From an uncultured Pseudoduganella sp. (GTDB taxonomy: Bacteria > Pseudomonadota > Gammaproteobacteria > Burkholderiales > Burkholderiaceae_D): a stretch of 64,000 nucleotides of DNA. The position numbers were made by a program, and so were the translations under genes. The notes under the pieces were generated by a model that was not told the DNA's origin, did no database searches, and saw only the letters and a program-made list of their open reading frames with translations. The stretch's first letter is position 1. Each line of letters starts with the position of its first letter. The stretch lies in NCBI GenBank assembly GCA_966211685.1, contig CBIHOX010000011.1:7649-71648 (forward strand), read 5' to 3'. Shown here piece by piece: positions 1 to 64,000 of this stretch.

Positions 1-1257
1 GAACAATTCAATATCCTGCGGCAGGTAACCGATGTGCGGGCCCAGCTCGTCCTTGTTCCAGTGGAAGATGTCGGCGCCGTCCAGGCGCACCTTGCCGCTT
101 TGCGCCGGCCAGATGCCCACCATCAGGCGTGCCAAGGTGGATTTGCCGGAACCGCTGGGGCCGATCACGCCCAGCACGTCGCCGGGATTGATGGCGAACG
201 TCAGGTTTTTCAACAACACGGTCTTGGAACCCGGCGGCGCCGCCACCACGGCTTCCACCGACAGCTTGCCGGTCGGCTTTGGCAATTCCATGCCGGCTTC
301 GCGCGGCGGGTTGTCTTTCAACAGCGCGGTCAGGCGTTCGTAAGCGCTGCGGGTGGTGGCATAACTCTTCCAGACAGAAATCACTTGCTGTACCGGCGCC
401 AGCGCGCGGCCCACGAGGATCGACGCGGCAATCATCATGCCCGGGGAAATCTTCGCTTCCAGCACCAGCAGTGCGCCAAAGCCCAGCACCAGCGATTGCA
501 GCGATACTTGCACGAATTTCGTGATGGCGCCCACCAGGCCGGCTTTTTCACTGGCTTCGGCTTGCAGGTGCAGGAATTTGCCGTGCAGTTTGAACCAGCG
601 GTTCATCAGGTTCGGCAGCATGCCCATCGATTCGATGACTTCGGCGTTGCGCAGGTTGTTGGTCGCCAGGTTGCTCGAGGCGATCATCATGGAGTTGGCT
701 TCGCCCAGCGGCTTGCGCGACACGCGTTCATTCACGTACGCCAGCACCACCAGGATGGCCGTGCCGCACAGCGAGAACACGCCCAGGCCCGGTTCGAACA
801 GGAAAATCACGATCAGGTAAATCGGGAACCATGGCGCGTCGAAGAACGCGAACAGCGCGTTACCGGTCAGGAACTGGCGGATGCTTGTCAAGTCCTGCAG
901 CGCCTGGCCGGCGTTGACGCCGCCGCGGCGCAGGTTGTGCTCGAACGCGGCGCTGTACACACGGCGGTTCAGCGCCATGTCGAACTTCGCGCCCACCCGC
1001 ACCAGCACGAAACTGCGGATCAATTCCAACGCCCCCATGAACAGGTACGCGCCCAGCATCATCAGCGTCAGCATCAGCAGCGTGATTTCATTTTGGCTGG
1101 CCAGCACGCGGTCGTATACCTGCAACATGTACAGCGACGGCGTCAGCATCAGCAGGTTGGTGATCGCACTGAACACGCCGACTGTATAAAACGTCTTCTT
1201 GAAAGCACGCAGCACCTGCGCGATTTCATTGTTTGCATCCGCAAATGGATTTTTCAT
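1..1257 (-). CDS. prtD: Type I secretion system ABC permease/ATPase, PrtD/AprD/RsaD family (5' part; runs off the left edge)
   Basis: Translated by hand from ATG at 1257: MKNPFADANNEIAQVLRAFKKTFYTVGVFSAITNLLMLTPSLYMLQVYDRVLASQ..., then FFDAPWFPIY, GRALAPV, Walker A GPSGSGKSTLARL and GYLPQDIELF. Open for 419 codons to the edge; absent from the ORF track because it has no stop in the window. Confidence 0.95.
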   Translation of the reverse strand, partial: MKNPFADANNEIAQVLRAFKKTFYTVGVFSAITNLLMLTPSLYMLQVYDRVLASQNEITLLMLTLMMLGAYLFMGALELIRSFVLVRVGAKFDMALNRRVYSAAFEHNLRRGGVNAGQALQDLTSIRQFLTGNALFAFFDAPWFPIYLIVIFLFEPGLGVFSLCGTAILVVLAYVNERVSRKPLGEANSMMIASSNLATNNLRNAEVIESMGMLPNLMNRWFKLHGKFLHLQAEASEKAGLVGAITKFVQVSLQSLVLGFGALLVLEAKISPGMMIAASILVGRALAPVQQVISVWKSYATTRSAYERLTALLKDNPPREAGMELPKPTGKLSVEAVVAAPPGSKTVLLKNLTFAINPGDVLGVIGPSGSGKSTLARLMVGIWPAQSGKVRLDGADIFHWNKDELGPHIGYLPQDIELF

Positions 1258-1393
1258 GTAATTTATCTTGCAAAGGACATCGGGATACCAGCGGCGATGG
1301 CGCGCGGCGGAGCGCCTGCCATCATCGTTGCAGAGAGGAAATGCGGGCATTTCACATAAGGTCGAGACATTATGCCCGAAAACCGGCAAAGAA

Positions 1394-1409
1394 TGTGATG
1401 TACGTCACA
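1394..1409. promoter_or_regulatory. Perfect CRP-type box TGTGA-TGTACG-TCACA upstream of prtD
   Basis: Sequence aaTGTGAtgtacgTCACAtttt with AT-rich flanks. On the minus strand a -10-like CATAAT (1374-1369) / TAATGT (1372-1367) lies at class II spacing from the box centre. Confidence 0.8.
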
Positions 1410-1483
1410 TTTTTTAGTGCCCGGCGCCCACCAACTTGTTGCAAGTTGTAATTTGGAGTGATTTGTTACTATGCACCAGCCTT

Positions 1484-1568
1484 GTAGGCCGGATTAGCGC
1501 AGCGTAATCCGGCGTCTGGCGCCAGCGCCTGCCACAGCGCCCGCGTGGCGGATCACGATCCGCCACGC
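1484..1568. repeat. GTAG-type REP plus second hairpin (BIME-like unit)
   Basis: GTAGgccggattagcgcagcgtaatccggc (1484-1513) followed by gcgtggcggatcacgatccgccacgc (1543-1568). The whole unit recurs inverted at 35507-35591. Confidence 0.8.
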
Positions 1569-1592
1569 GTCACAACAGGCATACCATCGGGT

Positions 1593-4500
1593 TCAGGCAA
1601 CAAACAAATCGTAGCTGACCCCGCCCCCGATGACTGCAGCCAGCGTCTGCTGGTTTTCCGGGCTTTCACTGAACGCGGCCAGCACGTCCGAAACGGGCGC
1701 CAGTTTCTTGTTCAGCACATCCAGCCAGAAGGCATATCCGCCCTGTTCCGGCGCACGGTGCAAAACATTGTTGTACAGGCGCGTGACCAGTTCTTCATTG
1801 GTCGGGCTGGCGCCGTACAGGGCCTTGAATTCCGGCGAATTCACAAAGCCGGCCGCCACCGCGCCTTGCGTGACGCCATTGTCCATCATGGCGATCCAGA
1901 AGCCCAGGCCGGTGGCGTCGGGCGCGCGGTCGAACGCGGCCTGGTACATGCGGTACGCCTGGCCGGCAATACCGCTGGCGTCGGTATCGAACGCCATGGC
2001 GGCCTTGTCGTCGAACACCAGGCGCTCGACATTGGCCAGCACATCCTTGCCGTCCGCGCCTTTGTCCACGGTCAGGCCGCCGTTGCCGTCAGGCAGGACC
2101 GTAAAGGCGCTGCGCGCGCCCTGGTAGCGCACCGTATCGAGTCCGGCGCCGCCGTCGAACACGTCGTTGCCCGCGCTGCCGGCCAGGGTGTCGTTGCCGC
2201 TGCCGGCCAGCAGGTTGTCGCTGCCCGCCGTGCCACTGATCTTGCCGGACTGCACGGCCGGTTCATTGCGCGTGGTGAAATCATACGCATCGGTTGCCAG
2301 GTTGCCGTTGCCGGCCTGGTCGAGAATCACGCCGGCCGGCACCACCAGCTTGTAATGTGTGTTGCTCTTCAATGGCGCCGTCGGGTCGATGGTGACCGTG
2401 CCACCATTGATCGTGATGCGGTCGCTGGTGGCGACGTTGAAGCGTTCCACCAAGGTGCCATTGTCCAGCACGAGGTCGACCATCCCGGCGCCGCGCACGA
2501 CGGGATCGGAAAACACCACGGTGATGTTACTGTTCAGTGCTGCATTGAGCGCGCCATCTTCGGGTGTCACCGAGACCACTTCCAGCCCCTTGGCTTCGGT
2601 GGTGAAGTTGTACGCGTCGGTCGCGTCGATGCCGTTGCCAGCCAGGTCGACCACGGCTCCGGCCGGCACCACCATATGGTAATGCGTGCCCGGCTGCAAG
2701 TTCGCGGAAGGATCGATGGTCACCACGACGCCATTGACTGTCACGCGCTGGCTGGTCGCGATATTGAAGCTTTCCACCACGGTGCCGTCATCGAGCGCCA
2801 GCTGGACGATGCCTGTGCCGCGCTTGACGGGCTCCGAGAAGATCACCGTGATATTGGAATCGACGGCAACATCGGCGGCGCCATTGTCGGGGAAGATCGA
2901 AGACAGGTCGGGGCCCGAACTGTCGTTGTTGGTGACGCTGACCGTATACGCGCCGGTGGTGCTGTTCATGCCGCTGGCCGCCACATAATATGTGCCGCCC
3001 GTGATTGCCTTGTAGGTCAGGCTGGCATTAACACCGCCGCCACCATCGTCATTGCTGTCCATCAAGGAAGCGACATTGTTATACAGGCGCAGCAGTGGAT
3101 CGAGCGTGCTGCCGCTGGCGGCTTTCACGTTGATGGTATAAGTTGCGCCGGCCGCCAGGGTCACCGCGAACCAGTCGCTGTCGCCAACCGCTTCCACGTT
3201 GCCCTGCGCCGTGCCGCCGACGGTGGCCTTGCCGGTGGTGACCGTGCTGGCGGCAAAATCGTCAACCCCGGCCGTCAGCGTGGCCGCCACGGTATAGCCG
3301 CCAGTGCTGCCGTTGAGGTTACCTGCCGAGACGTAATAGGTACCGGCAGCGGTCGCCTTGAACGACAGTTGCGACGAACCATTGAGCCCCCCGTTACCAG
3401 TGGACAACAGCGTGCCGGCGCTGTTGTACAACTTTATCTGCGACGACAGCAGGTTGCCGCTGAACGGCGTCTGGTCGAAGCGGTAAGTCGAGCCCGATGC
3501 CAGTGTCACGGCAAACCAGTCCGTGTCCGCCGAGGTTTCGATTTTGCCGGTCGTGAAGCTGTCAATGGCCAGCTTGCCGGTGGTGGCCGTGGTGGCGGCA
3601 AAATCATCGGCGAAGCCGACCTGGAAGGCCGACACGCGGTAGCTGCCGGTGCTGGTATTGGAAGCGCCGGCCGACACATAGTAAGTGCCGCCCACGGCCG
3701 GCTTGTACGACACTTGCGACGCGCCGCCCTCCGTCGAGGCGCCGGTGGCCAGCAGGCTGCCGAAACTGTTGTAGATTTTCACCTGCGAGCTCAGCGCGCT
3801 GCCGGTGGCCGGGAACTGGTCGAAACGGTAATTCGTGTCGGCCTTGAGGGTAATGGCGAACCAGTCCTTGTCGCCGGACGTTTCCACCTTGCCGGTCACG
3901 CTGCCGTTCACCGCAAGCTTGCCGGTGGTGCCGGTGCCGGCCAGGTAATCATCGACGCCGGCAGCCACTTTGGCGGCCACGCTGTAGCTGCCGATGCTGC
4001 TGTTGAGCGATCCGGCCGACACGAAATACGTGCCGCCGGCAGTCGGGGTATAGGTCAGTTGCGACGCATTGCCGGCCGTGGCCACGCCGGTCGCCAGCAG
4101 GCCGCCAAAGCTGTTATAGATTTTCACCTGCGAGCTCAAGGCGCTGCCGGCGGCCGGCAACTGGTCGAAACGGTAGGTCGTGCCGGCCGTTAAGGCGACG
4201 GCAAACCAGTCCGCATCGCCCGACGTTTCCACCCTGCCTGAAGTGCTGCTGCCCACCGCCAGCTTGCCGGTGGTGCCGATGCCCGCCGCATAATCGTCGG
4301 CCGGGGCGCCCAGCTTGGTGAGGTCGACCACCTTGTCGCTGAACGAGGCGAATTCGATATTGCTCAGGGTATCGGTACCGCCGGCACTGACCACCGTGAA
4401 TTTATTGGTGGTGGGATTGTAGGTAATGGTGGCGCTGGTGGAGGTGCCGCTGAAGGAGGCGGTATCGACGCCCTCGCCGCCGTCCAGCGTATCGTTGCCC

Positions 4501-5564
4501 GCGCCGCCTGTCAGGTTGTTGTTGGCGCTGTTGCCGATCAGCGTATCGTTGCCGCTGCCGCCAATCGCGTTTTCTATGATGCAGCCGAATGCAATGCCGA
4601 GGTTGTCGGTGCCGTCATAGGTGGGCTTGGTGGCGCCATTGCTGAAGTCAAAGCCTGCCGTCGAGGCCGATTCGATGGTGATCCTGGAATAATGGCCGGG
4701 CTGCAAGTCGATGATGCAGCCTTTCGTGAAGTTCGACACGGAAATCGTATCGGTGCCGCCCGCATCCCAGATGGTGCGCATGAACGGCGTGGCGGGATCG
4801 AAGGTGTAGGTATCGCTGCCGGTTTTGTAGGATGTATTGGCGCCATACAGGTATTGCATGGCGGCGATATCGTAGACCATCGGCGACTCGGCCTCGATCT
4901 TGCGGGTCTCGTAGCCGCCGCTGGCGTTGATGAAGCCAAACAGGCTGTGCGCCCCGTCGGTATAGGACATCACCGTGAACTGTTCGGTATCCTGGCCGGC
5001 CGGCAGCGCCGGGGCCGGTTCGCCGAACGGGTGCTTGAAGCCCAGCGCATGGCCGAGTTCGTGGATCAGCGTGCTGTAATTCTGCGATCCCACCGCCCAG
5101 CTGCCATTGTACAGTTCGCTCTTATTGGCATTGAACCAGATATCGCCGCCGTTGGGCTCGACACTGTCCGGCGTCGAGCCCCAGGCCAGGGTGTCGCCCG
5201 TCAATGCGGACGACCAGGCCAGGCGGATGTCCCCCACCGTGGTGCTGTTGTCGACCGATTTCACGAACGTCAGGTTGGCCACCGCACTCCAGCTCTGCAA
5301 CGCCGCCACGGCGGCCGCCTGCTGGGTCGCATTGAACGCAAAATGCTTGGTGGCAAGATGTTCCTGCGCATCGGAATATTGGCTGCTGCCATTCGCCCCG
5401 AAGAAACTGGCAGCGCCGCCGTCGGCCCACGGAAAACTGTACGTCAGCGTCACGCCGGTGCCCAAGGCCCCGCCCCATTTATGCCCCTCGAGCAACGCAT
5501 TGATCAGTAACTGGGAACTTTTGGCAACACTGGTGGCAGTGCCGGCAGCGGTGGGCGATGGCAT
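1593..5564 (-). CDS. Serralysin-like M10B metalloprotease P1: catalytic domain, RTX, 4 PPC-like repeats, 2 Ig-like (Big_5/SbsA-like) domains, RTX, C-terminal DUF4214-type domain
   Basis: HELGHALGFKH zinc motif, Met-turn TVMSY, DIAAMQYLYGAN, GGxGxD repeats, four DD(Y/F)xAxxxTTGK...DWFAV repeats, C-terminal QAYRMYQAAFDRAPD...FVNSPEF...FSESPEN. No signal peptide. Start moved to MPSP (5564) to match the paralogs. Confidence 0.9.
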   Translation of the reverse strand: MPSPTAAGTATSVAKSSQLLINALLEGHKWGGALGTGVTLTYSFPWADGGAASFFGANGSSQYSDAQEHLATKHFAFNATQQAAAVAALQSWSAVANLTFVKSVDNSTTVGDIRLAWSSALTGDTLAWGSTPDSVEPNGGDIWFNANKSELYNGSWAVGSQNYSTLIHELGHALGFKHPFGEPAPALPAGQDTEQFTVMSYTDGAHSLFGFINASGGYETRKIEAESPMVYDIAAMQYLYGANTSYKTGSDTYTFDPATPFMRTIWDAGGTDTISVSNFTKGCIIDLQPGHYSRITIESASTAGFDFSNGATKPTYDGTDNLGIAFGCIIENAIGGSGNDTLIGNSANNNLTGGAGNDTLDGGEGVDTASFSGTSTSATITYNPTTNKFTVVSAGGTDTLSNIEFASFSDKVVDLTKLGAPADDYAAGIGTTGKLAVGSSTSGRVETSGDADWFAVALTAGTTYRFDQLPAAGSALSSQVKIYNSFGGLLATGVATAGNASQLTYTPTAGGTYFVSAGSLNSSIGSYSVAAKVAAGVDDYLAGTGTTGKLAVNGSVTGKVETSGDKDWFAITLKADTNYRFDQFPATGSALSSQVKIYNSFGSLLATGASTEGGASQVSYKPAVGGTYYVSAGASNTSTGSYRVSAFQVGFADDFAATTATTGKLAIDSFTTGKIETSADTDWFAVTLASGSTYRFDQTPFSGNLLSSQIKLYNSAGTLLSTGNGGLNGSSQLSFKATAAGTYYVSAGNLNGSTGGYTVAATLTAGVDDFAASTVTTGKATVGGTAQGNVEAVGDSDWFAVTLAAGATYTINVKAASGSTLDPLLRLYNNVASLMDSNDDGGGGVNASLTYKAITGGTYYVAASGMNSTTGAYTVSVTNNDSSGPDLSSIFPDNGAADVAVDSNITVIFSEPVKRGTGIVQLALDDGTVVESFNIATSQRVTVNGVVVTIDPSANLQPGTHYHMVVPAGAVVDLAGNGIDATDAYNFTTEAKGLEVVSVTPEDGALNAALNSNITVVFSDPVVRGAGMVDLVLDNGTLVERFNVATSDRITINGGTVTIDPTAPLKSNTHYKLVVPAGVILDQAGNGNLATDAYDFTTRNEPAVQSGKISGTAGSDNLLAGSGNDTLAGSAGNDVFDGGAGLDTVRYQGARSAFTVLPDGNGGLTVDKGADGKDVLANVERLVFDDKAAMAFDTDASGIAGQAYRMYQAAFDRAPDATGLGFWIAMMDNGVTQGAVAAGFVNSPEFKALYGASPTNEELVTRLYNNVLHRAPEQGGYAFWLDVLNKKLAPVSDVLAAFSESPENQQTLAAVIGGGVSYDLFVA

Positions 5565-5716
5565 GGTTGTCTCCGGAAGAAAGGCAAGAAGTTTGTCCTG
5601 AACGATGGATTGTACGTGAAATATTACCAACAATCAGTAGCAATATATCCACAGTAACTAAAATTCCACCGCCCTGCCCCGTCCCGTTCTACAGCCCGCT
5701 GCTCTCCGCCAGACTG

Positions 5717-8700
5717 CTAGCCGCCATACGGCTGATAACCGAAGCCGCTGCCGATTACCGCCACCATGTTGTCCTGGTTTTCCGGGCTTTCGCTGAACGC
5801 GGCCAGCACGGCCGGCACCGTGGCCAGTTTGTTGTCGAGCACATTGAGCCAGAATGCGATGCCGCCACTGTCGGGCGCGCGGTGCAGCACGTTCTTGTAC
5901 ATGCGCGTCACCAATTCTTCATTGGTGGGGCTGGCGCCATATAACTGCTGGAATTCCGGGGAATTGACAAAGGCGGCAGCGACGTCTTGCCGGGTCACGC
6001 CGTTGTCCATCATGCTGATCCAGAAACCGAGGCCGGTGGCGTCCGGCGTGCGGTCGAACGCGGCCTGGTACATGCGGTAAGCCTGGCCGGCAATGCCGCC
6101 GGCCCCGGTATCGAAGGCCATCGCGCCATCGTTGAACAACAGCCGCTCCACGTTGGTGAGCACATCCTTGCCGGCCGCGCCCTTGTCCACCGTGACCACC
6201 ATGGCAGCGCCGCCGCCCTCGGCCTGCGCCGTGAAGGCGGCGCGCGCGCCCTGGTAGCGCACCGTATCGAGCCCGGCGCCGCCATCGAACAGATCGTTGC
6301 CGGCGCTGCCCGCCAGCGTATCGTTGCCGCTGCCGGCCAGCACGTCATCGCTGCCGGCAGTGCCGGCATAGGTTCCGGGCTGGTTCGATGGCGCGCCGCG
6401 CGTGGTGAAATCGTAGCCATCGATTCCCGCAATGCCGTTGCCGGTCAAATCCGTGATGGCGCCGGCCGGCGTCAACAACCTGTAGTGAGTACCTACTTTC
6501 AATGGCACGGTCGGGTCGATGGTCACCGTGGCGCCATTGATGGCGATGCGCGGGCTGGTGGCGACGTTGAAACTCTCCACCACGGTGCCATCGTCCAGCA
6601 GCAGTTGCACGTTGCCGCTGCCGCGTTTGACGGCTTCGTTGAAGGTGGCCGTCAGGTTGGCGTTCAAGGTCACCCCGGTGGCGCCATCGTCCGGGAATAC
6701 CGACACCAGTTCCGGCGCCGCCGTATCGCCATTGGCGACCGAGACCGTGTAGGCGCCAAGGGTGTTGTTGGCGCCGCTCGCGGCAATGTAATACGTGCCG
6801 CCGGCGGCGGCCTTGAACGACAGGCGCGCATTGAGGCCGCCGCCGCCATCGTCATTGGTGTCGAGCAAAGTGGCGGCATTGTTGTACAAGCGCAGCAATG
6901 GATCGACCAGGCTGCCGGCCGCGCCCTTGACCTCGATGGTGTAGGTGGCGCCGGCCGTCAAGGTGACGGCAAACCAGTCGGCGTCGCCGGCCGATTCGAT
7001 AGTGCCGGCCGTCGCGCCGCCCACCGTGACCTTGCCGTTGGTGGCCGTGGTGGCGCTGAAATCATCGGTGACCTGCACTGCGGCAGCCAGCGCGTACGCG
7101 CCCGTGCTGGTATTGCCGGCCCCGGCGGAGACGTAATACGTGCCGGCGGTCGTGGCCTTGTACGTCAGTTGCGATGTGCCGCCGGTGCCGGCCGCGCCGG
7201 TGGCCAGCACCGTACCGGCGCTGTTGAAGATCTTGATTTGCGAGCTGAGCTGGCTACCCTGGGCCGGGGCCAGGTCGAAGCGGTAGGACGTGCCGGCCGC
7301 CAGGGTCACGGCGAACCAGTCGCTGTCGCCGGACGTTTCCACGGTGCCCGTGGCGCTGGAACCGATGGCCAGCTTGCCGGTGGTGGCCGTGGTGGCCGTG
7401 TAATCGTCGGCAATCACCACTTGCGCCACCGCCACGCTGTATGCTCCGGTGCTGGCGCCGTTGCCGCTGTCGGCCGCCGCGGCCGAGACGTAATACGTAC
7501 CGGTGGCGGTGGCCTTGTAGGTCAGGCTGCCATTGCCGCCGCCTCCGCCATTGTCATCGGTGGCTTGCAGCGCGCCGGCGCTGTTATACAGGCGTAAGAG
7601 CGGATCGAGCTGGCTGCCGCCGGCCGCGTTCAGGGTAATCGTGTACGTGGCGCCGGCCGTGAGGGTCACGGCGAACCAGTCCGCGTCGCCCGGCGTTTCC
7701 ACGTTGCCGGTGGCGCTGGCGCCCACGGTCACCTTGCCGGTGGTGGCGCTGGTGGCGGTGTAATCGTCGGTCGCGACCAGCGCCGCGGCCACGCTGTAGG
7801 CGCCGGTGGCCGCGCCCGTGGCCACGCCAGTGGCGGCCGAAGCCGCCACGTAATACGTGCCGGCCGTGGTGGTCTTGTACGACAATTGCGACGCGCCGCC
7901 GGCGGCCGTGCCGCTCGCTTGCAGCTGGCCCGCGCTGTTGTAGATTTTGACTTGCGGCGACAGCGTGCTGGCGCCGGCCGGCGCCACGTCGAAGCGGTAG
8001 GTGGTATTGGCCGCCAGGGTAATGGCAAACCAGTCGGCGTCGCCCGAGGTTTCCACGCTGCCGGTGGCGCTCGAACCTACCGCCAGCCTGCCGCCGGTGG
8101 CGGTGGTGGCGGTATAGTCGTCTGCCGCCACCGTGAGCGTGGCCGCCACGCTGTAGCTGCCGGTGCTGTTGCTGGTGCCGCCGGCCGACACATAATACGT
8201 GCCGGCCGTGCTTGCCTTGTACGACAGTTGCGATGCGCCGCCGGCCGCGCTGGTCCCGGTGGCCAGCAAACTGCCGCTGCCGCCATAGATGCGCACTTGC
8301 GAGGTCAACGCACTGCCGGTCACCGGCGCCAGGTCGAAACGGTAAGTCGCGCCGGCCGCCAGGGTCACGGCAAACCAGTCGGTGTCTCCCGCTGTTTCCA
8401 CGCTGCCGGTGGCGCTGGCGCCGACCACGAGCTTGCCGGCGGTGGCGGTGGTGGCCGTGTAATCGTCGCCAACGCCGCCCAAGGTGCTCAAGTCCACGGT
8501 CTTGTCGGAAAACGAGGCGAATTCGATATTGCCCAGGATATCGGTGCCGCCGCCGGCCGTCACCACGGTGACCTTGCGCGTGGCCGCGTTGTAGGTGAGC
8601 GTGGCGGCGCCCGCCAGGCCGGAAAACACGGCAGTATCGGTACCGGCGCCGCCATCGAGCGTATCGTTGCCGGCGCCGCCGGCCAGGCTGTTGTTGGCGT

Positions 8701-9742
8701 CATTGCCAATCAGCGTGTCGTTGCCGCTGCCGCCGATGGCATTCTCAATGATGCAGCCAAAGGCGATGCCGAGGTTGTCGGTGCCGTCATAATTGGGCAG
8801 GTCGCCGCCGCTGAAATTGAAGCCGTCGGTGGAGGCCGATTCTATCGTGATCTTGGAATAATGGCCGGGCTGCAAATCAATGATGCAACCCTTGGTGAAG
8901 TTCGACACCGAGATGGTATCGGCGCCGCCCGCATCCCAGATGGTGCGCATGAATGGCGAGGCCGGGTCGAACGTATAGGTATCGTTGCCGGTCCTGTACG
9001 ACGTGTTGGCCCCGTACAGGTACTGGATGGCGGCAATGTCGTCGACCATCGGCGTTTCCGGCACGATCGATTGCAGGTGGTAGGTCTCGCTGTTGCCGGA
9101 GGCGATGATCGAGCCGAACAGGCTGTGCGCGCCATCGGTATACGACATCACCGTGTATTGCCGCGTATCCTGCGCCCCGGTCAGGACCGGCGTGTCGGAA
9201 AACGAGTGTTTCAAGCCCAGCGCATGGCCGATTTCATGGATCAGCGAATAAAAATCGTAATCGCCCGCATTCCAGCCGCCATTGACCACCGAGGCCAGGC
9301 CGGCGTTGAACCAGATGTCGCCGCCGCTGGGAAAGACATTGTCCGGATAGCCGGCCCACGCGGCAGCTTCGGACGGCAGTGCGGACGACCAGGCAAAGCG
9401 CACGTCGCCCACGCTGGCGCCGGTGTCGGCGGTCGTCGTGAAGGTGACGTTGGCCACCGAGGCCCAGGTTTGCAGCGCGGCCGTCGCCGCCGCTTGCTGG
9501 ATGGCGTTGAAGCCATAGTGCTGGGGCGCTTCGAATTCCTGCGCCGTGGAGTAATCCGAACTGCTGCCGGTCGGCCCCAGGAAGGTCGCGCTGTCGGAAG
9601 CGGCCCACGGGAAGCTGTACGTCAGCGTGGCGCCCGTTCCCAGCGCCCCGCCCCACTTCATGCCGGCCAGCAGGGCGTTGATGATCAATTGGGAACTGTT
9701 GGCGACGTTGGTGATCGTGCCCGCGGTGCTGGGGGATGGCAT
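5717..9742 (-). CDS. Serralysin-like metalloprotease P2: 5 PPC-like repeats, 1 Ig-like domain, C-terminal DUF4214-type domain
   Basis: HEIGHALGLKH, TVMSY, RTX nonapeptides, five DD(Y/F)xATxAT repeats, same C-terminal domain. Start moved to MPSP (9742). Confidence 0.9.
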   Translation of the reverse strand: MPSPSTAGTITNVANSSQLIINALLAGMKWGGALGTGATLTYSFPWAASDSATFLGPTGSSSDYSTAQEFEAPQHYGFNAIQQAAATAALQTWASVANVTFTTTADTGASVGDVRFAWSSALPSEAAAWAGYPDNVFPSGGDIWFNAGLASVVNGGWNAGDYDFYSLIHEIGHALGLKHSFSDTPVLTGAQDTRQYTVMSYTDGAHSLFGSIIASGNSETYHLQSIVPETPMVDDIAAIQYLYGANTSYRTGNDTYTFDPASPFMRTIWDAGGADTISVSNFTKGCIIDLQPGHYSKITIESASTDGFNFSGGDLPNYDGTDNLGIAFGCIIENAIGGSGNDTLIGNDANNSLAGGAGNDTLDGGAGTDTAVFSGLAGAATLTYNAATRKVTVVTAGGGTDILGNIEFASFSDKTVDLSTLGGVGDDYTATTATAGKLVVGASATGSVETAGDTDWFAVTLAAGATYRFDLAPVTGSALTSQVRIYGGSGSLLATGTSAAGGASQLSYKASTAGTYYVSAGGTSNSTGSYSVAATLTVAADDYTATTATGGRLAVGSSATGSVETSGDADWFAITLAANTTYRFDVAPAGASTLSPQVKIYNSAGQLQASGTAAGGASQLSYKTTTAGTYYVAASAATGVATGAATGAYSVAAALVATDDYTATSATTGKVTVGASATGNVETPGDADWFAVTLTAGATYTITLNAAGGSQLDPLLRLYNSAGALQATDDNGGGGGNGSLTYKATATGTYYVSAAAADSGNGASTGAYSVAVAQVVIADDYTATTATTGKLAIGSSATGTVETSGDSDWFAVTLAAGTSYRFDLAPAQGSQLSSQIKIFNSAGTVLATGAAGTGGTSQLTYKATTAGTYYVSAGAGNTSTGAYALAAAVQVTDDFSATTATNGKVTVGGATAGTIESAGDADWFAVTLTAGATYTIEVKGAAGSLVDPLLRLYNNAATLLDTNDDGGGGLNARLSFKAAAGGTYYIAASGANNTLGAYTVSVANGDTAAPELVSVFPDDGATGVTLNANLTATFNEAVKRGSGNVQLLLDDGTVVESFNVATSPRIAINGATVTIDPTVPLKVGTHYRLLTPAGAITDLTGNGIAGIDGYDFTTRGAPSNQPGTYAGTAGSDDVLAGSGNDTLAGSAGNDLFDGGAGLDTVRYQGARAAFTAQAEGGGAAMVVTVDKGAAGKDVLTNVERLLFNDGAMAFDTGAGGIAGQAYRMYQAAFDRTPDATGLGFWISMMDNGVTRQDVAAAFVNSPEFQQLYGASPTNEELVTRMYKNVLHRAPDSGGIAFWLNVLDNKLATVPAVLAAFSESPENQDNMVAVIGSGFGYQPYGG

Positions 9743-9806
9743 GGAAACTCCGCTGAAAGATACTGGCCGGCTAGTAGTTACGCAAAATTTACCGTCAATG
9801 CCTGCT

Positions 9807-9894
9807 GTAGGCGGATTAGCGCGAAGCGCGTAATCCGCCACGCATGCGTGCCCGTGGCCTGCCTGCCGGATTACGCTGCGCTAATCCGGCCTAC
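9807..9894. repeat. Inverted pair of GTAG REPs
   Basis: GTAGgcggattagcgcgaagcgcgtaatccgcc (9807-9839) and gccggattacgctgcgctaatccggcCTAC (9865-9894); the second is the exact reverse complement of 1484-1513. Confidence 0.85.
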
Positions 9895-10004
9895 ATCGCT
9901 TTCCCTGGACGCACACGGGAATTTATGCGCAGCTATTTCGCTGTTGTTGGGCAACATTGTACGCACAAGGCGGGCCCCTGTGCTCGCCGGAATGCGGGGG
10001 TCCG

Positions 10005-12275
10005 TCACCCTGTATACGGTTGATAACCGAACCCGGCTCCAATCACCAGCGCCGTGGCTTCGCGGTTTTCCGGACTTTCGCTGAACGCCGCCAGCACATC
10101 CGGCACCGGCGCCAGCTTCCTGTCCAGCACGTCCAGCCAGAACGCCTTGCCGGCCGGCTCCGGCGCCCGGTGCAGCACGTTGTTGTACAGGCGCGTCACC
10201 AGTTCTTCATTGGTGGGATGGGCGCCATACAGCGCCTTGAATTCCGGCGAATCCACGAATGCCGCTGACACCTGCTGTTGCGTGACGCCCTTGTCCATCA
10301 TGGCGATCCAGAAGCCCAGCCCCACCGCGTCCGGCGCACGGTCGAACGCGGCCTGGTACATGCGGTACGCCTGCCCCGCCACGCCGCTGGCGCCGGTGTC
10401 GAACGCCATCGCGCCATCGGTAAACAGCAGCCGTTCCACGTTGGTCAGCACATCCTGCCCGCCCCCGCTCTTGGTGACCGTGATGGCGCCGCCGGCGTTG
10501 GCCTGCGCCGTGAAAGCGCTGCGCGCGACCTCGTAAGTCACCACATCGAGTCCGCCCCTGCCATCGAAGAGGTCGTTGCCGGCGCTGCCGACCAGGGTAT
10601 CGTTGCCGCTGCCGGCCCGCAAGTCATCGTTGCCCAGTGTGCCGGCCAGCGTGGTCGGCGCCCCCGTGTCGAACTCGCCGACCGACAGGCGGTAACTGCC
10701 GATGGTATTGTCGGCGCCGCCGGCCGCCGCGTAATACCTGCCGTCCTTGTCGGGACTGAACATGATGCGCGCATTGACGCCGCCGCCACTGTTGTCATCG
10801 CTGCCTATCAGTGCGCCATTGCTGTCATACATGATCAACACCGGATCGATTCCACCGCCATTGGCCGCCCCCAGGTTCAGCTCATAGATGACGTTCGCGC
10901 GCAACGTGATGGCGAACCAGTCGGTATCGCCGAAGGTCTCCACGCTGCCCATGGCGGCGCCGCCGACCACCAGGGCGCCGGCAGTCGCGGTGCCGGCCTG
11001 GTAATCGTCCGTCATTTCGCCCAACGTGCGCAAATCCAGCACCTTGCCCCTGAACGAGGCGTATTCGATATCGGTCAGCGTATCGGTGCCCCAATAACGC
11101 GTCGTGACGGTGGCTTGCCTGGTGAGCGCATCGTAAGTAATGGTGGCCTCGCCGGGCTCGCCTTCGAAGATGGCGGTATCCATCCCCTGTCCGCCCTGCA
11201 AGGTATCGTCGCCGTAGCCTCCCGCCAGGATATTGTTGGCGTCATTGCCAATCAACAGGTCGTTGCCATCGCCGCCAATTGCGTTTTCTATCACGCAGCC
11301 ATACGCGATGCCCAGGTTGTCCGTGCCGTCATACGTCGGCAAGGTGGCGCCGGGAAAGTCCACGGTGGGTGTGGAATCCATGGCGAGCGATGAATAATGG
11401 CCAGGCCGCAAATCGACCGTGCACCCTTTGAAAAAACCCGCGATGGAGATGGTATCGGTGCCGCCGGCGTCCCAGATGGTGCGCAGGAACGGCGTATGTT
11501 GATCAAAGCTATAGGTATCGTTGCCCGTCATGTAAGACATGTTGGCGCCATACAGGTACTGGATCGCCGCGATGTCATTGACCATCGGCGTGTCCGGATA
11601 GATGTACTTGTAGTTGTAATACCGGCTGTTGCCGCTGCTCGTGATGTAGCCATACAGGCTGTGCGCGGCGTTGGTGTACGACATCACCGTATATTGATGC
11701 GAGTCTTCGGGCCCGGGCAAGACCGGCGTATCTTCGAACGGGTGTTTCAATCCCAGCGCATGGCCGATTTCATGCATCAGCAGTTTGTAATTGAACCCGC
11801 CCACGTCCCACGATCCGTCGCGGACGCTGTTGATGTTGTCATTGAGCCAGATGTCGCCGCCGCTCGGGTAATAATCGTCGGGATATGAAGCCCAGGCGCC
11901 CGCATCGGAAGGCAGCGCGGACGACCACGCGAACCGGATATCGCCCACCGTGCTGCCGGTGTCGGCAGATTGCGTGAATGTCAGGTTGGCCACCGACGCC
12001 CATGCCTGCAGGGCCATCACGGCGGCGACCAGCTCCGTGCTGTTCAAGGCACGGTGCGAGGTTGCCAGATGTTCTTGCGCGTCAGAATAGTCGGAACCGC
12101 CATCGGGGCCCAGGAAGGTGGCGGAATCGGCAACGGCCCAAGGAAAACTGTAGGTCAGCGTGACGCCGGTGCCAAGTGCCCCGCCCCATTTCATGCCGGC
12201 GACTAAAGCATCGATGATGAGTTGCGAACTTGGGACGACGGCAGTGGTGGGGCTGGCGGAACTCGGCGATGGCAT
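10005..12275 (-). CDS. Serralysin-like metalloprotease P3: 1 PPC-like repeat, C-terminal DUF4214-type domain
   Basis: HEIGHALGLKH, TVMSY, RTX repeats, a single DDYQAGTATAG...DWFAITL repeat, DUF4214-type tail. Confidence 0.9.
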   Translation of the reverse strand: MPSPSSASPTTAVVPSSQLIIDALVAGMKWGGALGTGVTLTYSFPWAVADSATFLGPDGGSDYSDAQEHLATSHRALNSTELVAAVMALQAWASVANLTFTQSADTGSTVGDIRFAWSSALPSDAGAWASYPDDYYPSGGDIWLNDNINSVRDGSWDVGGFNYKLLMHEIGHALGLKHPFEDTPVLPGPEDSHQYTVMSYTNAAHSLYGYITSSGNSRYYNYKYIYPDTPMVNDIAAIQYLYGANMSYMTGNDTYSFDQHTPFLRTIWDAGGTDTISIAGFFKGCTVDLRPGHYSSLAMDSTPTVDFPGATLPTYDGTDNLGIAYGCVIENAIGGDGNDLLIGNDANNILAGGYGDDTLQGGQGMDTAIFEGEPGEATITYDALTRQATVTTRYWGTDTLTDIEYASFRGKVLDLRTLGEMTDDYQAGTATAGALVVGGAAMGSVETFGDTDWFAITLRANVIYELNLGAANGGGIDPVLIMYDSNGALIGSDDNSGGGVNARIMFSPDKDGRYYAAAGGADNTIGSYRLSVGEFDTGAPTTLAGTLGNDDLRAGSGNDTLVGSAGNDLFDGRGGLDVVTYEVARSAFTAQANAGGAITVTKSGGGQDVLTNVERLLFTDGAMAFDTGASGVAGQAYRMYQAAFDRAPDAVGLGFWIAMMDKGVTQQQVSAAFVDSPEFKALYGAHPTNEELVTRLYNNVLHRAPEPAGKAFWLDVLDRKLAPVPDVLAAFSESPENREATALVIGAGFGYQPYTG

Positions 12276-12308
12276 CGTGAACGGTGTGAGTAAGCGATGC
12301 GGTGTATT

Positions 12309-12797
12309 TTAATGCAGCACCGCCCCCTCCGGCACCGGCGCAACCCCTGTCAGCCAGTCCGGCCAAGGCAGCGCCCAATAGCCCAGTTCACTTCCACGCC
12401 GCACGATGGCGAGCCACTGGCGCAGCGGCACGGTTTCCAGCAACAATTGCGCGCTGCCGCCGTCCGCCGATTTGAACGTCAGGCTCACCACGTGGTCGGC
12501 CAGCGCAATGTCGACCTCGTGCACCAGCCAGGCCACACTGTCCTGGGCCGCCTGCACGGGCGCCGAAGGCTGCAGGCTGGACTGGGCGGCCTGCTGCGCG
12601 AACTCTTGCGCCAGCGCGGGCAGCGCCTGCGCGCCGCCCTGCGTTTTCAGCCAGCCGACCAGGTGGTCGAGCAGCAGGCGCACCATGCGCCGTGTCAGCC
12701 ACAACACGACGGGTGCGCCGTCGCCCGTTTCCGCCGACATGCGCAAACGGTCTTCAAATGCCTCGTATTCAGTGGTGAGGCGGTGCAAGGTAATCAT
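12309..12797 (-). CDS. Hypothetical cytoplasmic protein (162 aa) inside the protease array
   Basis: GC3-rich ORF MITLHRLTTEYEAFEDRLRMSAE...VLWLTRRMVRLL...HEVDIA that fills the gap between P4 and P3. No signal peptide or transmembrane segment. Confidence 0.7.
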   Translation of the reverse strand: MITLHRLTTEYEAFEDRLRMSAETGDGAPVVLWLTRRMVRLLLDHLVGWLKTQGGAQALPALAQEFAQQAAQSSLQPSAPVQAAQDSVAWLVHEVDIALADHVVSLTFKSADGGSAQLLLETVPLRQWLAIVRRGSELGYWALPWPDWLTGVAPVPEGAVLH

Positions 12798-12899
12798 GTA
12801 AAGCCAGTCAGGTGCAGTGCCAAATCATGAAATTATGACAGAACGCACCGGCCGCATGCACCACATGGCATCCCTGCCCCACCATGCATGCCGCAGCGC

Positions 12900-14825
12900 T
12901 TATCCGGTATACGGCTGGTAACCGAACCCGGCCCCGATCACCAGCGCCATGGCTTCGCGGTTTTCCGGACTTTCACTGAACGCCGCCAGCACGTCCGACA
13001 CCGGCGCCAGCTTCCTGTCCAGCACGTCGAGCCAGAACGCCTTGCCGCCCGGCTCCGGCGCGCGGTGCAGCACGTTGTTGTACAGGCGCGTGACCAGTTC
13101 TTCATTGGTGGGATTGGCGCCATACAGCGCCTTGAATTCCGGCGAATTCACGAACCCGGCCGAGACCTGCTGCTGCGTGACGCCGCGGTCCATCATGGCA
13201 ACCCAGAAGCCCAGTCCCACCGCGTCCGGCGCGCGGTCGAACGCGGCCTGGTACATGCGGTAGGCCTGCCCCGCCACGCCATTTGCGCCGGTATCGAACG
13301 CCATCGCGCCATCGGTAAACACCAGGCGCTCGACGTGCGCCAGCATATCCTGCCCGCCCGCGCTTTTCGCCACCGTGATGGCGCCGCCGCTGCCGACCTG
13401 CACGGTGAAGGCGCTGCGCGGTCCCTGGTAATTGACCGTATCGAGCCCGGCGCCGCCGTCAAACACGTCGCTGCCGGCGCTGCCGGCCAGGGTGTCGTTG
13501 CCGCCGGCGCCCAGCAGGTTGTCGTTGCCGGCCGTGCCGGTAATGGCGCCGGACTGCGGCGCGGGTGCGCGCAAGTCCACCATGCGGTCGCTGAAGGCGG
13601 CAAACTCGATGCCGGTCAGCGTATCGGCGCCGCCGGCCGCCGTCGTGATGCGGGTTTGCCCGGTCGCTGCATCGAACGTGATGGTGGCGCTGGTGGACAG
13701 GCCGCTGAAACTGGCGGTGTCAAGCCCGGCGCCGCCGTCGAGCGTATCGTCGCCGGCGCCGCCGGTCAGGTTGTTGGCCGCATCGTTACCGATCAGGAAA
13801 TCATTGCCGGCGCCGCCCACCGCGTTTTCTATCACGCAGCCAAAGGCGATGCCCAGGTTGCCGGTGCCGTCATAGCCGACCGCGGGCGGGGTGCCGCTCC
13901 AGTTGAAACCCGCGGTTGATGCGGACTCGATGGTGATGTTCGAATAATGGCCCGGCTGCAAATCAATCATGCAGCCCTTGGTGAAATTCGACACGGAAAT
14001 CGTATCGATGCCGCCCGCATCCCAGACCGTGCGCAGGAACGGCGACGCGGGGTCGAAGGTGTAGGTATCGTTGCCGGTTTTATACGCGGTGTTGGCGCCA
14101 TACAGGTACTGGATCGCGGCAATGTCGTCCACCATCGGCGTATCGGGCACGATGCGTTCGGTATGGTACGTCTGGCTGTTGCCGGACCTGGTGATGTAGC
14201 CATACAGGCTGTACGGGCCGTCGGTATACGACATCACCGTGTATTGCCGGGTATTGAATGGCGCGCTCAGGACCGGGGTATCGTCGAATGGGTGTTTCAA
14301 ACCCAGCGCATGGCCGATTTCGTGGATCAGCGTGTAATAGTTGTAATCCCCGGCGTTCCAGCCATCATTGAGGTTGCTGGCCAATGAGGCATTGATCCAC
14401 ACGTCGCCGCCATTGGGGAAAACCTTGTCCGGATAATACGCCCATGCGGCGGTCTCCATGTCGTTGCTGGACGCCCAGCCGAAGCGGATATCGCCAACGA
14501 CCGTGGCAGTGTCGGGAGAGGGCGCGAACGTGACATTGGCCACCGCGGCCCATGCCTGCAAGGCCGCGGCGGCGGCAGCCTGCTGCACGGTATTCAGGCC
14601 GAAATGCGTGGCCGCCTGGTATTCCATGTCGGTCGAATACGGGGTCTGGCTGTCCGGCCCGGAAAACGTCGCGTTGCCGCTGCCGGCCCACGGAAAGCTG
14701 TAGGTCAGCATGACACCGGTGCCGGATGCCCCGCCCCACTTCATGCCGGCCAGCAGCGCGTTGATGATCAGTTGGGACGAATTGGCGACCGGCGTGGCGG
14801 TGCCGGCGGAACTGGGCGATGGCAT
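12900..14825 (-). CDS. Serralysin-like metalloprotease P4: minimal form, no PPC-like or Ig-like spacer, C-terminal DUF4214-type domain
   Basis: HEIGHALGLKH, TVMSY, RTX repeats followed directly by a second RTX block and the DUF4214-type tail. Confidence 0.9.
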   Translation of the reverse strand: MPSPSSAGTATPVANSSQLIINALLAGMKWGGASGTGVMLTYSFPWAGSGNATFSGPDSQTPYSTDMEYQAATHFGLNTVQQAAAAAALQAWAAVANVTFAPSPDTATVVGDIRFGWASSNDMETAAWAYYPDKVFPNGGDVWINASLASNLNDGWNAGDYNYYTLIHEIGHALGLKHPFDDTPVLSAPFNTRQYTVMSYTDGPYSLYGYITRSGNSQTYHTERIVPDTPMVDDIAAIQYLYGANTAYKTGNDTYTFDPASPFLRTVWDAGGIDTISVSNFTKGCMIDLQPGHYSNITIESASTAGFNWSGTPPAVGYDGTGNLGIAFGCVIENAVGGAGNDFLIGNDAANNLTGGAGDDTLDGGAGLDTASFSGLSTSATITFDAATGQTRITTAAGGADTLTGIEFAAFSDRMVDLRAPAPQSGAITGTAGNDNLLGAGGNDTLAGSAGSDVFDGGAGLDTVNYQGPRSAFTVQVGSGGAITVAKSAGGQDMLAHVERLVFTDGAMAFDTGANGVAGQAYRMYQAAFDRAPDAVGLGFWVAMMDRGVTQQQVSAGFVNSPEFKALYGANPTNEELVTRLYNNVLHRAPEPGGKAFWLDVLDRKLAPVSDVLAAFSESPENREAMALVIGAGFGYQPYTG

Positions 14826-14835
14826 GGTGCCTCCA

Positions 14836-14871
14836 CAAGAAAATACCCCGGCAGGCGGGCTGGCCGGGGTA
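14836..14871 (-). terminator. Terminator-like hairpin immediately upstream of P4
   Basis: Minus strand TACCCCGGC-cagcccgcct-GCCGGGGTA followed by TTTTCTTG. Confidence 0.5.
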
Positions 14872-14875
14872 CTTG

Positions 14876-14903
14876 ATTGTATGCCGAAAAGAATTCCTGT
14901 TAG
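14876..14903 (-). promoter_or_regulatory. Putative sigma70 promoter of P4 (conserved with the P5 promoter)
   Basis: Minus strand CTAACA-ggaattcttttcggca-TACAAT; 22 of 24 nt identical to 19331-19354. Confidence 0.55.
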
Positions 14904-14949
14904 AAGCCGGAATCACAGGAATCGCGGTGGCGATGCGTGCACGCCACCA

Positions 14950-17900
14950 TCAGGCAAATCCCGTATAAGGCTGATAATTGAAACCGGAACCGATCAGTGT
15001 CGCCAGCGCCGCCTGGTTTTCCGGACTTTCACTGAACGCGGCCAGCACGGCCGGCACGGTCGCGAGTTTCTTGTCGAGCACGTTGAGCCAGAATGCATAA
15101 CCGCCCGCGTCCGGTGTGCGGTGCAGGACGTTCTGGTACATGCGGTTCAACAAATCCTCATTGGTGGGATTGGCGCCATACAGGGCCTTGAATTCCGGGG
15201 AATTCACGAATCCGGCCGACACGTCCAGCTGCGATACGCCATGGTCCATGACGGCGATCCAGAACCCCAAGCCGCCCGCGTCGGGCGCGCGGTCGAACGC
15301 GGCCTGGTACATGCGGTACGCCTGCCCCGCCACGCCGGTGGCGCCGGTATCGAACGCCATGGCGCCGTCAGTGAACAACAGGCGCTCGACGTGGGCCAGC
15401 AGATCCTGCCCGCCGGTCGCCTTGGTGACGACGATCTCGCCATTGCTGGTGACTTGCGCGGAAAAGCCGCTGCGCACGCCCTGGTAGCTCACCACGTCGA
15501 GCCCGGCGCCGCCATCGAAGATGTCGCTGCCCAGGCTGCCCACCAGCGTATCGTTGCCGCTGCCGGCCAGCAAATCATCGTTGCCCAGCGTGCCGGTCAA
15601 CGTGGTTGGCTGGTTCGATGGCGCGCTGCGGGTATAAAAATCATACGTATTGGTGCCCGCATACAGGTTGCCTGCCACATCCGTGATGGCGCCGGCGCCC
15701 ACCACCAGCTTGTATTGTTTGCCGGCCACCAGCGCGGCGGTCGGATCGACCGTCAGCGTGGCGCCATTGATGGCCAGGCGCGGGCTGGTGGCCGCGCCGA
15801 AGGTTTCCACCACGGTGCCGTCGGCCAGCACCAATTGCAGGGTGCCCAGGCCGCGCTTGATGTTTTCCGAGAACGTCACCGTGATATTGCTGTTCACCAG
15901 CACGTTGCTGGCGCCATCGGCCGGATCGAACGACACCGCCACCGGCGCCACGAGGTCGAGCTGGCCGGCCGACAGGCTGTAGCCGCCGATGGTATTGCCG
16001 GCGCCGCTGGCCGACGCGTAATAAGTCCCGGCCGTGACGGGACTGTAAGTCACGCGGGCATTGAGGCCGCCGCCACTGTTGTCATCGCTGGTCAGCAGCG
16101 CGCCGTTGCTGTTGTAGAGGCGCAGGATGGGGTCGATTTCACTGCCCTCGGCGGCGGCCAGGTTCAGTGCATAGGTGGCGCCCGCGTTCAGCGTGACGGC
16201 GAACCAGTCGGCGTCGCCCGCGGTTTCCACGAAGCCGGCCGCACTGATACCCGGCACCAGCTTGCCGGTGGTGGCCGTGGTGGCGGCGTAATCGTCCGGG
16301 GCCGCGGTCTGTACCGCCGTCACGGTATAGCCGCCGGTGCTGCTGTTGAGCGTACCGGCCGACACGTAATACGTGCCGGACGCGGTGGCCCGGTACGTCA
16401 GCTTGGCGTTGACGCCGCCACCGCTGTCATCGTCGCTGGCCAGCAAAGTGCCGCTGCCGTTATACAGGCGCAGCAAGGGATCCAGCGCGCTGCCATTGGC
16501 CACCGATACGGCAAACGTATAGGTGGCGCCGGCCGTGAGCGTGACGGCGAACCAGTCCGCGTCGCCTGAGGCTTCCACACTGCCGGTGACGGTACTGCCC
16601 AGCACCAGCTTGCCGGTGGTGGCCGTGGTGGCCGCATAATCGTCGGCCGCCGCCGTCTGCGCGGCAGCCACGCTGTAGCCGCCGGTACTGGTGTTGAGCG
16701 CGCCGGCCGAGACGTAGTACGTGCCGCCCGTCAGCGCCTGGTATGACAGTTGCGATGCGCCGCCGGTGCCGGCTACGCCGGTGGCCAGCAGGGCCCCGGT
16801 GCTGTCATACATTTTCACTAGTGACGACAGCGCGCTGCCGGCCGTTGGCGTCTGGTCGAAGCGGTATGTGACGCCGGCCGCGAGGGTGACGGCAAACCAG
16901 TCGGTGTCGCCGGACACTTCGACGCTGCCGGCGGTCTTGCCGCCGACCGTCAATTTGCCCGTGGTGGCGGCGGACGATGCGAAATCATCGGGCGCCGCGG
17001 TCAGCACGGCCGCCACGCTGTAGCCGCCTGTGCTGGTGTTGAGCGCCCCGGCCGACACGTAATACGTGCCGCCCGTCAGCGCCTTGTACGACAATTGCGA
17101 CGTGCCGCCGCTGCCGGCGGCGCCAGTGGCCAGCAAGGCCCCGTTGCCGTCATAGATTTTCACTTGCGCCGACAGCGCGCTGCCGGCCGACGGCGCCTGG
17201 TCGAACCGGTACGTGGCGCCGGCCGTCAGGGTCACGGCAAACCAGTCGGCGTCGCCGGCGGTTTCCACCGTGCCGGCGCTGCTGCCACCCACCGCCACGG
17301 CGCCGGTGGTCGCGGTGGTGGCCGCATAATCGTCGGCCGCAGCCGTCAGCACGGCCGCCACGCTGTAGTTGCCGGTGGAGGTATTGGTGGCGCCGGCCGA
17401 CACGTAATACGTGCCGGCCGTGGTGGCCTTGTACGACAGTTGCGACGCCCCGCCGCTGCCGGCTGTGCCGGTACCCAGCAATACGCCGCTGCCGCTGTAG
17501 ATCTTCACTTGCGGCGACAACGCGCTGCCGCTGGCGGGCGACTGGTCGAAGCGGTACGTGGCGCCGGCCGCCAGGGTCACTGCGAACCAGTCGGCGTCGC
17601 CCGCGGTTTCCACGCTGCCGGTGGCCGCGCCGCCCACCGTCAATTTGCCGGTGGTGGCAACGGTGGCCGCGTAATCGTCAGCCGCCGCGGTCAGCACGGC
17701 CGCCACGCTGTAGTTGCCGGTGGAGGTATTGGTGGCGCCGGCCGACACGTAATACGTGCCGGCCGTGGTGGCCTTGTACGACAGTTGCGACGCCCCGCCG
17801 CTGCCGGCTGTGCCGGTACCCAGCAATACGCCGCTGCCGCTGTAGATCTTCACTTGCGGCGACAACGCGCTGCCGCTGGCGGGCGACTGGTCGAAGCGGT

Positions 17901-19290
17901 ACGTGGCGCCGGCCGCCAGGGTCACGGCAAACCAGTCGCTGTCGCCCGACGTTTCCACGCTGCCGGTCGCGGCCCCGCCGACCGCCAGCACGCCGGTGGT
18001 CGCGGTGGTGGCCGCATAATCGTCGGGTACGGCGCCCCAGGTGCGCAAGTCCACCACCTTGTCGCTGAACGAGGCATATTCGATATCGGCCAGCGTATCG
18101 GTACCGCCCGCGGCCGTGACGATGGTGGCCTGTTTGGTGACGGCGTTATACGTGATGGTGGCGGCCGAAGACAGGCCGCTGAACGCGGCGGTATCGTTGC
18201 CCAGGCCGCCCTGCAGCGTATCGTTGCCGGCGCCGCCGGTCAGGCTGTTGTCGGCGTCATTGCCGATCAACAGGTCGTTGCCGCTGCCGCCAATCGCGTT
18301 TTCAATCACGCAGCCATACGCAATGCCGAGGTTGTCGGTGCCGTCATAGGTCGGCAGTTGGGCGCCGCTAAAGCCCGACGTCGACGCGGACGCAATCGTG
18401 ATCGATGAATAATGGCCGGCCTGCAAATCGATCGTGCAACCGGCGGAAAAATTCGCCACCGAAATGGTATCGGTGCCGCCCGCATCCCAAATGGTGCGCA
18501 GGAAGGGTGTCGAGGAGTCGAAGGTATAGGTGTTGTTGCCGGTCATGTACGACGTGTTGGCGCCATACAGGTACTGGATCGCGGCGATGTCGTCCACCAT
18601 CGGCGTATCCGGATAAATGTACTCGTAGTTATAAAACCGGCTGTTGCCGCTGCTCGTGATATAGCCATACAGGCTGTGCGCGGCGTTGGTGTACGACATC
18701 ACCGTGTATTGCAGCGAATCCGCCGCCCCGGTCAGGACCGGACTGTCTTCGAACGGGTGTTTCAAGCCCAGCGCGTGGCCGATTTCATGCATCAGCAGGC
18801 TGTAGTTGAATTCACCGGCGCTCCACGATCCACTGGTGATGCTGCTGATGTTGGCATTGATCCAGACGTCGCCACCGCTCGGGTAATAATTGTTGGGGTA
18901 CGACGCCCAGGCGCCAGCGGTGGAAGGCAGCGCCGACGACCAGGCAAAGCGGATGTCGCCGACAGTGGTGCTGGTGTCGACGGACTTCGTAAACGTCAGG
19001 TTGGCCACGGACGCCCATGCCTGCAGGGCCGCGGTCGCGGCAGCCTGCTCCGTGCTGTTCAAGCCATAGTGCTGGGTCGCCTGGTGTTCCTGTGCGTCAG
19101 AATAGTCGGAACTGCCGTTGGGACCGACGAACGTCGCGGTCCCCGCATCGGCCCACGGGAAACTGTAGGTAATGGTGGCGCCGGTGCCGACGGCGCCGCC
19201 CCATTTAATGCCGGCTAACAAAGCATTAATGATGAGTTGCGAACTGTCGGCAACGGAAGTGGTACTGCTGGCGGAACTCGGCGATGGCAT
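14950..19290 (-). CDS. Serralysin-like metalloprotease P5: 6 PPC-like repeats, 1 Ig-like domain, C-terminal DUF4214-type domain
   Basis: HEIGHALGLKH, TVMSY, RTX repeats, six DD(Y/F)A repeats, DUF4214-type tail. Confidence 0.9.
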   Translation of the reverse strand: MPSPSSASSTTSVADSSQLIINALLAGIKWGGAVGTGATITYSFPWADAGTATFVGPNGSSDYSDAQEHQATQHYGLNSTEQAAATAALQAWASVANLTFTKSVDTSTTVGDIRFAWSSALPSTAGAWASYPNNYYPSGGDVWINANISSITSGSWSAGEFNYSLLMHEIGHALGLKHPFEDSPVLTGAADSLQYTVMSYTNAAHSLYGYITSSGNSRFYNYEYIYPDTPMVDDIAAIQYLYGANTSYMTGNNTYTFDSSTPFLRTIWDAGGTDTISVANFSAGCTIDLQAGHYSSITIASASTSGFSGAQLPTYDGTDNLGIAYGCVIENAIGGSGNDLLIGNDADNSLTGGAGNDTLQGGLGNDTAAFSGLSSAATITYNAVTKQATIVTAAGGTDTLADIEYASFSDKVVDLRTWGAVPDDYAATTATTGVLAVGGAATGSVETSGDSDWFAVTLAAGATYRFDQSPASGSALSPQVKIYSGSGVLLGTGTAGSGGASQLSYKATTAGTYYVSAGATNTSTGNYSVAAVLTAAADDYAATVATTGKLTVGGAATGSVETAGDADWFAVTLAAGATYRFDQSPASGSALSPQVKIYSGSGVLLGTGTAGSGGASQLSYKATTAGTYYVSAGATNTSTGNYSVAAVLTAAADDYAATTATTGAVAVGGSSAGTVETAGDADWFAVTLTAGATYRFDQAPSAGSALSAQVKIYDGNGALLATGAAGSGGTSQLSYKALTGGTYYVSAGALNTSTGGYSVAAVLTAAPDDFASSAATTGKLTVGGKTAGSVEVSGDTDWFAVTLAAGVTYRFDQTPTAGSALSSLVKMYDSTGALLATGVAGTGGASQLSYQALTGGTYYVSAGALNTSTGGYSVAAAQTAAADDYAATTATTGKLVLGSTVTGSVEASGDADWFAVTLTAGATYTFAVSVANGSALDPLLRLYNGSGTLLASDDDSGGGVNAKLTYRATASGTYYVSAGTLNSSTGGYTVTAVQTAAPDDYAATTATTGKLVPGISAAGFVETAGDADWFAVTLNAGATYALNLAAAEGSEIDPILRLYNSNGALLTSDDNSGGGLNARVTYSPVTAGTYYASASGAGNTIGGYSLSAGQLDLVAPVAVSFDPADGASNVLVNSNITVTFSENIKRGLGTLQLVLADGTVVETFGAATSPRLAINGATLTVDPTAALVAGKQYKLVVGAGAITDVAGNLYAGTNTYDFYTRSAPSNQPTTLTGTLGNDDLLAGSGNDTLVGSLGSDIFDGGAGLDVVSYQGVRSGFSAQVTSNGEIVVTKATGGQDLLAHVERLLFTDGAMAFDTGATGVAGQAYRMYQAAFDRAPDAGGLGFWIAVMDHGVSQLDVSAGFVNSPEFKALYGANPTNEDLLNRMYQNVLHRTPDAGGYAFWLNVLDKKLATVPAVLAAFSESPENQAALATLIGSGFNYQPYTGFA
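17345..17925. repeat. 236-bp direct repeat, 345-bp period, inside P5
   Basis: 17345-17580 and 17690-17925 look identical base for base on manual comparison. Confidence 0.85.
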
Positions 19291-19326
19291 GATGGTCGTG
19301 GGCGGTGCCCAGAAAATAGGCAGAGT

Positions 19327-19357
19327 AGGAATTGTACGCCGAAAACAATTCCTGACA
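19327..19357 (-). promoter_or_regulatory. Putative P5 promoter overlapped by a 9-bp inverted repeat
   Basis: Plus strand AGGAATTGT-acgccgaaa-ACAATTCCT; minus strand CTGTCA-N16-TACAAT. Confidence 0.55.
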
Positions 19358-19369
19358 GAAGGGTTTTGC

Positions 19370-20602
19370 TTACAACGCCGCCAGTCCTTCCACCCACGCC
19401 ACCTGCCCGGGCAGGCAGACCGTATTCAAATCATATGTTTCCTGGGCAAAGGCGCGGGCACGCGCGCCCAGGCGCGCCCGCTGCGCCGGGTCGCCCAGCA
19501 ATTCCGACACGGTCGACGCCAGGGCGGCAGCGTCGAAGAAATCCACCAGCCGGCCGGTGTCGCCGTCGCGGATGGCTTCGCGCACGGGCGCCGTATCGCT
19601 GGCCACGATGGTGCAGCCGATGCTCATGGCTTCCAGCATGCTCCAGCTCAGCACGAACGGATACGTGAGGTACACGTGCACCATCGACAACTGCAGCAAG
19701 GGGATAAACAAGTCGTAGGGAATCTTGCCCAGGAAGTGCACGCGCTCGCGCTGTTCCGGCGTCAACTGTCCCTGCACTTCCGTGGCAAAAATGTCTTTCC
19801 AGCTGCGGCCGTCAGGCGGACGGCTGCCGTAGCTGACGTCATCGCCACCCACGATCAGCACACGCGCCTGCGGGCGGTTGCGCAACAGTTCGGGCAGCGC
19901 ACGCATGAACACGTGGTAACCGCGGTATGGTTCCAGGTTGCGGTTGACGAAGGTGACGACTTCATCCTGCCGCGTCAGGCGGATGCCGGCCACCTGCAGC
20001 GCCACGTTGGGCGCCGGCGCGGCAGCCTCGGTATCGATGCCTTCGTGGACCACCGTGATGCGCGAACGGAAGCGTTCGGGGAACGTACTGGCCTGCCACA
20101 ACGTGGGGGAAATGCCGGCGTCGGCCACTTCCATGTGCAGCAGCATGTTGGTGTTCTTGACCAGCATGCGCGGCCCGGCTTCGGCCGAATCATTGGGGAA
20201 TTCCGGATCGAAACCGACATCGGCGCCGCTGGCGTGGTAGTAGAATTCGCAGCTCAGGCCCAGTTTCGCCTGCGGCCACACGTCCTTCAGGAACAGGCTT
20301 TCGCCCCAGCCCGGATGCGCCACGATGACGTCCGGCGCAAAGCCGGCCGCCTTCAGCTTCAGGGCGGCGCGATAGCAGGCTTCGCCGCGGATGATCTTGG
20401 TTTCGGTATCGGACAGCCACGGGTGGACATTGGCGCCGTTGCCGCGCTCGACCCCATATTGCAGCACTGTCACACCCTTCCACTGGCCGCTCAATTTGCG
20501 GTTCATGGTCAGGGTGACCACCTTGTGCCCGCGCGCCGCCAGTGCGGGCGCCAGGAACTTGTATTGGGCCGGGAAGTTTTGATGGATAAATAAGATATTC
20601 AT
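19370..20602 (-). CDS. Glycosyltransferase family 4 (GT-B fold)
   Basis: MNILFIHQNFPAQY, PDVIVAHPGWGE, RNLEPYRGYH, HVYLTYPFVLSWSMLEAMSIGC. Start moved to the ATG at 20602. Confidence 0.9.
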   Translation of the reverse strand: MNILFIHQNFPAQYKFLAPALAARGHKVVTLTMNRKLSGQWKGVTVLQYGVERGNGANVHPWLSDTETKIIRGEACYRAALKLKAAGFAPDVIVAHPGWGESLFLKDVWPQAKLGLSCEFYYHASGADVGFDPEFPNDSAEAGPRMLVKNTNMLLHMEVADAGISPTLWQASTFPERFRSRITVVHEGIDTEAAAPAPNVALQVAGIRLTRQDEVVTFVNRNLEPYRGYHVFMRALPELLRNRPQARVLIVGGDDVSYGSRPPDGRSWKDIFATEVQGQLTPEQRERVHFLGKIPYDLFIPLLQLSMVHVYLTYPFVLSWSMLEAMSIGCTIVASDTAPVREAIRDGDTGRLVDFFDAAALASTVSELLGDPAQRARLGARARAFAQETYDLNTVCLPGQVAWVEGLAAL

Positions 20603-20651
20603 GGCGCGCGGCCGCACCGGCGATACACCGGTGCGCCTGGATCGGCAGAGG

Positions 20652-21431
20652 TCAGTTCAGCTTGCTGAGGTTCAGTACACCGCCATCGTTGAGGAAGTCG
20701 GCCGGCTCGGTGGCCGCCAGTTCCTTCATCTCGGCAGCGATTTGCGCACGCACCTGCACCAGCTTGGACAGCAGCGGCAACTGGTGCATCGACAGCAACT
20801 GGCTGTACGCCACCGCCAGCGCGCCGCTGTCGGCCAGCTCGCGCAGCGCATCGCCCGGCAAGGCGTTCAGGGCGGCCTCGTCGACCTTGAACAGGCCATT
20901 GACGGTCTGTTCGCCCTGGGCGCCGCGCAGGGTCAGCGGCCATGGCGCAAGCACCTTGTGCTTTTGCAGCGCGGTGCATGCCATGGTTGCCTGCATGCGG
21001 CTGCGCTCGGCCTGCACCAGGAATTGCAGCATGCCGGCGATCTTTTGCGCCGGCTTGCCATCTTCTTCAAAGAAACGCTCGCCGGCGGCGTCCACCAAGC
21101 CGCTGGCTTCATCGATGCACAGCACGGCTTCATCATTCTGGCGCGCCAGGCGGAACGGATAGCCGCGCAGCGCGGCCGGCACGTACGAACCCAGCCAGCG
21201 GCCATCGGGCGCCACATACAGGTTGACGCCATCCTGCACACCCATCAGCGCCGACAGCACATAACCGTCGCCATCGGCCAGGAAAGCGATCGGCATGGCC
21301 GGCACGGCGGCAGCCAGTTCCGCGGCAGCCAGCGGCACGACGGCGCTGCCGGCGGCAAACAGGTAATTGGCAGGCGCCTTCCAGCGCAGGTTGGCGTGAC
21401 GCTCTTGGGTAATCAGTTGAATGGTGGTCAT
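20652..21431 (-). CDS. sapC: SapC family protein
   Basis: YLFAAGSAVVPLAAAEL...PIAF...LMG...NLYV...W...YVPAALRGYPFRL...LCID...LFEEDG...LQF...FKVDEAAL..L...L...GAL...YSQLLSM pattern of SapC. RBS GAGG before the ATG at 21431. Lies directly downstream of the S-layer-like gene. Confidence 0.85.
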   Translation of the reverse strand: MTTIQLITQERHANLRWKAPANYLFAAGSAVVPLAAAELAAAVPAMPIAFLADGDGYVLSALMGVQDGVNLYVAPDGRWLGSYVPAALRGYPFRLARQNDEAVLCIDEASGLVDAAGERFFEEDGKPAQKIAGMLQFLVQAERSRMQATMACTALQKHKVLAPWPLTLRGAQGEQTVNGLFKVDEAALNALPGDALRELADSGALAVAYSQLLSMHQLPLLSKLVQVRAQIAAEMKELAATEPADFLNDGGVLNLSKLN

Positions 21432-21485
21432 GGGGTCCTCTGTGAAATTTTTGCTGAAGGCGCTCATTATCGGGTGAACGTCCTC

Positions 21486-21521
21486 AGAAAAAACCCCGCC
21501 TCTTAAAAAAGAGGCGGGGTT
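21486..21521 (-). terminator. Rho-independent terminator after the S-layer gene
   Basis: Perfect 12-bp stem AACCCCGCCTCT / AGAGGCGGGGTT followed by a T-run on the minus strand. Confidence 0.85.
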
Positions 21522-21605
21522 GGGAACATCTTCTGCTTACGCCGGCGCGGGGTACCGCGCCGGCGGCAGTTCCAGTCACGCGGCTTGCGCCGCGTGGTGG
21601 GACTA

Positions 21606-24600
21606 TTAAGCGGAGAAGTTGGTCGAGGTCAGCGAGTCAGCGGTCACGCCCGACAGGGTACCGATCAGGTCAACCACGATGTTAGCGGTGGTTGCGTCTG
21701 CGCCGGCAGCGGTCGAGGTTACAGCGTACACGTAGGCGTTGCCGCCGCCGTATGCAACAACCGTCAGGTTGCCCGAAGCGGTGGTGCCCAGGGCGCTGGC
21801 GATCAGGGTTTCAACTGCCAGGCCGTCGCCGACTTGGGTTGGAGCCAGGATCGAACCGGCAGCCGATTCGATCTCGATCACGCCACCGGTTGCCACGGTG
21901 ATTGCCGTGCCAGCTGGGTTGGTTACCGTCTGGAAGGCAGTCACGCCAGCCGATGCCACTTTCAGAACGTCAGCCGACGCGCCGGTTGCGGTGAAGCCGG
22001 TGATGGTGTCAGCGCCGGTGGTGATACCGGTTGCTGCGCCACCAGCCAGCGTGGTCAGCGTGAAGGTATCGGTGCCGGTGCCGGCCGTTGCGGTCTGCGC
22101 GGTGGCAGCGTGGAACGTGAAGTTGTTCGCACCGTTAGCCAGTACGTAGTTTTCCACGTTCACGTTACCCGTTGCGGTGCCGGCCGTCGTGAAGGTGACG
22201 GTTTCGGTACCAGCAGCGTTGATGGTCGTGAAGGCGTTGTGCTGTGCCACGGTCATCGATACGGAACCGCCCGAAGCGATGGTTGCCGTGGTGAAGCCTG
22301 CACCGATGGTAGCGCCAGCAATGTTGGAACCAGTTGCCAGGCTCACGATGTCAGCAGCGGTCACTTCGCCGTTCAGCGTACCGGTGAAGGTGCCGCTCAC
22401 GCCCACGGTTACCACGTCGGTTGCCGCGGTGCCGGTGACGGACTGGGCGCCGGTGATGCCGGTCACGGAGATGGCGTTACCAGCAGCATCGCTCAGGGTG
22501 TAGCTTTCCACGTTGGCGTTCGCTGCCACAGCGGTGATTGCCGTGTCAGTGAAGGTTACGGAGTCAGCACCGCCAGCAGCGTTGATGGTGGTGAAGCCAG
22601 CGTACTGAGCCGAGGTCAGCGACAGGTTGCCGGTCAGGTTCAGCACGGTCGCGCCGGTTACGGCACCAGCGTTCACGCCAGCGATGTTAGCGCCGGTGGT
22701 CGCGGTGATGCTGTCCAGAGCTTGCAGCGTGTAGGTACCGGTGACGGTGTTACCGCCCACGTTCACGGTGTCGGTGCCAGCGGAAACAACGTTCACGCCG
22801 GTATCCGATGCCAGAACCGTGAAGGTACGGCCGTCGGTGCCCAGGTTGTAGGTCTCAACACCAGCTTTACCGGTCACAGCGCCAGCGCCGGACAGGGTCA
22901 CGGTGTTGGCACCGGTTGCGCTCAGGGTGGTGATCGCGTTGTGCTGGGTAGCCGACATCGTTACTGCAGCCAGGCCGTCGATGGTCACGGATTCAGCGGT
23001 CAGCGCTGCGCCGCCGTTGATGCCTGCCAGGTTGGTGCCGGTGGTGGTCACAACCAGCGAGTCAGCAGCGCCGGCCAGAGCCAGGGTGCCGGTCGGGGTG
23101 GTGATCGCGCCGGTGTTCACCGTTACGTTGCCAGCGGCCGACACGTTCTGGGCAGCTGCGCCCAGCGTGAAGTTCGAACCGGTAGCCAGTACGTAGCTTT
23201 CAACAGCTGCGTCGCCAGTGTCGGTCAGAGCCGTGGTCACGGTCACGGTGTTGGTGCCCGTTGCGTTGAAGGTGGTTACAGCAACGTGCTGAGCAGCGGT
23301 CATCGAAACAGCAGCAATGCCGTTGATGGTCACGGTTTCAGCAGTCGTGTCCGCGCCGCCGTTGATGCCAGCCAGGCTGGTACCAGTGGTGGTCACAACC
23401 AGGGTGTCGCCAGCGCCAGCCAGAGCCAGGGTGCCGGTTGGAGCGGTGATCGCGCCGGTGTTCACGGTGACGTTGCCAGCAGCCGACACGTTCTGAGCAG
23501 CTGCGCCCAGGGTGAAGGTGGAGCCGGTTTGCACGGTGTACGACTCGATAGCTGCGTTACCGGTCAGGGTAGCAACATCGCTGATGGTCACGGATTGTGC
23601 GCCGGTAGCGGTGAAGCTGGTAGCAGCAGCCAGCGTGTCGAACTGAGCCTTCGTTGCGGTCAGGGCCAGGCCAGCAGCCAAGGTCACGGTGTTGAAGCCG
23701 GTCAGGTTGCCGATGGTCGAGGTGCCGCTGATGGTCAGCGTGTCGGTTGGCAGGGTTGCCGCGGCGTTGACTGCGCCGGTGGTGACGCCATCCTTGAACA
23801 CGTTGTTGGTCGCGTTCGCGGTGAAGTCCACGGTGTACGAGCTGCCCAGGGTGCCAACTTCGAAGTCAGCTTGTGCCAGCGATGCTGGGCTGTTCGACAG
23901 GTTCAGCTGGATGTCGTTCGCGTTCAGCGCGCCGTCGTTGTTGACGTCGATCCACAGGGTGTGGGTGGCGGTATCCAGAACGGCGTCGATGGTGCCGCCA
24001 GCCGAGATCGCGCCTTGAGCTGCGCCGAACGAGCTGTATGCGCCAACGTAGGTGACTGCGCTGGTGTACACGATCTTGTCGGTGCCCGATACGAAGTCGG
24101 TGATGGTGTCAGCATTGTCCGCGCCAACGTCGCTTGCCACGATGTAGAAGCGGTCGGTGCCGGTGCCACCGGTCAGCACGTCTTTGCCAGCGCCGCCCAG
24201 GATCGAGTCGTTGCCTGCGCCACCGATGATGGTGTCGACTTTCGCGCCGCCCAGGATGCGGTCAGCACCTGCGCCGCCGGTTACGCTGTACGAACCGTCC
24301 AGTTCAGCGGTACCAACGAAGTTGAAGGCAGCAGCAGCGTTGGTCAGCGCGGATGCGTCGACGTTCAGCGTTTTGCCAGCTTCCAGGTTGCTGTTCACGG
24401 TGGTGATCGATACGCCGTTGGCGCCGTTGGCTTCAACGAACACGTTTTCGATCTTCGTTACGCCGTTCAGGTTGGCAACTGCGTTGTCAGCAACAACTAC
24501 CAGCTTGTCACCGGTGTTGGTGCCGCCGGTGATCACGTCGGTGCCCGACAGCGAAGCTGCGGTCGAACGTACGGTCATCAGGCCGGTTGCCAGGCTTGCG

Positions 24601-27600
24601 TTGACGGTGTCGTTGCCGCCGGCGCCCAGGTTGATGGTCAGGTTGCTGGAGAAGCCTTCACCCACGTTCACGCTGTCGTCGCCCGTGCCAACGGTGATGT
24701 CTTTCAGGCCGTTCTTGTTGGCGATCGCGTTCACGTTGATGGTGTTGTTGCCGTTGCTCAGCACCAGGTTTTCAACGGAATCCCAGTTGTTGAAGATAGC
24801 GTCGTTCAGGACTGCGGCATCCGTCGTGATCTTGACGGTGTCGGTACCTGCGCCACCTTTCACGGTGTCGGCCGAAGTGATGCCTTCGGTTGCGACAACA
24901 GCGCTGTAGGTGAAGTTGAAGGTGTCGTCGCCGGCACCGCCATCCAGGTAATCAACGCCTTCCACGCCGGAAACTGCGCCGGTACCAGCGGTGATGGTGT
25001 CGTTGCCGTCGCCGCCAACGATCGAATCGTCGCCGTTGCCGCCGATGATCACGTCGTTGCCTGCACCGCCGGTGATGGTGTCTTTACCAGCAGCGGTGGT
25101 CACGGTCCAGCCGCCTGCGCCTACAGTGATCTTGCCGTTTGCGCCGCCGGTCAGGGTGACGGAGCCAGCGCCAGCGCCGGTGGTCACGGTGTGGGTTGCG
25201 GTCGAGCCAGCAGCCGAGTTCAGGGTGATGACGTCTGCGCCCGAGCCCGAGTTCACGGTGAAGGTGCCGGTGCTGGTGCCATTGCCCAGGGTGATGGTGT
25301 CAACGCCGGTGCCGCTGTTCACGGTCACGGATTGTGCAGCAGCAGCGGTCGCTGCGAACGACACGCCGCCCGACAGAGCGGTTGCGTCAACGGTAGCCAG
25401 CTTGGTCGAGCCGATGGCTGCGGTGATGACAACCTTGTCTTCGCCCGACAGGGTCAGCTTGGTCAGGTTGGCGCCATCCAGCGAAGCCGCGGTGATGGTT
25501 TCAACGGTGTTGCCTACGGCGCCGTTGTTGGCGTCTTTGGCGGTCACGGTGACGTTTTCAGCCTGGCTGAACAGCAGCGCGCCGGTCGCGTAGTTAGCGG
25601 TGTCGGTGGTCAGGTTCAGGGTCAGGTTGTCAGCTGCCGTGTCGGTAGCGTGGGTCACGGTCAGGTTGTCCGCGCCAGCGAAGCCGGTGGTTGCTGCACG
25701 GGCGTTCACGTTCACCACCACGTTGTTGGCAACGTTGTTCAGGGCAACAGCGCCATTGGTGCCGTTGTCGAACGAGAAGGTGTTGATCACGTGATCGGTG
25801 CTGCCCGAAGCCTTGGTGCCGCCGTTGCCTGCATCCAGAACACCAGACGTTGCGTCGGTGAAGGTCAGGTTTTCAACGTTGGTGGTGTTGGCGAACGTAT
25901 CGGCGTCAACAGTAACGCTTGCAATGGTGGTGGTCGACACGGTGTCGGTGCCGGTGCCGCCGTTGACGGTGTCGCTATTGCGGTAGTTTGCACCCAGCTT
26001 GATGGTATCGTCGCCGGCGCCGGCGTTCACGTTGGACTTGCCTACGTTAGCCGATACGTCCAGCGTGTCGCTGCCCGAACCGGAGGTTACCGACAGAGCG
26101 GTGCCAGCCAGGGTCACGTAGTTGCCCGAGGTGATGTTCAGGTTGCCGGTGAAGGCGCCTGCATCGATGGTGCCCACGGTGCCGTTCAGGCCAGCGGTGA
26201 TGGTCAGGTTCTGGTTACCAGCGATGGTGACTTTCGAAGCGTCCACGTTCAGCGCGCCGACGACCGATGCTGCGCCGCTGGTGGTGATGGCCACGGTTTC
26301 GATGCCGGTGTTGCCAGCGCCAACCAGTGCGTCGGTGTTGGTACCGATCTTGATGGTGCCGGTGCTGTTACCGTTCAGCAGGATCTTCTGGGTGTCGGCT
26401 GCGCCAGCAACAGCGGCAGCTTTGTAAGCCAGGGTCAGGTCGGAAGCGTTCAGTGCGTTAGCAACTTCCAGGTCAACGATCTGGCCGATGTTTTTCACGG
26501 TCAGGTTGTTGTTCGAGGACGACGAACGAACGGTCTTCAGTGCGGAGTCAACGTTTTCCAGGCCCAGGATGGTCGCGCCTTCAGCTGCTGGAGCTTGAGC
26601 TTGAACTTCCAGAACTTCGATGTTTTTCACGACGAAGCCTTGTACCTGGCTTGCGTTGGTGATGGCAGCGTTGTTGGTGGACGAGGTAACCACGCGCAGG
26701 GTGTCGGTGCCCACGCCGCCGTCGATCGAGTCGGACGATTGCAGGGTGGTGGATTGACCGGTCTGGCCGATGATGGTGTCATCGTTCAGGCCAGCGATGA
26801 CCACGTCGGTTGCGCTGATGGTCAGGGCCTTGCTCTGTGGGCCGGCTTCAACAACGGCGTCTTGAGCAACTTTCTGGTGAGCAGCAACCAGCAGTTGAGC
26901 AGCAACCAGCGGATCGTTGATGGCTTTGATGGCGGCAGCGGTAGCGGCCGAAGCAACGTCGTCAGCGGTCGACTTGGTGGTGCCTACAACAGCGGCGAAG
27001 TCAGCAGCGGCGGTGTTAGCAACAACAACGCTGGCCAGTGCTTTTTCGATCGCGGTTTTTTCGTTGGTGGCAGCGGTAGCCAGAGCCGTGGCGTTGGCAA
27101 CGGATTTGGACAGGTCGAATGCAGCTTTCGCGTCAACGTACGCTTTGGTTGCTGCAGCGGCAGCGTCAGCGTCGGTCTTGGCGGTAGCCAGTGCCGTGGT
27201 GTAAGCACCTTTCTTGGCATCGGAGATCGCTTGAGCAGCAGCTTCAACAGCGTCTTCACCAGCTTTGATGGCGTCGTCAACAACGGTCTTGGCAGCGGCA
27301 GCAGCGGTCACAACGGTGTTAGCGTTGGTCACGGCGGTAGCGGCAGCGGTGTTGTCAGCGGCGTTGACGGTCTTGTCAGCGGCAGCTTTCAGTGCGTCAG
27401 CAGCGGTCTTGGCATCGGCAGCGGCGGCAACAGCGGCGTCTGCAGCGGTCTTCGCGTTGGCGATGGTGGTCGGCACCTTGGCGACAGCAGCGGCTGCGTC
27501 GGCGATGGTCTTGTTGCCAGCGGTCAGGTTGGCGGCAGCGGTGTTCGAAGCAGCCAGCTTGGTGGCGGCGTCTTGCTGTGCTTTAGCCAGGTTGAAGTCG

Positions 27601-28928
27601 GCAACCGACTTGGTCGCGCCGGTAGCAGCGATTTCGTCAGTGTTACCACCAGCAACGGCAGCGTTGTACGCGTCGGTAGCAGCTTTGGCATCGGCTTGTG
27701 CGGTGGTCAGCACGCCTTGGGCTGCGTCGGATGCGGCTTTGGCATCGTTTGCTGCGGTGGTCAGAGCGGCAACGTCAACAGCGGCAGCGGCCGTTTTCAG
27801 GGCAGCGGCAGCGTCTTGGTCGATCTTGATCTGGGCAGCAGCGGTGGTAGCAGCAGCGGCCTTGGCGGTAGCGTTGGCGTTAGCGGTGGTAACGGCAGCT
27901 TGTGCGTCGATCACGGCTTGCACCAGTGGCTTCTCAGCAACAGCAGCGGCTACGTGGGCAGCAGCGTCGGTCACCAGCTTGGCAGCAGCGGTCTGAGCAG
28001 CAGCAGCGTCTGCAACAGCTTTGATTGCCAGCGCGTCGTCAGCGGTGGTGGCGGTTTTCAGTGCTTTGGCCAGGTAGTTGTCGGCAGCGGCTTTCGCGGT
28101 GTCGGCAGCGGTCTTGGCAGCGTCGGCAGCAGCTTTCTCGGTGTCGGCAGCGGTCTTGGCAGCGTCAACCTTGGCGATGGTGTCCGAACCTTCCAGGGCA
28201 ACTTTAGCAGCTGCGGCAGCGGTAGCGGCGGTAGCGGCAGCGGTGGCGGCAGCGGTTACTGGCGCGGTCAGGGCGGCGGCAGCCAGGTTCGCGTCGAACT
28301 CGGCAGCAGCGTTGGCGTCGTAGGTGCGCAGCACTTCGTTGGTCACCAGTGCCAGGGCAGCAGGTGCGGTAGCAGCAGCCAGCGAGGCAGCGTCCTTAAC
28401 CGAGTTCAGGAACGACGTACCCCATGCGTTTGCCTGTGGGCCGCTGTAAGCCAGTTGCAGGGCAACGCTGTCAGCGATTTTTGCGGTGAACGCGGTAGCA
28501 GCAGCCAGCTTGCTTGCAACGGTTTCAACGTCTTGGCCTTTTGCGTTCGAGAACATCGTGTTCAGCGTGAAGCTGACAGCTTGCGCTTTGACTTCGGCTT
28601 TCTCAGCAGCGGTCAGTTTCGTGTTGGCGGCGTTGGCGGCATCAACACTGTTCAGGTAGTCGGTGTAGAAGTTCAGGCCTTCCTGGTCCGGCAGACGACC
28701 GAACGAGTTCTGGTACATCTTGGCAACCAGTTGCTGGTTGCTCAGTTTCGGCGTTACATAGATCGCCTTGTACTCTTCGTTGTTGGCAAAGAAGTTTGCC
28801 ACGGCTTTCATGTCGATCTTGTTTGCAGCCAGCAGATCTTCCCAAAACTTCAAACCGGCTGGGTCAGCGGGACGGTTGTAGTAAGCGATATACAGTTTTT
28901 GCAGATCGGAGGTGTACTGTGTTGCCAT
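21606..28928 (-). CDS. Giant S-layer-like T1SS substrate (2440 aa): N-terminal SapA/DUF4214-type domain, ~490-aa Ala-rich stalk, Thr/Gly/Asn-rich beta-helix region with RTX motifs
   Basis: N-terminus DLQKLYIAYYNRPADPAGLKFW...NQQLVAKMYQNSFGRLPDQEGLNFY. Many GGxGxD motifs, no signal peptide, RBS AGGAG, high-expression codon bias, and adjacency to sapC and a T1SS gene. Confidence 0.85.
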   Translation of the reverse strand: MATQYTSDLQKLYIAYYNRPADPAGLKFWEDLLAANKIDMKAVANFFANNEEYKAIYVTPKLSNQQLVAKMYQNSFGRLPDQEGLNFYTDYLNSVDAANAANTKLTAAEKAEVKAQAVSFTLNTMFSNAKGQDVETVASKLAAATAFTAKIADSVALQLAYSGPQANAWGTSFLNSVKDAASLAAATAPAALALVTNEVLRTYDANAAAEFDANLAAAALTAPVTAAATAAATAATAAAAAKVALEGSDTIAKVDAAKTAADTEKAAADAAKTAADTAKAAADNYLAKALKTATTADDALAIKAVADAAAAQTAAAKLVTDAAAHVAAAVAEKPLVQAVIDAQAAVTTANANATAKAAAATTAAAQIKIDQDAAAALKTAAAAVDVAALTTAANDAKAASDAAQGVLTTAQADAKAATDAYNAAVAGGNTDEIAATGATKSVADFNLAKAQQDAATKLAASNTAAANLTAGNKTIADAAAAVAKVPTTIANAKTAADAAVAAAADAKTAADALKAAADKTVNAADNTAAATAVTNANTVVTAAAAAKTVVDDAIKAGEDAVEAAAQAISDAKKGAYTTALATAKTDADAAAAATKAYVDAKAAFDLSKSVANATALATAATNEKTAIEKALASVVVANTAAADFAAVVGTTKSTADDVASAATAAAIKAINDPLVAAQLLVAAHQKVAQDAVVEAGPQSKALTISATDVVIAGLNDDTIIGQTGQSTTLQSSDSIDGGVGTDTLRVVTSSTNNAAITNASQVQGFVVKNIEVLEVQAQAPAAEGATILGLENVDSALKTVRSSSSNNNLTVKNIGQIVDLEVANALNASDLTLAYKAAAVAGAADTQKILLNGNSTGTIKIGTNTDALVGAGNTGIETVAITTSGAASVVGALNVDASKVTIAGNQNLTITAGLNGTVGTIDAGAFTGNLNITSGNYVTLAGTALSVTSGSGSDTLDVSANVGKSNVNAGAGDDTIKLGANYRNSDTVNGGTGTDTVSTTTIASVTVDADTFANTTNVENLTFTDATSGVLDAGNGGTKASGSTDHVINTFSFDNGTNGAVALNNVANNVVVNVNARAATTGFAGADNLTVTHATDTAADNLTLNLTTDTANYATGALLFSQAENVTVTAKDANNGAVGNTVETITAASLDGANLTKLTLSGEDKVVITAAIGSTKLATVDATALSGGVSFAATAAAAQSVTVNSGTGVDTITLGNGTSTGTFTVNSGSGADVITLNSAAGSTATHTVTTGAGAGSVTLTGGANGKITVGAGGWTVTTAAGKDTITGGAGNDVIIGGNGDDSIVGGDGNDTITAGTGAVSGVEGVDYLDGGAGDDTFNFTYSAVVATEGITSADTVKGGAGTDTVKITTDAAVLNDAIFNNWDSVENLVLSNGNNTINVNAIANKNGLKDITVGTGDDSVNVGEGFSSNLTINLGAGGNDTVNASLATGLMTVRSTAASLSGTDVITGGTNTGDKLVVVADNAVANLNGVTKIENVFVEANGANGVSITTVNSNLEAGKTLNVDASALTNAAAAFNFVGTAELDGSYSVTGGAGADRILGGAKVDTIIGGAGNDSILGGAGKDVLTGGTGTDRFYIVASDVGADNADTITDFVSGTDKIVYTSAVTYVGAYSSFGAAQGAISAGGTIDAVLDTATHTLWIDVNNDGALNANDIQLNLSNSPASLAQADFEVGTLGSSYTVDFTANATNNVFKDGVTTGAVNAAATLPTDTLTISGTSTIGNLTGFNTVTLAAGLALTATKAQFDTLAAATSFTATGAQSVTISDVATLTGNAAIESYTVQTGSTFTLGAAAQNVSAAGNVTVNTGAITAPTGTLALAGAGDTLVVTTTGTSLAGINGGADTTAETVTINGIAAVSMTAAQHVAVTTFNATGTNTVTVTTALTDTGDAAVESYVLATGSNFTLGAAAQNVSAAGNVTVNTGAITTPTGTLALAGAADSLVVTTTGTNLAGINGGAALTAESVTIDGLAAVTMSATQHNAITTLSATGANTVTLSGAGAVTGKAGVETYNLGTDGRTFTVLASDTGVNVVSAGTDTVNVGGNTVTGTYTLQALDSITATTGANIAGVNAGAVTGATVLNLTGNLSLTSAQYAGFTTINAAGGADSVTFTDTAITAVAANANVESYTLSDAAGNAISVTGITGAQSVTGTAATDVVTVGVSGTFTGTLNGEVTAADIVSLATGSNIAGATIGAGFTTATIASGGSVSMTVAQHNAFTTINAAGTETVTFTTAGTATGNVNVENYVLANGANNFTFHAATAQTATAGTGTDTFTLTTLAGGAATGITTGADTITGFTATGASADVLKVASAGVTAFQTVTNPAGTAITVATGGVIEIESAAGSILAPTQVGDGLAVETLIASALGTTASGNLTVVAYGGGNAYVYAVTSTAAGADATTANIVVDLIGTLSGVTADSLTSTNFSA

Positions 28929-29029
28929 TTAAAGGGCTCCTAAGGGATTCATTGAAAGTCAATATTGCAGGGGCTCAAACCCGCTACAACCCAACGTACC
29001 GAATACTCGCAGATGGATTTGCGTACTAA

Positions 29030-29045
29030 TGTGACGGTCATCACA
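29030..29045. promoter_or_regulatory. Perfect CRP-type box TGTGA-CGGTCA-TCACA upstream of the S-layer gene
   Basis: taaTGTGAcggtcaTCACAaaa. With the centre set at -41.5, the minus strand gives an extended -10 TG-C-GAGTAT at 29011-29003. Confidence 0.85.
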
Positions 29046-29287
29046 AAACAACACAAATCCTCTGTTTATTAGTAATTTATTCACTAAAAAAATACACGGC
29101 GGGACATTATCCGAGATGGCAAGAGGTAAAGCAAGGATTAGCAACTTTCCCGGCAGGGTACCCCCAACGCAATCCTTGCCAGCCCCATGGACAGCGCCAG
29201 CCGGCCGTTAACAGCGCGGCTAACTTACCATAAAGGCACTGATAACGGGCGCTACAGATGGGTCTGAATAAAAAAGTCACAAGCATA

Positions 29288-29330
29288 TAAAAAGCGCAAG
29301 CAAGGCTAATGCCGTGCTTGCGCTTTTATT
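29288..29330. terminator. Terminator downstream of the FecR-domain gene (probably bidirectional)
   Basis: AAAAGCGCAAGCA...TGCTTGCGCTTTT stem with A/T runs on both sides. Confidence 0.75.
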
Positions 29331-29369
29331 AACTTTGATTGGCGTGCAATTAGCGCACGCGAATTGGCG

Positions 29370-30782
29370 TCACTTGGGCTTGGTCCAATACGTGGCGCCT
29401 TCCGTGGTGCGGGCCGCATCGAGACGCCCCTGGAACAGGTAGGCCGCAGTGCCCCCATTCTCCGAACTCAACACCCCTGTCACATTGACATTGCTGTTGT
29501 TGTTGTAACGTGGCGACTCTCCATAGAAGCGGCCATCGCTCCCCACCGTGCCGCTGGAACGCATGTTGAAACGCTCGGCCTGCGCCACCAGGTCAAAACT
29601 GGTGGTGTACGTTTTTTGGTCAAAATTGAAATTCAATACACCGTTTTCCACTTTGGCCACTTCCGCCGGCGTGAAACTGTCGCGCAAAATATACGCTTCA
29701 CTGTCTTTCAAGGTGAAACCAGCTGAACTGCGTTCCGGTATTTGATAATCGGCGCCCGGCGTGCGGAACAAGGCAAAGTTGCCTTTCATGTCCACCAGCT
29801 CCGCACCGCTCTTCAGCATGGCGACCAGGTCCACCTTGGCGGTTTTATCGAGCAACGGTTGCCAGCGTCCCCAGACGATCTTCCGCTCAGGCTGCGGCGG
29901 TTCAGGCGGCGTCACCACGGGCGGGTCCACCACCGGCGGCGTCACCACCGGCGGGACCACCACCACCCCGCCGCCCGTGTCGGGTTTTTCCAGCACTGGC
30001 GGCACGGTAACGATCGGGTCCGGAGTCGTCGTTGGCGGCTGCTGCACCACTTGCGCCACGCGCTGCTTCAACTCCTGGTCTTTTTTTGCTTCCAGGCTGG
30101 GTTCCGGCGGCCCGCCCGCCATGCCGCCTTTAGGTTCATCCGTGCGTGGCGGCGCCACCACATCCGGCGCCAAAGTGCCAGACGGCAACAATTGTGGCGC
30201 CGCCTGGCCGCGGCGCACCTGCAACAGCAGGCCGCGCTGCGCGGCGGACAATTCACGGCTGGCCTTGCCTTCGCATGGGCCGGTACCGTCCGGGCTGCAC
30301 GCGCCGGCAAATCCACTAATAGTAATACCGCCAGACAGCACGGTGACCCGGGTTACTTCCTGGTCGGCCGACACGGCGAAATCCGTCCCACGCACCCCAA
30401 TGGCCGCCACCGGCGTATTGAAACGGAAATTCTGGCGCGCCTGCTTGACGGCTTCGCCGGACTGGCTGCGCGCCACCCCTTCCAGCAATTCCAGCTTGAT
30501 GCGGGTATTGGCCGGGTTGGCGGCGTCGATGTGGTAATTGACGATGCGGGCCTTGCTCGACGGCCGGACAATGAACAGGCCGTTGTCGATGGTTTTCACA
30601 TACACATAGCCATCGCCTCCGGTGACCAGCATATCCCCTTCCCGCACCACGCCGTTCAATTCGGCGGCGCGGTCGGCGACCTTGACCTGGCCTGCGACAA
30701 AAATGATTTTCCCGGCATCGGCCGCGAAGGCTGTTGCGCCCCACAAGCCGAGCCCGACGATAGCTAATAGATTACGCAACAT
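29370..30782 (-). CDS. Exported FecR-domain protein with Pro-rich linker and C-terminal beta-rich domain
   Basis: Signal peptide MLRNLLAIVGLGLWGATAFA, FecR-type ...FRFNTPVAAIGVRGTDFAV...VTVLSGGI, linker PVVTPPVVDPPVVTPPEPPQPE, alternating aromatic/polar strands at the C-terminus. Confidence 0.85.
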   Translation of the reverse strand: MLRNLLAIVGLGLWGATAFAADAGKIIFVAGQVKVADRAAELNGVVREGDMLVTGGDGYVYVKTIDNGLFIVRPSSKARIVNYHIDAANPANTRIKLELLEGVARSQSGEAVKQARQNFRFNTPVAAIGVRGTDFAVSADQEVTRVTVLSGGITISGFAGACSPDGTGPCEGKASRELSAAQRGLLLQVRRGQAAPQLLPSGTLAPDVVAPPRTDEPKGGMAGGPPEPSLEAKKDQELKQRVAQVVQQPPTTTPDPIVTVPPVLEKPDTGGGVVVVPPVVTPPVVDPPVVTPPEPPQPERKIVWGRWQPLLDKTAKVDLVAMLKSGAELVDMKGNFALFRTPGADYQIPERSSAGFTLKDSEAYILRDSFTPAEVAKVENGVLNFNFDQKTYTTSFDLVAQAERFNMRSSGTVGSDGRFYGESPRYNNNSNVNVTGVLSSENGGTAAYLFQGRLDAARTTEGATYWTKPK

Positions 30783-30837
30783 ATGATTCCTTTTCCTTCT
30801 GGCGCCCGGATATGGTGATGGGCGATGGCGCGGATGT

Positions 30838-30867
30838 GCCGGATTACGCTGCGCTAATCCGGCCTAC
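30838..30867. repeat. GTAG REP
   Basis: gccggattacgctgcgctaatccggcctac, identical to 9865-9894. Confidence 0.85.
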
Positions 30868-30967
30868 ATCACAAGCTGCAGGGGCGGATCGCGGTCCGCC
30901 GTTGCTTGAGGGTCTGCAGGCGGCCTTCCCCTGTTACCGTAATTATCCCTGTGGATACACAAGTTAC

Positions 30968-30983
30968 AGTGACGACCATCACA
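30968..30983. promoter_or_regulatory. Near-perfect CRP-type box AGTGA-CGACCA-TCACA in the fecR/cyclase divergent region
   Basis: 9/10 consensus match. GATAAT on the minus strand (30947-30942) lies at class II distance, facing the FecR-domain gene. Confidence 0.7.
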
Positions 30984-31128
30984 TTGTACCGAACTTGCCT
31001 GCCTCGGCCGCCAAGGTTACACATTGTTGCAAAGCAGGGTCTCCATATATATAGAGGGTAGGAAGGCTGACGTATAATAAAAGCTCAGTCTCCCCATCTT
31101 CCAGCGCAGCACTTTCAGGCGATCCCCT

Positions 31129-33066
31129 TTGTTGAGTTTTACGGCATTGTCCACGTGGCGTTCCTTTTTCCGTATACCGGCCATCCCGGCGCATGCGGTG
31201 CTGGCCGCGATCGGGCTGGCTGCCGTGCTGTTGACCGCGGCCGCCCAGTGGGGCATGCCGGCCGGCGCCACCTTCCCCGCCGATGAATGGCTGCGCGACC
31301 GCATCCTGCGCCTGCGCAGCGCGCCCACGCCGGAGCCGCGCATCCTGGTGGTCGATATCGATGAAGCCAGCCTGGCAGAAGTAGGCGCCTGGCCGTGGCC
31401 GCGCGAGCGGCTGGCCACTTTGGCGGAAATCCTGCTGACCCATTACGAAGCACGCGGCGTGGCCTTCGATATCCTGCTGCCCACGGCCGGCGATCCGCAG
31501 GGCGACCAGCGCCTGATGATGCTGGCGGCGCATGGGCCGCTGGTGCTGGCGCAGGCATTCGATTATCCGGAAGCCCAGCGCCAGCCGCTGCGCGCCGGAC
31601 AGCTCGGCGGCGCCCGCCCCGGCCGCGGCACGGCCCAGCTGGAAGCTTCCGGCTACATCGCCAACCACCCGCAATTCGCTAATGCGCGCAATATCGGCAA
31701 CATCGGCTTCCTGCCCGATGCCGATGGCGCGCTGCGCCGCGTGCCGCTGCTCACCAGTTTCAATGGCGCGCTGTATCCTTCGCTGTCGCTGGCGCTGCTC
31801 GATTGCTGCAGCGGCGGCCCCAAACTCGTGGTGACGGACCCGGCGCCGTTGCGGGTGGATTTCCAGCGCGACTGGAATGCCTATACCGTGGTCAGCGCCG
31901 CCGACATCCTCGACGAACGCATTGCCCCCGAGAGCGCTTCCGGCCGCCTGGTGCTGGTCGGCTCCTCGTCGATGGGCACCGGCGACCGCGTGACCACACC
32001 ATTGGCGCGCAACCGCCCCGGCCTCGGCGTGCAGGCCGCCGTGCTGTCGACCATCCTGGACCGCCAGCAAGGACTGGCGCCCCGCCCCTGGCCGGGCCGC
32101 CTGATCGCCTGCGTGTTTACCGCCATCGTGGCGCTGGTGAGCGTGTGGAGTTTCCCGCGCCTGTCCGCCATGGCCAGCGTCAGCCTGCTCGGCGCCGGCA
32201 TGGCGGCGTGGCTGGGCGTGGCGTGGGTGGTGTTGCCGCACGACGACGCCATGGTCAGCAGCGCCCCGCTGGCCAGTTGCCTGTTCTTGCTGGCGTTTGC
32301 CATTCCTTACCAGTGGCACGTCAGCCAGCGCCGTTCGCGCCGCCTGCTCGATACCCTGCGCCAATATGTGGCGCCCGCCGTCGTGACGGAACTGTTGCGC
32401 AGCGACATGGCCGATCCCTTGCAGCCGCGCCTGCTCGACGTCACCACCCTGATTGCCGACCTGCAGGGTTACACGTCGCACGTGGAAGCGCTGCCGCTCG
32501 ATGAAGCCGCGGAATTGACCAGCAGTTTCCTCGATTGCCTCACCGCCCCCGTGATTGAACAGCAGGGCACCTTGGATAAATATACCGGCGACGGCTTGGT
32601 GGCATTCTGGGGTGCGCCGTTGCCCAATGATAACCATGCTGATTTGGCATTGGACGCGGCACGTGATATTGTAGCCAGAGTGCAACAATTGAGCGCCCAG
32701 CGCCGTGCCGCCGGCTTCCCGCCGCTGCGGGTGCGGATCGGCATTGAAAGCGGCCCCGCCATGGCGGGCGATTTCGGCAGCGTGTTCCGCAGCGTGTATA
32801 CCGCGGTCGGCGACAGTGTGAACACGGCGGCGCGCCTGGAGCAGGCCGCCAGGGATTTCCCGCACGACGTCATCATTGGCGCCGGTACAGCACAACGCAC
32901 GCGCCGCCACCGGCTCATGTTGCTGGGCGAACGGCAATTACGCGGCAAAGATAAACCAACCATTCTTTATACGTTTGACAGCAGCATGGATGTCTCCCTC
33001 ACCAACGGCCTCACTGGCGCCAGCCAGGCTGCCGCCACGCCGGCAAAGGCAGCGTTTACTGCATGA
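31129..33066 (+). CDS. CHASE2-domain class III adenylate cyclase (start codon uncertain)
   Basis: N-terminal TM, CHASE2 motifs ILVVDIDEASL...GAWPWPRERLA...FDILLP...D.DGALRR, three TMs, cyclase motifs LIADLQGYT, DKYTGDGLVAFWG and YTAVGDSVNTAARLE. Both Asp residues, the ATP-specifying Lys/Thr and the Asn/Arg are present. Confidence 0.92.
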   Translation: MLSFTALSTWRSFFRIPAIPAHAVLAAIGLAAVLLTAAAQWGMPAGATFPADEWLRDRILRLRSAPTPEPRILVVDIDEASLAEVGAWPWPRERLATLAEILLTHYEARGVAFDILLPTAGDPQGDQRLMMLAAHGPLVLAQAFDYPEAQRQPLRAGQLGGARPGRGTAQLEASGYIANHPQFANARNIGNIGFLPDADGALRRVPLLTSFNGALYPSLSLALLDCCSGGPKLVVTDPAPLRVDFQRDWNAYTVVSAADILDERIAPESASGRLVLVGSSSMGTGDRVTTPLARNRPGLGVQAAVLSTILDRQQGLAPRPWPGRLIACVFTAIVALVSVWSFPRLSAMASVSLLGAGMAAWLGVAWVVLPHDDAMVSSAPLASCLFLLAFAIPYQWHVSQRRSRRLLDTLRQYVAPAVVTELLRSDMADPLQPRLLDVTTLIADLQGYTSHVEALPLDEAAELTSSFLDCLTAPVIEQQGTLDKYTGDGLVAFWGAPLPNDNHADLALDAARDIVARVQQLSAQRRAAGFPPLRVRIGIESGPAMAGDFGSVFRSVYTAVGDSVNTAARLEQAARDFPHDVIIGAGTAQRTRRHRLMLLGERQLRGKDKPTILYTFDSSMDVSLTNGLTGASQAAATPAKAAFTA

Positions 33067-34325
33067 CGCATCGCCTTGCCCTGACAGCCTGGCTGCTGGC
33101 CATGGCCGCGCTGCCGGCCGCGGCGCAGGACGCCCCCCGGGAGCCCGCGCCGCCGCTGCCCGTGGTGGAAATACCCGGTCCGCACCAGCAGGATTGGTAC
33201 CAGGCCGCGCTGCAGTCGATTGCCGAGGGCCGCAAGCATGACGCCAGCGCGGAACTGGAGCGTGTCATCCGCAATGAACCGCTGCACGCCGGCGCCTGGC
33301 TGGACCTGGCGCTGATCCAGTGCAGCCTGGGCCACGCCGAGGAAGCCTTCCGCCTGTTCGGTATCATCGAGGAGCGCTTCAAGCCGCCGCCGGCATTCCT
33401 GGAATTGATCGCCAGTTACCGCCAGCAGGGATGCGACCGGTGGGAAGTGCAAAGCCAGGCCAGCCTCACGCTGGCGCGCGGCATCGACCAGAACGTCAAC
33501 CAGGGCCCGAGCGCCAGCAGTTACTCGGTCGGCACCGCCGCGCTCAGCGTGGAATATCCGGTGTCGCCGGAATTCAGGCCGAAACACGACCAGTATACGT
33601 CGCTGTCCGGCGATTATCTGCGCGACCTTACCAGCAATGGCACGGTCGGCATCGTGCAATTCCAGTTCCGGCGCAATGATGAATTGAAACAATATGACAA
33701 TGCATCGCTGTTCGGCAGCGTCGAGTCGCCGTGGCGCCTGGGCAACTTCAGCGGCCGCCATGTCGGCACGGCCGGCCTGCTGACACTGGGCGGCCACCTG
33801 TACCAGCGCCAGGCCCAGTTGCAGGAGCGCGTCACGGTACCCCTGCCCGGCAAGGTGCAATTGACGATGATGACCAGCATGACGCGCCTGAATTACGTCA
33901 CGTTGAACAATTTCGATTCCAGCACGGCGGAACTGCGCGGCGTGCTCAGTTACAGTGCCGGCGCCGGCAGCGTGCGCGCCGCCATCAGCCTGCTCAATGA
34001 CCATGCGATGGCCGACCGCCCCGGCGGCAACCGCCATGGCCAGGTGCGCTCGGTGTTGTTCCGCCAGAACCTGGGCATGCGCATCACGGGCGAACTCGGC
34101 TACACCGACCAAACCTGGCAAAGCGCCACCGCATATGCGCCGGGCGCACTGGACATCATCCGGCAGCAGCGCACGCAATCGCTGACGGCCAGCCTGTTTT
34201 ACCCGATCGGCAAGAACCAGATGGTGCAGCTGGAAGCGCGGAAAGTACGAAATCAGGAAAACATTCCGATCTTTCAGTACAATAATCGGCAGTTACAGCT
34301 AAGTTGGCAGTGGCAGGGTTTGTGA
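33063..34325 (+). CDS. Exported TPR plus outer-membrane beta-barrel protein (Slam/NsrA-like architecture)
   Basis: Signal peptide, TPR-like helices (EPLHAGAWLDLALIQCSLGHAEEA), amphipathic beta strands ending QLQLSWQWQGL. ATGA overlap with the cyclase stop. Confidence 0.75.
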   Translation: MTHRLALTAWLLAMAALPAAAQDAPREPAPPLPVVEIPGPHQQDWYQAALQSIAEGRKHDASAELERVIRNEPLHAGAWLDLALIQCSLGHAEEAFRLFGIIEERFKPPPAFLELIASYRQQGCDRWEVQSQASLTLARGIDQNVNQGPSASSYSVGTAALSVEYPVSPEFRPKHDQYTSLSGDYLRDLTSNGTVGIVQFQFRRNDELKQYDNASLFGSVESPWRLGNFSGRHVGTAGLLTLGGHLYQRQAQLQERVTVPLPGKVQLTMMTSMTRLNYVTLNNFDSSTAELRGVLSYSAGAGSVRAAISLLNDHAMADRPGGNRHGQVRSVLFRQNLGMRITGELGYTDQTWQSATAYAPGALDIIRQQRTQSLTASLFYPIGKNQMVQLEARKVRNQENIPIFQYNNRQLQLSWQWQGL

Positions 34326-34334
34326 GTGTAAAGA

Positions 34335-34679
34335 ATGGCAAATGAAATTTGGGGTATCGCTTTACTGGTTGGTATCCTGGGCCTGTCGGCCGGTTGCCTG
34401 GTCCCCAACCGGTGGTTGCCTGCCCGCATGCCCAACGATAAGTTGATGCATTTCGTCGCGTTTGCCGTCCTGGCCGGAGTGGCCATGCAAATCGCACAAA
34501 CCCGTATCGAAGCGGCCTGGTGGATGCTGGGCTTGCTGGTGGCGGGTTGGATAATTGAATGTCTGCAACAATTGCTGCCGGACCGCGGCTTCAGCTGGCG
34601 CGACATTGCCGCCAACGCGGCCGGCATCGTATTTGCCGCCGGCTGTACCCTGGCCTACCAAAGCCTGCCGATTTCGTGA
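34335..34679 (+). CDS. VanZ-like small membrane protein
   Basis: NDKLMHFVAFAVLA...IECLQQLLPDRGFSWRDIAANAAGI, a VanZ-like pattern. Confidence 0.8.
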   Translation: MANEIWGIALLVGILGLSAGCLVPNRWLPARMPNDKLMHFVAFAVLAGVAMQIAQTRIEAAWWMLGLLVAGWIIECLQQLLPDRGFSWRDIAANAAGIVFAAGCTLAYQSLPIS

Positions 34680-34732
34680 CGCAGATCACACGATACTGCT
34701 CGACTGACGCCGCTCCATGAGATAATCACTGC

Positions 34733-35485
34733 ATGAGTTCGACGCCCCTGCCTGCCAACGCGCCTGCGCAAACCGCCACTGCCGCGCCTTCCGCCGCTCC
34801 CGCCAGCGAAGAGCGCAATGTCCAGGTGCACCTGCGCAAAATCCCGCTGCTGGCGAATTTGAACGATGAGGAAATTGCCCGCGTGAAGGCGGACATCCGC
34901 ATCCGCCAATACGCCAAGCGTGAAGTCGTGCTGCACAAGGGCGGCAGCGGCGACGGCTTGCTGTTCCTGCTGGCGGGCCAGTTGCAAGTCATCGACGTGA
35001 CCGAGGATGGCCGCGCGATCGGCTTGCGCATGCTGGTGCCGGGCGACTTTTTCGGCGAAATCGCGCTGATCAACAATACCACCCGCTCCGCTTCCGTGGT
35101 GGCCACCACCGACGTGCTGGTGGCGTTCCTGCCGGCGCCGACCGCGATGCACCTGTTTTCCCATTCGCCGTCGGTGGCGCGCCAGATGCTGCAACACCTG
35201 GCGCAAAAGATCCAGCGCGACTCGGAATTCCGCGCGCTGCTCAGCATCAACAACACGGCCAAGCGCATTTACACCTACCTGGTGCTGATGCAAAAGAAAA
35301 ACCCGGACGGCACCGTGGTGGAAAACCTGCCGACTCACCAAGACATTGCCAACATGATCAACACCAGCCGCGAAACCGTGACGCGCGCGCTGTTGACCTT
35401 GGTGCAACAGGGTATCGTGCAAAAAGAACCGAATCGCCTGGTCATCAAGGATCCGGAAGCGCTGCAAAAGCTGGTGCAGGGCTGA
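34733..35485 (+). CDS. Crp/Fnr family cNMP-binding transcriptional regulator
   Basis: cNMP pocket GDFFGEIAL...RSASV; HTH THQDIANMINTSRETVTRAL; no FNR-type Cys cluster. Confidence 0.93.
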   Translation: MSSTPLPANAPAQTATAAPSAAPASEERNVQVHLRKIPLLANLNDEEIARVKADIRIRQYAKREVVLHKGGSGDGLLFLLAGQLQVIDVTEDGRAIGLRMLVPGDFFGEIALINNTTRSASVVATTDVLVAFLPAPTAMHLFSHSPSVARQMLQHLAQKIQRDSEFRALLSINNTAKRIYTYLVLMQKKNPDGTVVENLPTHQDIANMINTSRETVTRALLTLVQQGIVQKEPNRLVIKDPEALQKLVQG

Positions 35486-35506
35486 AATAAGGCGCTGCCG
35501 CATGAT

Positions 35507-35591
35507 GTAGGGCGGATCGTGATCCGCCATGCTGGCGCCGTGGCAAGCGCTGGCGGCGGATGCCGGATGACGCTGCGCTAATCCAGCCTAC
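35507..35591. repeat. BIME-like REP unit (inverted copy of 1484-1568)
   Basis: GTAGggcggatcgtgatccgcc ... gccggatgacgctgcgctaatccagcCTAC, with a spacer also similar to that of the 1484-1568 unit. Confidence 0.8.
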
Positions 35592-35779
35592 GGTTCACCA
35601 CCACTGCCCGCCTTTAACCTGTGACAACGTGTTACAACTGTGGCAAGGCCTCTTGCCGCAGTGCGGTATAATACCCGCCTCCTACCGGTTTCCAGACAGC
35701 GCCGCTTCCAGGACGGCGTATCAGCTTTCAAAATGACAGTTTCAATCGCAGCAGCGGCACGCTTGCAACGAGGTGCGGC

Positions 35780-36580
35780 ATGATTTCGGGCATGATGATG
35801 CGGGCGCTGTGGTCGTACCGCGGCTTCGTCGCGGGCAGCGTACGGCGCGAGTTCCAGGCCAAATACCGCAATACCATGCTGGGCGCCGCATGGGCGGTGC
35901 TCAGCCCGCTGGCCATGATCCTGGTCTACACCATGATTTTTTCCCAGGTCATGCAAAGCAAGTTGCCCGGCAACGCCAGCCAGTACGGCTACAGCATTTA
36001 CCTGTGCGCTGGCATCCTGACCTGGGGCCTGTTCTCGGAAATCCTGGCGCGCTCGCAAAACGTGTTCTTGGAAAACGCCAACCTGCTGAAGAAAATCAGC
36101 TTTCCGCGCATTTGCCTGCCCGTCATCGTGGTGTTGAACGCGCTGCTCAATTTCGCCATCATTTTCGGCCTGTTCACCGCGTTTTTGATCCTGTCCGGCC
36201 AGTTCCCCGGCGCCGTGTTCCTGTTGCTGTTGCCGGTGATCGCGCTGCAAGTGCTGCTGGCGCTGGGACTGGGCATGGTGCTGGGCGTGTTGAACGTGTT
36301 CTTCCGCGACGTCGGCCAGTTTTTCACGATCTTCCTGCAATTCTGGTTCTGGCTCACGCCCATCGTCTACCCGGCCTCGATCGTGCCGGAAAGCGTGCGC
36401 GAGGCCATGAAATTCAATCCCATGGCGGCGCTGATCCAGGCGTGCCAGGACATCCTGGTGGCCGGCCGCGCGCCGGCCTGGGGCGACCTGCTGCCCGGCG
36501 CCGTGCTGGCGCTGGCGCTGTGCGCGCTGGGCTTGCACTTGTTCCGCCGCCGCGCGGGTGAAATGGTGGATGAACTCTGA
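35780..36580 (+). CDS. wzm: Polysaccharide ABC exporter permease (start may be one of the next in-frame Met codons)
   Basis: RREFQAKYRNTMLGAAWAVLSPL, LLKKISFPR, LNVFFRDVGQ, WFWLTPIVYP, NPMAALI. Confidence 0.93.
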   Translation: MISGMMMRALWSYRGFVAGSVRREFQAKYRNTMLGAAWAVLSPLAMILVYTMIFSQVMQSKLPGNASQYGYSIYLCAGILTWGLFSEILARSQNVFLENANLLKKISFPRICLPVIVVLNALLNFAIIFGLFTAFLILSGQFPGAVFLLLLPVIALQVLLALGLGMVLGVLNVFFRDVGQFFTIFLQFWFWLTPIVYPASIVPESVREAMKFNPMAALIQACQDILVAGRAPAWGDLLPGAVLALALCALGLHLFRRRAGEMVDEL

Positions 36581-37806
36581 TGGGATCGATTACCGTTACC
36601 AAACTGGGCAAGGCCTACAAGCAATATCCGACACGCTGGTCGCGCCTGCGCGAATGGCTGCCCATGGGCGGCACGCACCACACGCTGAAGTGGATCTTGC
36701 AGGACATCGATTTCCAGGTGAAGCCCGGCGAAGCCGTGGGCCTGATCGGCACCAATGGCGCCGGCAAGAGTACGCTGTTAAAGCTGATCACCGGCACCAC
36801 GCAGCCGACCACCGGATCGATCTACATGGAAGGCACCGTGGCCGCGCTGCTGGAGCTGGGCATGGGCTTTCATCCCGACTTCACGGGGCGCCAGAACGTC
36901 TACATGGCGGGCCAGCTGATGGGCATGAGCATGGAACAGATCACCGCGCTGATGCCGGAAATCGAAGCCTTTGCCGAGGTCGGCGAATACATGGACCAGC
37001 CGGTGCGCGTCTATTCGTCCGGCATGCAGATGCGCGTGGCGTTTTCCATCGCCACCGCGCGCCGGCCCGATATCCTGATCGTCGACGAGGCATTGTCGGT
37101 GGGCGACGCCTACTTCCAGCACAAGAGCTTTGAACGGATCCGCCAGTACCGCCGCGCCGGCACCACCTTACTGCTGGTGTCGCACGACAAGCAGGCCATC
37201 CAGTCGGTGTGCGACCGCGCCATCCTGCTCGATGGCGGCCGTATCGCGCGCCAGGGCCCGCCCGATGAAATCATGGATTACTACAATGCGCTGATCGCCG
37301 ACAAGGAAAACAGCAAGCTGCAATTGCTGGCGCGCGAAGACGGCAAGGTGCAGGTGATTTCCGGTACCGGCGAAGCCACCGTGACCGACATCGCGCTGCT
37401 CAACGAAGCCGGCGAGCGGGTCGACGTGATCGACGTGGGCGCCCGCGTGACCCTGGAAATTGCGGTGCAGACGCGCGCCCTGATCCCGTGCCTGATCCTG
37501 GGCTACATGATCAAGGACCGCCTGGGCCAGCCGATCTACGGCACCAATACCGACTTGCGTGAAATGCCGCTGCATGACGTGCAGCCGGGCGAACGCCACG
37601 TGTACCGCTTCACGTTCGACGCCAACCTGGGCGCGGGCAGCTATTCGGTCGCCACCGCGATCGTCAGCACCGCGACCCACTATGTCAACAATTACGAATG
37701 GCGCGAACTGGCGCTGGTGTTCACGGTCGTGAACATGCGCCGGCCTTATTTCGAAGGTTCCTCGTGGATGGAACCCGCCATTGAAATCGCACGCGACGAG
37801 CCATGA
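36580..37806 (+). CDS. wzt: Polysaccharide ABC exporter ATPase with C-terminal carbohydrate-binding domain
   Basis: Walker A GTNGAGKST, YSSGMQMRVAF, ILIVDEALSVGD, ~150-aa C-terminal Wzt_C-type extension. TGATG coupling to wzm. Confidence 0.93.
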   Translation: MGSITVTKLGKAYKQYPTRWSRLREWLPMGGTHHTLKWILQDIDFQVKPGEAVGLIGTNGAGKSTLLKLITGTTQPTTGSIYMEGTVAALLELGMGFHPDFTGRQNVYMAGQLMGMSMEQITALMPEIEAFAEVGEYMDQPVRVYSSGMQMRVAFSIATARRPDILIVDEALSVGDAYFQHKSFERIRQYRRAGTTLLLVSHDKQAIQSVCDRAILLDGGRIARQGPPDEIMDYYNALIADKENSKLQLLAREDGKVQVISGTGEATVTDIALLNEAGERVDVIDVGARVTLEIAVQTRALIPCLILGYMIKDRLGQPIYGTNTDLREMPLHDVQPGERHVYRFTFDANLGAGSYSVATAIVSTATHYVNNYEWRELALVFTVVNMRRPYFEGSSWMEPAIEIARDEP

Positions 37807-39200
37807 CCTTCATTTCCTATTCGCAGAACCACGAAGACGTGCTGCTGTGGCGCGCGCTGGGCCACATCGCCAACGGTTTCTACATCGACGTCGGCGCCAA
37901 CGACCCGGAATTGCATTCCGTGACCAAGGCGTTCTACGACGCCGGCTGGCGCGGCATCAACGTCGAACCGATGCCGTCCTACCGCCAGCCGTTCCTCGAC
38001 CAGCGCCCGCGCGACATCAACCTCGCTTGCGCGGCCGGCGCAGAGGAAGGCGAGATCACGCTGTACGACGTGCCCGACATGAACGGCTGGGCCTCGACCG
38101 ACGCCGCGGTGGCCAGCGCCCACGCGGCCGACGGCTACGCGGTAACCGAAGTCAAGGTGCCGCTGCGCACCCTGTCCGGCATTTGCGCCGAGCACGTGCA
38201 GGGACCGATCCACTTCCTGAAGATCGACGTCGAAGGCTTCGAAGGCGCGGTCCTGCAAGGCATGGATTTCCAGCGCTGGCGCCCATGGGTGCTGGTGATC
38301 GAAGCCACCCTGCCGGGCCAGCGCACCACCAACCATGGCGACTGGGAACACCTGGTGCTGCCGCACGGCTACCGCTACGCCTACTTCGACGGTTTGAACC
38401 GCTATTACGTGGCCGAGGAACACCCGGCGCTGCTGGAGGCGTTGAACCTGCAGCCAAACGTGTTCGACGCGTTTATCCCGCACCATCTGGACAAGGCGTG
38501 GAAGCAGGAAAAGCAACTGGCGGCCGAGGTGCGCGCCAACTGGCAGCGCATCGATGAACTGGACGCCCATGCCGGCAAGCTCACGGCCGACCTGCAGCGG
38601 CGTGCGCAGGAAAACGCGCGCCAGGCCAGCCAGCTGGAGGAATTGCAGCAGCAGGCGCTGCGCATGGTCGAGCATTTGCAGCAGACCCAGGACCAGCTGC
38701 AGGAAACCATCCAGCGCGAGCTGGCCGCCCTGCAGCGCGAACAGGCGGCGCTGCAGCGCGAACAGGCCGCCAACCAGCGCGAACAAACCACCTACGCCTC
38801 GCTGCTGCGCGCCGACGAATGGGGCCGCAACCTGGAACAGCGCCTGAATGCGGTCTACGCCAGCTCGTCGTGGCGCATCACCGCGCCGCTGCGCCTGGTC
38901 ATGCGGCGCGGGCCGGACAGCCTGCCGAACCTGGTGCGCCGCAAGGCCAAGGGCGCGCTGCGCCGCGGCCTGCGCTGGCTGACGTCGCGCGAAGCGCTGC
39001 GCCGCACGCTGTTGCCGGTGATCGGCCGTTCGCCCTGGCTGCAGCAGCAGGTCGCCAATACACTGGCCGCCGCCAAGATGGCGACCGCGCCGGACAGCGC
39101 CGCCACGCCCGACGTGCCATCGCAATTGCGCGACTTGTCCATCCCGGCCCGCGCCGTGCTGGCCGACTTGCAGCGCGCCTTTGACACCCAAGCCAAATGA
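37803..39200 (+). CDS. FkbM-family methyltransferase with C-terminal coiled coil (WbdD-like chain terminator)
   Basis: SYSQNHED, FYIDVGANDP, GINVEP, HFLKIDVEGFE, then a Q/E/L/R heptad region and an SSSWRITAPLR amphipathic tail. Confidence 0.88.
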   Translation: MTFISYSQNHEDVLLWRALGHIANGFYIDVGANDPELHSVTKAFYDAGWRGINVEPMPSYRQPFLDQRPRDINLACAAGAEEGEITLYDVPDMNGWASTDAAVASAHAADGYAVTEVKVPLRTLSGICAEHVQGPIHFLKIDVEGFEGAVLQGMDFQRWRPWVLVIEATLPGQRTTNHGDWEHLVLPHGYRYAYFDGLNRYYVAEEHPALLEALNLQPNVFDAFIPHHLDKAWKQEKQLAAEVRANWQRIDELDAHAGKLTADLQRRAQENARQASQLEELQQQALRMVEHLQQTQDQLQETIQRELAALQREQAALQREQAANQREQTTYASLLRADEWGRNLEQRLNAVYASSSWRITAPLRLVMRRGPDSLPNLVRRKAKGALRRGLRWLTSREALRRTLLPVIGRSPWLQQQVANTLAAAKMATAPDSAATPDVPSQLRDLSIPARAVLADLQRAFDTQAK

Positions 39201-42200
39201 ACATGCCAACCTTGCGTCTCGTTATCGATTTACAGTCTTGCCAGACCGGCGCCGCCCATGACCGCGCCTTCGTGCTGGATCAGGCCAAGGCGCTGGCGCG
39301 TGTCGGCGCCGCGCAGGGCCACATGGTGCTGGCGGCCGTCAATGAAGCGTATCCCGACAGCGCGGCCGCCGTGCGCGCGGCATTGACCAGCGAACCGGGC
39401 GCGCTGCCGGCACGGCACATCGTCAGCTATGCCGTGCCGGCGCCGGACAGCGACTGGCAGCGCCACGCGGCCGAGCAACTGCGCGCCGGCTGGCTGGCCG
39501 GCTTCAATGCCGACGCCGTGTATGCGCCGGGCGTATTCGACATCCCGCAAACCGCGACCCTGTACACGGCGGCGCCGCACACGCTGAACGTGATCGGCGT
39601 CGGCGACGCCGGCCAGCTGGCCGCCAGCGCCGGCCCGCAACAGGCGCTGCTGTGCCAGCAACAGCAATTGCTGCGCCAATGCGACCTGGTGACCTTGCGC
39701 GACGCCGCGCTGCACATCAAGCTCGCCGCCTGCCTGCCGCCACAATCCCCGGCCGTGCCGGCCGACGCCACCGAAGCCGGCGCCGCCGCGCTGTTCGAGG
39801 CGATCCGCCTGGCCGCCCAGACGCTGGCCGCGCGCCAGGCCCTGCAGGCGCAGCCGGCCGGCCGCCCGCGCCTGGCGTACATTTCGCCGCTGCCGCCGGA
39901 ACCGTCGGGCATTGCCGACTACAGCGCCGAAGTGCTGGAGCAGATCGGCCAGTTTTACGACATCACGCTGGTGGCCACGCCAGGCGCCACGCCCAATGCC
40001 GCGATGCAGCGCTACCCCATCATCGACGCCGCCGCGTTCGCGCAGCAGGCCGCCGGTTTCGAGCGCATCGTTTACCACTTCGGCAATTCGAACATGCACA
40101 AGCACATGTTCGCGCTGCTGAAGGCGCATCCGGGCGTGGTGGTGCTGCACGACTTTTACCTCAGCGGTGTGCTCGACAACATGGAGCGCGACGGCGACGT
40201 GCCGGGCGCGTTCATGCAGGCGCTGCATGCGTCGCACGGCTACGGCGGCTTGCGCCACCATACCGAACATGGCCGCAACCCCACCATCTGGGCGTACCCG
40301 TGCAACAAGGAAGTGCTGGACCACGCGGCCGGCGTGATCGTGCACAGCGCCTACGCCAAACGCCTGGCCGAACAATGGTATGGCCCCGGCAGCGCCGACA
40401 GTTGGCGCACCCTGCCGCTGTTGCGCGGCGGCGCCGAAGGCGACCCGGCCGCGCGCCGCGCCGCCGCGCGCAAGGCGCTCGGCATCGCCGACGATGAATT
40501 CATCGTCAGCAGCTTCGGCATGCTGGGCGCGATCAAGCTCAACGACCGCCTGCTCGATGCTTACCTGGCCTCGCCGCTGGCCGGCCAGCGCCAGTGCCAC
40601 CTGGTCTTCGTCGGCGCCAATGACGCGGGACCGTATGGCGCCGAACTGCAGCGCCGCATCCAGGCCTCCGATGCGCGCGACCGCATCCGCATCACCGGCT
40701 TCGCCACCACGGAAGATTACGCCAACTGGCTGGCCGCCAGCGACGTGGCCGTGCAGTTGCGCACCATGACGCGCGGCGAATCGTCGGCATCCATCCTCGA
40801 CTGCCTGCTGTATGGCGTGCCCACCATCATCAATGCGCACGGCGCGGCGGCCGACCTGCCGGACGACGTGCTGGTGATGCTGGACGATGAATTCGACACG
40901 GCCGACCTGGCCGGCGCGCTGGCAAGCCTGCAAGGCGACGCCGCACGCCGCGCCCATCTGTCCGACGTGGCGCGCGCCTACATCCGCCGCGAGCACAGCC
41001 CGCAACAGGTCGGCCTGCAATACCGCGACGCCATCGAACACTTCCACCAGCGAAGCGGCCACGCGCATTACCGCCGCATGGTGGCGGCGCTGGCGCAGCC
41101 GGGCGCCCCGCGGCCGCCATCGGCCGACGCCCTGACGCCGCTGGCCCGGCAGATCGCCGCCAACCGCGCGCAACTGCTGCCCGGCCACCGCCAGCTGCTG
41201 GTCGATATCTCGGCGCTGGTGCAGACCGATTACAAGACCGGCATCCAGCGCGTGGTGCGCAGCGTGCTGCTGGCGCTGATCGCCGATCCGCCGGCCGGCT
41301 ACCGCGTCGAACCGGTCTACAGCGCCGGCGTGATGCACCCGTACCGTTATGCGCGCCGCTTCATGTGCGCCATGATCGGCGGCCAGGCGCCGGAACTGGA
41401 AGATGCGCCGATCGACACCGCCGCGGGCGACCTGTTCCTGGGCCTGGACCTGGCCTCGAACATCACCACGCAAAACGAGGCGCAATTCAAGCAGATGCGC
41501 CTGCGCGGCGTGGCGATCTGGTTCGTGGTCTATGACCTGTTGCCGCTGCTGCGTCCCGACGCTTTCCCATACGGCACGCAAAAATACTACGGCGACTACA
41601 TCAACACCGTCAGCCGCATCGCCGACGGCGTGGCCGCGATTTCGCGCTCGGTGTCGGACGAACTGGCCGCGTGGCTGGCGTCCCGCCCGAGCCAGCGCGC
41701 GCAACCGCTGCAACTGGGCTATTTCCACCTGGGCGCCGACATTGCCGCCAGCGCGCCATCGACCGGCATGCCGGACAATGCCCAGCAAGTGCTGCAAGCC
41801 ATGCAGGGCGCGCCGACCCTGCTGATGGTCGGCACCATCGAACCGCGCAAGGGCCAGGCGCAGGCGCTGGCCGCGCTGGAATTGCTGTGGCAACAGGGCA
41901 TCGCGGTCAACCTCGTCATCGTCGGCAAACCCGGCTGGCTGGTGGACCAGGTGGTCAAGCGCCTGGAACAGCATCCGCAGCGCGAACGCCGCCTGTTCTG
42001 GCTGCCGGGCGTGTCCGATGAAATGCTGCTGCAGCTGTACCAGGGCTGCGCCGCGCTGCTGGCCGCCTCCGAAGGCGAAGGCTTCGGCTTGCCGCTGATC
42101 GAGGCCGCGCAGCATGGCTTGCCGATCATTGCGCGCGACATTCCCGTGTTCCGCGAAGTGGCCGGCGAACACGCGTACTACTTCGACGGCAAGGCGCCGC

Positions 42201-43717
42201 AGGCGCTGGCCGACGCGGTCCGGTCGTGGCTGGCCCTGCACGCGGAAGGCAAGGCGCCCGCGTCGGCCGGCATGCCGTGGCTGACGTGGGAACAAAGCGC
42301 GCGCCAGCTGGTCGACGTGGTGGTGCACGGCCGCGCCCATGGCAGCTTCGCCGCCGGCCGCGTGGCGCCGCAACTGCTGGTCGACGTGTCGGCCGTGGCG
42401 CGCGAAGACTTGAAGACCGGCATCCAGCGCGTGGTGCGGGCGCAATTGTCGGAATTGCTGCGCCTGCCGACCACCGCATTCCAGGTGGTGCCGGTGTACC
42501 TGACCGACGAGGGCAACCGCTGGCACTACCGCTACGCGCGCCGCTATGAGCACACCATGCTCGGCACCGACAGCTATGGCGTGGTCGATGACGAAGTGCG
42601 CGTGTCGGCCGGCGACGTGTTCTACAGCCCGGACTTCTTCCCCGGCGCCGTCACCGAAGCGGCCAACACCGGCCTGTATGCGCGCTGGCGCGCGGCCGGC
42701 GTCAGCGTGAATTTCCTGGTGCACGACATCCTGCCCGTGCTGCGGCCGGACTTCTTCCCGCCCAACACCGACGCGGTGTTCGAGCGCTGGCTCAAGGCCA
42801 TCAGCGGCCATGCCGACCGGCTGGTCTGCATCAGCGGCGCGGTGGCCGACGAAACGCGCCAGTGGCTGCGGCAAAAGCTGCCGCACCAGGCCATGCCGGA
42901 GATGGTGGTCGTGCACCACGGCGCCGACATCGACGCTTCGCAGCCGAGCAAGGGCTTGCCCGACGACGCGCCTGCCGTGCTGGCCGACATCGCCGCCGCG
43001 CCATCCTTCCTGATGGTGGGCACGATCGAGCCGCGCAAGGGCCACCTGCAAGCGCTCGACGCGTTCGAGCAACTGTGGGCCGCCGGCGCCGACGTGCGCC
43101 TGGTGATCGTCGGAGGCGAAGGCTGGAAAGGCGTGCCCAATGCACAGCGCCGCACCATCCCCGCCATCATGGAGCGCCTGTCGTCGCACCCTGAACTGGG
43201 CAAGCGATTGCACTGGCTGCGCGGCATCAGCGATGAATACCTGGAGCGCGTGTACCAGTCGTGCGCCTGCCTGCTGGTGCCGAGCGAAGGCGAAGGCTTT
43301 GGCCTGCCGCTGATCGAGGCGGCGCGCCACGGCGTGCCGCTGATTGCGCGCGACATTCCGGTATTCCGCGAAGTGGCGCGCGAGCATGCGCACTACTTCA
43401 GCGGCAACGGCGGCGCCGACCTCGCCGGCACCATCACGGCCTGGCTGGCGGACAGCAAGGCCGGCAAGGTCACGGGCTCGCAAGGCATGCCGTGGCAAAC
43501 CTGGGCGGACAATGCTCGCCAGCTGGCCGCCGCGCTGTTTGGACCGGAGACCGCCGCCGCCATGGCCACCGCCGATGCGGCGCGCGCCGGGCATGCCGAT
43601 CCTGCTGCGCCTGCCGATCGCGCCGGGCGTGCCGCCGGCACAGCCAATGCGGCCGCCGCCAGCGCCATCAATGAACCGCTTGCCAACGCAGGCACCGAAC
43701 TGAGTACCACGCCATGA
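39197..43717 (+). CDS. Multidomain GT4 glycosyltransferase (1506 aa, WbdA-like polymerase)
   Basis: SPLPPEPSGIADYS module plus two LLVD.S...D.KTGIQRVVR ... MVGTIEPRKG ... EGFGLPLIEAA modules. Confidence 0.9.
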   Translation: MNMPTLRLVIDLQSCQTGAAHDRAFVLDQAKALARVGAAQGHMVLAAVNEAYPDSAAAVRAALTSEPGALPARHIVSYAVPAPDSDWQRHAAEQLRAGWLAGFNADAVYAPGVFDIPQTATLYTAAPHTLNVIGVGDAGQLAASAGPQQALLCQQQQLLRQCDLVTLRDAALHIKLAACLPPQSPAVPADATEAGAAALFEAIRLAAQTLAARQALQAQPAGRPRLAYISPLPPEPSGIADYSAEVLEQIGQFYDITLVATPGATPNAAMQRYPIIDAAAFAQQAAGFERIVYHFGNSNMHKHMFALLKAHPGVVVLHDFYLSGVLDNMERDGDVPGAFMQALHASHGYGGLRHHTEHGRNPTIWAYPCNKEVLDHAAGVIVHSAYAKRLAEQWYGPGSADSWRTLPLLRGGAEGDPAARRAAARKALGIADDEFIVSSFGMLGAIKLNDRLLDAYLASPLAGQRQCHLVFVGANDAGPYGAELQRRIQASDARDRIRITGFATTEDYANWLAASDVAVQLRTMTRGESSASILDCLLYGVPTIINAHGAAADLPDDVLVMLDDEFDTADLAGALASLQGDAARRAHLSDVARAYIRREHSPQQVGLQYRDAIEHFHQRSGHAHYRRMVAALAQPGAPRPPSADALTPLARQIAANRAQLLPGHRQLLVDISALVQTDYKTGIQRVVRSVLLALIADPPAGYRVEPVYSAGVMHPYRYARRFMCAMIGGQAPELEDAPIDTAAGDLFLGLDLASNITTQNEAQFKQMRLRGVAIWFVVYDLLPLLRPDAFPYGTQKYYGDYINTVSRIADGVAAISRSVSDELAAWLASRPSQRAQPLQLGYFHLGADIAASAPSTGMPDNAQQVLQAMQGAPTLLMVGTIEPRKGQAQALAALELLWQQGIAVNLVIVGKPGWLVDQVVKRLEQHPQRERRLFWLPGVSDEMLLQLYQGCAALLAASEGEGFGLPLIEAAQHGLPIIARDIPVFREVAGEHAYYFDGKAPQALADAVRSWLALHAEGKAPASAGMPWLTWEQSARQLVDVVVHGRAHGSFAAGRVAPQLLVDVSAVAREDLKTGIQRVVRAQLSELLRLPTTAFQVVPVYLTDEGNRWHYRYARRYEHTMLGTDSYGVVDDEVRVSAGDVFYSPDFFPGAVTEAANTGLYARWRAAGVSVNFLVHDILPVLRPDFFPPNTDAVFERWLKAISGHADRLVCISGAVADETRQWLRQKLPHQAMPEMVVVHHGADIDASQPSKGLPDDAPAVLADIAAAPSFLMVGTIEPRKGHLQALDAFEQLWAAGADVRLVIVGGEGWKGVPNAQRRTIPAIMERLSSHPELGKRLHWLRGISDEYLERVYQSCACLLVPSEGEGFGLPLIEAARHGVPLIARDIPVFREVAREHAHYFSGNGGADLAGTITAWLADSKAGKVTGSQGMPWQTWADNARQLAAALFGPETAAAMATADAARAGHADPAAPADRAGRAAGTANAAAASAINEPLANAGTELSTTP

Positions 43718-44706
43718 AAAACGATTACCAGGCAACCACCGCCGCGATTGCCGTCGTCATCCCCAGCTACCGCGTGACGCGCCACATCCTGGGCGTGATC
43801 GAATCGATCGGCCCGGAAGTGCTGCGCATTTACGTGGTCGATGACAAATGCCCGGACAATTCCGGCGAATTCGTCCGCGCCAACTGCCAGGACCCGCGCG
43901 TGGTAGTGATCTTCCACGAACAAAACCAGGGCGTGGGCGGCGCCGTGATGAGCGGTTACCGCGCCGCCATCCAGGATGGCATGACGGTGATCGTCAAGGT
44001 CGACGGCGACGGCCAGATGGACCCGCGCCTGATCCCGGAATTCGTCGCGCCCATCCTCAATGGCGAAGCCGACTACACCAAGGGCAACCGCTTCTTCGAC
44101 CTGGAACAGATCAGCGCCATGCCGCCGGTGCGGCTGTTCGGCAACGCGGTGCTGTCGCTGATGACCAAGCTGTCGTCCGGCTACTGGGATTTGTTCGATC
44201 CCACCAATGGCTATACCGCGATCCATGCCGACGCCGCGCGCCATTTGCCGTTCCATAAGATCAGCCAGCGCTACTTCTTTGAAACGGACATGCTGTTCCG
44301 CCTGAACACCATCAACGCCGCCGTGGTCGACGTGCCGATGGACGCCAGCTATGGCGATGAAGTCAGCAATTTGAAGATTTCCAAGATCATCACGGAATTT
44401 TTGTTCAAGCACGTGCGCAACTTCGGCAAGCGCGTGTTTTACAACTATTACCTGCGCAATATGTCGCTGGCATCGATTGAATTGCCGCTGGGCCTGCTGA
44501 TGTTGATCGGCGGCGCCGTGTATGGCGGCATCCACTGGATGCAGTCGGCCAAGGCCGGCCTGCCGACCGCGCCCGGCACCGTGATGCTGTCGGCGCTGCC
44601 GGTGCTGATGGGCACCCAGCTGATCCTCGCGTTCCTGTCGCACGACATCGCGTCCGTGCCGCGCCGTCCCATCCACCGCCGCAGCCTGTGGCGTGCGCCG
44701 AAATGA
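43714..44706 (+). CDS. GT2 glycosyltransferase with C-terminal TMs (polyprenol-phosphate glycosyltransferase-like)
   Basis: VVIPSY, VVDDKCPD, NQGVGGA, KVDGDGQMDP, DPTNGY, two C-terminal TMs. Confidence 0.88.
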   Translation: MKNDYQATTAAIAVVIPSYRVTRHILGVIESIGPEVLRIYVVDDKCPDNSGEFVRANCQDPRVVVIFHEQNQGVGGAVMSGYRAAIQDGMTVIVKVDGDGQMDPRLIPEFVAPILNGEADYTKGNRFFDLEQISAMPPVRLFGNAVLSLMTKLSSGYWDLFDPTNGYTAIHADAARHLPFHKISQRYFFETDMLFRLNTINAAVVDVPMDASYGDEVSNLKISKIITEFLFKHVRNFGKRVFYNYYLRNMSLASIELPLGLLMLIGGAVYGGIHWMQSAKAGLPTAPGTVMLSALPVLMGTQLILAFLSHDIASVPRRPIHRRSLWRAPK

Positions 44707-45119
44707 AGCGCCACGTGCAACGGTTGCGCCACCTGCGCCAGTTCGTCATCTATGTCGGCGGCGGCGTGGTGTCGGCGCTGATCGACATCGGCGTCATGCA
44801 ATGGCTGCTGTCGCTGGGCTGGCACGTGGTGGCCGCCAGCTCGGCCGGCTTCCTGACGGGCCTGCTGTTCAATTACATGTTCCACGCCAAGGTCACGTTC
44901 AGCGCCATGCCGCAGGGCCGCAGCTTTGCGCGCTACCTGGCGCTGGTGGCGGTGAATTACCTGATCACGGTCGCCATGGTCAGCGTGGCGCAAAGCCTGT
45001 TCGGCAGCGCGCTGGCAGGCAAGCTGGCGTCCCTGCCGGTGGTGGCCGTCAATGGCTACCTGCTCGGCAAATACTGGATCTTCAAGCCAGCCGTCGGCTC
45101 CGCCGCGCCCGCCAAATAA
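44703..45119 (+). CDS. GtrA-family flippase-like membrane protein
   Basis: RQFVIYVGGGVVSALIDIG...NYMFHAKVTF...RYL...NYL...KYWIF; four TMs; ATGA overlap with the GT2 gene. Confidence 0.85.
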   Translation: MKRHVQRLRHLRQFVIYVGGGVVSALIDIGVMQWLLSLGWHVVAASSAGFLTGLLFNYMFHAKVTFSAMPQGRSFARYLALVAVNYLITVAMVSVAQSLFGSALAGKLASLPVVAVNGYLLGKYWIFKPAVGSAAPAK

Positions 45120-45235
45120 AAACAACGACGGGAACCGCTGGTACAGGGTTCCCGTCCTGCCATTCAAAATGATGTCTTTTTGCTACATGTGCGTTATCAT
45201 CGCCGCCGTGTTGCCACTTTGAAAGTAATCTCTTC

Positions 45236-47353
45236 ATGTCTGTCTCACTGTCTGGCTCAAGCAGCAATTCCACACTGGGGCGCATCACCACGGCCCATGG
45301 TTTCACGGCCGCGCTGGTCATTGCCCTGTTGTACCTGGCGCTGCGCAATACCGGCCCCTATCCGCTGGTGTTTGCCGATGAATGGCTGTACAGCAAATTC
45401 GCGCGCCTGACCCCGCTGGGCGAGTCGCAATTGCCGTCGTACCTGTACCTGGGCCTGTATGGCTGGACCAATGCATGCGGCGCCGGCTTCCTGCAATGCA
45501 CGCGCCTGCTCAACGTGGCGTTCTTCATTGCCGCCGCCCCCTTCATTTACCTGGTGGCGCGCACGCTGCTGCCGCGCCCGGCCGCCGCAGTGCTGGCCGT
45601 GCTCAGCATGCTCTCGCCCATCAATGGCTATACCGCGTACTTCATGCCGGAAGCCATGTATTACTTCGGCTTCTGGGTCTTGACCTGGGTCTTGCTGCGC
45701 CCCGGCCTGCAAGCCACGCTGGCGCTGGGCGCCGGCGCCGGTGTGCTGCTGGGCCTGCTCAGCCTGATCAAGGTGCATGCGCTGTTCCTGTTGCCGGCGC
45801 TGTGCCTGTACCTGGTGTACGCGGCGTGGGCCGGCTCCGGCCGCCAGGGCTTGCTGCAGGGCGTGCTGGCCGCCGCAGCGGCGCTGGCGCTGACGATTGC
45901 CACCAAGCTTGGCGTCGCTTACCTGCTGGCCGGCAAACCCGGCTTGAGCCTGTTCGGCACGTTCTATGGCGGCCACGTCAACAACAGCGACCATGGCTTG
46001 CTGCATTTGCTGCCGCCGGCCCTGCACAATTTTTATGGCCACGCGATGGCGCTGGCCGTGCTGTTCGGCTTCCCGCTGCTGGCCTTTGCCGCCGCGGCCG
46101 CGTGCCGCGGCATGCGCAACGCCGTGGGCGCCCAGGGCCGCACGCTGCTGCTGTACACGGTCTTGATGCTCGGTTCCGCACTGGGCATGACGGTGGCCTA
46201 TACCGCCTCGATCGCCAATGCCGGCCCGCTGGAAGGCAGCCGCCTGCATTTGCGCTATTACGATTTTGCTTTCCCGTTACTGTTGCTGGCCGGCGCCGCC
46301 TGCATGGCGCAAGCCACGAAGATGTCGGCGCGGCTGCGCTGGCTGCTGGCCGGCGGCATGGCCGTGCTGGTGGGGTTTGCCGCGCTGCGCCTGCTGCCGG
46401 CCTACGTCAGCTCGCTGATCGATTGCCCGGAAGTGTTTACCCTGCTCGACAGCCAGGGCCGCTTTGGCCACGGCAGCACCCGCCCCGCGTCGGCGCTGCT
46501 GGTGGGCCTGGAAATCGGCTTGCTGCTGTGGTGGGCATGGCGCCCGCAACAGGCGGCGCGCGGCTTCCTGTACGGGCTGCTGCCGCTGATGATGCTGTGC
46601 TCGGAAATCGGCACCACGGTCGTGTTCCAGCGCGCCCAGGCCGGCAATGAATACGACGCGGCCGGCGCCGCCGTGCGCGCCGTGCTGACGCCGCGCCAGC
46701 GCGACGACGTGGCCATTGCCGGCAGCGACCTGGCCGGCCTGGCGCGCGCGCAATTCCACATCGACAGCCCGCGCGCCACCACCATTGAATTGCCGGCCGA
46801 TGTACCGTTCGACGCCATGCTGGCGCCGGCCGACAAGCGCTGGCTGCTGGTGGTCGGCAAGCATGCACTGCCGCCGGAATGGAAACCCGCGCTGGCCACG
46901 CCGGACTATGCGCTGATCCCGGTCACGGGCGCCGGCGCCATGCTGTACCAGCTGGAATTCGGCCAGCCGCGCAACAACCCGGCGCTGGAGCGCATCGAAG
47001 GCTTGCATGACGCGGAAGACTGGGGCAGCTGGTCCAGCGGCAAGACCGTCACGCTGCACTTCGTACAACCGCTGCCGGCGCGCGCCACGCTGGTGCTGGA
47101 AGGCCGCGCCTTCGGCCCCAACGCCGGCAAGGAATTCGTACTGCAGGCGGGTTCCACTACGCTGCCGTTCAAGCTGCAGGCCGGTCCGCAGCAATTGCTG
47201 CTGAAACTCGATACCGATGGCCGGCAGCGCCAGTTGACCATTACGGTGCCGCAACCGGCCTCGCCGCTGGCGCTCGGCATGGGCAACGACCAGCGCACGC
47301 TGGGCCTGGGGCTGACCCGCCTGGCGGTGGGCGAAACGCCGCCATCGCCATGA
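45236..47353 (+). CDS. Polytopic membrane protein, putative GT-C glycosyltransferase with C-terminal periplasmic beta domain
   Basis: FADEWLY acidic motif after TM1, YFMPEAMY, about 12 hydrophobic segments, C-terminal EDWGSWS...F..PLP domain; follows GT2 and GtrA. Confidence 0.65.
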   Translation: MSVSLSGSSSNSTLGRITTAHGFTAALVIALLYLALRNTGPYPLVFADEWLYSKFARLTPLGESQLPSYLYLGLYGWTNACGAGFLQCTRLLNVAFFIAAAPFIYLVARTLLPRPAAAVLAVLSMLSPINGYTAYFMPEAMYYFGFWVLTWVLLRPGLQATLALGAGAGVLLGLLSLIKVHALFLLPALCLYLVYAAWAGSGRQGLLQGVLAAAAALALTIATKLGVAYLLAGKPGLSLFGTFYGGHVNNSDHGLLHLLPPALHNFYGHAMALAVLFGFPLLAFAAAAACRGMRNAVGAQGRTLLLYTVLMLGSALGMTVAYTASIANAGPLEGSRLHLRYYDFAFPLLLLAGAACMAQATKMSARLRWLLAGGMAVLVGFAALRLLPAYVSSLIDCPEVFTLLDSQGRFGHGSTRPASALLVGLEIGLLLWWAWRPQQAARGFLYGLLPLMMLCSEIGTTVVFQRAQAGNEYDAAGAAVRAVLTPRQRDDVAIAGSDLAGLARAQFHIDSPRATTIELPADVPFDAMLAPADKRWLLVVGKHALPPEWKPALATPDYALIPVTGAGAMLYQLEFGQPRNNPALERIEGLHDAEDWGSWSSGKTVTLHFVQPLPARATLVLEGRAFGPNAGKEFVLQAGSTTLPFKLQAGPQQLLLKLDTDGRQRQLTITVPQPASPLALGMGNDQRTLGLGLTRLAVGETPPSP

Positions 47354-47372
47354 TGTATTGCTGTCTTCAGCT

Positions 47373-47410
47373 GTAGGGCGGATTAGCGGGCGCAGCCCGC
47401 GTAATCCGCC
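47373..47410. repeat. GTAG REP
   Basis: GTAGggcggattagcgggcgcagcccgcgtaatccgcc. Confidence 0.8.
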
Positions 47411-47445
47411 ACGCACCGCCGCATAAATTGTTCTCACCAACCCTT

Positions 47446-49560
47446 ATGAAACCTGTTTCCGTCTCTCCCCAACGCCCCGCCGCGCCGGTCTGGTTCGCGC
47501 CGCTGCTAGCGGTGATCTTTATCTTCCTGTTCATCCGCAACAGCGGCGTCTACCCGATCGCCTTCGTCGATGAATGGGTCTACAGCAGCGGCGCGCGCCT
47601 GTTGCCGGCGGCGCAGGCGGAAGTGCCGTCGTACCTGTACTTCTGGCTGTACAAGCTCACCCTGCAGTGCGGCGACAGCTTCCTCGACTGCAACCGCATG
47701 TTCAACGTATTGCTGTTCGTGCTGGCCGCGCCGTGCATCTACCTGATGGCGCGGCGCCATATGCCGGCCTGGGTGGCGGCGCTGGTGGCGGCGGTGGCGA
47801 TGTTCGGCCCGAACAATGCGTACACGCCGTTCTTCATGCCGGAAGCGATTTACTTTTGCGCTTTCTGGGCCTTCAGCTGCCTGGTCATGACTTACAGCGA
47901 CGCCATGACCACGCGCCGCGCGCTGGCCATCGGCGTGGCGCTGGGCCTGACCGCGCTGATCAAGTTGCACGGGCTGTTCCTGGCGCCGGCCCTGGCGGTG
48001 TTCCTGTTTTACCTGGCCTATGCGGACCGCGGCGACGCGCCGGCCTCGCGCTGGCTGTTGCGCGGCCTGCTGTGGACCGTGGCTGCCGCAGTGGCGACGC
48101 TGGCCACGCGCATGGCGGTGGGTTACCTGTTGGCCGGCAAGAACGGCTTGAGCCTGCTGGGCTCCCTGTACAGCGGCCAGGCCGCCTACACCGCCAAGAC
48201 CCACTACCCGCTGCCGATGCTGCTGCAATTCGCGTGGCACAACATGCAGGGCCACCTGATGCTGCTGGGCCTGATGTTCGGCGTACCGCTGGCAGTCTTG
48301 CTGACCATGCTGCCGGGCGCCGTGCGCGCCGCCCGCGGCGGCGATCCGGCCACGCGCCGCATGCGGGCGCTGACGGTCTATACGATCCTGATGCTCGGTT
48401 CCGTGCTGGCCGTCACGGTGGCGTTTACCGCATCGATCACCGGCCTGGCCGTCACCGACAGCACGGCGCGCATCCACACCCGCTATTACAACTTTGCCTT
48501 GCCGCTGTTGATGGTGTTTGCCGCCGCCGCATGGCAGGCGCCGCAAGTGGACAAGCGCCAGTGGCCGCGCCTGCTGGTCGGCGCCCTGCTGCTGGTGCTG
48601 ATCTGGCACGCCCGCGCGCACTTGCTGCACCGGTTTGCACCGGGCATCATCGACAGCCCGGATTTGCTGGCGGTGTCGTACAAGCGTTCCATCTTCAACG
48701 TCGTCACCGGCCTGGCGCTGCTGGCGTCGCTGGCCTGGATGGTGCGTCCGCTGCTGGGCTTGCGCCTGTTCGTGCTGCTGGCGCTGCCGCTGGCCACGCT
48801 GGGCGGTTCGCTGAACATCAACAAGTACGTGCGCTACACGATCTGGCCCGACCATTATTCGAAGGCCGGCCTGTTTGCACGCCATTACCTCGACCGCGGC
48901 GAGACGGACCAGCTGGTGATCGTCGCCAACGACATCGGCGGCCTGCACCGTACCCGCTTCTTCGTGGAAAACCCGAATTCCGCCTTCATGCAAGTGCAGC
49001 CGGGCCAGCAGCCCGACTGGTCGCAACTGCCGGGCGACAAGCAGTGGGTGCTGGTGATTGGCCAGTACGCGCCGCCGCCGCAGGCGCGCGTGGTGGCGCG
49101 CAAGGATGAAATGATGCTGTTCCAGATGCCGCGCAGCGCGGCCGGCAAGGTGTTCACGTTCGACCGCCCGCTGACCGGCATGTACGTGGCGCGCGCCATG
49201 GGCCTGGCCGGACCGGAACCCTGGGGCAGCTGGTCGGACGGACCGCAAGTGGAAATCGAATTCACCGGCCCGCTGCCGAAGCACCTGACGCTCGCCATCA
49301 AAGGCCGCGCGTTCGGCCCGAACATCGGCCGCGACATCACGGTGTCCATCGGCGGCCAGCAACGGACCATGCAGCTGGGCGCGGAAAGCAGCCAGGTCAC
49401 GCTGCCGTTCGATACCGACGGCACGGCCACCACGCTGCGCTTCACGATCCCGGCCCCGACTACGCCCAAGTCGCTGGGCCAGGGTGAAGACTTGCGGGCA
49501 ATGGGCATCGGGTTTGAAAGCTTGAAGATCGACAGCGCGGAAAGCGTGTCGGGCAACTGA
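47446..49560 (+). CDS. Paralogous putative GT-C membrane protein
   Basis: FVDEWVY, FFMPEAIY, IKLHGLFL, HTRYYNF and EPWGSWSDG mirror the motifs of 45236-47353. ATG at 47446 preferred over TTG at 47428. Confidence 0.65.
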   Translation: MKPVSVSPQRPAAPVWFAPLLAVIFIFLFIRNSGVYPIAFVDEWVYSSGARLLPAAQAEVPSYLYFWLYKLTLQCGDSFLDCNRMFNVLLFVLAAPCIYLMARRHMPAWVAALVAAVAMFGPNNAYTPFFMPEAIYFCAFWAFSCLVMTYSDAMTTRRALAIGVALGLTALIKLHGLFLAPALAVFLFYLAYADRGDAPASRWLLRGLLWTVAAAVATLATRMAVGYLLAGKNGLSLLGSLYSGQAAYTAKTHYPLPMLLQFAWHNMQGHLMLLGLMFGVPLAVLLTMLPGAVRAARGGDPATRRMRALTVYTILMLGSVLAVTVAFTASITGLAVTDSTARIHTRYYNFALPLLMVFAAAAWQAPQVDKRQWPRLLVGALLLVLIWHARAHLLHRFAPGIIDSPDLLAVSYKRSIFNVVTGLALLASLAWMVRPLLGLRLFVLLALPLATLGGSLNINKYVRYTIWPDHYSKAGLFARHYLDRGETDQLVIVANDIGGLHRTRFFVENPNSAFMQVQPGQQPDWSQLPGDKQWVLVIGQYAPPPQARVVARKDEMMLFQMPRSAAGKVFTFDRPLTGMYVARAMGLAGPEPWGSWSDGPQVEIEFTGPLPKHLTLAIKGRAFGPNIGRDITVSIGGQQRTMQLGAESSQVTLPFDTDGTATTLRFTIPAPTTPKSLGQGEDLRAMGIGFESLKIDSAESVSGN

Positions 49561-49657
49561 AAAACGCGCTCAGCGCTGGCGCGGCGGGCGGCACTGGTTT
49601 GCGTGCCGCCAATTGGCTCTGTCACCTGGAATCGTGGCATACCCTGTACTGGCAACG

Positions 49658-49757
49658 GTAGGGCGGATTAGGCGGTACGCCGTAATCCGCCATTGCATGC
49701 GTATAGGTGCTGCCGGCAATGGCGGATTACGCTGCTGCGCAGCTAATCGCGCCCTAC
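49658..49757. repeat. Inverted pair of GTAG REPs between convergent genes
   Basis: GTAGggcggattaggcggtacgccgtaatccgcc and ggcggattacgctgctgcgcagctaatcgcgccCTAC. Confidence 0.8.
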
Positions 49758-49924
49758 AGCCTACAGCCGTGGGCCATTCCACGATTGCTGGTGACAGCGC
49801 TTTTTAATTTCCCTTCCCCTGTTCGCAAATCGCCTTCAAGGGCAAAAGAAAATGGCACCGCCTCTGGCCTTGCGCCTCTAGGCTGTTGCCTAGGGGCTGC
49901 GCGCGGCCATCGACGAGGCGCCGC

Positions 49925-51928
49925 TTACTTGTTTCCGCGCGCCGCCTGCTGCGCCGCGAACTGTTCGCCCACATACAAATCGCCCACATAACTCAGGTGG
50001 TGCGTATCGCGGTACATCAGGCGCTTATTCAACATCACGTGACAGCGCTGCGCATCGCACAGGGGCGCGGCCGCGTCGAACAATTGCACGTCGGGGAACT
50101 CGCGCAGCACGGCTTGCAGCGCATCCTGGTGCAGCTTCACGTTTTCATCGAATTTCGCGCGCGGCAGCGCGCAGTCGGTGCGCATCTGCGTGCTGGCGAT
50201 ACCCGGGCGGCCGATGCAGGCGCGCGGTTCGAAGTCCAGCATCGGCACGTCATTGACGAAGATGACGCGCTTGCCGGCCGCCTGCAATTGCTGCAGCGTT
50301 GTGCGCAGCGCCGCCACCATGCGCTGGCCATCTTCATTCACGTTTTGCAGCTTGGCCACGGTGGAAATGATCACCGTGTGCACGCTGGCGGTCTTCAGCG
50401 CCAGCTCCAGCATGGCCGGCGTGGCTTGCTGGTACGGGTCGGAACCGACCGGCAGGCCGATGAAGGGGATGCGGGTGCCCAGCAGCCACAGGTTGTCGCC
50501 GCGCGCGCGCCAGTATTTCGTCATGCCGGCCACGATGTGGTAGGCGTGGCTGTCGCCGATCAACAGCACGGTCGGATCGCGCTGCACGTCGTCCAGGATG
50601 CAATACTGGTACTGGCTGGTGAATCCATAGCGCGCCTTGCACGCATTGGCCTTGGCCACGTCTTCCACCATGATCAAGTCCTTGTGCAACTGGGCGTTGG
50701 CCACCACCGCGCCACGCTGCGGCAAACCTTCGGCGCGGTTCACGTACACGCCGGCCCCCGCCAGCGCCGCCATGGCCGCCGACAGCACGATGACTTTCAC
50801 GCGGCCCTGCGCGGCGCCGCGCAATGGGCGCTCGAGCAGGCGGTACGTCAGCCACGCCAGCACCACGGACGCCGCCAGGGCAATCGCGCGCCATTTGGCC
50901 GGCGGCGTGCCCGATTCAATGATGTGGGCAAACGACAGCAGCGGCCAGTGCCACAGGTAGAGCGGATAACTGATCAGGCCCACCCACACCATGGCGCGGT
51001 TCGACAGCACCACGCGGTTGACCCACGCTTGCGGCCCCGCGCTGATCAGCATGATGGCGCCCAGCACCGGCAGCAAGGCGCCCCAGCCCGGATACGGGCG
51101 CTTGGCGCTGAGGAAGGCATAGGCCGACGCGATCAGCAACAGGCCGACCACCGAACGCACGCTGCGCGCATAGGCGCTGCCGGGATTGAGCAGCAGCCGA
51201 TCGCCGCCGCCTTCCTGGCGCACGCCGGCAAACAGCGTGTAGCGGTGCACGCTCAGGTAGGCCAGCAAGGCGCCCAGCAGCAATTCCCACACCCGGCTGG
51301 CCGGCGAATAAAACGTGGCGCTGGCATATTTGTGCATGCCGCCGATATTGACCAGGAACGACACGGCCGCCAGCGCCAGCAACACCTTCACCACGTTGCC
51401 GCCGCGCTTGTGGGTCCACGCCAGGATCAGGGGCCAGAAAATGTAGAACTGTTCCTCGATGCCGAGCGACCACAAATGCAGCAGCGGCTTGGTATCGGCC
51501 GCCGTGTCGAAGTAGCCGACTTCATTCCACAGGAAGATATTCGACAGGAACGCCGCGCCGCCAAACACGTGGCGACCGAGCTTGGCCAGTTCATCGGGGA
51601 ACAGCGCGAACCAGGCGTACGCCAGGCACGCCGTCATCACCAGCAGCAGGGCCGGGAAGATGCGGCGCACGCGGCGCGCGTAAAAGTCGGCGAACGTGAA
51701 CGTGCCCTGCTCCAGGTTGCCCATCAGGATGCTGGAAATCAAAAAGCCGGAAATCACGAAGAACACGTCGACGCCGGCAAAGCCGCCCGGCAGCGCCTTG
51801 GGGAACGCGTGGTACACCAGCACGGCCAGCACGGCCAGCGCGCGCATGCCATCGATATCGGGGCGGTAAGCCGGGTGCGCGTGGCTGGCCGCGGCCACGC
51901 CTGCTTCAGGGAGTTTTTCCAGTTTCAT
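49925..51928 (-). CDS. OafA-type O-acyltransferase (acyltransferase-3 fused to SGNH domain)
   Basis: YRPDIDGMRALAV, GVDVFFVISGFLI, HLWSLGIEEQFY, SYPLYLWHWP, then IGDSHA and DTHH (SGNH catalytic Ser and His). Confidence 0.93.
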   Translation of the reverse strand: MKLEKLPEAGVAAASHAHPAYRPDIDGMRALAVLAVLVYHAFPKALPGGFAGVDVFFVISGFLISSILMGNLEQGTFTFADFYARRVRRIFPALLLVMTACLAYAWFALFPDELAKLGRHVFGGAAFLSNIFLWNEVGYFDTAADTKPLLHLWSLGIEEQFYIFWPLILAWTHKRGGNVVKVLLALAAVSFLVNIGGMHKYASATFYSPASRVWELLLGALLAYLSVHRYTLFAGVRQEGGGDRLLLNPGSAYARSVRSVVGLLLIASAYAFLSAKRPYPGWGALLPVLGAIMLISAGPQAWVNRVVLSNRAMVWVGLISYPLYLWHWPLLSFAHIIESGTPPAKWRAIALAASVVLAWLTYRLLERPLRGAAQGRVKVIVLSAAMAALAGAGVYVNRAEGLPQRGAVVANAQLHKDLIMVEDVAKANACKARYGFTSQYQYCILDDVQRDPTVLLIGDSHAYHIVAGMTKYWRARGDNLWLLGTRIPFIGLPVGSDPYQQATPAMLELALKTASVHTVIISTVAKLQNVNEDGQRMVAALRTTLQQLQAAGKRVIFVNDVPMLDFEPRACIGRPGIASTQMRTDCALPRAKFDENVKLHQDALQAVLREFPDVQLFDAAAPLCDAQRCHVMLNKRLMYRDTHHLSYVGDLYVGEQFAAQQAARGNK

Positions 51929-51939
51929 CGTTCAATTGC

Positions 51940-53142
51940 TCAATTACCGTAGCGGCGCTGGCCCTCTTGGGCGCCAGCAGTGGATTCCGGGGCCGGTGCG
52001 GCGACCGTGCGCGCCGCGTGCAGGCCGCGCCGCGGCAATGCCTGCAGCAACAGCGCGTGCGCCTGCAGCATGCGCTTGCGCAGCCAGGGCGCCACGCCCA
52101 GTTCCAGGTAGTGGTGCGACAGCGCCGCCAGCGGCAGCGACAGCACCGTGGAAATGAACATGTAGTTCCAGCCGTGGGTAAACGGTTCCAGTCCCACCTT
52201 CGTCAGCGCGACCTTGACCACGTGCTGGGCGATCAAGTGCGTCAGGTACAGCGAATACGAAATCGCGCCCAGCCACAGCAGCAGGCGCGGCATCTTGAAC
52301 GGCAGGGTTTTCACGCCGATCGCCAGCGACAGCACCATCAGCGCCACCGGCCAGCCCCAGTGCGTGGGGCCATGCATGTAGGTGGCGCCGCTGTAGATGG
52401 CCCACACGCCGAAGCCGCAGCCGACCCACATCAATTGCGCCGCCACCGCTTTGCTGGAAAAGCGCAGCCAGGGCGCGCGGTACGCCCAGCCGATCGCCAC
52501 GCCGGCCAGAAATTCAAGGATGAACGGGCTGGTGACGATGGCCATGTAGCGCGAGTGGTAACCCAGGTCTTGCGTGACTTCCAGGTTGAGGCCGATGCGG
52601 CCCAGCGGCAGCAGGAACACGGTCAGCACGATCCACGACAGCATCACGAACCAGCGCAGGCGGTGGAACAGCATGGAACCGGCAAACACCAGGTAGAAGT
52701 ACATTTCAAACACCAGGGTCCAGCCCACCTGCAGCGCGATCGTGAAATACGGCGGCTGGCGCGGGTCGACCGGCAGGAAGAAGATACTGCGCAAGAAGTT
52801 GGCCTTGTTGCCGTCAAAGTAATGCCAGCCGCCGTTGACCACCAGCACATAGGCCAGCGACACCACGGCATACACGGGCCACACGCGGGCAAAGCGCTTG
52901 ATCAGGAAATTGGCCGCGGCCGCCGGACCGGTCGGCGTGCCAACCGTCGAGTAATACATGATGAAGCCGCTGATCACGAAGAACAGGTCGACGCCCATCG
53001 CGCCCGGAATGAAGATCTGGTTCGCCAGGCCCCATTGCTCGGTATTGAGCAGGGCATAGCGCGCGTGGGTCAACACCACCAGCAGCGCGGCAATGCCCCG
53101 CAACATTTGTATCCAGTCCAGTTCCTGCTCTTGGCGCTTCAA
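51940..53142 (-). CDS. Acyltransferase-3 family protein
   Basis: IQMLRGIAALLVV, GVDLFFVISGFIM, GWTLVFEMYFY, SYSLYLTH. TTG start at 53142 chosen for its RBS. Confidence 0.9.
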   Translation of the reverse strand: MKRQEQELDWIQMLRGIAALLVVLTHARYALLNTEQWGLANQIFIPGAMGVDLFFVISGFIMYYSTVGTPTGPAAAANFLIKRFARVWPVYAVVSLAYVLVVNGGWHYFDGNKANFLRSIFFLPVDPRQPPYFTIALQVGWTLVFEMYFYLVFAGSMLFHRLRWFVMLSWIVLTVFLLPLGRIGLNLEVTQDLGYHSRYMAIVTSPFILEFLAGVAIGWAYRAPWLRFSSKAVAAQLMWVGCGFGVWAIYSGATYMHGPTHWGWPVALMVLSLAIGVKTLPFKMPRLLLWLGAISYSLYLTHLIAQHVVKVALTKVGLEPFTHGWNYMFISTVLSLPLAALSHHYLELGVAPWLRKRMLQAHALLLQALPRRGLHAARTVAAPAPESTAGAQEGQRRYGN

Positions 53143-53176
53143 CCTCGCCCCCTGTCTTAATTGGTAAAAATGCAAC

Positions 53177-53206
53177 ACCCCTCCCGCACGGATGCACGGG
53201 AGGGGT
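53177..53206 (-). terminator. Hairpin downstream of rhlE
   Basis: ACCCCTCCCG-N10-CGGGAGGGGT, followed on the minus strand by GTTGCATTTTT. Confidence 0.5.
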
Positions 53207-53224
53207 ATCGGTGTAACGTGCGCC

Positions 53225-54730
53225 TTACTGCTTGCGCAAGCCGCCCAGCAACGCAGCGATTTTTTGCTTGGGCTTGGCGGTGCCGGCCGTCGCGGCCGGC
53301 GCCGGGGCGGCCGGGGCGGTGCTCTTGCTGGGCTCGTATGGTTTCAGGAACCACGGATCGACTTTTTCACGCCGTGGCGCCGGGCTGAATGGGCGGCTGC
53401 CACGCTCGCCTGGACGGTCGCCGCCGCGGTCACTGCCGCGTGCACGCTCGCCGCCGCGCTCGCCGCCGCGCACCTCGGCGTCGGGACGGCGGGCGCCGGC
53501 GCGGCGTTCGCCCATGCGGTCATCGCGCTCGCCGCGCGACGACGACGGCATGAAGCCTTCCAGGGTGCCGCGCGGGATGGTTTGCTTGATGAGCTTTTCA
53601 ATATCATCGAGCAGGCGCGTATCCTTGTCGGAATAAATCGAAATCGCGTCGCCCGAGGCGCCGGCGCGGCCGGTACGGCCGATGCGGTGCACGTAATCTT
53701 CCGCGTTGTACGGCAAATCGTAGTTGATCACGCACGGCAAGTCGGAAATGTCGAGGCCGCGCGCCGCCACGTCGGTGGCCACCAGCACGTCGATCTCGAA
53801 GCGCTTGAAGGCGTCCAGCGCCGCCATGCGTTCCTGCTGGGTCTTGTCGCCGTGAATCGCGGCGGCTTTCATGCCTTCGCGTTCCAGGCTGCGCGCCAGG
53901 CGCGACGCGCCGATCTTGGTGTTGGAAAACACGATGACTTGCTTGGCTTCGCGCTGGCGCAGGATGTGCGCCACCACGTCGCCCTTTTGGCTTTCCTCGA
54001 CCTTGTACACCACCTGCGTCACGCGCTCGGCCGTGGCGTTGCTGCGCGCCACTTCGATGGTGACCGGCTGGTTCAGGAAGCTGCCCGCGAGTTTCTTGAT
54101 TTCCGGCGAGAAGGTCGCCGAGAACATCAGGCTCTGGCGCTGCTTCGGCAACAGGTTCACGATGCGCTGCAAGTCCGGCAGGAAGCCCATGTCGAGCATG
54201 CGGTCGGCTTCGTCCAGCACCAGCATTTGCACCTGACCCAGCGCGATGTTTTTCTGCTCGACGTGGTCGAGCAGGCGGCCCGGCGTGGCAATCACGATTT
54301 CCACGCCCCGGCGCAGCGCTTCGGTTTGCGGCTTCATGTCCATGCCGCCAAACACCACGCACGAGCGCAGCGGCGTGAACTGGCTATAGGCCTGGACGTT
54401 TTCCGCCACCTGCACCGCCAGTTCGCGGGTCGGGGTCAGGATCAGCGCGCGCACCGGATGGCGCGCCGGCGACATGCTGGTGTTGGCGTGCGCCAGCAGG
54501 GTCTGGATGATCGGCAGCGAAAAGCCGGCGGTTTTGCCGGTGCCGGTCTGGGCGGCGCCCATGACGTCGCGGCCTTGCAATACGATAGGAATTGCCTGCG
54601 CCTGGATCGGCGTCGGATGGACATAACCTTGGGCCGTCAGGGCCCGCTGGATATCGGGCGACAAGCCAAAGTCGGCAAAGCGCACCGTTGGCGCATCGAC
54701 AACTTCAGGATTGATCGGTGTTTCAGACAT
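53225..54730 (-). CDS. rhlE: DEAD-box RNA helicase, RhlE-like
   Basis: Q motif PTPIQ, AQTGTGKT, PTRELA, TPGRLLD, DEAD, SAT, HRIGRTGR. Start MSETPINPE at 54730. Confidence 0.92.
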   Translation of the reverse strand: MSETPINPEVVDAPTVRFADFGLSPDIQRALTAQGYVHPTPIQAQAIPIVLQGRDVMGAAQTGTGKTAGFSLPIIQTLLAHANTSMSPARHPVRALILTPTRELAVQVAENVQAYSQFTPLRSCVVFGGMDMKPQTEALRRGVEIVIATPGRLLDHVEQKNIALGQVQMLVLDEADRMLDMGFLPDLQRIVNLLPKQRQSLMFSATFSPEIKKLAGSFLNQPVTIEVARSNATAERVTQVVYKVEESQKGDVVAHILRQREAKQVIVFSNTKIGASRLARSLEREGMKAAAIHGDKTQQERMAALDAFKRFEIDVLVATDVAARGLDISDLPCVINYDLPYNAEDYVHRIGRTGRAGASGDAISIYSDKDTRLLDDIEKLIKQTIPRGTLEGFMPSSSRGERDDRMGERRAGARRPDAEVRGGERGGERARGSDRGGDRPGERGSRPFSPAPRREKVDPWFLKPYEPSKSTAPAAPAPAATAGTAKPKQKIAALLGGLRKQ

Positions 54731-54924
54731 AAATTTCCCGGGCCTCCAATGGGAAGCCCTGTTCTTGATGAAGGTGGATGGGCTGCTGTGCTGGCAAGAC
54801 CCGCAAAAAACGGGCGCACAAGCGTAGACACAATAATAGTGGCGTAAACGATACCGCAAAACCCGGCAACTGTACATCACATCCTACGTTATACTAGGCG
54901 CTTTTCTTTTTGCAACGGATTGGT

Positions 54925-56049
54925 ATGGAAGGGTATGCAGGGCGTTCGCGCCCACTGGCCACGGCAATTGCCTCGCACGACAACGGCTTCAACCTGGTGC
55001 GCCTGGCCTGTGCCCTGCTGGTAGTGGTCTACCATGCCTACCAGATCAATGCGGTGCGTCCCGGCGCGGCCGATCCCCTCAGCGCCCTGATGGCGCCGCT
55101 GACCGACCTGGGCAGCCTGGCCGTCGGCGTGTTCTTCGTCATCAGCGGCTTGTTCATCACGCAAAGCTGGGAGCGCGATCCCCATGTGCTGCGCTTTTTG
55201 GCGCGCAGGATCGCGCGCATCGTGCCGGGCCTGTTTGTCTGCCTGCTGGTCTCCACTGTCGTGGCCGTGGTGTTCTTTTCCGACAAGGGCGCGGCCGGCC
55301 TGGCCGAGACCGCGCCTTGGCGCTACATTGTTGGCAACACGGTCCTGCACCGCCTGGTCTACATCATCCCGCCCTCGGAATACCGGATTGCCGGCGTGCT
55401 GGGCGGCCAGGACTTGAACGGTCCACTGTGGACGCTGTACTGGGAAGGCCGCATGTACATCATGGTGGCGCTGGTCGGCGTGGCCGCCATGCTGCCGATG
55501 CGCACCTGGCTGCGCGGCGCCGCGGTTTTCCTGTTACTGGCCACGCATCTGTTCCCCACGGTCTTGTCGGGCTATATCTGGGAAACCAGACTGTGGTCGA
55601 TGTTTTTGGCCGGCATGCTGCTGTACACCTTGGCGCCGTCGGTCCACATCACGTGGCGCCACGTGCTGTGCGCGGTGGCGCTGCTGGCGCTGAACTGGAC
55701 CCGCAACCATGACTTGACGCCCAGCGGCCTCAGTTATTTCGGCATTGCCCTGGTGGCGGCCACGGCGGGACTGGCCCTCGGCGGCGCCACCCGGCGCTGG
55801 ATGCATTTGCGCCACGATTATTCATACGGCGTGTATATCTGGCACTGGCCCATCCTGCTGATGCTGCGCGCCGCCCTGCCCCCGCTGGACGCGCCCGCCA
55901 CCCTGGCCATCGCGCTGGCGGTCACGCTGCCGATCGCCATGCTGAGCTGGCATTTCGTGGAATTGCCTGCGCAACGGCTGGCGCGGCGCTGGCTGCGCAC
56001 ACCGCGCGCCGATACGGCGCCCGTGGCGAACCTGAATAAAATTGCCTAA
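54925..56049 (+). CDS. Acyltransferase-3 family protein
   Basis: NGFNLVRLACALLVV, AVGVFFVISGLFI, RIVPGL, NGPLWTLYWE, DYSYGVYIWHWP. Confidence 0.9.
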   Translation: MEGYAGRSRPLATAIASHDNGFNLVRLACALLVVVYHAYQINAVRPGAADPLSALMAPLTDLGSLAVGVFFVISGLFITQSWERDPHVLRFLARRIARIVPGLFVCLLVSTVVAVVFFSDKGAAGLAETAPWRYIVGNTVLHRLVYIIPPSEYRIAGVLGGQDLNGPLWTLYWEGRMYIMVALVGVAAMLPMRTWLRGAAVFLLLATHLFPTVLSGYIWETRLWSMFLAGMLLYTLAPSVHITWRHVLCAVALLALNWTRNHDLTPSGLSYFGIALVAATAGLALGGATRRWMHLRHDYSYGVYIWHWPILLMLRAALPPLDAPATLAIALAVTLPIAMLSWHFVELPAQRLARRWLRTPRADTAPVANLNKIA

Positions 56050-56089
56050 AATACAGCACTTCATTTCCATTACCCGTCGGAAGCAGTAC

Positions 56090-56123
56090 GTAGGCCGGAT
56101 TAGCGCTAAGCGCGTAATCCGGC
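56090..56123. repeat. GTAG REP
   Basis: GTAGgccggattagcgctaagcgcgtaatccggc. Confidence 0.8.
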
Positions 56124-56181
56124 AAGCATTCCGCCCCGCATGCATGGCGGAACAACCCGTCCAGGATCAAGTTTCCAACTG

Positions 56182-57603
56182 ATGAAATCCCTATTTAACT
56201 TATTCAAGCAGAGCGCCAGCCTGGCGCCCGCCCAGCCTGAACCTGCGACTGCCGTGGCGCAAGCGCCTGTCCTGGAACCAGTTGCAGCGCCCGCCGTGCC
56301 AGCGCCGGACACCTCCTCATCCCAGGCTTCCGGCGCCGCCGTGGATGCCGGTGCCGGCGCCCATGCCGTAGCCGCCCCCGCCGAACCGGCCGCGCAGCCG
56401 GCAGCCGCCCCCGCCGGCCCGGCCCACCGCCGCTTCCTCAAGGACAACCCGATCGCCTACCAGAAAGCCGTCGCGGCGGCCGAAGCGTATGTCGACATCC
56501 TCGAGCAGGATGGCGATAAATGGTGGCTGTACCAGAAGCCGTTCGACCAGCGCAACCATAACCAGCAATACTTCCGCCTGATGTATGACGTGCTCAACAT
56601 CCTGCAGGCGATGGATATCAAGCCGGGCGGGCGCGTGCTGGAAATCGGCAGCGGTCCCGGCTGGGTCACTGAAATCCTGCTGGCGCTGGGCTTTGCCGTC
56701 GATGCGCTGGAACCGGCCGCCGACATGGTCAGCGTGGCGCGCGAGCGCGTGGCCGCCGCCGCCGCGCATTACCGCCTGCCGGGCGAATTGCCGATGCGCT
56801 TCCACCAGACCACGGTGGAAGACATGGCGTTCGACGACGGCGAGTTCGACGCCATCCTGTATTTCGATTCGCTGCACCACATCCACGATGAACACGACGC
56901 CATAGCGAAGAGTTTTCGCTACCTCAAGCCGGGCGGCTGCCTTGGCGTGGTCGAAGGCGCGTGGCACCCGGACTTCAAGGAACTGGAAGCGGGCCTGATG
57001 GCGGAAATGGAAAAGTACGGCACGCTGGAAAATCCGTTTTCCGTCGAATACCTGGACCAGTTGCTGGACCAGGCCGGCTTTATCGAAGTGCAGCGCTATG
57101 TCGGCGTCAATGGCTTCTTCACGCACAGCCAGCTGGCGCAACTGCACCACGCCGGCAACGCCATGGCGGGATCGAACAACGTCACCGCGCGCAAGCCGAG
57201 CCGCGAAGAATTGCAATACCCGCCGTGCACGGATTTGCAGCACAAGACCGATGCCCGCTTCGCGCTGCAATCGGCCACGATCGCGCCCGGCAGCCGCCAG
57301 GCCACGGTGCAGGTGGCGTTCACCAATACCGGCGACACCATCTTTTCCAACCGCCAGGCGCGCGTGGGCCACGTCACGTTTGCGTTACGGCGCGGCGCGC
57401 CCGGCAGCGATGGCTTTGCCGAGTGCAAGGAGCGCCACCTGTTGCCTGAAATGATGATCCCGGGGAAAACCATCACGCTGCAACTCGCGTTCACGTTGCC
57501 GGCCGGCGCCAGCCTCGATGGCTGGGAACTCGATGCGATTGCCGAAGGCGTGTTCTGGTTTTCCAGCCGGGGCGTGGCGCCCTGCCCGGTGCCGCTGGCG
57601 TGA
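56182..57603 (+). CDS. Class I SAM-dependent methyltransferase with C-terminal Ig-like domain
   Basis: RVLEIGSGPGW, FDAILYFDSLHH, LKPGG; C-terminal VAFTNTG...IPGKT...AIAEGVFWF beta domain; Ala/Pro-rich N-terminus. Confidence 0.85.
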   Translation: MKSLFNLFKQSASLAPAQPEPATAVAQAPVLEPVAAPAVPAPDTSSSQASGAAVDAGAGAHAVAAPAEPAAQPAAAPAGPAHRRFLKDNPIAYQKAVAAAEAYVDILEQDGDKWWLYQKPFDQRNHNQQYFRLMYDVLNILQAMDIKPGGRVLEIGSGPGWVTEILLALGFAVDALEPAADMVSVARERVAAAAAHYRLPGELPMRFHQTTVEDMAFDDGEFDAILYFDSLHHIHDEHDAIAKSFRYLKPGGCLGVVEGAWHPDFKELEAGLMAEMEKYGTLENPFSVEYLDQLLDQAGFIEVQRYVGVNGFFTHSQLAQLHHAGNAMAGSNNVTARKPSREELQYPPCTDLQHKTDARFALQSATIAPGSRQATVQVAFTNTGDTIFSNRQARVGHVTFALRRGAPGSDGFAECKERHLLPEMMIPGKTITLQLAFTLPAGASLDGWELDAIAEGVFWFSSRGVAPCPVPLA

Positions 57604-57788
57604 TGGAGTCCGTCAACATGGCACCCGACAACGACCCGCGCCCCGAGCCGCCCGAAGCGCCACAGCCCGGCGATTGCTGCCACAGCGGCTGCGCCTATTG
57701 CGTCGAGGACTTATATACCGAAGCGCTGCACAAATACCGCGAAGAGTTGCAGGCGTGGCTGGCGCGGCATCCGGACGCGGAGCAGTGA
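57603..57788 (+). CDS. Small oxidoreductase-like domain protein (CCxSGCxxCV)
   Basis: PEPPEAPQPGDCCHSGCAYCVEDLY...Y; TGATG overlap with the methyltransferase stop. Confidence 0.75.
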   Translation: MESVNMAPDNDPRPEPPEAPQPGDCCHSGCAYCVEDLYTEALHKYREELQAWLARHPDAEQ

Positions 57789-57886
57789 GCTGGCGGCGGG
57801 CTGGATCACCGCCGATCCGGCCTGCGCCGTCAACTTGCTGTAAACCGGCCCGATCAGCAGGAATTTCGGGTCGCCCCCTTTCGCGG

Positions 57887-58285
57887 TTATCTGACTTCGG
57901 CCAGCAATTCAGGGTGGTGATCCAACACCTTCAGCAGCTTTACCAAGGCAACTGGCGGCTTCGTTTTGCCGCTTTCATATCGGACAAAGGCATTGGCGCC
58001 GCCGCCGAAGATGGCTGATGCCTGTTTCTTGTCCAGGCGCAGCTTGGTGCGCACCCTGGTGATGTATGCCGGGTCCACCAGTCCCGCATTGACTGTGCGC
58101 TGGAATTCCCCGACCGACTCGCTGTAACGGTCCACCGCGTCACGGTCCAGCGTCACCTCGCCGCAAGCGGCGCAGTGATAACCGGACACAGCCGGGATGG
58201 TGGTGGTTTGGCCTTTGTAAGTGTAGGGCACGCCACGGATGTCATGCACCGGGGACGATGCCCCGCATTCGGGGCAATTCTTCAT
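57887..58285 (-). CDS. mqsA: MqsA-family antitoxin (Zn ribbon plus HTH)
   Basis: MKNCPECG...YHCAACGE, RTKLRLDKKQASAIFGGGANAFVRYESGKTKP. Confidence 0.92.
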   Translation of the reverse strand: MKNCPECGASSPVHDIRGVPYTYKGQTTTIPAVSGYHCAACGEVTLDRDAVDRYSESVGEFQRTVNAGLVDPAYITRVRTKLRLDKKQASAIFGGGANAFVRYESGKTKPPVALVKLLKVLDHHPELLAEVR

Positions 58286-58286
58286 G

Positions 58287-58588
58287 TCACAACTCCTTAA
58301 ACGAAACAATCAGCACATCATCGATCACGGTCAGCTTGATATAAAGCGATACGCCTTCCGCTGTCTTACCGTGATACACGTCCTGCCATATCCGATGATC
58401 CGCGTGCGTAGTCATGCTCTTGTGGAATCCGCCGTGGTCAGAGATAGCACCACGTCACACATCCCTCGCAATGTGTTGATGCCGACTGCGCGGGCGCTGG
58501 CGATTGCACTGCCAGTGGCGCTAACACGGTCGGCTTTAATCATTTTCCTGACGGCAGCCAGTTTGCAATGTGGAGTGTGCTTTTCCAT
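58287..58588 (-). pseudogene. mqsR: MqsR mRNA interferase toxin, frameshifted by a 1-nt deletion
   Basis: First frame reads MEKHTPHCKLAAVRKMIKAD...GMCDVVLSLTTAD then STRA* (stop 58412). The shifted frame continues FHKSMTTHADHRIWQDVYHGKTAEGVSLYIKLTVIDDVLIVSFKEL*. The span is 302 nt, one short of a 100-codon gene plus stop. Confidence 0.88.
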
Positions 58589-58615
58589 GAGCCATTATAC
58601 CCAAATAGGTTGATA

Positions 58616-58632
58616 ACAACCCATTAGGTTGT
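58616..58632. promoter_or_regulatory. MqsA-type operator palindrome in the mqsRA promoter
   Basis: ACAACC-catta-GGTTGT resembles the E. coli MqsA site AACCT-N3-AGGTT; TATAAT on the minus strand at 58598-58593. Confidence 0.6.
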
Positions 58633-58789
58633 TTTAGGCTTATTAATTGCATACGCATGGCATGTGGCGCGGCGCCTGGCTGCGGTCATCTTGAAACACC
58701 CCAAGCTGGCCGAGGAATATGACGCAGTGGCAGTCGGAATACATATGCCCCTGCACAAGGCAGGACTGCCACTGGTCTGCGGTGAAGCC

Positions 58790-60520
58790 CTAGAACTCTT
58801 CCCACTCATCGCCCGCCGGCGCATTGGCGCGCTTGCGCGGCTGCGGCGGCGTGGCTGCCTGCGCGGCAGGCTTCGGCGCGGGCTTGGCCAGCGCCACGGC
58901 CCGCGCCGGCGTCCTGGCGGGCGCCGCGACTTTCGGCGCAGGCGCCTGCGCCACGCCGAGCGCCATGGCGCCGGCATCGAGCTTGAAGGCGCTGACCACC
59001 TGGCTCAGGTGCGCGGCCTGTTCCATCATGGCTTCGGCCGCGGCGGCGGCCTGTTCCACCAGCGCCGCGTTTTGCTGCGTCGACTGGTCCATGTGCGTGA
59101 TGGCTTCATTGACTTGCGCAATGCCGCCGCTTTGTTCCTGGCTGGCCGCCGTGATTTCCGACATGATGTCGGTGACGCGCGTGATGCTGGCCACGATTTC
59201 ATTCATCGTGGCCCCGGCTTCATCGACGAGTTTCGAACCGGCTTCGACCTTGTCGACGGAATCGCCGATCAGGGTCTTGATGTCTTTCGCGGCGGCCGCC
59301 GAACGCTGCGCCAGCGAGCGCACTTCGGACGCCACCACGGCAAAACCGCGGCCCTGTTCGCCCGCACGGGCCGCTTCCACTGCCGCGTTCAAGGCCAGGA
59401 TATTGGTCTGGAACGCAATGCCGTCGATGACGGCAATGATGTCGACGATCTTGCGCGACGATTCATTGATGGACGCCATCGTGCCCACCACCTGGCTGAC
59501 CACGTCGCCGCCCTTGACGGCAATGCCGGACGCCGATTGCGCCAGCTGGTTGGCCTGGCGCGCATTGTCCGCGTTTTGCTTGACGGTGGACGTCAACTGT
59601 TCCATCGACGACGCGGTTTCCTCGAGCGAGCCGGCCTGTTGTTCAGTGCGGGCCGACAAGTCCTGGTTGCCCGAGGCGATTTGCGTGGAGGCGGTGGCGA
59701 TGGTGTCGGTGCCGCTGCGCACTTGCGCCACCAGCGATTGCAGGCTGGCCAGCATTTCCTTCAGCGCCTGCATCAAGTCACCGGTTTCACACTGGCTCTT
59801 GACGTCGATGGCCACCGTCAAGTCGCCGGACGCCACCTTGCGCGCCACCGTGACGGCTTCCTGCAGCGGGCGCGACACGATGCGGGCCAGCCACAATTGC
59901 ATGATGATCCCGATGACCATGTTGGCCGCCACCAGCGCGCCGATCGACCACATGGACTTGCTGAAGACGCCGCCCGCCTCCTTGTTGGCGGCCTCGCCGC
60001 CGGCCACGTTCAGCTGGACCAGCTTGTCCAGCGCATCGGTGACTTGCAGCAGCTTTTGCGTGGACGCGCCCGTCGCCAGCGTGCGCGCGTCATCCTTGGC
60101 GCCCTGGCGCGACAGCGCCACCAGCTTGTCATGCTCCACCATGAATTCCTGCCACGCCTTCTTGAACTGGTCATACCGCGCCTGTTCCTCCGGGTTGGAA
60201 ATCAGCTTGGTGTAATTGACGATATCCTGCTGTAAATCAGCCTGCGTGGCGGTCATGCGCTTTTCATATTCCGCATAGGCCGCATCGGTATTGGCGATCA
60301 TGTGCGCCAGTTCCCAGCGCCTGAAATCGCCCACGTTGGTGCGCATGTCCATGGCCGACTGCACGCTGGGCATCCAGTCGGTGGCCTGTTCTTCCGAGGA
60401 GTCATGGATGCGGCTCATGGCCATGATGGCATTGATGCCGAGGAACAGGGTGAGCAATTGCACAACCCCGAAGGTGAGATTAAGCTTCCTTGCAATCCGC
60501 AAGTTGTAGAACCACTTCAT
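58790..60520 (-). CDS. Methyl-accepting chemotaxis protein (4HB sensor, HAMP, signalling domain)
   Basis: Two TMs, [45 protein letters not shown]-terminal pentapeptide EWEEF. Confidence 0.95.
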
Positions 60521-60659
60521 AATCTCTCCTTGTCGTGTGGATGAGTATGCTGAACGGCAACTACAGGCTTACATCATGGGCCACGGTGTTGGACAAAGCA
60601 AGACCGCCGGCGCAACAATGTTCGGGTCTTAACGGACGGGTTAAGCGGGCTCTTCTAGC

Positions 60660-61961
60660 ATGACTGACATGGACATGACACCACCCCACAAATCCGCCAC
60701 ACCCGGCTCCCAGCATGGTTCATGGACCAGCAAGCTGGGGCCCGGCCTGGTGGCCGGCGCGGCCGATGACGATCCCAGCGGGATCGCCACTTATTCGCAG
60801 GCGGGCGCCCAGTTCGGCTTCGGCATGTTGTGGACGGTCTTGCTGACCTACCCGCTGATGGTCGGCATCCAGATGACCAGCGCCCGCATCGGCCGCGTCA
60901 CGGGGCGCGGGCTGGCGTCGAACATCCGCCGCCATTACCCGGCGCCATTGCTGTACCTGCTGGTCTTGCTGCTGGTAGTGGCCAACACCATCAATATCGC
61001 GGCCGATATCGCGGCCATGGGCCAGGCCGTGCAATTGCTCGCCGGCGGTCCCGCGCCCGTGTATGCGGCGGGCTTCGGCCTGCTGTCGCTGGCGCTGCAG
61101 ATTTTCATTCCATACCAGCGCTACGTGCGTTTGCTCAAGTGGCTGACCCTGGCGCTGATGGCGTACGTGGCCACGGTGCTGGTGGTGCGCGTGCCATGGC
61201 TGCACGTGCTGCGTGAAACAGTGCTGCCGCAAATCCAATGGACACCCACCTGGCTGACCACGGTGGTGGCGGTGCTGGGCACCACCATCAGCCCGTATAT
61301 GTTCTTCTGGCAATCGTCGCAGGAAGTCGAGGAATTGCGCGCCAACCCGGAAGCGCAAGCGCTGAAACGCGCGCCGTACCAGGCCGAGGAAGAATACCGC
61401 CGCATCAAGCTTGACACGCTGACCGGCATGGGCTTTTCCAACCTGGTGGCGTTTTGCATCATGCTGACCACCGCCATCACGCTCCATGCGCATGGGGTGA
61501 AGGACATCGCCACGTCGGCGCAGGCCGCCTCGGCATTGCGCCCGGTGGCGGGCGAATTCGCCTTCATCCTGTTCACGGTCGGCATCGTCGGCACCGGCTT
61601 GCTGGCCATTCCGGTACTCGCCGGTTCCGCGGCGTATGCGGTGGCGGGCACGTTCCAGTGGCGTAACAGCCTGGAACTGGCGCCGTCTGCGGCCCGCAAG
61701 TTCTACGGCATCATTGCCGGCTCCACGCTGGCCGGCGTGGCGCTGGGCTTTGCCCACTTCGATCCGATCCAGGCGCTGTACTGGAGCGCCGTCATCAATG
61801 GCGTCATCGCGGTGCCGGTGATGGCGGTCATGATGCACCTGGGCGGCCTGCGCTCGGTCATGGGCCAGCAAACGCTGCCCGGGTGGTTGAAGGCGCTGGG
61901 CTGGACGTGCACGGGCGCGATGGCGGCCGCTGTTGCAGCGATGTTCGTGACGGCGGCCTGA
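60660..61961 (+). CDS. NRAMP-family divalent metal transporter-like protein
   Basis: LGPGLVAGAADDDPSGIATYSQAGA, GTTISPY; about 11 TMs. Confidence 0.88.
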   Translation: MTDMDMTPPHKSATPGSQHGSWTSKLGPGLVAGAADDDPSGIATYSQAGAQFGFGMLWTVLLTYPLMVGIQMTSARIGRVTGRGLASNIRRHYPAPLLYLLVLLLVVANTINIAADIAAMGQAVQLLAGGPAPVYAAGFGLLSLALQIFIPYQRYVRLLKWLTLALMAYVATVLVVRVPWLHVLRETVLPQIQWTPTWLTTVVAVLGTTISPYMFFWQSSQEVEELRANPEAQALKRAPYQAEEEYRRIKLDTLTGMGFSNLVAFCIMLTTAITLHAHGVKDIATSAQAASALRPVAGEFAFILFTVGIVGTGLLAIPVLAGSAAYAVAGTFQWRNSLELAPSAARKFYGIIAGSTLAGVALGFAHFDPIQALYWSAVINGVIAVPVMAVMMHLGGLRSVMGQQTLPGWLKALGWTCTGAMAAAVAAMFVTAA

Positions 61962-61999
61962 CGATTGCCGCGGCGCGGACGCTCCGGTAAGCTGGAGCG

Positions 62000-62338
62000 A
62001 TGCGCTTCTCTTCGATCCTTGCCACTGCCATCCGCGCCGCCGCGCTGGCCGCCATTGCCGCCCCATTGGCGCTGCTGCCTGCCGCCGGCGCATGGGCCGA
62101 CCGCCCCATTCCGCCGCACGCCAAGCGCGGCACGATGACGCCCGCTTACCACCCCGACATCCTCATCGACGGCAAGCCGCGCCGCCTGGCGCCTTCGGCC
62201 CGCATCTTCAACCAGGACAACCTGATCGAATTGCCGGCCAGCCTGCGCGGCGCCGATATCGTGGTGAAGTATGAGGAAGACCGCGACGGATTGATCGTCA
62301 ACGTCTGGATCCTGACGCCCGAAGAAGCCCGCCGCTGA
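62000..62338 (+). CDS. Exported hypothetical protein
   Basis: Ala-rich signal peptide (AWA-D), then RPIPPHAKRG...IDGKPRRLAPSARIFNQDN...VWILTPEEA. Confidence 0.7.
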   Translation: MRFSSILATAIRAAALAAIAAPLALLPAAGAWADRPIPPHAKRGTMTPAYHPDILIDGKPRRLAPSARIFNQDNLIELPASLRGADIVVKYEEDRDGLIVNVWILTPEEARR

Positions 62339-62412
62339 GCTTGCAATGTCACACCCTGGGGTCAGGCACCACAGTGTGACATGCGGTGCGTGGCGGACTT
62401 TGGTGGCTTGCG

Positions 62413-63312
62413 TTACAGGAAGATGATGGCTGCCGCCAGGCCGATGATCAGGCCGAATTTCGTGATCTTGTACACGGTCTTGTTCCACGCCTTGAAACGG
62501 CGGCGGTACTGGCCCATGTAAAACGAAATCTTGAACAGTTTCGATACCAGCCCGGTCTGGTCGCCGGTTTCATTGGGCGAACTGGCCGCCGTCATCATGG
62601 TGCGGCCCAGGAAGCGGTTGATGGCTTGCGCCCAGCCGAAACGCATCGGGCGTTCGACGTCGCAGAACAGGATGATGCGGTCGCTTTCGCTGCCATTGAT
62701 GGCCCAGTGGATATACGTTTCATCGAACATCACGCCCTGGCCGTCGCGCCAGCTGTGGCGCTCGCCATCGACGTCGATGAAGCAGCGGTCATCGTTGGGC
62801 GTGGCCAGTCCCAGGTGGTAGCGCAGCGAACCGGCAAACGGGTCGCGGTGTGGATTCAATTTGCCGCCGGGCGGCAGTTCGGCAAACATGGCGGCCTTGA
62901 CCGACGGGATGGCTTTCAACAGCGCATAGGTTTGCGGGCACAGTTGCGCGGCCGATGGATGGCTGGCGTCATACCACTTCAAGTAAAAGCGCTTCCAGCC
63001 ATTCTTGAAGAAGGAATTGAAGCCGGCGTCGTCGTTCTGTTCCGCCGCCTTGATTTTTTGCATGTCGCGCAGCGCTTCGGCTTCGGCGCGGATCACTTGC
63101 CAGTTCTGTTGCAGCGGTTCCAGTTCCTTGAACTGGTCCAGCGGCAAGTAGGGCTTGGACGGCACGCGTGAAAACGTGTGCATGAACCAGTTGATCGGCG
63201 CCATGAATGACGAGTGGTCGAACAATTGCCGCATGAACGGCAAACGCACCCGGCCACGGAAGTGAATATGGAAAACAGACAACAGGTAAATCGACACCAG
63301 CACCAGCTTCAT
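62413..63312 (-). CDS. lpxO: Lipid A hydroxylase LpxO (Asp/Asn beta-hydroxylase family)
   Basis: HFRGRVRLPF.RQLFDHS, GWKRFYLKWY, PHRDPFAGSLRYHLGL, FDETYIH; N- and C-terminal TMs. Confidence 0.9.
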   Translation of the reverse strand: MKLVLVSIYLLSVFHIHFRGRVRLPFMRQLFDHSSFMAPINWFMHTFSRVPSKPYLPLDQFKELEPLQQNWQVIRAEAEALRDMQKIKAAEQNDDAGFNSFFKNGWKRFYLKWYDASHPSAAQLCPQTYALLKAIPSVKAAMFAELPPGGKLNPHRDPFAGSLRYHLGLATPNDDRCFIDVDGERHSWRDGQGVMFDETYIHWAINGSESDRIILFCDVERPMRFGWAQAINRFLGRTMMTAASSPNETGDQTGLVSKLFKISFYMGQYRRRFKAWNKTVYKITKFGLIIGLAAAIIFL

Positions 63313-63478
63313 GGAGCCTCCAGCATTTGAGCAATCGGTAATGATACCGCCAAATGCCCGCCATCGCGTAATTGCACGGCGCTGGCGATATCAACAAGGC
63401 AAGATGCTCAGGGGCTGGCGCAGTCCCGGTCATTGCACGCGGCAATGACCGGGCGGGAATGCTGCCGGAGCGGGCTCG

Positions 63479-63583
63479 TCACCAGGGGACGAACATCAGC
63501 AGCATGGCAACAACCAGTAACACGATCAGGACAGTCACAAGGTGGCGGCCGCGGCGCGGCTGTATGCCTCCAGGAAGTCGCAT
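63479..63583 (-). CDS. Candidate 34-aa single-pass membrane microprotein
   Basis: GGAGG 5 nt before ATG; MRLPGGIQPRRGRHLVTVLIVLLVVAMLLMFVPW. Confidence 0.4.
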   Translation of the reverse strand: MRLPGGIQPRRGRHLVTVLIVLLVVAMLLMFVPW

Positions 63584-63904
63584 GGTGGCCTCCAAAGGTT
63601 GGTATCGATGAGGCCAGTCTAGAGCCGGTACGCAACTTTGTATGTTCTGTGGCGCACATGGAGCGGCACGCCGCTCATCCTCGCGGTTGCCGGGGATGCT
63701 CTCCTTCAATTCAAAAATATGTCGACTGTTGGTAAAAAACATACATCCCGGCCGTGATCGCCGCCAATAGAATCAAGCGCAACGCGGCGCTGATGTCCGC
63801 CAGGCCCGTCACCGATCCTGCTTCCAGTCGCGCCGCAATCCCAGACCAGACCCACGCGGCAGGCCTCCCTCACGGCAACCGCGTGCATCCAACAAGGAGA
63901 AGAC

Positions 63905-64000
63905 ATGAGACACCTATGGACCGCCCTGCTTTTCACCGCGCTCGTCGCTTGCGGAGGTGGGACCGCCGCCACCGGCACTTCCACACCCGTATTGACATCT
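63905..64000 (+). CDS. Lipoprotein, 5' fragment
   Basis: AAGGAG RBS, MRHLWTALLFTALVAC-GGG lipobox; runs off the right edge. Confidence 0.7.
   Translation, partial: MRHLWTALLFTALVACGGGTAATGTSTPVLTS

Follow-up and report, generated by a model that had tools for sequence, protein, structure and literature searches.

The 64,000-nt stretch of DNA analyzed here (the window, C11:7649-71648), from an uncultured Pseudoduganella sp., begins within the ABC gene of a T1SS operon in which the ABC, HlyD-family adaptor and TolC-family channel genes stand together, the composition of a PrtD/PrtE/PrtF-type T1SS. The adaptor matched TIGR01843 at 393 (cut-off of 209) and the channel matched TIGR01844 at 324 (cut-off of 225), and the start codon of the ABC gene is backed by the alignments of relatives, which start at residue 1. 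Upstream of the ABC gene lie five protease genes and the gene for a giant RTX protein (for a review of RTX proteins, see PMC3034196), and between the proteases and this cargo gene we found a GT4 glycosyltransferase gene and a SapC homologue (PF07277) on the minus strand; O-antigen-type Wzm/Wzt and glycosyltransferase genes are adjacent. The cargo gene is followed by genes for a FecR-domain protein, a CHASE2 adenylate cyclase, a TPR-containing protein and a Crp-family regulator, here referred to as P0001. The coordinates of all features are collected in Table 1.

When compared with solved structures in the PDB, the cargo yielded RTX-repeat matches only and no match to S-layer proteins. The SapC neighbour, DUF4214, the T1SS and the O-antigen genes fit an S-layer role as circumstantial evidence, and the cargo is a putative S-layer protein. 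The cyclase aligned with Spirulina CyaC (1wc0/1wc1) with an E value of 2e-26. The two Asp residues that bind metal, the Lys/Thr pair for the substrate, the Asn and the Arg are all retained, and adenylate cyclase activity would be expected from these residues. The genome holds four further class III cyclases, and the local enzyme therefore need not be the sole input to a cAMP-responsive regulator, making cross-talk possible. The TPR protein is suspected to adopt an outer-membrane barrel fold.

Table 1. Features of the T1SS/RTX cluster; positions refer to the window unless a contig (C11) is named
Feature	Position	Strand	Description
T1SS operon (ABC, HlyD-family adaptor, TolC-family channel)	C11:4321-8905		Contiguous genes; runs past the window
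PrtD-type T1SS ABC gene, 5' part	1..1257	-	TIGR01842, 549 bits against a cut-off of 510 despite truncation
Predicted transcription start of ABC promoter	1360..1362	-	Predicted from spacing; box centre at -41.5 to -39.5
Predicted -10 of ABC promoter	1367..1374	-	CATAATGT on gene strand
Box A	1394..1409		Perfect 16-bp CRP-type palindrome, TGTGATGTACGTCACA
REP-like palindromic element	1484..1513		GTAGGCCGGATTAGCGCAGCGTAATCCGGC
Hairpin	1543..1568	-	12-bp stem; just past the upstream protease's stop codon, setting this protease gene apart from the ABC promoter
Five serralysin-like RTX/DUF4214 protease genes	1593-5633, 5717-9841, 10005-12275, 12900-14825, 14950-19290	-	Between cargo and exporter
RTX cargo gene	21606..28928	-	2440 aa, N-terminal DUF4214; presumed T1SS cargo
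Predicted -10 of cargo promoter	29003..29008	-	GAGTAT, 21 nt past box B; box centre at -41.5
Box B	29030..29045		Perfect palindrome, TGTGACGGTCATCACA; centre 109.5 nt upstream of cargo ATG
FecR-domain protein gene	29370..30782	-	PF04773; matches to LipL45/Lsa33-like FecR lipoproteins
Box C	30968..30983		One mismatch, AGTGACGACCATCACA; divergent region between FecR-like and cyclase genes
CHASE2 and class III adenylate cyclase gene	31129..33066	+	Divergent from FecR-like gene; PF05226 at 2e-44
TPR-containing protein gene	33063..34325	+	420 aa, signal-peptide-like N terminus; weak TPR_16 match; conserved synteny
VanZ-like ORF	34335-34679		
One-mismatch site	34675..34690		CGTGACGCAGATCACA; overlaps the stop codon of the VanZ-like ORF
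Crp-family regulator gene (P0001)	34733..35485	+	cNMP-binding domain and HTH; proposed binder of boxes A, B and C

Palindromic boxes and their promoters

The first-pass annotation had reported a perfect CRP box upstream of the T1SS transporter, with CATAAT/TAATGT at class II distance, and another perfect box 27.6 kb away. Both boxes were found as described: box A is centred at 1401.5, which is 144.5 nt upstream of the ABC ATG (1257, minus strand), and box B lies 27,636 bp from it. On the gene strand, box A reads AAAAAA-TGTGACGTACATCACA-TTCTTT, and through its AAA...TTT flanks the match continues over the 22-bp CRP consensus. CATAAT (1374..1369) is located 19 nt downstream of the box and the overlapping TAATGT (1372..1367) is located 21 nt past it; if the -10 hexamer is assumed to occupy -12 to -7, the box would be centred at about -39.5 or about -41.5, respectively. 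No -35/-10 sigma-70 promoter was detected in the region 1150-1700. We note that the canonical -41.5 position of box A needs the weaker TAATGT or a longer discriminator, while CATAAT gives -39.5.

Since the gene on the other side of box A ends at 1593, with a strong hairpin after it (z score of -3.8 for the fold of 1410-1600), the box would serve the T1SS operon alone. The REP-like element in this interval is a repeated sequence, as CCGGATTA...TAATCCGG gave 56 strand-hits in the genome, corresponding to about 28 copies.

At box C, a GATAAT hexamer (30947..30942) is found 20 nt from the box on the FecR side. Both one-mismatch sites of the window, box C and the site at 34675-34690, are intergenic and lie within the same cluster. 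The latter might suggest autoregulation of the regulator gene; however, its spacing to a GATAAT hexamer is 30 nt, off the class I and class II registers, and 19 relatives showed no site with at most one mismatch up to 1.5 kb from their regulator gene. We therefore set autoregulation through this site aside and regard its function as doubtful. No box with two or fewer mismatches precedes any of the five protease genes, and no site with one or no mismatch was found before the protease genes, sapC or wzm, the only nearby site being one with two mismatches at 21473. Genome-wide, 41 sites carry at most one mismatch, and 29 of them are intergenic according to a crude coding mask. A wider regulon in this genome was also considered and set aside, the sites outside the cluster (e.g., C6:48375, 56978, 63633) having no coherent gene context.

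We searched the entire assembly (6.39 Mb in 308 contigs, 64.7% GC, with roughly 9% of the genome unassembled) for perfect TGTGA-N6-TCACA sites and recovered only boxes A and B. The claim that two such boxes are unlikely by chance held within the window, where dinucleotide shuffling predicted 0.02 perfect boxes and none of the 100 shuffles contained two or more. It did not hold for the genome as a whole, for which base composition predicts about 2.1 perfect boxes compared with the 2 observed. For intergenic DNA, amounting to roughly 0.87 Mb by a crude GC3-based mask, the expectation falls to 0.4-0.5, and perfect boxes are not common in the random intergenic DNA of this genome. A control search with the reversed pattern returned 0 sites. 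The raw genome-wide box count is only mildly above the chance expectation, and since this over-representation is weak, the argument rests on the position and conservation of the boxes: A and B both fall within promoter regions of a single gene cluster, and in each case the position is retained from genus to genus.

Conservation of the boxes and of the regulator across relatives

Orthologues of P0001 (66-86% identity) were present in 20 of the 24 sampled same-genus genomes, as well as in named genomes of Massilia, Duganella, Pseudoduganella, Rugamonas, Noviherbaspirillum and Undibacterium. An examination of 67 named loci with 10-kb flanks revealed a recurring layout, in which a box precedes the ABC gene, another box precedes the RTX/DUF4214 cargo gene, and a third one lies between the FecR-like gene and the divergent CHASE2 cyclase gene, the latter being followed by the genes for the TPR protein, the Crp-like regulator and, past it, Wzm. 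Upstream of the ABC gene, the box was present in 25/25 related Oxalobacteraceae loci, at 87-169 nt from the ATG and perfect in every case. It was likewise perfect in all of the 37 loci (out of 38) that carry it upstream of the cargo gene, and the divergent FecR/cyclase region contained it in 57/57 loci (31 perfect and 26 with one mismatch). The boxes of the ABC and cargo genes are separated by 2-6 kb in the relatives; the 27.6-kb spacing seen here results from the large cargo gene and the inserted protease, glycosyltransferase and SapC genes.

The distance between box and promoter is conserved as well. In 23 of 26 orthologous ABC promoters, [G/C/T]ATAAT was found exactly 19 nt past the box, and the box-anchored consensus of these promoters reads aaAAatTGTGAtG..cATCACATtTttt...g.ttTTgag.gATAATgTc. 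In the cargo promoters of relatives, CATnAT occurs 21-22 nt past the box. The class II distance that the first-pass annotation had read from a single promoter is thus supported by this fixed spacing and by the missing -35/-10 sigma-70 promoter, in line with a predicted class II geometry of the ABC promoter.

Across 41 same-genus genomes, clusters of perfect boxes occur at a distance of 4-20 kb from the gene of the regulator. In genome G013, for example, boxes at 1273059, 1276879 and 1278525 accompany a regulator gene at 1281924, and similar clusters were seen in G008, G004, G002, G010, G017, G019, G022 and G023. Six same-genus genomes without the regulator contained 0, 0, 0, 0, 2 and 2 boxes, none of them clustered. 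The two boxes found in each of G152 and G179 are placed on different contigs and have atypical spacers, whereas G001, G011, G014 and G020 are box free. As G001, G011 and G014 are devoid of the ABC orthologue too, the whole island is missing from them. G020 lacks orthologues of the regulator and the cyclase but has kept the ABC orthologue (77% identity), and the box upstream of it has decayed to TGTGAATTTTCATTGA; this genome is only 89% complete, so the missing regulator could be an assembly gap. At the level of the family, the regulator was detected in 29 of 151 genomes, representing 17 of 64 genera. These 29 genomes contained 3.3 perfect boxes on average (0.55 for the reversed-pattern control), compared with 1.1 (control, 0.72) in the 122 genomes without it. 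Because related genomes are not statistically independent, these co-occurrence figures are purely descriptive.

The cluster-encoded regulator and competing explanations

The P0001 gene is located 33 kb from box A within the same cluster, and its product combines an N-terminal cNMP_binding domain (PF00027 at 5e-20) with a C-terminal HTH_Crp_2 domain (PF13545 at 9e-17). Among solved structures, it is closest to the cAMP-CRPs of Thermus, Corynebacterium (GlxR), Mycobacterium and E. coli. The recognition helix reads SRETVTR, and its residues R213, E214 and R218 align with R180, E181 and R185 of E. coli CRP. In the nucleotide pocket, G108, E109, R118, S119 and S164 correspond to CRP residues G71, E72, R82, S83 and S128, and CRP T127, which contacts adenine, is replaced by Asp163. 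The loop aligned to activating region 3 of CRP (T90-E91-D92-G93-R94) is acidic and conserved, which would be compatible with class II activation. The 19 same-genus orthologues of P0001 share the helix NLPTHQDIANMINTSRETVTR without change, and its positions are invariant, except for I205, in a 13-sequence alignment; the orthologues L024 and L025 carry one or two substitutions upstream of NMINTSRETVTR in the helix region. More distant homologues from other phyla (24-34% identity) were found without the FecR/CHASE2/T1SS neighbourhood.

Several readings of box A can be weighed against these data. Given that composition predicts about two perfect boxes per genome, box A might be a chance palindrome in AT-rich intergenic DNA that has no function. 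However, a perfect box occupies the same place in all 25 species compared while the surrounding sequence diverges, the distance from box to -10 is fixed, and the reversed pattern is absent from this genome; the conservation data effectively refute a chance origin. Box A also matches the E. coli consensus at 10 of 10 positions and has AAA/TTT flanks, as would be expected of a site for a global E. coli-type cAMP-CRP tying secretion to carbon status. Such a reading is highly improbable, since no CRP orthologue is encoded in the genome: by tblastn, E. coli CRP has matches of 27% identity at best, one of them being P0001 itself, and P0001 scored only 80 bits against its best NCBIfam match, the CRP equivalog NF008732, whose cut-off is 266 bits. 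Moreover, the genome contains only two perfect boxes, both local, unlike the regulon of a global CRP, and the boxes travel with the local regulator across genomes. Almost as improbable is that the palindrome is read by a non-Crp DNA-binding protein or by another Crp/Fnr paralogue, at least six further Crp/Fnr-like proteins being encoded in this genome. The helices of these paralogues are of the FNR type (E-SR) or otherwise different, the R-E-x3-R helix occurs in P0001 only, and boxes cluster only where an orthologue of P0001 occurs.

The only rival with real weight concerns the sign of the regulation or the ligand. The same regulator could bind the boxes but act as a repressor, or answer to another ligand (cGMP or none), and exporter and cargo would then be co-repressed or placed under a different signal. 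As the box overlaps the -35 region, a protein bound there could block the RNA polymerase, and the replacement of CRP T127 by Asp means that the ligand could be cGMP or something else; both cAMP and cGMP activate Clr of Sinorhizobium meliloti (PMC10127613). On the other hand, we found no recognizable -35 or complete sigma-70 promoter that would need repression, the fixed class II-type spacing from box to -10 is typical of activation, the AR3-like acidic loop is conserved, and the Lys/Thr pair of the cyclase is that of adenylate cyclases. We consider this alternative unlikely, though clearly less so than those above. In contrast, the reading that we favour, and to which we assign a probability of roughly 0.8, is that box A constitutes the operator of a class II-type T1SS promoter bound by the cluster-encoded, cAMP-responsive P0001 and not by a global CRP. 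On the comparative data, box A is a real, conserved control site of the T1SS operon and its predicted operator.

Proposed pathway and comparison with known systems

In the proposed pathway, the neighbouring CHASE2 membrane adenylate cyclase, probably working with the exported FecR-domain protein and the TPR protein, would make cAMP in response to an envelope or extracellular cue. The cAMP would load the regulator, a dimer of which would bind boxes A, B and C as TGTGA-N6-TCACA operators of, respectively, the T1SS operon, the RTX/DUF4214 cargo gene and the FecR-like gene. From about -41.5, with the box in place of the -35 element, the regulator would recruit the RNA polymerase, and pump and cargo would be made together, with feedback on the sensor gene. 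Of this chain, we infer that the regulator binds, that it activates and does not repress, that its ligand is cAMP and that the local cyclase supplies it, and the kind of signal is likewise inferred. The earlier proposal that exporter and S-layer are co-activated by Crp is supported by these data, with qualifications: the perfect boxes upstream of the ABC and cargo genes of relatives support a shared Crp-type control, and a joint switch-on of the pump and its giant surface-protein cargo is probable, but the "Crp" in question would be a local, pathway-specific regulator.

In E. coli class II CRP/FNR-dependent promoters, such as galP1 and melR, the CRP site is centred at -41.5. The ABC promoter resembles them in its 16-bp TGTGA-N6-TCACA box with AAA/TTT flanks, in the predicted placement of the box in lieu of the -35 element and in the fixed distance to the -10 element, and P0001 keeps both the DNA-contacting residues and the G71/E72/R82/S83 pocket of CRP. 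Unlike E. coli CRP, however, P0001 has a shortened AR1 loop in addition to its low identity, its score below the equivalog cut-off and the Asp at the position of T127, and its regulon would be local, comprising three predicted operators in one cluster of a betaproteobacterial host without a global CRP.

Dedicated export of RTX S-layer proteins by a T1SS is represented by RsaA/RsaDEF of Caulobacter and SapA/SapCDEF of Campylobacter fetus. As in these systems, the RTX cargo is encoded beside a dedicated ABC/adaptor/outer-membrane exporter, together with a SapC homologue and adjacent O-antigen-type Wzm/Wzt and glycosyltransferase genes. The present cluster differs from them in that its cargo has no sequence match to solved S-layer proteins and in that five protease paralogues are placed between cargo and pump. 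We know of no cyclic-nucleotide or Crp control of the RsaA and SapA systems, and a literature search found none either.

The closest described case is the cascade of S. meliloti, in which the CHASE2 adenylate cyclases CyaD1, CyaD2 and CyaK act together with NsrA and Clr and in which an outer-membrane component takes part in sensing (PMC5498481, PMC13001267, PMC7529298, PMC10127613). There, CHASE2 class III cyclases feed a Crp-family regulator, as is proposed for the present cluster, which encodes a CHASE2 sensor fused to a class III cyclase with the catalytic D, D, K, T, N and R kept. Among the Clr targets of S. meliloti are a gene for a TPR protein and the FecR-domain gene smc02177, and the latter carries a Clr box, much as box C precedes the FecR-like gene here (PMC5498481; PMC13001267; PMC7529298). 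The two systems are nevertheless distinct. Clr recognizes the operator TGTTN8AACA (relaxed form, HGTYHCNNNNGRWACA; PMC5498481) in contrast to TGTGA-N6-TCACA, and P0001 matched Clr (7pza) with 57 bits, the same score as for E. coli CAP, and so cannot be counted as a Clr orthologue acting on Clr boxes. Furthermore, Clr integrates the input of many cyclases and its regulon is wider, with infection-control genes and succinoglycan as targets in place of a T1SS and RTX cargo, and NsrA has about 1200 aa whereas the TPR protein has 420 aa.

The module is conserved, and we found no description of it in the literature; nor did we find any report that T1SS or S-layer genes of Oxalobacteraceae are controlled by Crp or cAMP. 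With considerably less confidence than for box A itself, but still leaning in its favour, we propose that Oxalobacteraceae use an E. coli-type CRP operator solely for a mobile, self-contained envelope-to-cAMP island. Such an island would combine a CHASE2 adenylate cyclase and a pathway-specific Crp with an exported FecR-domain protein and a TPR/outer-membrane protein, and its three operators would switch on a surface-coat programme upon an external cue, which in this genome would consist of the giant RTX/DUF4214 protein, the T1SS and DUF4214-tagged proteases.

Our analysis also calls for caution in annotation, as a perfect "CRP box" in a CRP-less genome can belong to a local, island-encoded Crp paralogue. 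With three operators, one regulator and one adjacent cyclase, the island may offer a tractable system for CHASE2/FecR envelope sensing, and, if the proposal is true, its tight three-operator regulon would provide a clean natural reporter for finding the ligand of the CHASE2/FecR sensor. Collectively, these data suggest that the T1SS and its cargo are apparently placed on one dedicated cyclic-nucleotide switch, as opposed to being expressed constitutively or subjected to global catabolite control.

Genes between the cargo and pump boxes

In most relatives (loci L026-L092), the CRP-type palindrome TGTGA-N6-TCACA of the cargo gene and that of the type I secretion system (T1SS) lie just 2 to 6 kb apart, and a single cargo gene separates the two boxes. 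Five genes for serralysin-like RTX/DUF4214 proteases, together with a GT4 gene and sapC, occupy positions 1593-21467 between these two boxes in the window, and none of these inserted genes has a box of its own; the cargo gene itself is 7.3 kb long. Both box-bearing intergenic regions contain a REP-like palindrome, the core of which, CCGGATTA...TAATCCGG, gave 56 strand-hits in the whole genome, corresponding to approximately 28 copies.

The same-genus genome G020, which is just 89% complete, has no detectable orthologues of the Crp-family regulator P0001 or of the cyclase, and it retains an orthologous T1SS ABC gene (contig C210, locus L105). At this locus (L105, 1400-1500), the box is reduced to a single half-site, TGTGAATTTTCATTGA, and its CATAAT sits nearer.

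Surroundings of the regulator gene

A one-mismatch box precedes the regulator gene. Relatives do not conserve this site, and the GATAAT is out of register with it (30-nt gap). Three further one-mismatch boxes fall within 15 kb on a contig other than that of the window, and no clear gene context was seen around them. Downstream of the regulator lies an O-polysaccharide-type export locus. Such a locus accompanies the FecR-like, cyclase, TPR and Crp-like gene module in most relatives, and wzm adjoins the regulator gene in most loci.

Coordinates of the features
Feature	Location	Remarks
REP-like element, GTAGGCCGGATTA-N-TAATCCGGC	window 1484-1513	
REP-like element, GTAGGCCGGATTA-N-TAATCCGGC	window 30838-30867	
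One-mismatch box CGTGACGCAGATCACA	window 34675-34690	43 nt upstream of regulator ATG, over VanZ-like ORF stop codon
Polysaccharide locus	window 35780-49560	Wzm/Wzt (Wzt with C-terminal carbohydrate-binding domain), FkbM methyltransferase, 1506-aa triple GT4 protein, GT2, two DUF7024 proteins
One-mismatch boxes TGTGACGAAAGTCACT, TGTGACGATCGTAACA, TGTGACAAAAGTCACG	C6:48375, 56978, 63633	similar spacers
Box pair	G128:C42:92476/92513	
Box pair	G070:C19:234517/234554	
Box pair	G161:C67:47129/47166	
Box pair	G130:C1:2433912/2434002	
Second Crp/Fnr-family gene, helix RRESITAACGKL, and another class III cyclase gene	C25:24175-26788	~2 kb apart

Possible further Crp regulons

Perfect CRP-type boxes are paired at a spacing of 37 bp (or 90 bp) in other genera of the family. 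No P0001 orthologue was found in these genomes at E <= 1e-60, and the pairs hint at a separate Crp-type regulon there. The second Crp/Fnr-family gene, together with its neighboring cyclase gene, may constitute a second local cyclic-nucleotide module.

What the first reader, a model, noticed from the sequence alone, without database searches (positions are those of the whole stretch)
1593..28928. Five secreted proteases carry at their C-termini the domain that begins the S-layer protein: a surface-tethered protease coat
Seen: the S-layer N-terminus (LYIAYYNRPADPAGLKFW...F..NEEY...Y....SNQQLV..MYQN.FGR.PD..G..FY) aligns by eye with the C-terminus of all five proteases (MYQAAFDRAPDATGLGFW...F.NSPEF...Y....TNEELV..LYNN.LHRAPE..G..FW). 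Established: the N-terminal domains of Campylobacter fetus SapA and Caulobacter RsaA anchor the S-layer to LPS, and classical serralysins are released freely. Inference: these proteases are exported by the adjacent T1SS and dock on the same O-polysaccharide, possibly the Wzm/Wzt product encoded here. That would give an enzymatically armed S-layer for defence against predators or phage, for nutrition, or for lattice remodelling.
Basis: partly seen in the sequence, partly recalled or inferred. Interest (0 to 1): 0.85.

Follow-up and report, generated by a model that had tools for sequence, protein, structure and literature searches.

The report
Secreted proteases with DUF4214 tails
Five neighbouring secreted zinc proteases in a Duganella-like soil bacterium end in the same known but uncharacterised helical module (DUF4214) that opens the giant surface protein encoded next to them; it may hold them on the cell surface, but the module is common in this genome and the idea already has a precedent in Caulobacter.

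Summary
All five minus-strand proteases (M10/serralysin type with RTX repeats) end in Pfam DUF4214 (PF13946, E 1e-25 to 1e-29). The 2440-aa RTX protein begins with DUF4214 (E 9e-11). BLASTP gives 31% identity over 83 aa (E 4e-12), and hhalign gives 99.3% probability (E 2e-20).

The link is not special to these six proteins:
- The genome has 22 DUF4214 proteins.
- Seventeen carry the same "RTX cap + DUF4214" tail on varied cargo.
- Two are lipoproteins.
- One further protease carries the N-terminal form seen on the giant protein.

Only about 125 of the roughly 200 residues in the giant protein's N-terminal module are shared. That protein is not a shown S-layer protein. Sequence, profile and fold searches found no match to any RsaA chain. 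The nearest fold is the phycobilisome linker.

Surface tethering is plausible but untested. Points in its favour:
- Caulobacter Sap shares a domain with RsaA.
- P. putida Psh (RTX-DUF4214) is exported by a type I secretion system (T1SS) and stays cell-bound.
- This locus holds the genome's only PrtD-type T1SS.
- Wzm/Wzt linkage is conserved in Massilia.

Earlier scan notes recorded the same DUF4214 theme on other DNA.

Verdict: a new member of a known kind, of moderate interest.

The parts
1..1389 (-). N-terminal 463 aa of the T1SS ABC permease/ATPase. The full gene is 688 aa and runs off the left end of the window. HlyD-type adaptor (452 aa) and TolC-type channel (429 aa) genes follow on the contig.
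   Evidence: Pfam ABC_membrane + ABC_tran. Full-length protein: TIGR01842 PrtD type, 774 bits against a cut-off of 510. MFP: TIGR01843, 393 bits. OMP: TIGR01844, 324 bits. It is the only PrtD-type hit above the cut-off in the genome.
1593..5564 (-). Protease 1 (1323 aa from the ATG at 5564): M10 head, RTX, 4 PPC, 2 Big_5, RTX cap and DUF4214 tail. The tail is at 1593-2210.
   Evidence: Translation; Pfam. The zinc motif HELGHALGFKH and the Met-turn TVMSY are read directly from the sequence.
5717..9742 (-). Protease 2 (1341 aa from the ATG at 9742): M10 head, RTX, 5 PPC, 1 Big_5, RTX cap and DUF4214 tail. The tail is at 5717-6334.
10005..12275 (-). Protease 3 (756 aa): M10 head, RTX, 1 PPC, RTX cap and DUF4214 tail. 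The tail is at 10005-10622.
12309..12797 (-). 162-aa ORF between proteases 3 and 4. It has no signal peptide and no family match. It is not a recognisable serralysin inhibitor.
   Evidence: Coding-type GC3 of 0.81. No Pfam or NCBIfam hit. Sequence.
12900..14825 (-). Protease 4 (641 aa): the minimal form, with the M10 head and RTX joined directly to the RTX cap and DUF4214 tail. The tail is at 12900-13517.
   Evidence: AlphaFold2 model of the last 205 aa: pLDDT 93.4, pTM 0.88, showing a beta-roll/cap, eight helices and a final strand.
14950..19290 (-). Protease 5 (1446 aa): M10 head, RTX, 6 PPC, 1 Big_5, RTX cap and DUF4214 tail. The tail is at 14950-15567.
19370..20617 (-). GT4-family glycosyltransferase (415 aa).
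   Evidence: Pfam Glyco_trans_4_3 (E 1e-62) and Glycos_transf_1.
20652..21467 (-). SapC-family protein (271 aa), directly downstream of the giant RTX protein.
   Evidence: Pfam SapC, E 4.9e-62. It is the only copy in the genome. The family is not specific to S-layer loci, because two congeners carry it in unrelated contexts.
21606..28928 (-). Giant RTX surface protein (2440 aa). Residues 1-200 form the N-terminal module (nt 28329-28928), whose DUF4214 core is residues 9-132 (nt 28533-28904). An Ala-rich segment of about 490 aa follows, then about 1750 aa of beta-helical/RTX sequence.
   Evidence: AlphaFold2 model of residues 1-215: all-helical, pLDDT 93.3. The N-terminal module has 11,614 relatives at E<1e-3, many of them RTX proteins of 650-1400 aa that begin 'MATTYY.DIQKLYVAYFNRPAD'.
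35780..37806 (+). Wzm (266 aa) and Wzt (408 aa, with the Wzt_C carbohydrate-binding domain): an ABC exporter for O-polysaccharide. An FkbM methyltransferase and glycosyltransferases follow.
   Evidence: Pfam. The same Wzt-Wzm / Crp / CHASE2-cyclase / FecR block flanks the orthologous DUF4214 RTX protein and T1SS in Massilia loci L032 and L033.

Best explanation
The window holds five old tandem paralogues of a serralysin-type (M10) zinc metalloprotease. Each has no signal peptide. Each is built as catalytic head, RTX beta-roll, a variable spacer (0-6 PPC units and 0-2 Big_5 domains), and a conserved 205-residue C-terminal unit. That unit consists of a short RTX block, a beta cap, a helical DUF4214 domain and a final strand.

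The proteases are most likely exported, C-terminus first, by the PrtD/HlyD/TolC type I secretion system (T1SS) encoded directly downstream. The DUF4214 unit is homologous to the first ~125 residues of the N-terminal module of the adjacent 2440-aa RTX protein. It is also a genome-wide tag, found on at least 17 proteins that lack signal peptides.

Its most likely role is to keep the exported protein on the cell envelope. The target could be the O-polysaccharide made by the linked Wzm/Wzt cluster or the giant RTX protein itself. The proteases would then work as cell-bound enzymes held at different distances from the surface rather than as free exoenzymes.

What is shown: domain architecture, homology, gene linkage and purifying selection on the tails. 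What is inferred: export by this T1SS, surface retention, and the ligand.
For: - Architecture and homology.
- The tail folds as one compact unit (pLDDT 93.4, pTM 0.88).
- The tails are as constrained as the catalytic heads. dN/dS is 0.21-0.35 for tails and 0.25-0.40 for heads, with dS 0.33-0.94, so the copies are old and all maintained.
- A complete T1SS is adjacent, and it is the only PrtD-type system above the cut-off in a 91%-complete genome.
- Seventeen proteins without signal peptides share the tail at a fixed distance from the C-terminus.
- Two Sec/lipobox lipoproteins carry the same beta-cap + DUF4214 unit just after the lipid anchor, so the unit has a role in the envelope that does not depend on type I export.
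- Linkage of an N-terminal-DUF4214 RTX protein, a T1SS and Wzm/Wzt is conserved in Massilia.
- Literature: Caulobacter Sap is an RTX protease whose C-terminal half resembles the RsaA N-terminus and is secreted by a T1SS (PMC3034196). It is compared with S-layer-associated proteases in PMC13274458.
- P. putida Psh (RTX + C-terminal DUF4214) needs a T1SS, protects only the producing cell, and is typically encoded near O-antigen genes.
- DUF4214 is called a likely surface-anchoring domain in SFB.
Against: - No experiment in any organism shows DUF4214 binding LPS. For Psh the O-antigen contact was only modelled in silico.
- The nearest solved folds for both modules are phycobilisome linker domains, which bind proteins rather than glycans. 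The matches are weak (TM 0.45-0.49).
- DUF4214 also occurs in bacteria that have no LPS, so the family as a whole cannot be LPS-specific.
- In every type I cargo here the tail occupies the position where the secretion signal normally sits, so its conservation could reflect export and folding alone.
- The giant protein is not shown to form an S-layer.
- The Massilia orthologous loci contain no proteases, so the protease/surface-protein pairing is not conserved.
Confidence: 0.5

Rival explanations
1. The RTX-cap + DUF4214 unit is mainly an export and folding device. It would be a non-classical type I secretion signal plus a calcium-dependent folding nucleus that leaves the channel first. The proteases would then be released as ordinary free exoenzymes for nutrition, and the resemblance to the giant protein's N-terminus would only reflect reuse of a common stable helical domain.
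For: - In all 17 tailed proteins the last repeat starts 84-88 residues before the stop codon, and the proteins end in a conserved G-[FIMV]-x-[YF]-x-[PAL]-[YWF] motif. This is where type I signals lie.
- No other C-terminal signal is present.
- The genome has only one PrtD-type exporter.
- The cargo is very diverse: proteases, propellers and adhesins.
- In the model the final strand packs back onto the beta cap.
Against: - The same unit sits near the N-terminus of two Sec-exported lipoproteins.
- DUF4214 lies at the N-terminus of the giant protein and of the C119 protease, which end in separate RTX repeats with no DUF4214 at the C-terminus.
- Congener proteases carry DUF4214 internally, followed by a different 'LVGV' C-terminus.
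- So DUF4214 is not itself the signal.
- Psh acts only on the producing cell.
Confidence: 0.3
2. The tail tethers the proteases through protein-protein contacts, not through LPS. DUF4214 on the proteases would dock onto the DUF4214-containing N-terminal module of the giant RTX protein, or onto other DUF4214 proteins, in the way phycobilisome linker domains plug into their partner proteins.
For: - Both modules have phycobilisome linker domains as their nearest fold and profile relatives.
- The review hypothesis for Caulobacter Sap is association with S-layer monomers.
- DUF4214 also occurs in bacteria without LPS.
Against: - The fold similarity is weak.
- Twelve tailed proteins are encoded far from the giant protein.
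- The Massilia loci keep the O-polysaccharide linkage.
Confidence: 0.15
3. The by-eye similarity is chance or a compositional artefact of Ala/Gly-rich high-GC proteins.
For: None found.
Against: BLASTP E 4e-12. Pfam hits above the gathering score in all six proteins. hhalign probability 99.3%, E 2.3e-20.
Confidence: 0.01

Closest known systems
Caulobacter crescentus Sap (S-layer-associated RTX metalloprotease) together with the RsaA S-layer protein and its RsaD/E/F type I system
   Same: [quoted passage not shown] Both lack a recognisable classical type I signal yet are, or are likely to be, exported by a type I system (PMC3034196). NCBIfam 'protease SapA' is the best-scoring curated model for protease 4.
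   Different: - The shared domain here is DUF4214. PF13946 does not match the Caulobacter control genome, and no PDB chain, so no RsaA entry, matched the giant protein's N-terminal sequence or profile or ranked in the Foldseek top 50.
- The SapA model scores 195 bits against a cut-off of 1200 and covers only the head and RTX part.
- Here there are five tandem copies with spacer arrays, plus five more DUF4214 proteases elsewhere in the genome.
- The surface protein is 2440 aa and is not a shown S-layer protein.
Pseudomonas putida Psh (PP_1794), an RTX + C-terminal DUF4214 protein (bioRxiv 10.64898/2026.09.02.748959)
   Same: The tail has the same architecture (RTX repeats followed by C-terminal DUF4214). 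Export depends on a type I system, and the gene lies near T1SS and O-antigen genes. That preprint's domain census already lists serralysin-like peptidases and 'S-layer signature' proteins among DUF4214 fusion partners.
   Different: Psh has no enzymatic cargo and acts as a phage-receptor shield. Here the module carries proteases. O-antigen binding by Psh is itself only modelled.
Classical serralysins (MEROPS M10B: Serratia PrtSM, Pseudomonas AprA, Dickeya PrtA/B/C/G)
   Same: They share the HEXXHXXGXXH zinc site, the Met-turn, the RTX beta-roll after the catalytic domain, the lack of a signal peptide, and an adjacent PrtD/E/F-type exporter.
   Different: - The proteases here carry extra PPC/Big_5 spacers and a second RTX block with DUF4214 in place of the classical C-terminal signal.
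- They score below the NCBIfam serralysin cut-off (186 against 500).
- No Inh/AprI-type inhibitor gene was recognised.
DUF4214-tailed surface proteins of segmented filamentous bacteria (PMC3371716, PMC12780176)
   Same: Many otherwise unrelated secreted proteins of one organism share a C-terminal DUF4214 that is proposed, but not tested, to be a surface anchor.
   Different: SFB is a Gram-positive host with Sec export, no RTX repeats and no LPS.
Phycobilisome linker domain (Pfam PF00427)
   Same: It is the nearest solved fold and profile relative of both modules.
   Different: The similarity is weak (TM 0.45-0.49). The linker domain works in an unrelated cytoplasmic protein-protein scaffold. 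The modules here are not members of that family.

Membership tests
Pfam DUF4214 (PF13946) | Score above the Pfam gathering threshold (23.2 bits) | tested here: met
   Proteases score 89-100 bits and the giant protein 42 bits.
Serralysin family (M10B) | Zinc motif HEXXHXXGXXH plus a Met-turn with Tyr | tested here: met
   HE[LI]GHALG[FL]KH and TVMSY are present in all five translations. Pfam Peptidase_M10 matches.
Serralysin family (M10B) | RTX beta-roll domain following the catalytic domain | tested here: met
   Pfam Peptidase_M10_C and HemolysinCabind match in all five.
Serralysin family (M10B) | Score above the NCBIfam Zn_serralysin (NF035945) cut-off | tested here: not met
   185.9 bits against a cut-off of 500 for protease 4. 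These are divergent relatives, not canonical members.
Serralysin family (M10B) | Export by a dedicated PrtD/E/F-type type I system | tested here: inconclusive
   The genes are adjacent and complete. Export itself cannot be tested with these tools.
Caulobacter protease SapA (NCBIfam NF051884) | Full-length match above the equivalog cut-off, including the RsaA-like C-terminal half | tested here: not met
   195 bits against a cut-off of 1200, with only profile positions 58-408 of 644 matched.
RsaA/SapA-type RTX S-layer protein | N-terminal LPS-anchoring domain homologous to that of RsaA | tested here: not met
   Residues 1-285 give no PDB sequence hit. The profile hits only phycobilisome linkers. 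Foldseek top 50 contains no RsaA. PF13946 does not match the Caulobacter control genome.
RsaA/SapA-type RTX S-layer protein | RTX repeats, no signal peptide, and linkage to a type I system | tested here: met
RsaA/SapA-type RTX S-layer protein | Forms a two-dimensional crystalline lattice on the outer membrane | not testable with these tools
   Homologues carry no S-layer annotation. The top-ranked papers on these genera do not mention S-layers.
Psh-type RTX-DUF4214 proteins | RTX repeats followed by a C-terminal DUF4214, with nearby T1SS and O-antigen genes | tested here: met
   The definition comes from the preprint.
Psh-type RTX-DUF4214 proteins | Direct sequence similarity to PP_1794 | not tested
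The top 120 hits to the tail were all from Oxalobacteraceae or metagenomes.

The most novel reading that the evidence does not exclude
DUF4214 is a general docking tag for the cell's own O-polysaccharide (or for the giant RTX protein). With it, a single type I secretion system would dress this bacterium with about 20 different enzymes and adhesins. These would include ten metalloproteases, the five encoded here being held at graded heights by 0-6 PPC spacers. The result would be a modular, enzymatically armed surface coat rather than a free secretome.
Probability: 0.3. Interest if true: 0.7.

Novelty: new member of a known kind. Interest (0 to 1): 0.4.

Why it matters
If the tail does retain type I cargo on the cell, DUF4214 (over 11,000 relatives of the N-terminal form alone) would be a widespread and so far unproven surface-display tag of Gram-negative bacteria. 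That would change how 'secreted' RTX enzymes are read in soil and rhizosphere genomes. It would also offer a compact display handle for biotechnology. This genome is a convenient test case because it has many tailed proteins, one PrtD-type exporter and a linked O-polysaccharide cluster. As it stands, the locus mainly adds a clear, multi-copy example to an idea already raised for Caulobacter Sap, P. putida Psh and SFB surface proteins.

Tried and rejected
1. Homology of the shared domain to the RsaA LPS-binding N-terminal domain. I expected this from a remembered resemblance of the N-terminal sequences. It is rejected for lack of support. There were no PDB sequence or profile hits, no RsaA in the Foldseek top 50, and no PF13946 match in the Caulobacter control genome.
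2. SapC as a marker of an S-layer locus. This is weakened. SapC occurs in 34 of 101 genomes of the family. In two congeners it lies in unrelated contexts with no DUF4214, T1SS or protease neighbours.
3. The 162-aa ORF between proteases 3 and 4 as a serralysin inhibitor. It has no signal peptide and no Pfam or NCBIfam hit.
4. Names for the giant protein's relatives. Cluster look-up and homologue names gave only 'hypothetical' or 'DUF4214 domain-containing'.
6. Ford et al. 2007 (PMC1899406) is not held. I relied on the RTX review for Sap.
7. A literature search for S-layers in Massilia, Duganella and Janthinobacterium returned no paper mentioning S-layers among the 15 top-ranked listed.
8. Finding P. 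putida Psh by searching with the tail. The top 120 hits were all from Oxalobacteraceae or metagenomes.
Full report
**What is in the sequence.**

The minus strand of the first 29 kb is one run of co-oriented genes. In order of transcription they are:
- a 2440-aa RTX protein (21606-28928);
- a SapC-family protein (20652-21467);
- a GT4 glycosyltransferase (19370-20617);
- protease 5 (14950-19290);
- protease 4 (12900-14825);
- a 162-aa ORF with no family match (12309-12797);
- protease 3 (10005-12275);
- protease 2 (5717-9742);
- protease 1 (1593-5564);
- the start of an ABC exporter (1-1389).

On the contig the exporter is a complete type I secretion system (T1SS). The ABC protein is 688 aa (TIGR01842 PrtD type, 774 bits against a cut-off of 510). 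A HlyD-type adaptor and a TolC-type channel follow it.

All five proteases lack a signal peptide. They carry the serralysin zinc site (HE[LI]GHALG[FL]KH) and Met-turn (TVMSY). They also match Pfam Peptidase_M10, Peptidase_M10_C and RTX repeats. After these come 4, 5, 1, 0 or 6 PPC units and 2, 1, 0, 0 or 1 Big_5 domains. Each then has a second short RTX block and a C-terminal DUF4214.

**Checking the observation.**

The by-eye alignment is correct, and the shared element is the Pfam family DUF4214 (PF13946). The proteases score 89-100 bits and the giant protein's N-terminus 42 bits, against a gathering score of 23.2.
- BLASTP of the giant protein's first 203 residues against protease 4 gives 31% identity over 83 residues, E 4e-12.
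- I built a profile of 17 tails from this genome (A1) and a profile of 25 N-terminal modules (A2).
- These two profiles align with 99.3% probability, E 2.3e-20, over 102 columns. The aligned part is giant-protein residues 9-132 against tail residues 85-187.

The homology is therefore secure, but it covers only the DUF4214 core. The giant protein's N-terminal module continues for about 70 conserved helical residues that are absent from the proteases. The protease tail has an RTX/beta-cap part that is absent from the giant protein's N-terminus.

AlphaFold2 models of both modules are confident (pLDDT 93.3 and 93.4). The N-terminal module is all helical. The tail is a beta-roll and cap, eight helices, and a last strand.

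**The wider picture changes the reading.**

The whole genome (6.39 Mb, 308 contigs, 91% complete) has 22 ORFs with DUF4214.

Seventeen of them carry the same tail. Its last repeat starts 84-88 residues before the stop codon. It follows an RTX block and ends in a conserved G-[FIMV]-x-[YF]-x-[PAL]-[YWF] motif. All those with a complete N-terminus lack a signal peptide. Their cargo is varied:
- four more metalloproteases;
- PPC/Big_5 arrays;
- PD40 and DUF5122 propellers.

A 2601-aa Ig-repeat protein without a signal peptide carries several DUF4214 copies, the last about 290 residues before its C-terminus, so it is not one of the 17.

Two further proteins are lipoproteins with a Sec signal and lipobox. 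They carry the beta-cap + DUF4214 unit right after the lipid anchor.

One 850-aa M10/RTX protease on another contig (C119) begins 'MATQYTAAIEKLYVAYFNRPAD'. That is the same N-terminal module as the giant protein ('MATQYTSDLQKLYIAYYNRPAD').

Outside this genome the tail is very common in Pseudoduganella, Massilia and Telluria on serralysin, subtilisin, trypsin-like, Calx-beta and other cargo. The N-terminal module has 11,614 relatives at E<1e-3. Many are RTX proteins of 650-1400 aa that start at residue 1 with the same motif.

Named homologues place the organism in the Duganella/Pseudoduganella group of Oxalobacteraceae. So the five proteases are one instance of a lineage-wide set of DUF4214-tagged exported proteins. 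They do not have a private link to the giant protein.

**Is the giant protein an S-layer protein?**

This is not shown.
- In favour: it has no signal peptide, has RTX repeats, sits with a SapC gene and a T1SS, and has a conserved N-terminal module, like RTX S-layer proteins.
- Against: every named homologue is 'hypothetical' or 'DUF4214 domain-containing'.
- Against: the top-ranked papers on these genera do not mention S-layers.
- Against: SapC-family genes occur in a third of the family's genomes. In two congeners they lie in unrelated contexts.
- Against: about 490 residues of Ala-rich sequence suit a fibril as well as a lattice.

I expected the N-terminal module to be related to the LPS-binding N-terminal domain of RsaA, but found no support:
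- there was no PDB hit by sequence or profile;
- there was no RsaA in the Foldseek top 50;
- PF13946 does not match the Caulobacter vibrioides control genome.

The nearest solved relatives of both modules are phycobilisome linker domains. The profile E-value is 1.5e-5 and TM-scores are 0.45-0.49. These are protein-binding scaffolds.

**How it most likely works.**

*Shown:*
- the architecture and the homology;
- the adjacency of the only PrtD-type T1SS above the cut-off in this genome;
- purifying selection on the tails equal to that on the catalytic heads: dN/dS is 0.21-0.35 for tails against 0.25-0.40 for heads, and dS of 0.33-0.94 shows the copies are old;
- conserved linkage, in two Massilia loci, of Wzt-Wzm, a Crp/CHASE2-cyclase/FecR block, an N-terminal-DUF4214 RTX protein of about 1270 aa, a T1SS and further small DUF4214 proteins.

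*Inferred:*
- The proteases leave through this T1SS with the C-terminus first.
- The RTX-cap + DUF4214 unit therefore emerges and folds first with calcium.
- It keeps the enzyme on the envelope.
- The PPC/Big_5 arrays set the distance of the catalytic head from the surface.

The lipoproteins and the N-terminal and internal positions of DUF4214 argue that DUF4214 is not merely the secretion signal.

Published parallels support retention:
- Caulobacter Sap is an RTX protease whose C-terminal half resembles the RsaA N-terminus. It is secreted by a T1SS despite lacking a recognisable signal (PMC3034196).
- P. putida Psh is an RTX + DUF4214 protein that needs a T1SS, protects only the producing cell, and is typically encoded near O-antigen genes. 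Its O-antigen contact is only modelled.
- In SFB, DUF4214 is regarded as a likely surface anchor.

I put surface retention at about 0.5. Within that, a glycan ligand is somewhat more likely than a protein ligand. A pure export and folding role, with free enzymes, stands at about 0.3.

**Comparison with the known, and novelty.**

The system works like Caulobacter Sap/RsaA but is not a member of that family. The SapA model scores 195 bits against a cut-off of 1200 and covers only the head and RTX part. The shared domain also belongs to a different family.

The proteases are divergent serralysin relatives, scoring 186 bits against a cut-off of 500.

The tail fits the Psh-type RTX-DUF4214 architecture. 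The Psh preprint already lists serralysin-like peptidases and S-layer-signature proteins among DUF4214 fusion partners.

Earlier notes of this scan describe the same theme on other DNA: Prochlorococcus, an alphaproteobacterial island, and a divergent DUF4214 tail on three proteases. I did not test those notes.

This locus is therefore a new, unusually multi-copy member of a known kind. The attractive part is still open: whether DUF4214 is a general surface-docking tag that lets one exporter coat the cell with about 20 enzymes. That is testable with the experiments listed.

**Limits.**
- No multimer or ligand modelling was available.
- The Psh sequence could not be compared directly.
- The genome is a draft, so counts of DUF4214 proteins and exporters are lower bounds.

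Noticed in passing
G000:C119:~13990-16600 (own genome, outside the window): An 850-aa M10/RTX protease begins with the same N-terminal module as the giant protein ('MATQYTAAIEKLYVAYFNRPAD'). It ends in RTX repeats with no DUF4214 at its C-terminus. It is the mirror image of the five window proteases. Orthologues occur in Duganella sp. FT92W (83% identity) and in Pseudoduganella.
   Followed up: partly
G000:C18:~48200-51000 and G000:C2:~29100-30800 (own genome): Two lipoproteins with a Sec signal and lipobox (fn3 + YHYH, and an FKBP isomerase) carry the beta-cap + DUF4214 unit directly after the lipid anchor. DUF4214 is therefore used in the envelope independently of type I secretion.
   Followed up: partly
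whole genome G000; the exporter is at window 1-1389 and L031:4321-9037: Only one PrtD-type T1SS ABC gene scores above the family cut-off in the genome. At least 19 RTX/DUF4214 proteins without signal peptides are encoded on 12 contigs. This suggests one exporter serves many scattered cargo genes.
   Followed up: partly
window 28928-37806; L032 and L033 (Massilia): The block FecR / CHASE2 adenylate cyclase / TPR protein / (VanZ, HDOD) / Crp / Wzm-Wzt lies in the same order beside the N-terminal-DUF4214 RTX protein and T1SS in two Massilia loci. The cAMP module and O-polysaccharide exporter are therefore conserved neighbours of this surface-protein system. The Massilia loci lack the proteases, SapC and GT4.
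   Followed up: partly
window 12309-12797 (-): A 162-aa ORF with coding-type codon bias sits between proteases 3 and 4. It has no signal peptide and no Pfam or NCBIfam match. Its function is unknown.
   Followed up: partly
L035:11388-15320 (congener G012): Two tandem 645-aa M10/RTX proteases in a congener carry DUF4214 internally (residues ~490-555), followed by ~90 residues ending in an 'LVGV'-type C-terminus. Many small N-terminal-DUF4214 proteins from metagenomes share this ending. It may be a second type of type I signal in this clade.
   Followed up: no
window 21606-28928: The giant RTX gene has a lower third-position GC (0.72) than its neighbours (0.78-0.88) and a strong positive GC skew across 22-28 kb. 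This may reflect its Ala/Thr-rich repeats, different codon usage or a different origin.
   Followed up: no
window 45236-49560 (+): Two adjacent paralogous ~705-aa proteins with C-terminal DUF7024 lie within the glycan cluster, followed by three AT3-family acyltransferases (one with an SGNH domain). They are probably polysaccharide-modifying membrane proteins.
   Followed up: no

What the first reader, a model, noticed from the sequence alone, without database searches (positions are those of the whole stretch)
1593..19290. Graded spacer lengths (4, 5, 1, 0, 6 repeats) between catalytic head and anchor
The paralogs keep the same head and tail but differ in the number of ~115-aa DD(Y/F)...DWFAV repeats and Ig-like domains: P1 4+2, P2 5+1, P3 1+0, P4 0+0, P5 6+1. 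Lengths run from 641 to 1446 aa. Inference: the repeats act as rigid Ca-binding stalks that hold active sites at different heights relative to the O-antigen and S-layer, or act as avidity modules for different substrates.
Basis: partly seen in the sequence, partly recalled or inferred. Interest (0 to 1): 0.7.

Follow-up and report, generated by a model that had tools for sequence, protein, structure and literature searches.

The report
Five tethered proteases with different spacers
A soil bacterium (Pseudoduganella) carries five neighbouring copies of a secreted zinc protease that share one catalytic head and one tail, probably used for docking to the cell surface, but have 0 to 7 calcium-type beta-sandwich modules in between; the pattern is real but is an ordinary kind of domain shuffling, and its purpose is untested.

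Summary
Five minus-strand genes (641-1446 aa) share a serralysin-type head (60-76% identity) and an RTX + 2xDUF4214 tail (69-83%). They carry 4, 5, 1, 0 and 6 repeats of ~115 aa and 2, 1, 0, 0 and 1 Big_5 Ig domains.

The repeats are PPC domains (PF04151), with a fold like the ColG/ColH collagen-binding domain.

Counted as modules the series is bimodal, not graded: 0 and 1 against 6, 6 and 7. It arose by tandem duplication inside genes and recombination between paralogs.

The tail recurs on 19 proteins in this genome. It resembles Psh, a T1SS-exported RTX-DUF4214 protein proposed to bind O-antigen. A complete T1SS and an S-layer-like gene flank the array.

Three headless PPC-array + Big_5 + tail proteins, and published PPC biochemistry, favour binding or reach over a pure ruler. 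Rigidity could not be tested: the AF2 linkers have low confidence and the model contains no Ca.

Of 118 other species in the genus, 19 have head homologs. All are short forms except P. ginsengisoli, which has one Ig. Similar long architectures exist in other Burkholderiales.

The scan noted a related serralysin with a shared docking module in another genome (e1-4183233). I rate this a new variant of a known kind, of moderate interest.

The parts
1593..5564 (-). P1, 1323 aa from the MPSP start (the ORF runs to 5633). Head 4299-5564; PPC x4 (A A A B) 2919-4298; Big_5 x2 2235-2918; RTX+2xDUF4214 tail 1596-2234.
5717..9742 (-). P2, 1341 aa from the MPSP start (the ORF runs to 9841). Head 8468-9742; PPC x5 (A A B A B) 6722-8467; Big_5 6365-6721; tail 5720-6364.
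10005..12275 (-). P3, 756 aa. Head 11010-12275; one type-B PPC 10665-11009; tail 10008-10643. The last ~230 nt are 93-96% identical to P4 (gene conversion).
12900..14825 (-). P4, 641 aa. Head 13539-14825 is joined directly to tail 12903-13538, with no PPC and no Ig. Its head is sister to the single P. ginsengisoli gene.
14950..19290 (-). P5, 1446 aa. Head 18025-19290; PPC x6 (A A A A B B) 15952-18024; Big_5 15595-15951; tail 14953-15594. Repeats 1 and 2 are 93% identical at nt level with a 236-nt exact run.
1..1389 (-). 5' part of a PrtD-type T1SS ABC transporter. The MFP and TolC-like OMP follow on the same strand just outside the window (G000:C11:4324-9052).
12309..12797 (-). 162-aa ORF between P3 and P4. 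It has no family match and no signal peptide.
19370..20617 (-). GT4-family glycosyltransferase
20652..21467 (-). SapC-family protein (PF07277), the family named after the Campylobacter fetus S-layer secretion locus
21606..28928 (-). 2440-aa RTX protein with an N-terminal DUF4214 domain; an S-layer-like candidate. Only its first ~180 aa are conserved with the 1516-aa protein at the syntenic place in P. ginsengisoli.

Best explanation
Shown:
- These are five tandem paralogs of a type-I-secreted serralysin-family (M10B) zinc metalloprotease.
- Each is a full serralysin unit (catalytic domain plus RTX beta-roll), followed by 0-6 PPC beta-sandwiches of the ColG/ColH collagen-binding-domain type and 0-2 Big_5 Ig domains. 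Each ends in a compact RTX beta-roll plus 8-helix (2xDUF4214) module.
- The number of middle modules changed by tandem duplication inside each gene and by recombination between neighbours. The result is two size classes: short (P4, P3) and long (P1, P2, P5).

Inferred:
- The adjacent ABC-MFP-TolC system exports the proteins C-terminus first.
- The DUF4214 tail then holds them on the cell envelope (LPS O-antigen or the S-layer), as proposed for Psh and as the N-terminal DUF4214 domain of the neighbouring S-layer-like protein suggests.
- The PPC/Ig array, folded and stiffened by extracellular Ca2+, both reaches outward and binds polymeric substrates. The long forms would then work on bulky or insoluble material beyond the envelope, and the short forms close to the surface.
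For: Head:
- HExxHxxGxxH and the VMSY Met-turn are present in all five.
- Pfam gives Peptidase_M10 and M10_C; NCBIfam Zn_serralysin scores 1e-52; PDB serralysins score 1e-32.

Export:
- ABC, MFP and OMP lie directly downstream.
- The MPSP start is conserved, and no N-terminal hydrophobic signal-peptide-like stretch is seen on reading the translations.

Tail:
- The AF2 model has pLDDT 93.2 and pTM 0.88, with a beta-roll like T1SS lipases and CyaA plus a helical bundle.
- The same module sits on 19 ORFs with unrelated passengers.
- Psh is an RTX-DUF4214 protein exported by a T1SS, acts cell-autonomously, and is proposed to bind O-antigen.
- The S-layer-like proteins of this genome and of P. ginsengisoli share only the N-terminal DUF4214 region.

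Repeats:
- PF04151 hits; ColH CBD by sequence at E = 0.003; the ColG tandem CBD 5iku ranks third by fold.
- Acidic residues are invariant.
- dN/dS is 0.3-0.7 against 0.2-0.3 for head and tail, so the repeats are constrained but less strictly.

Binding role:
- Three headless PPC-array + Big_5 + tail proteins exist.
- E495 PPC domains bind protein substrates through the DxDxY motif, which corresponds to DxDWF here.

Origin:
- Type-A repeats form one clade with within-gene sister pairs, and last repeats pair by position.
- P5 r1/r2 share a 236-nt exact run, and the P3/P4 3' ends are 93-96% identical.
Against: - No experiment on these proteins exists.
- O-antigen binding by DUF4214 rests on a preprint whose binding evidence is gene neighbourhood and in-silico docking. 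Foldseek found no solved LPS-binding domain like it, only weak phycobilisome-linker similarity.
- Two lipoproteins carry the module at their N-terminus, so its ligand need not be O-antigen.
- In characterised proteases, PPC domains are often cleaved off after secretion. That would separate the head from the tail.
- AF2 gave no defined orientation between repeats.
- Most homologs work without any middle module.
Confidence: 0.55

Rival explanations
1. Molecular ruler. The PPC/Ig array is a rigid, Ca-stiffened stalk with no ligand of its own. The paralogs exist to place the same active site at set heights within or above the O-antigen and S-layer.
For: - The array always lies between head and tail, and Big_5 is always next to the tail.
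- Other family members fill the same position with unrelated beta-sandwich families: Big_5 alone, Big_13/Big_6, or mixed Ig/PPC. That suits a generic spacer.
- P1 (4+2) and P2 (5+1) reach the same module total.
- In ColG, Ca2+ orders the linker between CBDs.
- This genome has both the long proteases and a much longer S-layer-like protein than P. ginsengisoli: 2440 against 1516 aa.
Against: - Heights are not graded (0, 1, 6, 6, 7 modules).
- Headless arrays with the same tail would be stalks holding nothing.
- The PPC surface motif needed for substrate binding in E495 is invariant here.
- AF2 shows no fixed inter-repeat geometry.
- The size match with the S-layer-like protein rests on two genomes.
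Confidence: 0.18
2. Processing module. As in many 'pre-peptidase C-terminal' proteases, the array and tail serve secretion, folding or latency and are cut off afterwards. The mature enzymes would then be free and alike, and repeat number would matter only for export or maturation kinetics.
For: - PF04151 is named for this behaviour.
- E495 is secreted as M-C1-C2 and trimmed to M-C1 and M.
- Ca-dependent beta-sandwiches suit T1SS cargo, which must fold only outside the cell.
Against: - An elaborate, well-conserved tail (dN/dS 0.2-0.3) shared by 19 proteins, including non-proteases that could not cut themselves, is hard to explain as a disposable piece.
- The repeats are under purifying selection.
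Confidence: 0.13
3. Neutral copy-number drift. The repeat numbers are by-products of unequal crossing-over in a recombination-prone tandem array and have no distinct function. The paralogs differ, if at all, through their heads.
For: - There is a recent duplication or conversion in P5 and a conversion between P3 and P4.
- Long forms were not found in the other 118 species of the genus searched.
- Constraint on the repeats is relaxed.
Against: - Most repeats are old (30-79% identity) yet intact, with all invariant residues kept.
- Similar long architectures are kept across species elsewhere, for example HIIPIPPT in seven proteins.
Confidence: 0.14

Closest known systems
Serralysins (M10B: AprA of Pseudomonas aeruginosa, PrtC of Dickeya, serralysin of Serratia) with their AprDEF/PrtDEF T1SS
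   Same: Zinc motif, Met-turn, an RTX beta-roll after the catalytic domain, no signal peptide, and an adjacent ABC-MFP-OMP exporter.
   Different: - Classical enzymes end after the beta-roll (about 470 aa) and are released. These continue with PPC/Ig arrays and an RTX-DUF4214 tail.
- The NCBIfam serralysin score is 177-186 against a cutoff of 500.
- No inhibitor (Inh/AprI) gene was recognised.
Psh (PP_1794) of Pseudomonas putida KT2440, an RTX-DUF4214 protein (bioRxiv 10.64898/2026.09.02.748959)
   Same: The same two-part design as the tail, export by a neighbouring T1SS, and surface association next to envelope sugar genes.
   Different: Psh is a stand-alone shield with no enzyme. Here the module is the C-terminal tag of proteases and about 14 other passengers. 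Direct homology of the tail to Psh was not tested; only shared Pfam families were seen.
Clostridial collagenases ColG and ColH (M9B), with variable numbers of PKD and collagen-binding domains
   Same: - The paralogs share a catalytic module but differ in the number of C-terminal Ca-binding beta-sandwich modules.
- The PPC repeats match the ColH CBD by sequence and the ColG tandem CBD by fold.
- In ColG, Ca orders the inter-CBD linker.
   Different: A different peptidase clan, Sec-secreted, and no anchor. Their CBDs are terminal and bind collagen. Up to six copies occur here against one or two there.
Sap (SapA), the S-layer-editing metalloprotease of Caulobacter crescentus, and the PrtC-type protease found in Methylomicrobium album BG8 S-layer preparations
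   Same: A serralysin-like protease genetically or physically associated with a T1SS-secreted RTX S-layer.
   Different: NCBIfam ProteaseSapA scores 166-195 against a cutoff of 1200. The Sap C-terminal part resembles RsaA, not DUF4214. Sap has no PPC array.
Thermolysin-family protease E495 of Pseudoalteromonas, with two PPC domains
   Same: PPC domains follow a metalloprotease. Binding of protein substrates depends on the DxDxY motif, which corresponds to DxDWF here.
   Different: M4 family, two PPC domains that are trimmed during maturation, and no anchor.

Membership tests
Serralysin family (MEROPS M10B) | HExxHxxGxxH zinc-binding motif | tested here: met
   HE[LI]GHALG[FL]KH is present in all five.
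Serralysin family (MEROPS M10B) | Met-turn with the fifth zinc ligand Tyr (SxMSY) | tested here: met
   YTVMSYT is present in all five translations.
Serralysin family (MEROPS M10B) | C-terminal RTX beta-roll (Peptidase_M10_C) after the catalytic domain | tested here: met
   PF08548 and PF00353 score above the gathering score in all five. PDB serralysins align over query residues ~75-391.
Serralysin family (MEROPS M10B) | Curated family score (NCBIfam NF035945, cutoff 500 bits) | tested here: not met
   177-186 bits. These are relatives of the subfamily model, not members by its cutoff.
Serralysin family (MEROPS M10B) | Export by a dedicated ABC-MFP-OMP type I system | tested here: inconclusive
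   The genes are adjacent on the same strand. Export itself cannot be tested here.
PPC / collagenase CBD-like domain (PF04151) | Pfam match above the gathering score | tested here: met
   P1 55 bits, P2 116 bits and P5 104 bits against a cutoff of 25.9. The P3 repeat was not reported by Pfam but is 62% identical to P5r6.
PPC / collagenase CBD-like domain (PF04151) | Beta-sandwich fold of the ColG/ColH CBD | tested here: met
   The AF2 model is all-beta with per-domain pLDDT of 75-92. Foldseek finds 5iku (ColG s3a-s3b) at E = 3e-11. The sequence match to 3jqw has E = 0.003.
PPC / collagenase CBD-like domain (PF04151) | Ca2+ site formed by the N-terminal linker and the E...DxD loop | tested here: inconclusive
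   D1 D2 E24 D28 D30 are invariant in the 15 repeats aligned, and the sixteenth, P5r2, also keeps them. They align with ColH GTIENTSDQD. Which ColH residues ligate Ca is recalled from the literature and was not checked here.
PPC / collagenase CBD-like domain (PF04151) | Removal or retention after secretion; ligand binding | not testable with these tools
   Needs proteomics and binding assays.
Psh-like RTX-DUF4214 surface module | RTX repeats followed by DUF4214 (PF13946) | tested here: met
   PF00353 and two PF13946 stretches occur in every tail. The fold is compact.
Psh-like RTX-DUF4214 surface module | Neighbouring T1SS and envelope sugar or S-layer genes | tested here: met
Psh-like RTX-DUF4214 surface module | Binding to O-antigen and retention on the producing cell | not testable with these tools
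   Even for Psh this is only proposed.
Caulobacter SapA (NCBIfam NF051884) | Equivalog score of at least 1200 bits | tested here: not met
   166-195 bits.
Big_5 bacterial Ig-like domain (PF13205) | Pfam match above the gathering score | tested here: met
   P1 124 bits (2 copies), P2 72 bits, P5 69 bits.

The most novel reading that the evidence does not exclude
The long and short paralogs form a height-matched set. The DUF4214 tail docks all of them, and the S-layer protein, to the same envelope ligand. The Ca-stiffened 6-7-module arrays lift some active sites through or above an unusually tall S-layer (2440-aa subunit), while P3 and P4 work beneath it. The cell would then run the same chemistry in two separate extracellular compartments.
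Probability: 0.12. Interest if true: 0.65.

Novelty: new variant of a known kind. Interest (0 to 1): 0.4.

Why it matters
If the DUF4214 tail really is a general surface-docking tag, this genome shows a whole set of about 19 proteins displayed through it. They include an S-layer candidate and a five-member protease family whose only large difference is the length of the tether.

That makes a natural experiment for two open questions: what DUF4214 binds, and whether the tether length of surface-held enzymes matters. It is also a possible scaffold for enzyme display on Gram-negative cells.

If the tail is not an anchor, the locus is simply one more example of accessory-domain shuffling in secreted proteases.

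Tried and rejected
- Sequence profile of the repeats against PDB. The top hits were WD40 designs, made of many sub-threshold pieces on a short KLWNxNGQLL-like stretch. I rejected these as low-complexity noise. The only full-length match was the ColH CBD.
- Foldseek of the tail. It found no RsaA N-terminal domain or other LPS-binding fold, only RTX beta-rolls and weak phycobilisome-linker similarity. Structure therefore gives no independent support for O-antigen binding.
- AF2 of three consecutive repeats as a test of rigidity. pTM was 0.44 and the linkers had pLDDT below 50. This is uninformative because Ca2+ is not modelled, and no coordinates were available to measure extension.
- Promoter and terminator scan. 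Counts were at or below the shuffle expectation.
- Strain-level repeat comparison. The long proteins checked (P0005-P0007, i.e. P5, P2 and P1) each sit in a cluster of one sequence on this one contig. Only one genome per species was available.
- The 162-aa ORF as a serralysin inhibitor. It has no Pfam hit, and no N-terminal hydrophobic signal-peptide-like stretch is seen on reading the translation.
- A sixth head paralog. One short form exists elsewhere (C3, 43% identity), but it is not part of the array.


Full report
**What is there**

The region holds five intact minus-strand ORFs, translated. All five share the N-terminus MPSP(S/T), encoded by ATGCCATCGC. For P1 and P2 this lies 23 and 33 codons inside the longest ORF. 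The likely products are therefore 1323, 1341, 756, 641 and 1446 aa.

Pfam finds Peptidase_M10, Peptidase_M10_C, RTX repeats and two DUF4214 stretches in every protein. It finds PPC (PF04151) in P1, P2 and P5, and Big_5 at 2, 1, 0, 0 and 1 copies. The DW[FY]A[VI] motif occurs 4, 5, 1, 0 and 6 times at a 115-aa period, each preceded by DD[YF]. The single P3 repeat is not reported by Pfam but is 62% identical to P5 repeat 6.

**Heads and tails**

Heads (about 422 aa) are 60-76% identical and tails (212-215 aa) are 69-83% identical. Every head has HE[LI]GHALG[FL]KH and the YTVMSYT Met-turn. The heads match the NCBIfam serralysin model at about 1e-52, though far below its cutoff. They match crystal structures of PrtC, AprA and serralysin at about 1e-32 over residues 75-391. 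Each head is thus a whole serralysin, catalytic domain plus beta-roll.

With a 48-sequence alignment the tail folds confidently (pLDDT 93.2, pTM 0.88). It forms a beta-roll of about 80 residues packed on an eight-helix bundle made of the two DUF4214 units. By Foldseek the beta-roll resembles those of T1SS lipases and CyaA. The bundle resembles only phycobilisome linker domains, and weakly.

**The repeats**

A profile of 15 repeats, and a single repeat alone, both hit the ColH collagen-binding domain 3jqw (E about 0.003) as the only full-length match. GTIE..GD.DWF aligns with ColH GTIENTSDQDYF.

An AF2 model of P5 repeats 4-6 gives three beta-sandwiches. The ColG tandem CBD 5iku is the third-best PDB match and the one with the highest identity.

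D1, D2, E24, D28, D30, W31 and F32 are invariant in the 15 repeats aligned, and the sixteenth, P5r2, also keeps them. These correspond to the region that binds Ca2+ in the clostridial CBDs; that part is recalled from the literature, not re-derived here. They also correspond to the D26/D28/Y30 motif that the PPC domains of protease E495 need to bind protein substrates.

The repeats fall into two subtypes.
- **Type A** reads YRFDQ...SALSxQVKIY and lacks the acidic Gly-rich loop.
- **Type B** reads DPLLRLYN...DDxxGGGxNA.

The orders are P1 AAAB, P2 AABAB, P3 B and P5 AAAABB.

**How the numbers arose**

- In a repeat tree, type A is one well-supported clade (100/99) containing within-gene sister pairs: P1r1/r2, P5r1/r2 and P5r3/r4.
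- The last, tail-proximal type-B repeats pair by position: P1r4 with P2r5, and P3r1 with P5r6.
- P5r1 and r2 differ at 23 of 345 nt, all near the ends, leaving a 236-nt identical run. This indicates a recent duplication or conversion. It is the only place where a short-read assembly could have miscounted.
- Heads group P3 with P5. The last ~230 nt of the P3 tail, however, are 93-96% identical to P4, against 73-79% to the others. Neighbouring genes have therefore exchanged sequence.
- dN/dS is 0.21-0.32 for heads and tails and 0.32-0.70 for PPC and Ig modules. The modules are maintained, but less strictly.

Measured from head to tail the spacers are 7, 122, 688, 701 and 810 aa. That is 0, 1, 6, 6 and 7 modules. 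This is two size classes, not a gradient.

**Context**

Downstream on the same strand lie a PrtD-type ABC transporter (window 1-1389 and beyond), an HlyD-type MFP and a TolC-like OMP. Upstream lie a GT4 glycosyltransferase, a SapC-family gene and a 2440-aa RTX protein with an N-terminal DUF4214 domain.

The genome is a 6.39-Mb, 308-contig draft. Its closest named relative is Pseudoduganella ginsengisoli KCTC 42409. That species has a syntenic locus running DnaE ... T1SS ... S-layer-like protein, FecR, CHASE2 cyclase. It has only one protease there, of the form head + Big_5 + tail (757 aa). Its S-layer-like protein shares only the first ~180 aa, the DUF4214 region, with the one here. A conserved anchor with a variable body is a pattern I recall from LPS-anchored S-layer proteins.

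**The tail is a general tag**

An HMM of the five tails finds 19 ORFs in this genome with a full-length copy. Their passengers include:
- DUF5122 and PD40 propellers;
- two further M10 proteases;
- three proteins that consist only of 4-5 PPC domains, one Big_5 and the tail, with no catalytic head.

Two predicted lipoproteins carry the same module directly after the lipobox at the N-terminus. The module is therefore not merely a C-terminal T1SS signal.

A 2026 preprint describes Psh of P. putida as an RTX-DUF4214 protein. It is exported by the adjacent T1SS, protects only the producing cell from phages, and is proposed to coat the O-antigen. The binding evidence there is gene neighbourhood and Boltz-2 docking. 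The preprint also lists serralysin-like peptidases among DUF4214 partners.

**Distribution**

Of 118 other species of the genus, 19 have head homologs. All of those ORFs are 624-678 aa, that is head + tail, except P. ginsengisoli. In the head tree P4 is sister to the P. ginsengisoli gene.

In the public protein collection, head + tail is the commonest form (103 of the 229 proteins I classified). Head + Ig(1-2) + tail is also frequent. Head + PPC/Ig arrays of up to ten modules occur in several Burkholderiales and other lineages. One architecture (HIIPIPPT) is kept in seven proteins.

The two long homologs whose contigs I examined are single genes, one next to SapC and one next to a T1SS and a CHASE2 cyclase. 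The special feature here is the five-gene array that combines both size classes.

**Interpretation**

Shown:
- the identity and order of the domains;
- their evolutionary origin;
- the T1SS, S-layer-like neighbourhood;
- the genome-wide reuse of the tail.

Inferred:
- export by that T1SS;
- retention on the envelope through DUF4214;
- Ca-dependent ordering of the array;
- its role.

Between 'passive ruler' and 'binding/reach module' I favour the second. The reasons are the headless arrays and the conserved binding motif. A spacer contribution is still likely. Unrelated beta-sandwich families occupy the same position in relatives, and P1 and P2 reach the same module total by different mixes.

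Rigidity is open. AF2 gave pLDDT below 50 for each DDYAATTATT inter-repeat segment and pTM 0.44, but it cannot model the Ca2+ that orders the equivalent ColG linker. As a rough estimate, not a measurement, about 3-4.5 nm per module would let six or seven modules span some 20-30 nm if extended.

**Limits**

- No strain-level comparison was possible.
- No residue-level structural alignment to the ColG/ColH Ca sites was available.

**Verdict**

The system is a new variant of known kinds (serralysins, PPC-bearing proteases, RTX-DUF4214 surface proteins). It is of moderate interest, mainly as a natural test bed for DUF4214 anchoring and tether length.

Noticed in passing
window 10008-10240 and 12903-13135: The last ~230 nt of the P3 and P4 genes are 93-96% identical, while the rest of the two genes is 61-80% identical. 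This looks like gene conversion between neighbouring paralogs. It makes P3 a mosaic of a P5-like head and a P4-like tail end.
   Followed up: yes
window about 5600-5625, 9930-9960, 14876-14903, 19331-19358: P1, P2, P4 and P5 each keep a shared GC(G/A)TACAAT box, and P4 and P5 also keep a CT(A/G)(A/T)CAGGAATT box, upstream of the ATG. This suggests each paralog has its own promoter. P3 lacks it. The generic promoter scan as a whole was not above the shuffle expectation.
   Followed up: partly
window 9742-10004: The P2 upstream region carries an extra ~190 nt with two REP-like palindromes (GCCGGATTAGCGCAGCGTAATCCGGC and GCGGATTACGCGCTTCGCGCTAATCCGC).
   Followed up: no
window 12309-12797 (-): A 162-aa ORF lies between P3 and P4. 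It has no Pfam match, no signal peptide and no homolog in the P. ginsengisoli locus. It is not recognisable as a serralysin inhibitor.
   Followed up: partly
G000 contigs C5:31867-37488 and C2:104754-107105: Three proteins consist only of 4-5 PPC domains, one Big_5 and the RTX-DUF4214 tail, with no catalytic head. Two of them are tandem paralogs.
   Followed up: partly
G000 contigs C18:48613-51366 and C2:28999-30732: Two predicted lipoproteins (lipobox LSGCGG / LTGCGG) carry the beta-roll-cap + 2xDUF4214 module at the N-terminus. It is followed by fn3 repeats + YHYH in one and by an FKBP-like end in the other. The module therefore also travels by the Sec/Lol route.
   Followed up: no
window 21606-28928 vs L046:4267-8817: The S-layer-like proteins of this genome (2440 aa) and of P. 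ginsengisoli (1516 aa) share only their first ~180 aa (31% identity, the DUF4214 region). The bodies are unrelated.
   Followed up: partly
L069:15251-17143 (metagenome contig), L046:10873-12750, and window 30979-32937: A CHASE2-domain class III cyclase lies near a serralysin-DUF4214 protease and T1SS in an unrelated metagenome contig (Pfam-annotated). An ORF sits at the matching place in P. ginsengisoli, but its family was not checked. A recurring link is possible.
   Followed up: no
G000:C11:6974-7300 (just outside the window): The T1SS ABC transporter ends in a long Gln/Ala-rich low-complexity tail (QQQQQLQAQAQAQ...AAAAAAAAPAVPAAPAAAAAP), which is unusual for PrtD-type exporters.
   Followed up: no
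L045:6481-8907 (P. ginsengisoli): A different metalloprotease-like protein has RTX, then Big_13 x3 and Big_6 x3 Ig arrays, then the DUF4214 tail. This is the same passenger-array-tail layout built from other beta-sandwich families.
   Followed up: no
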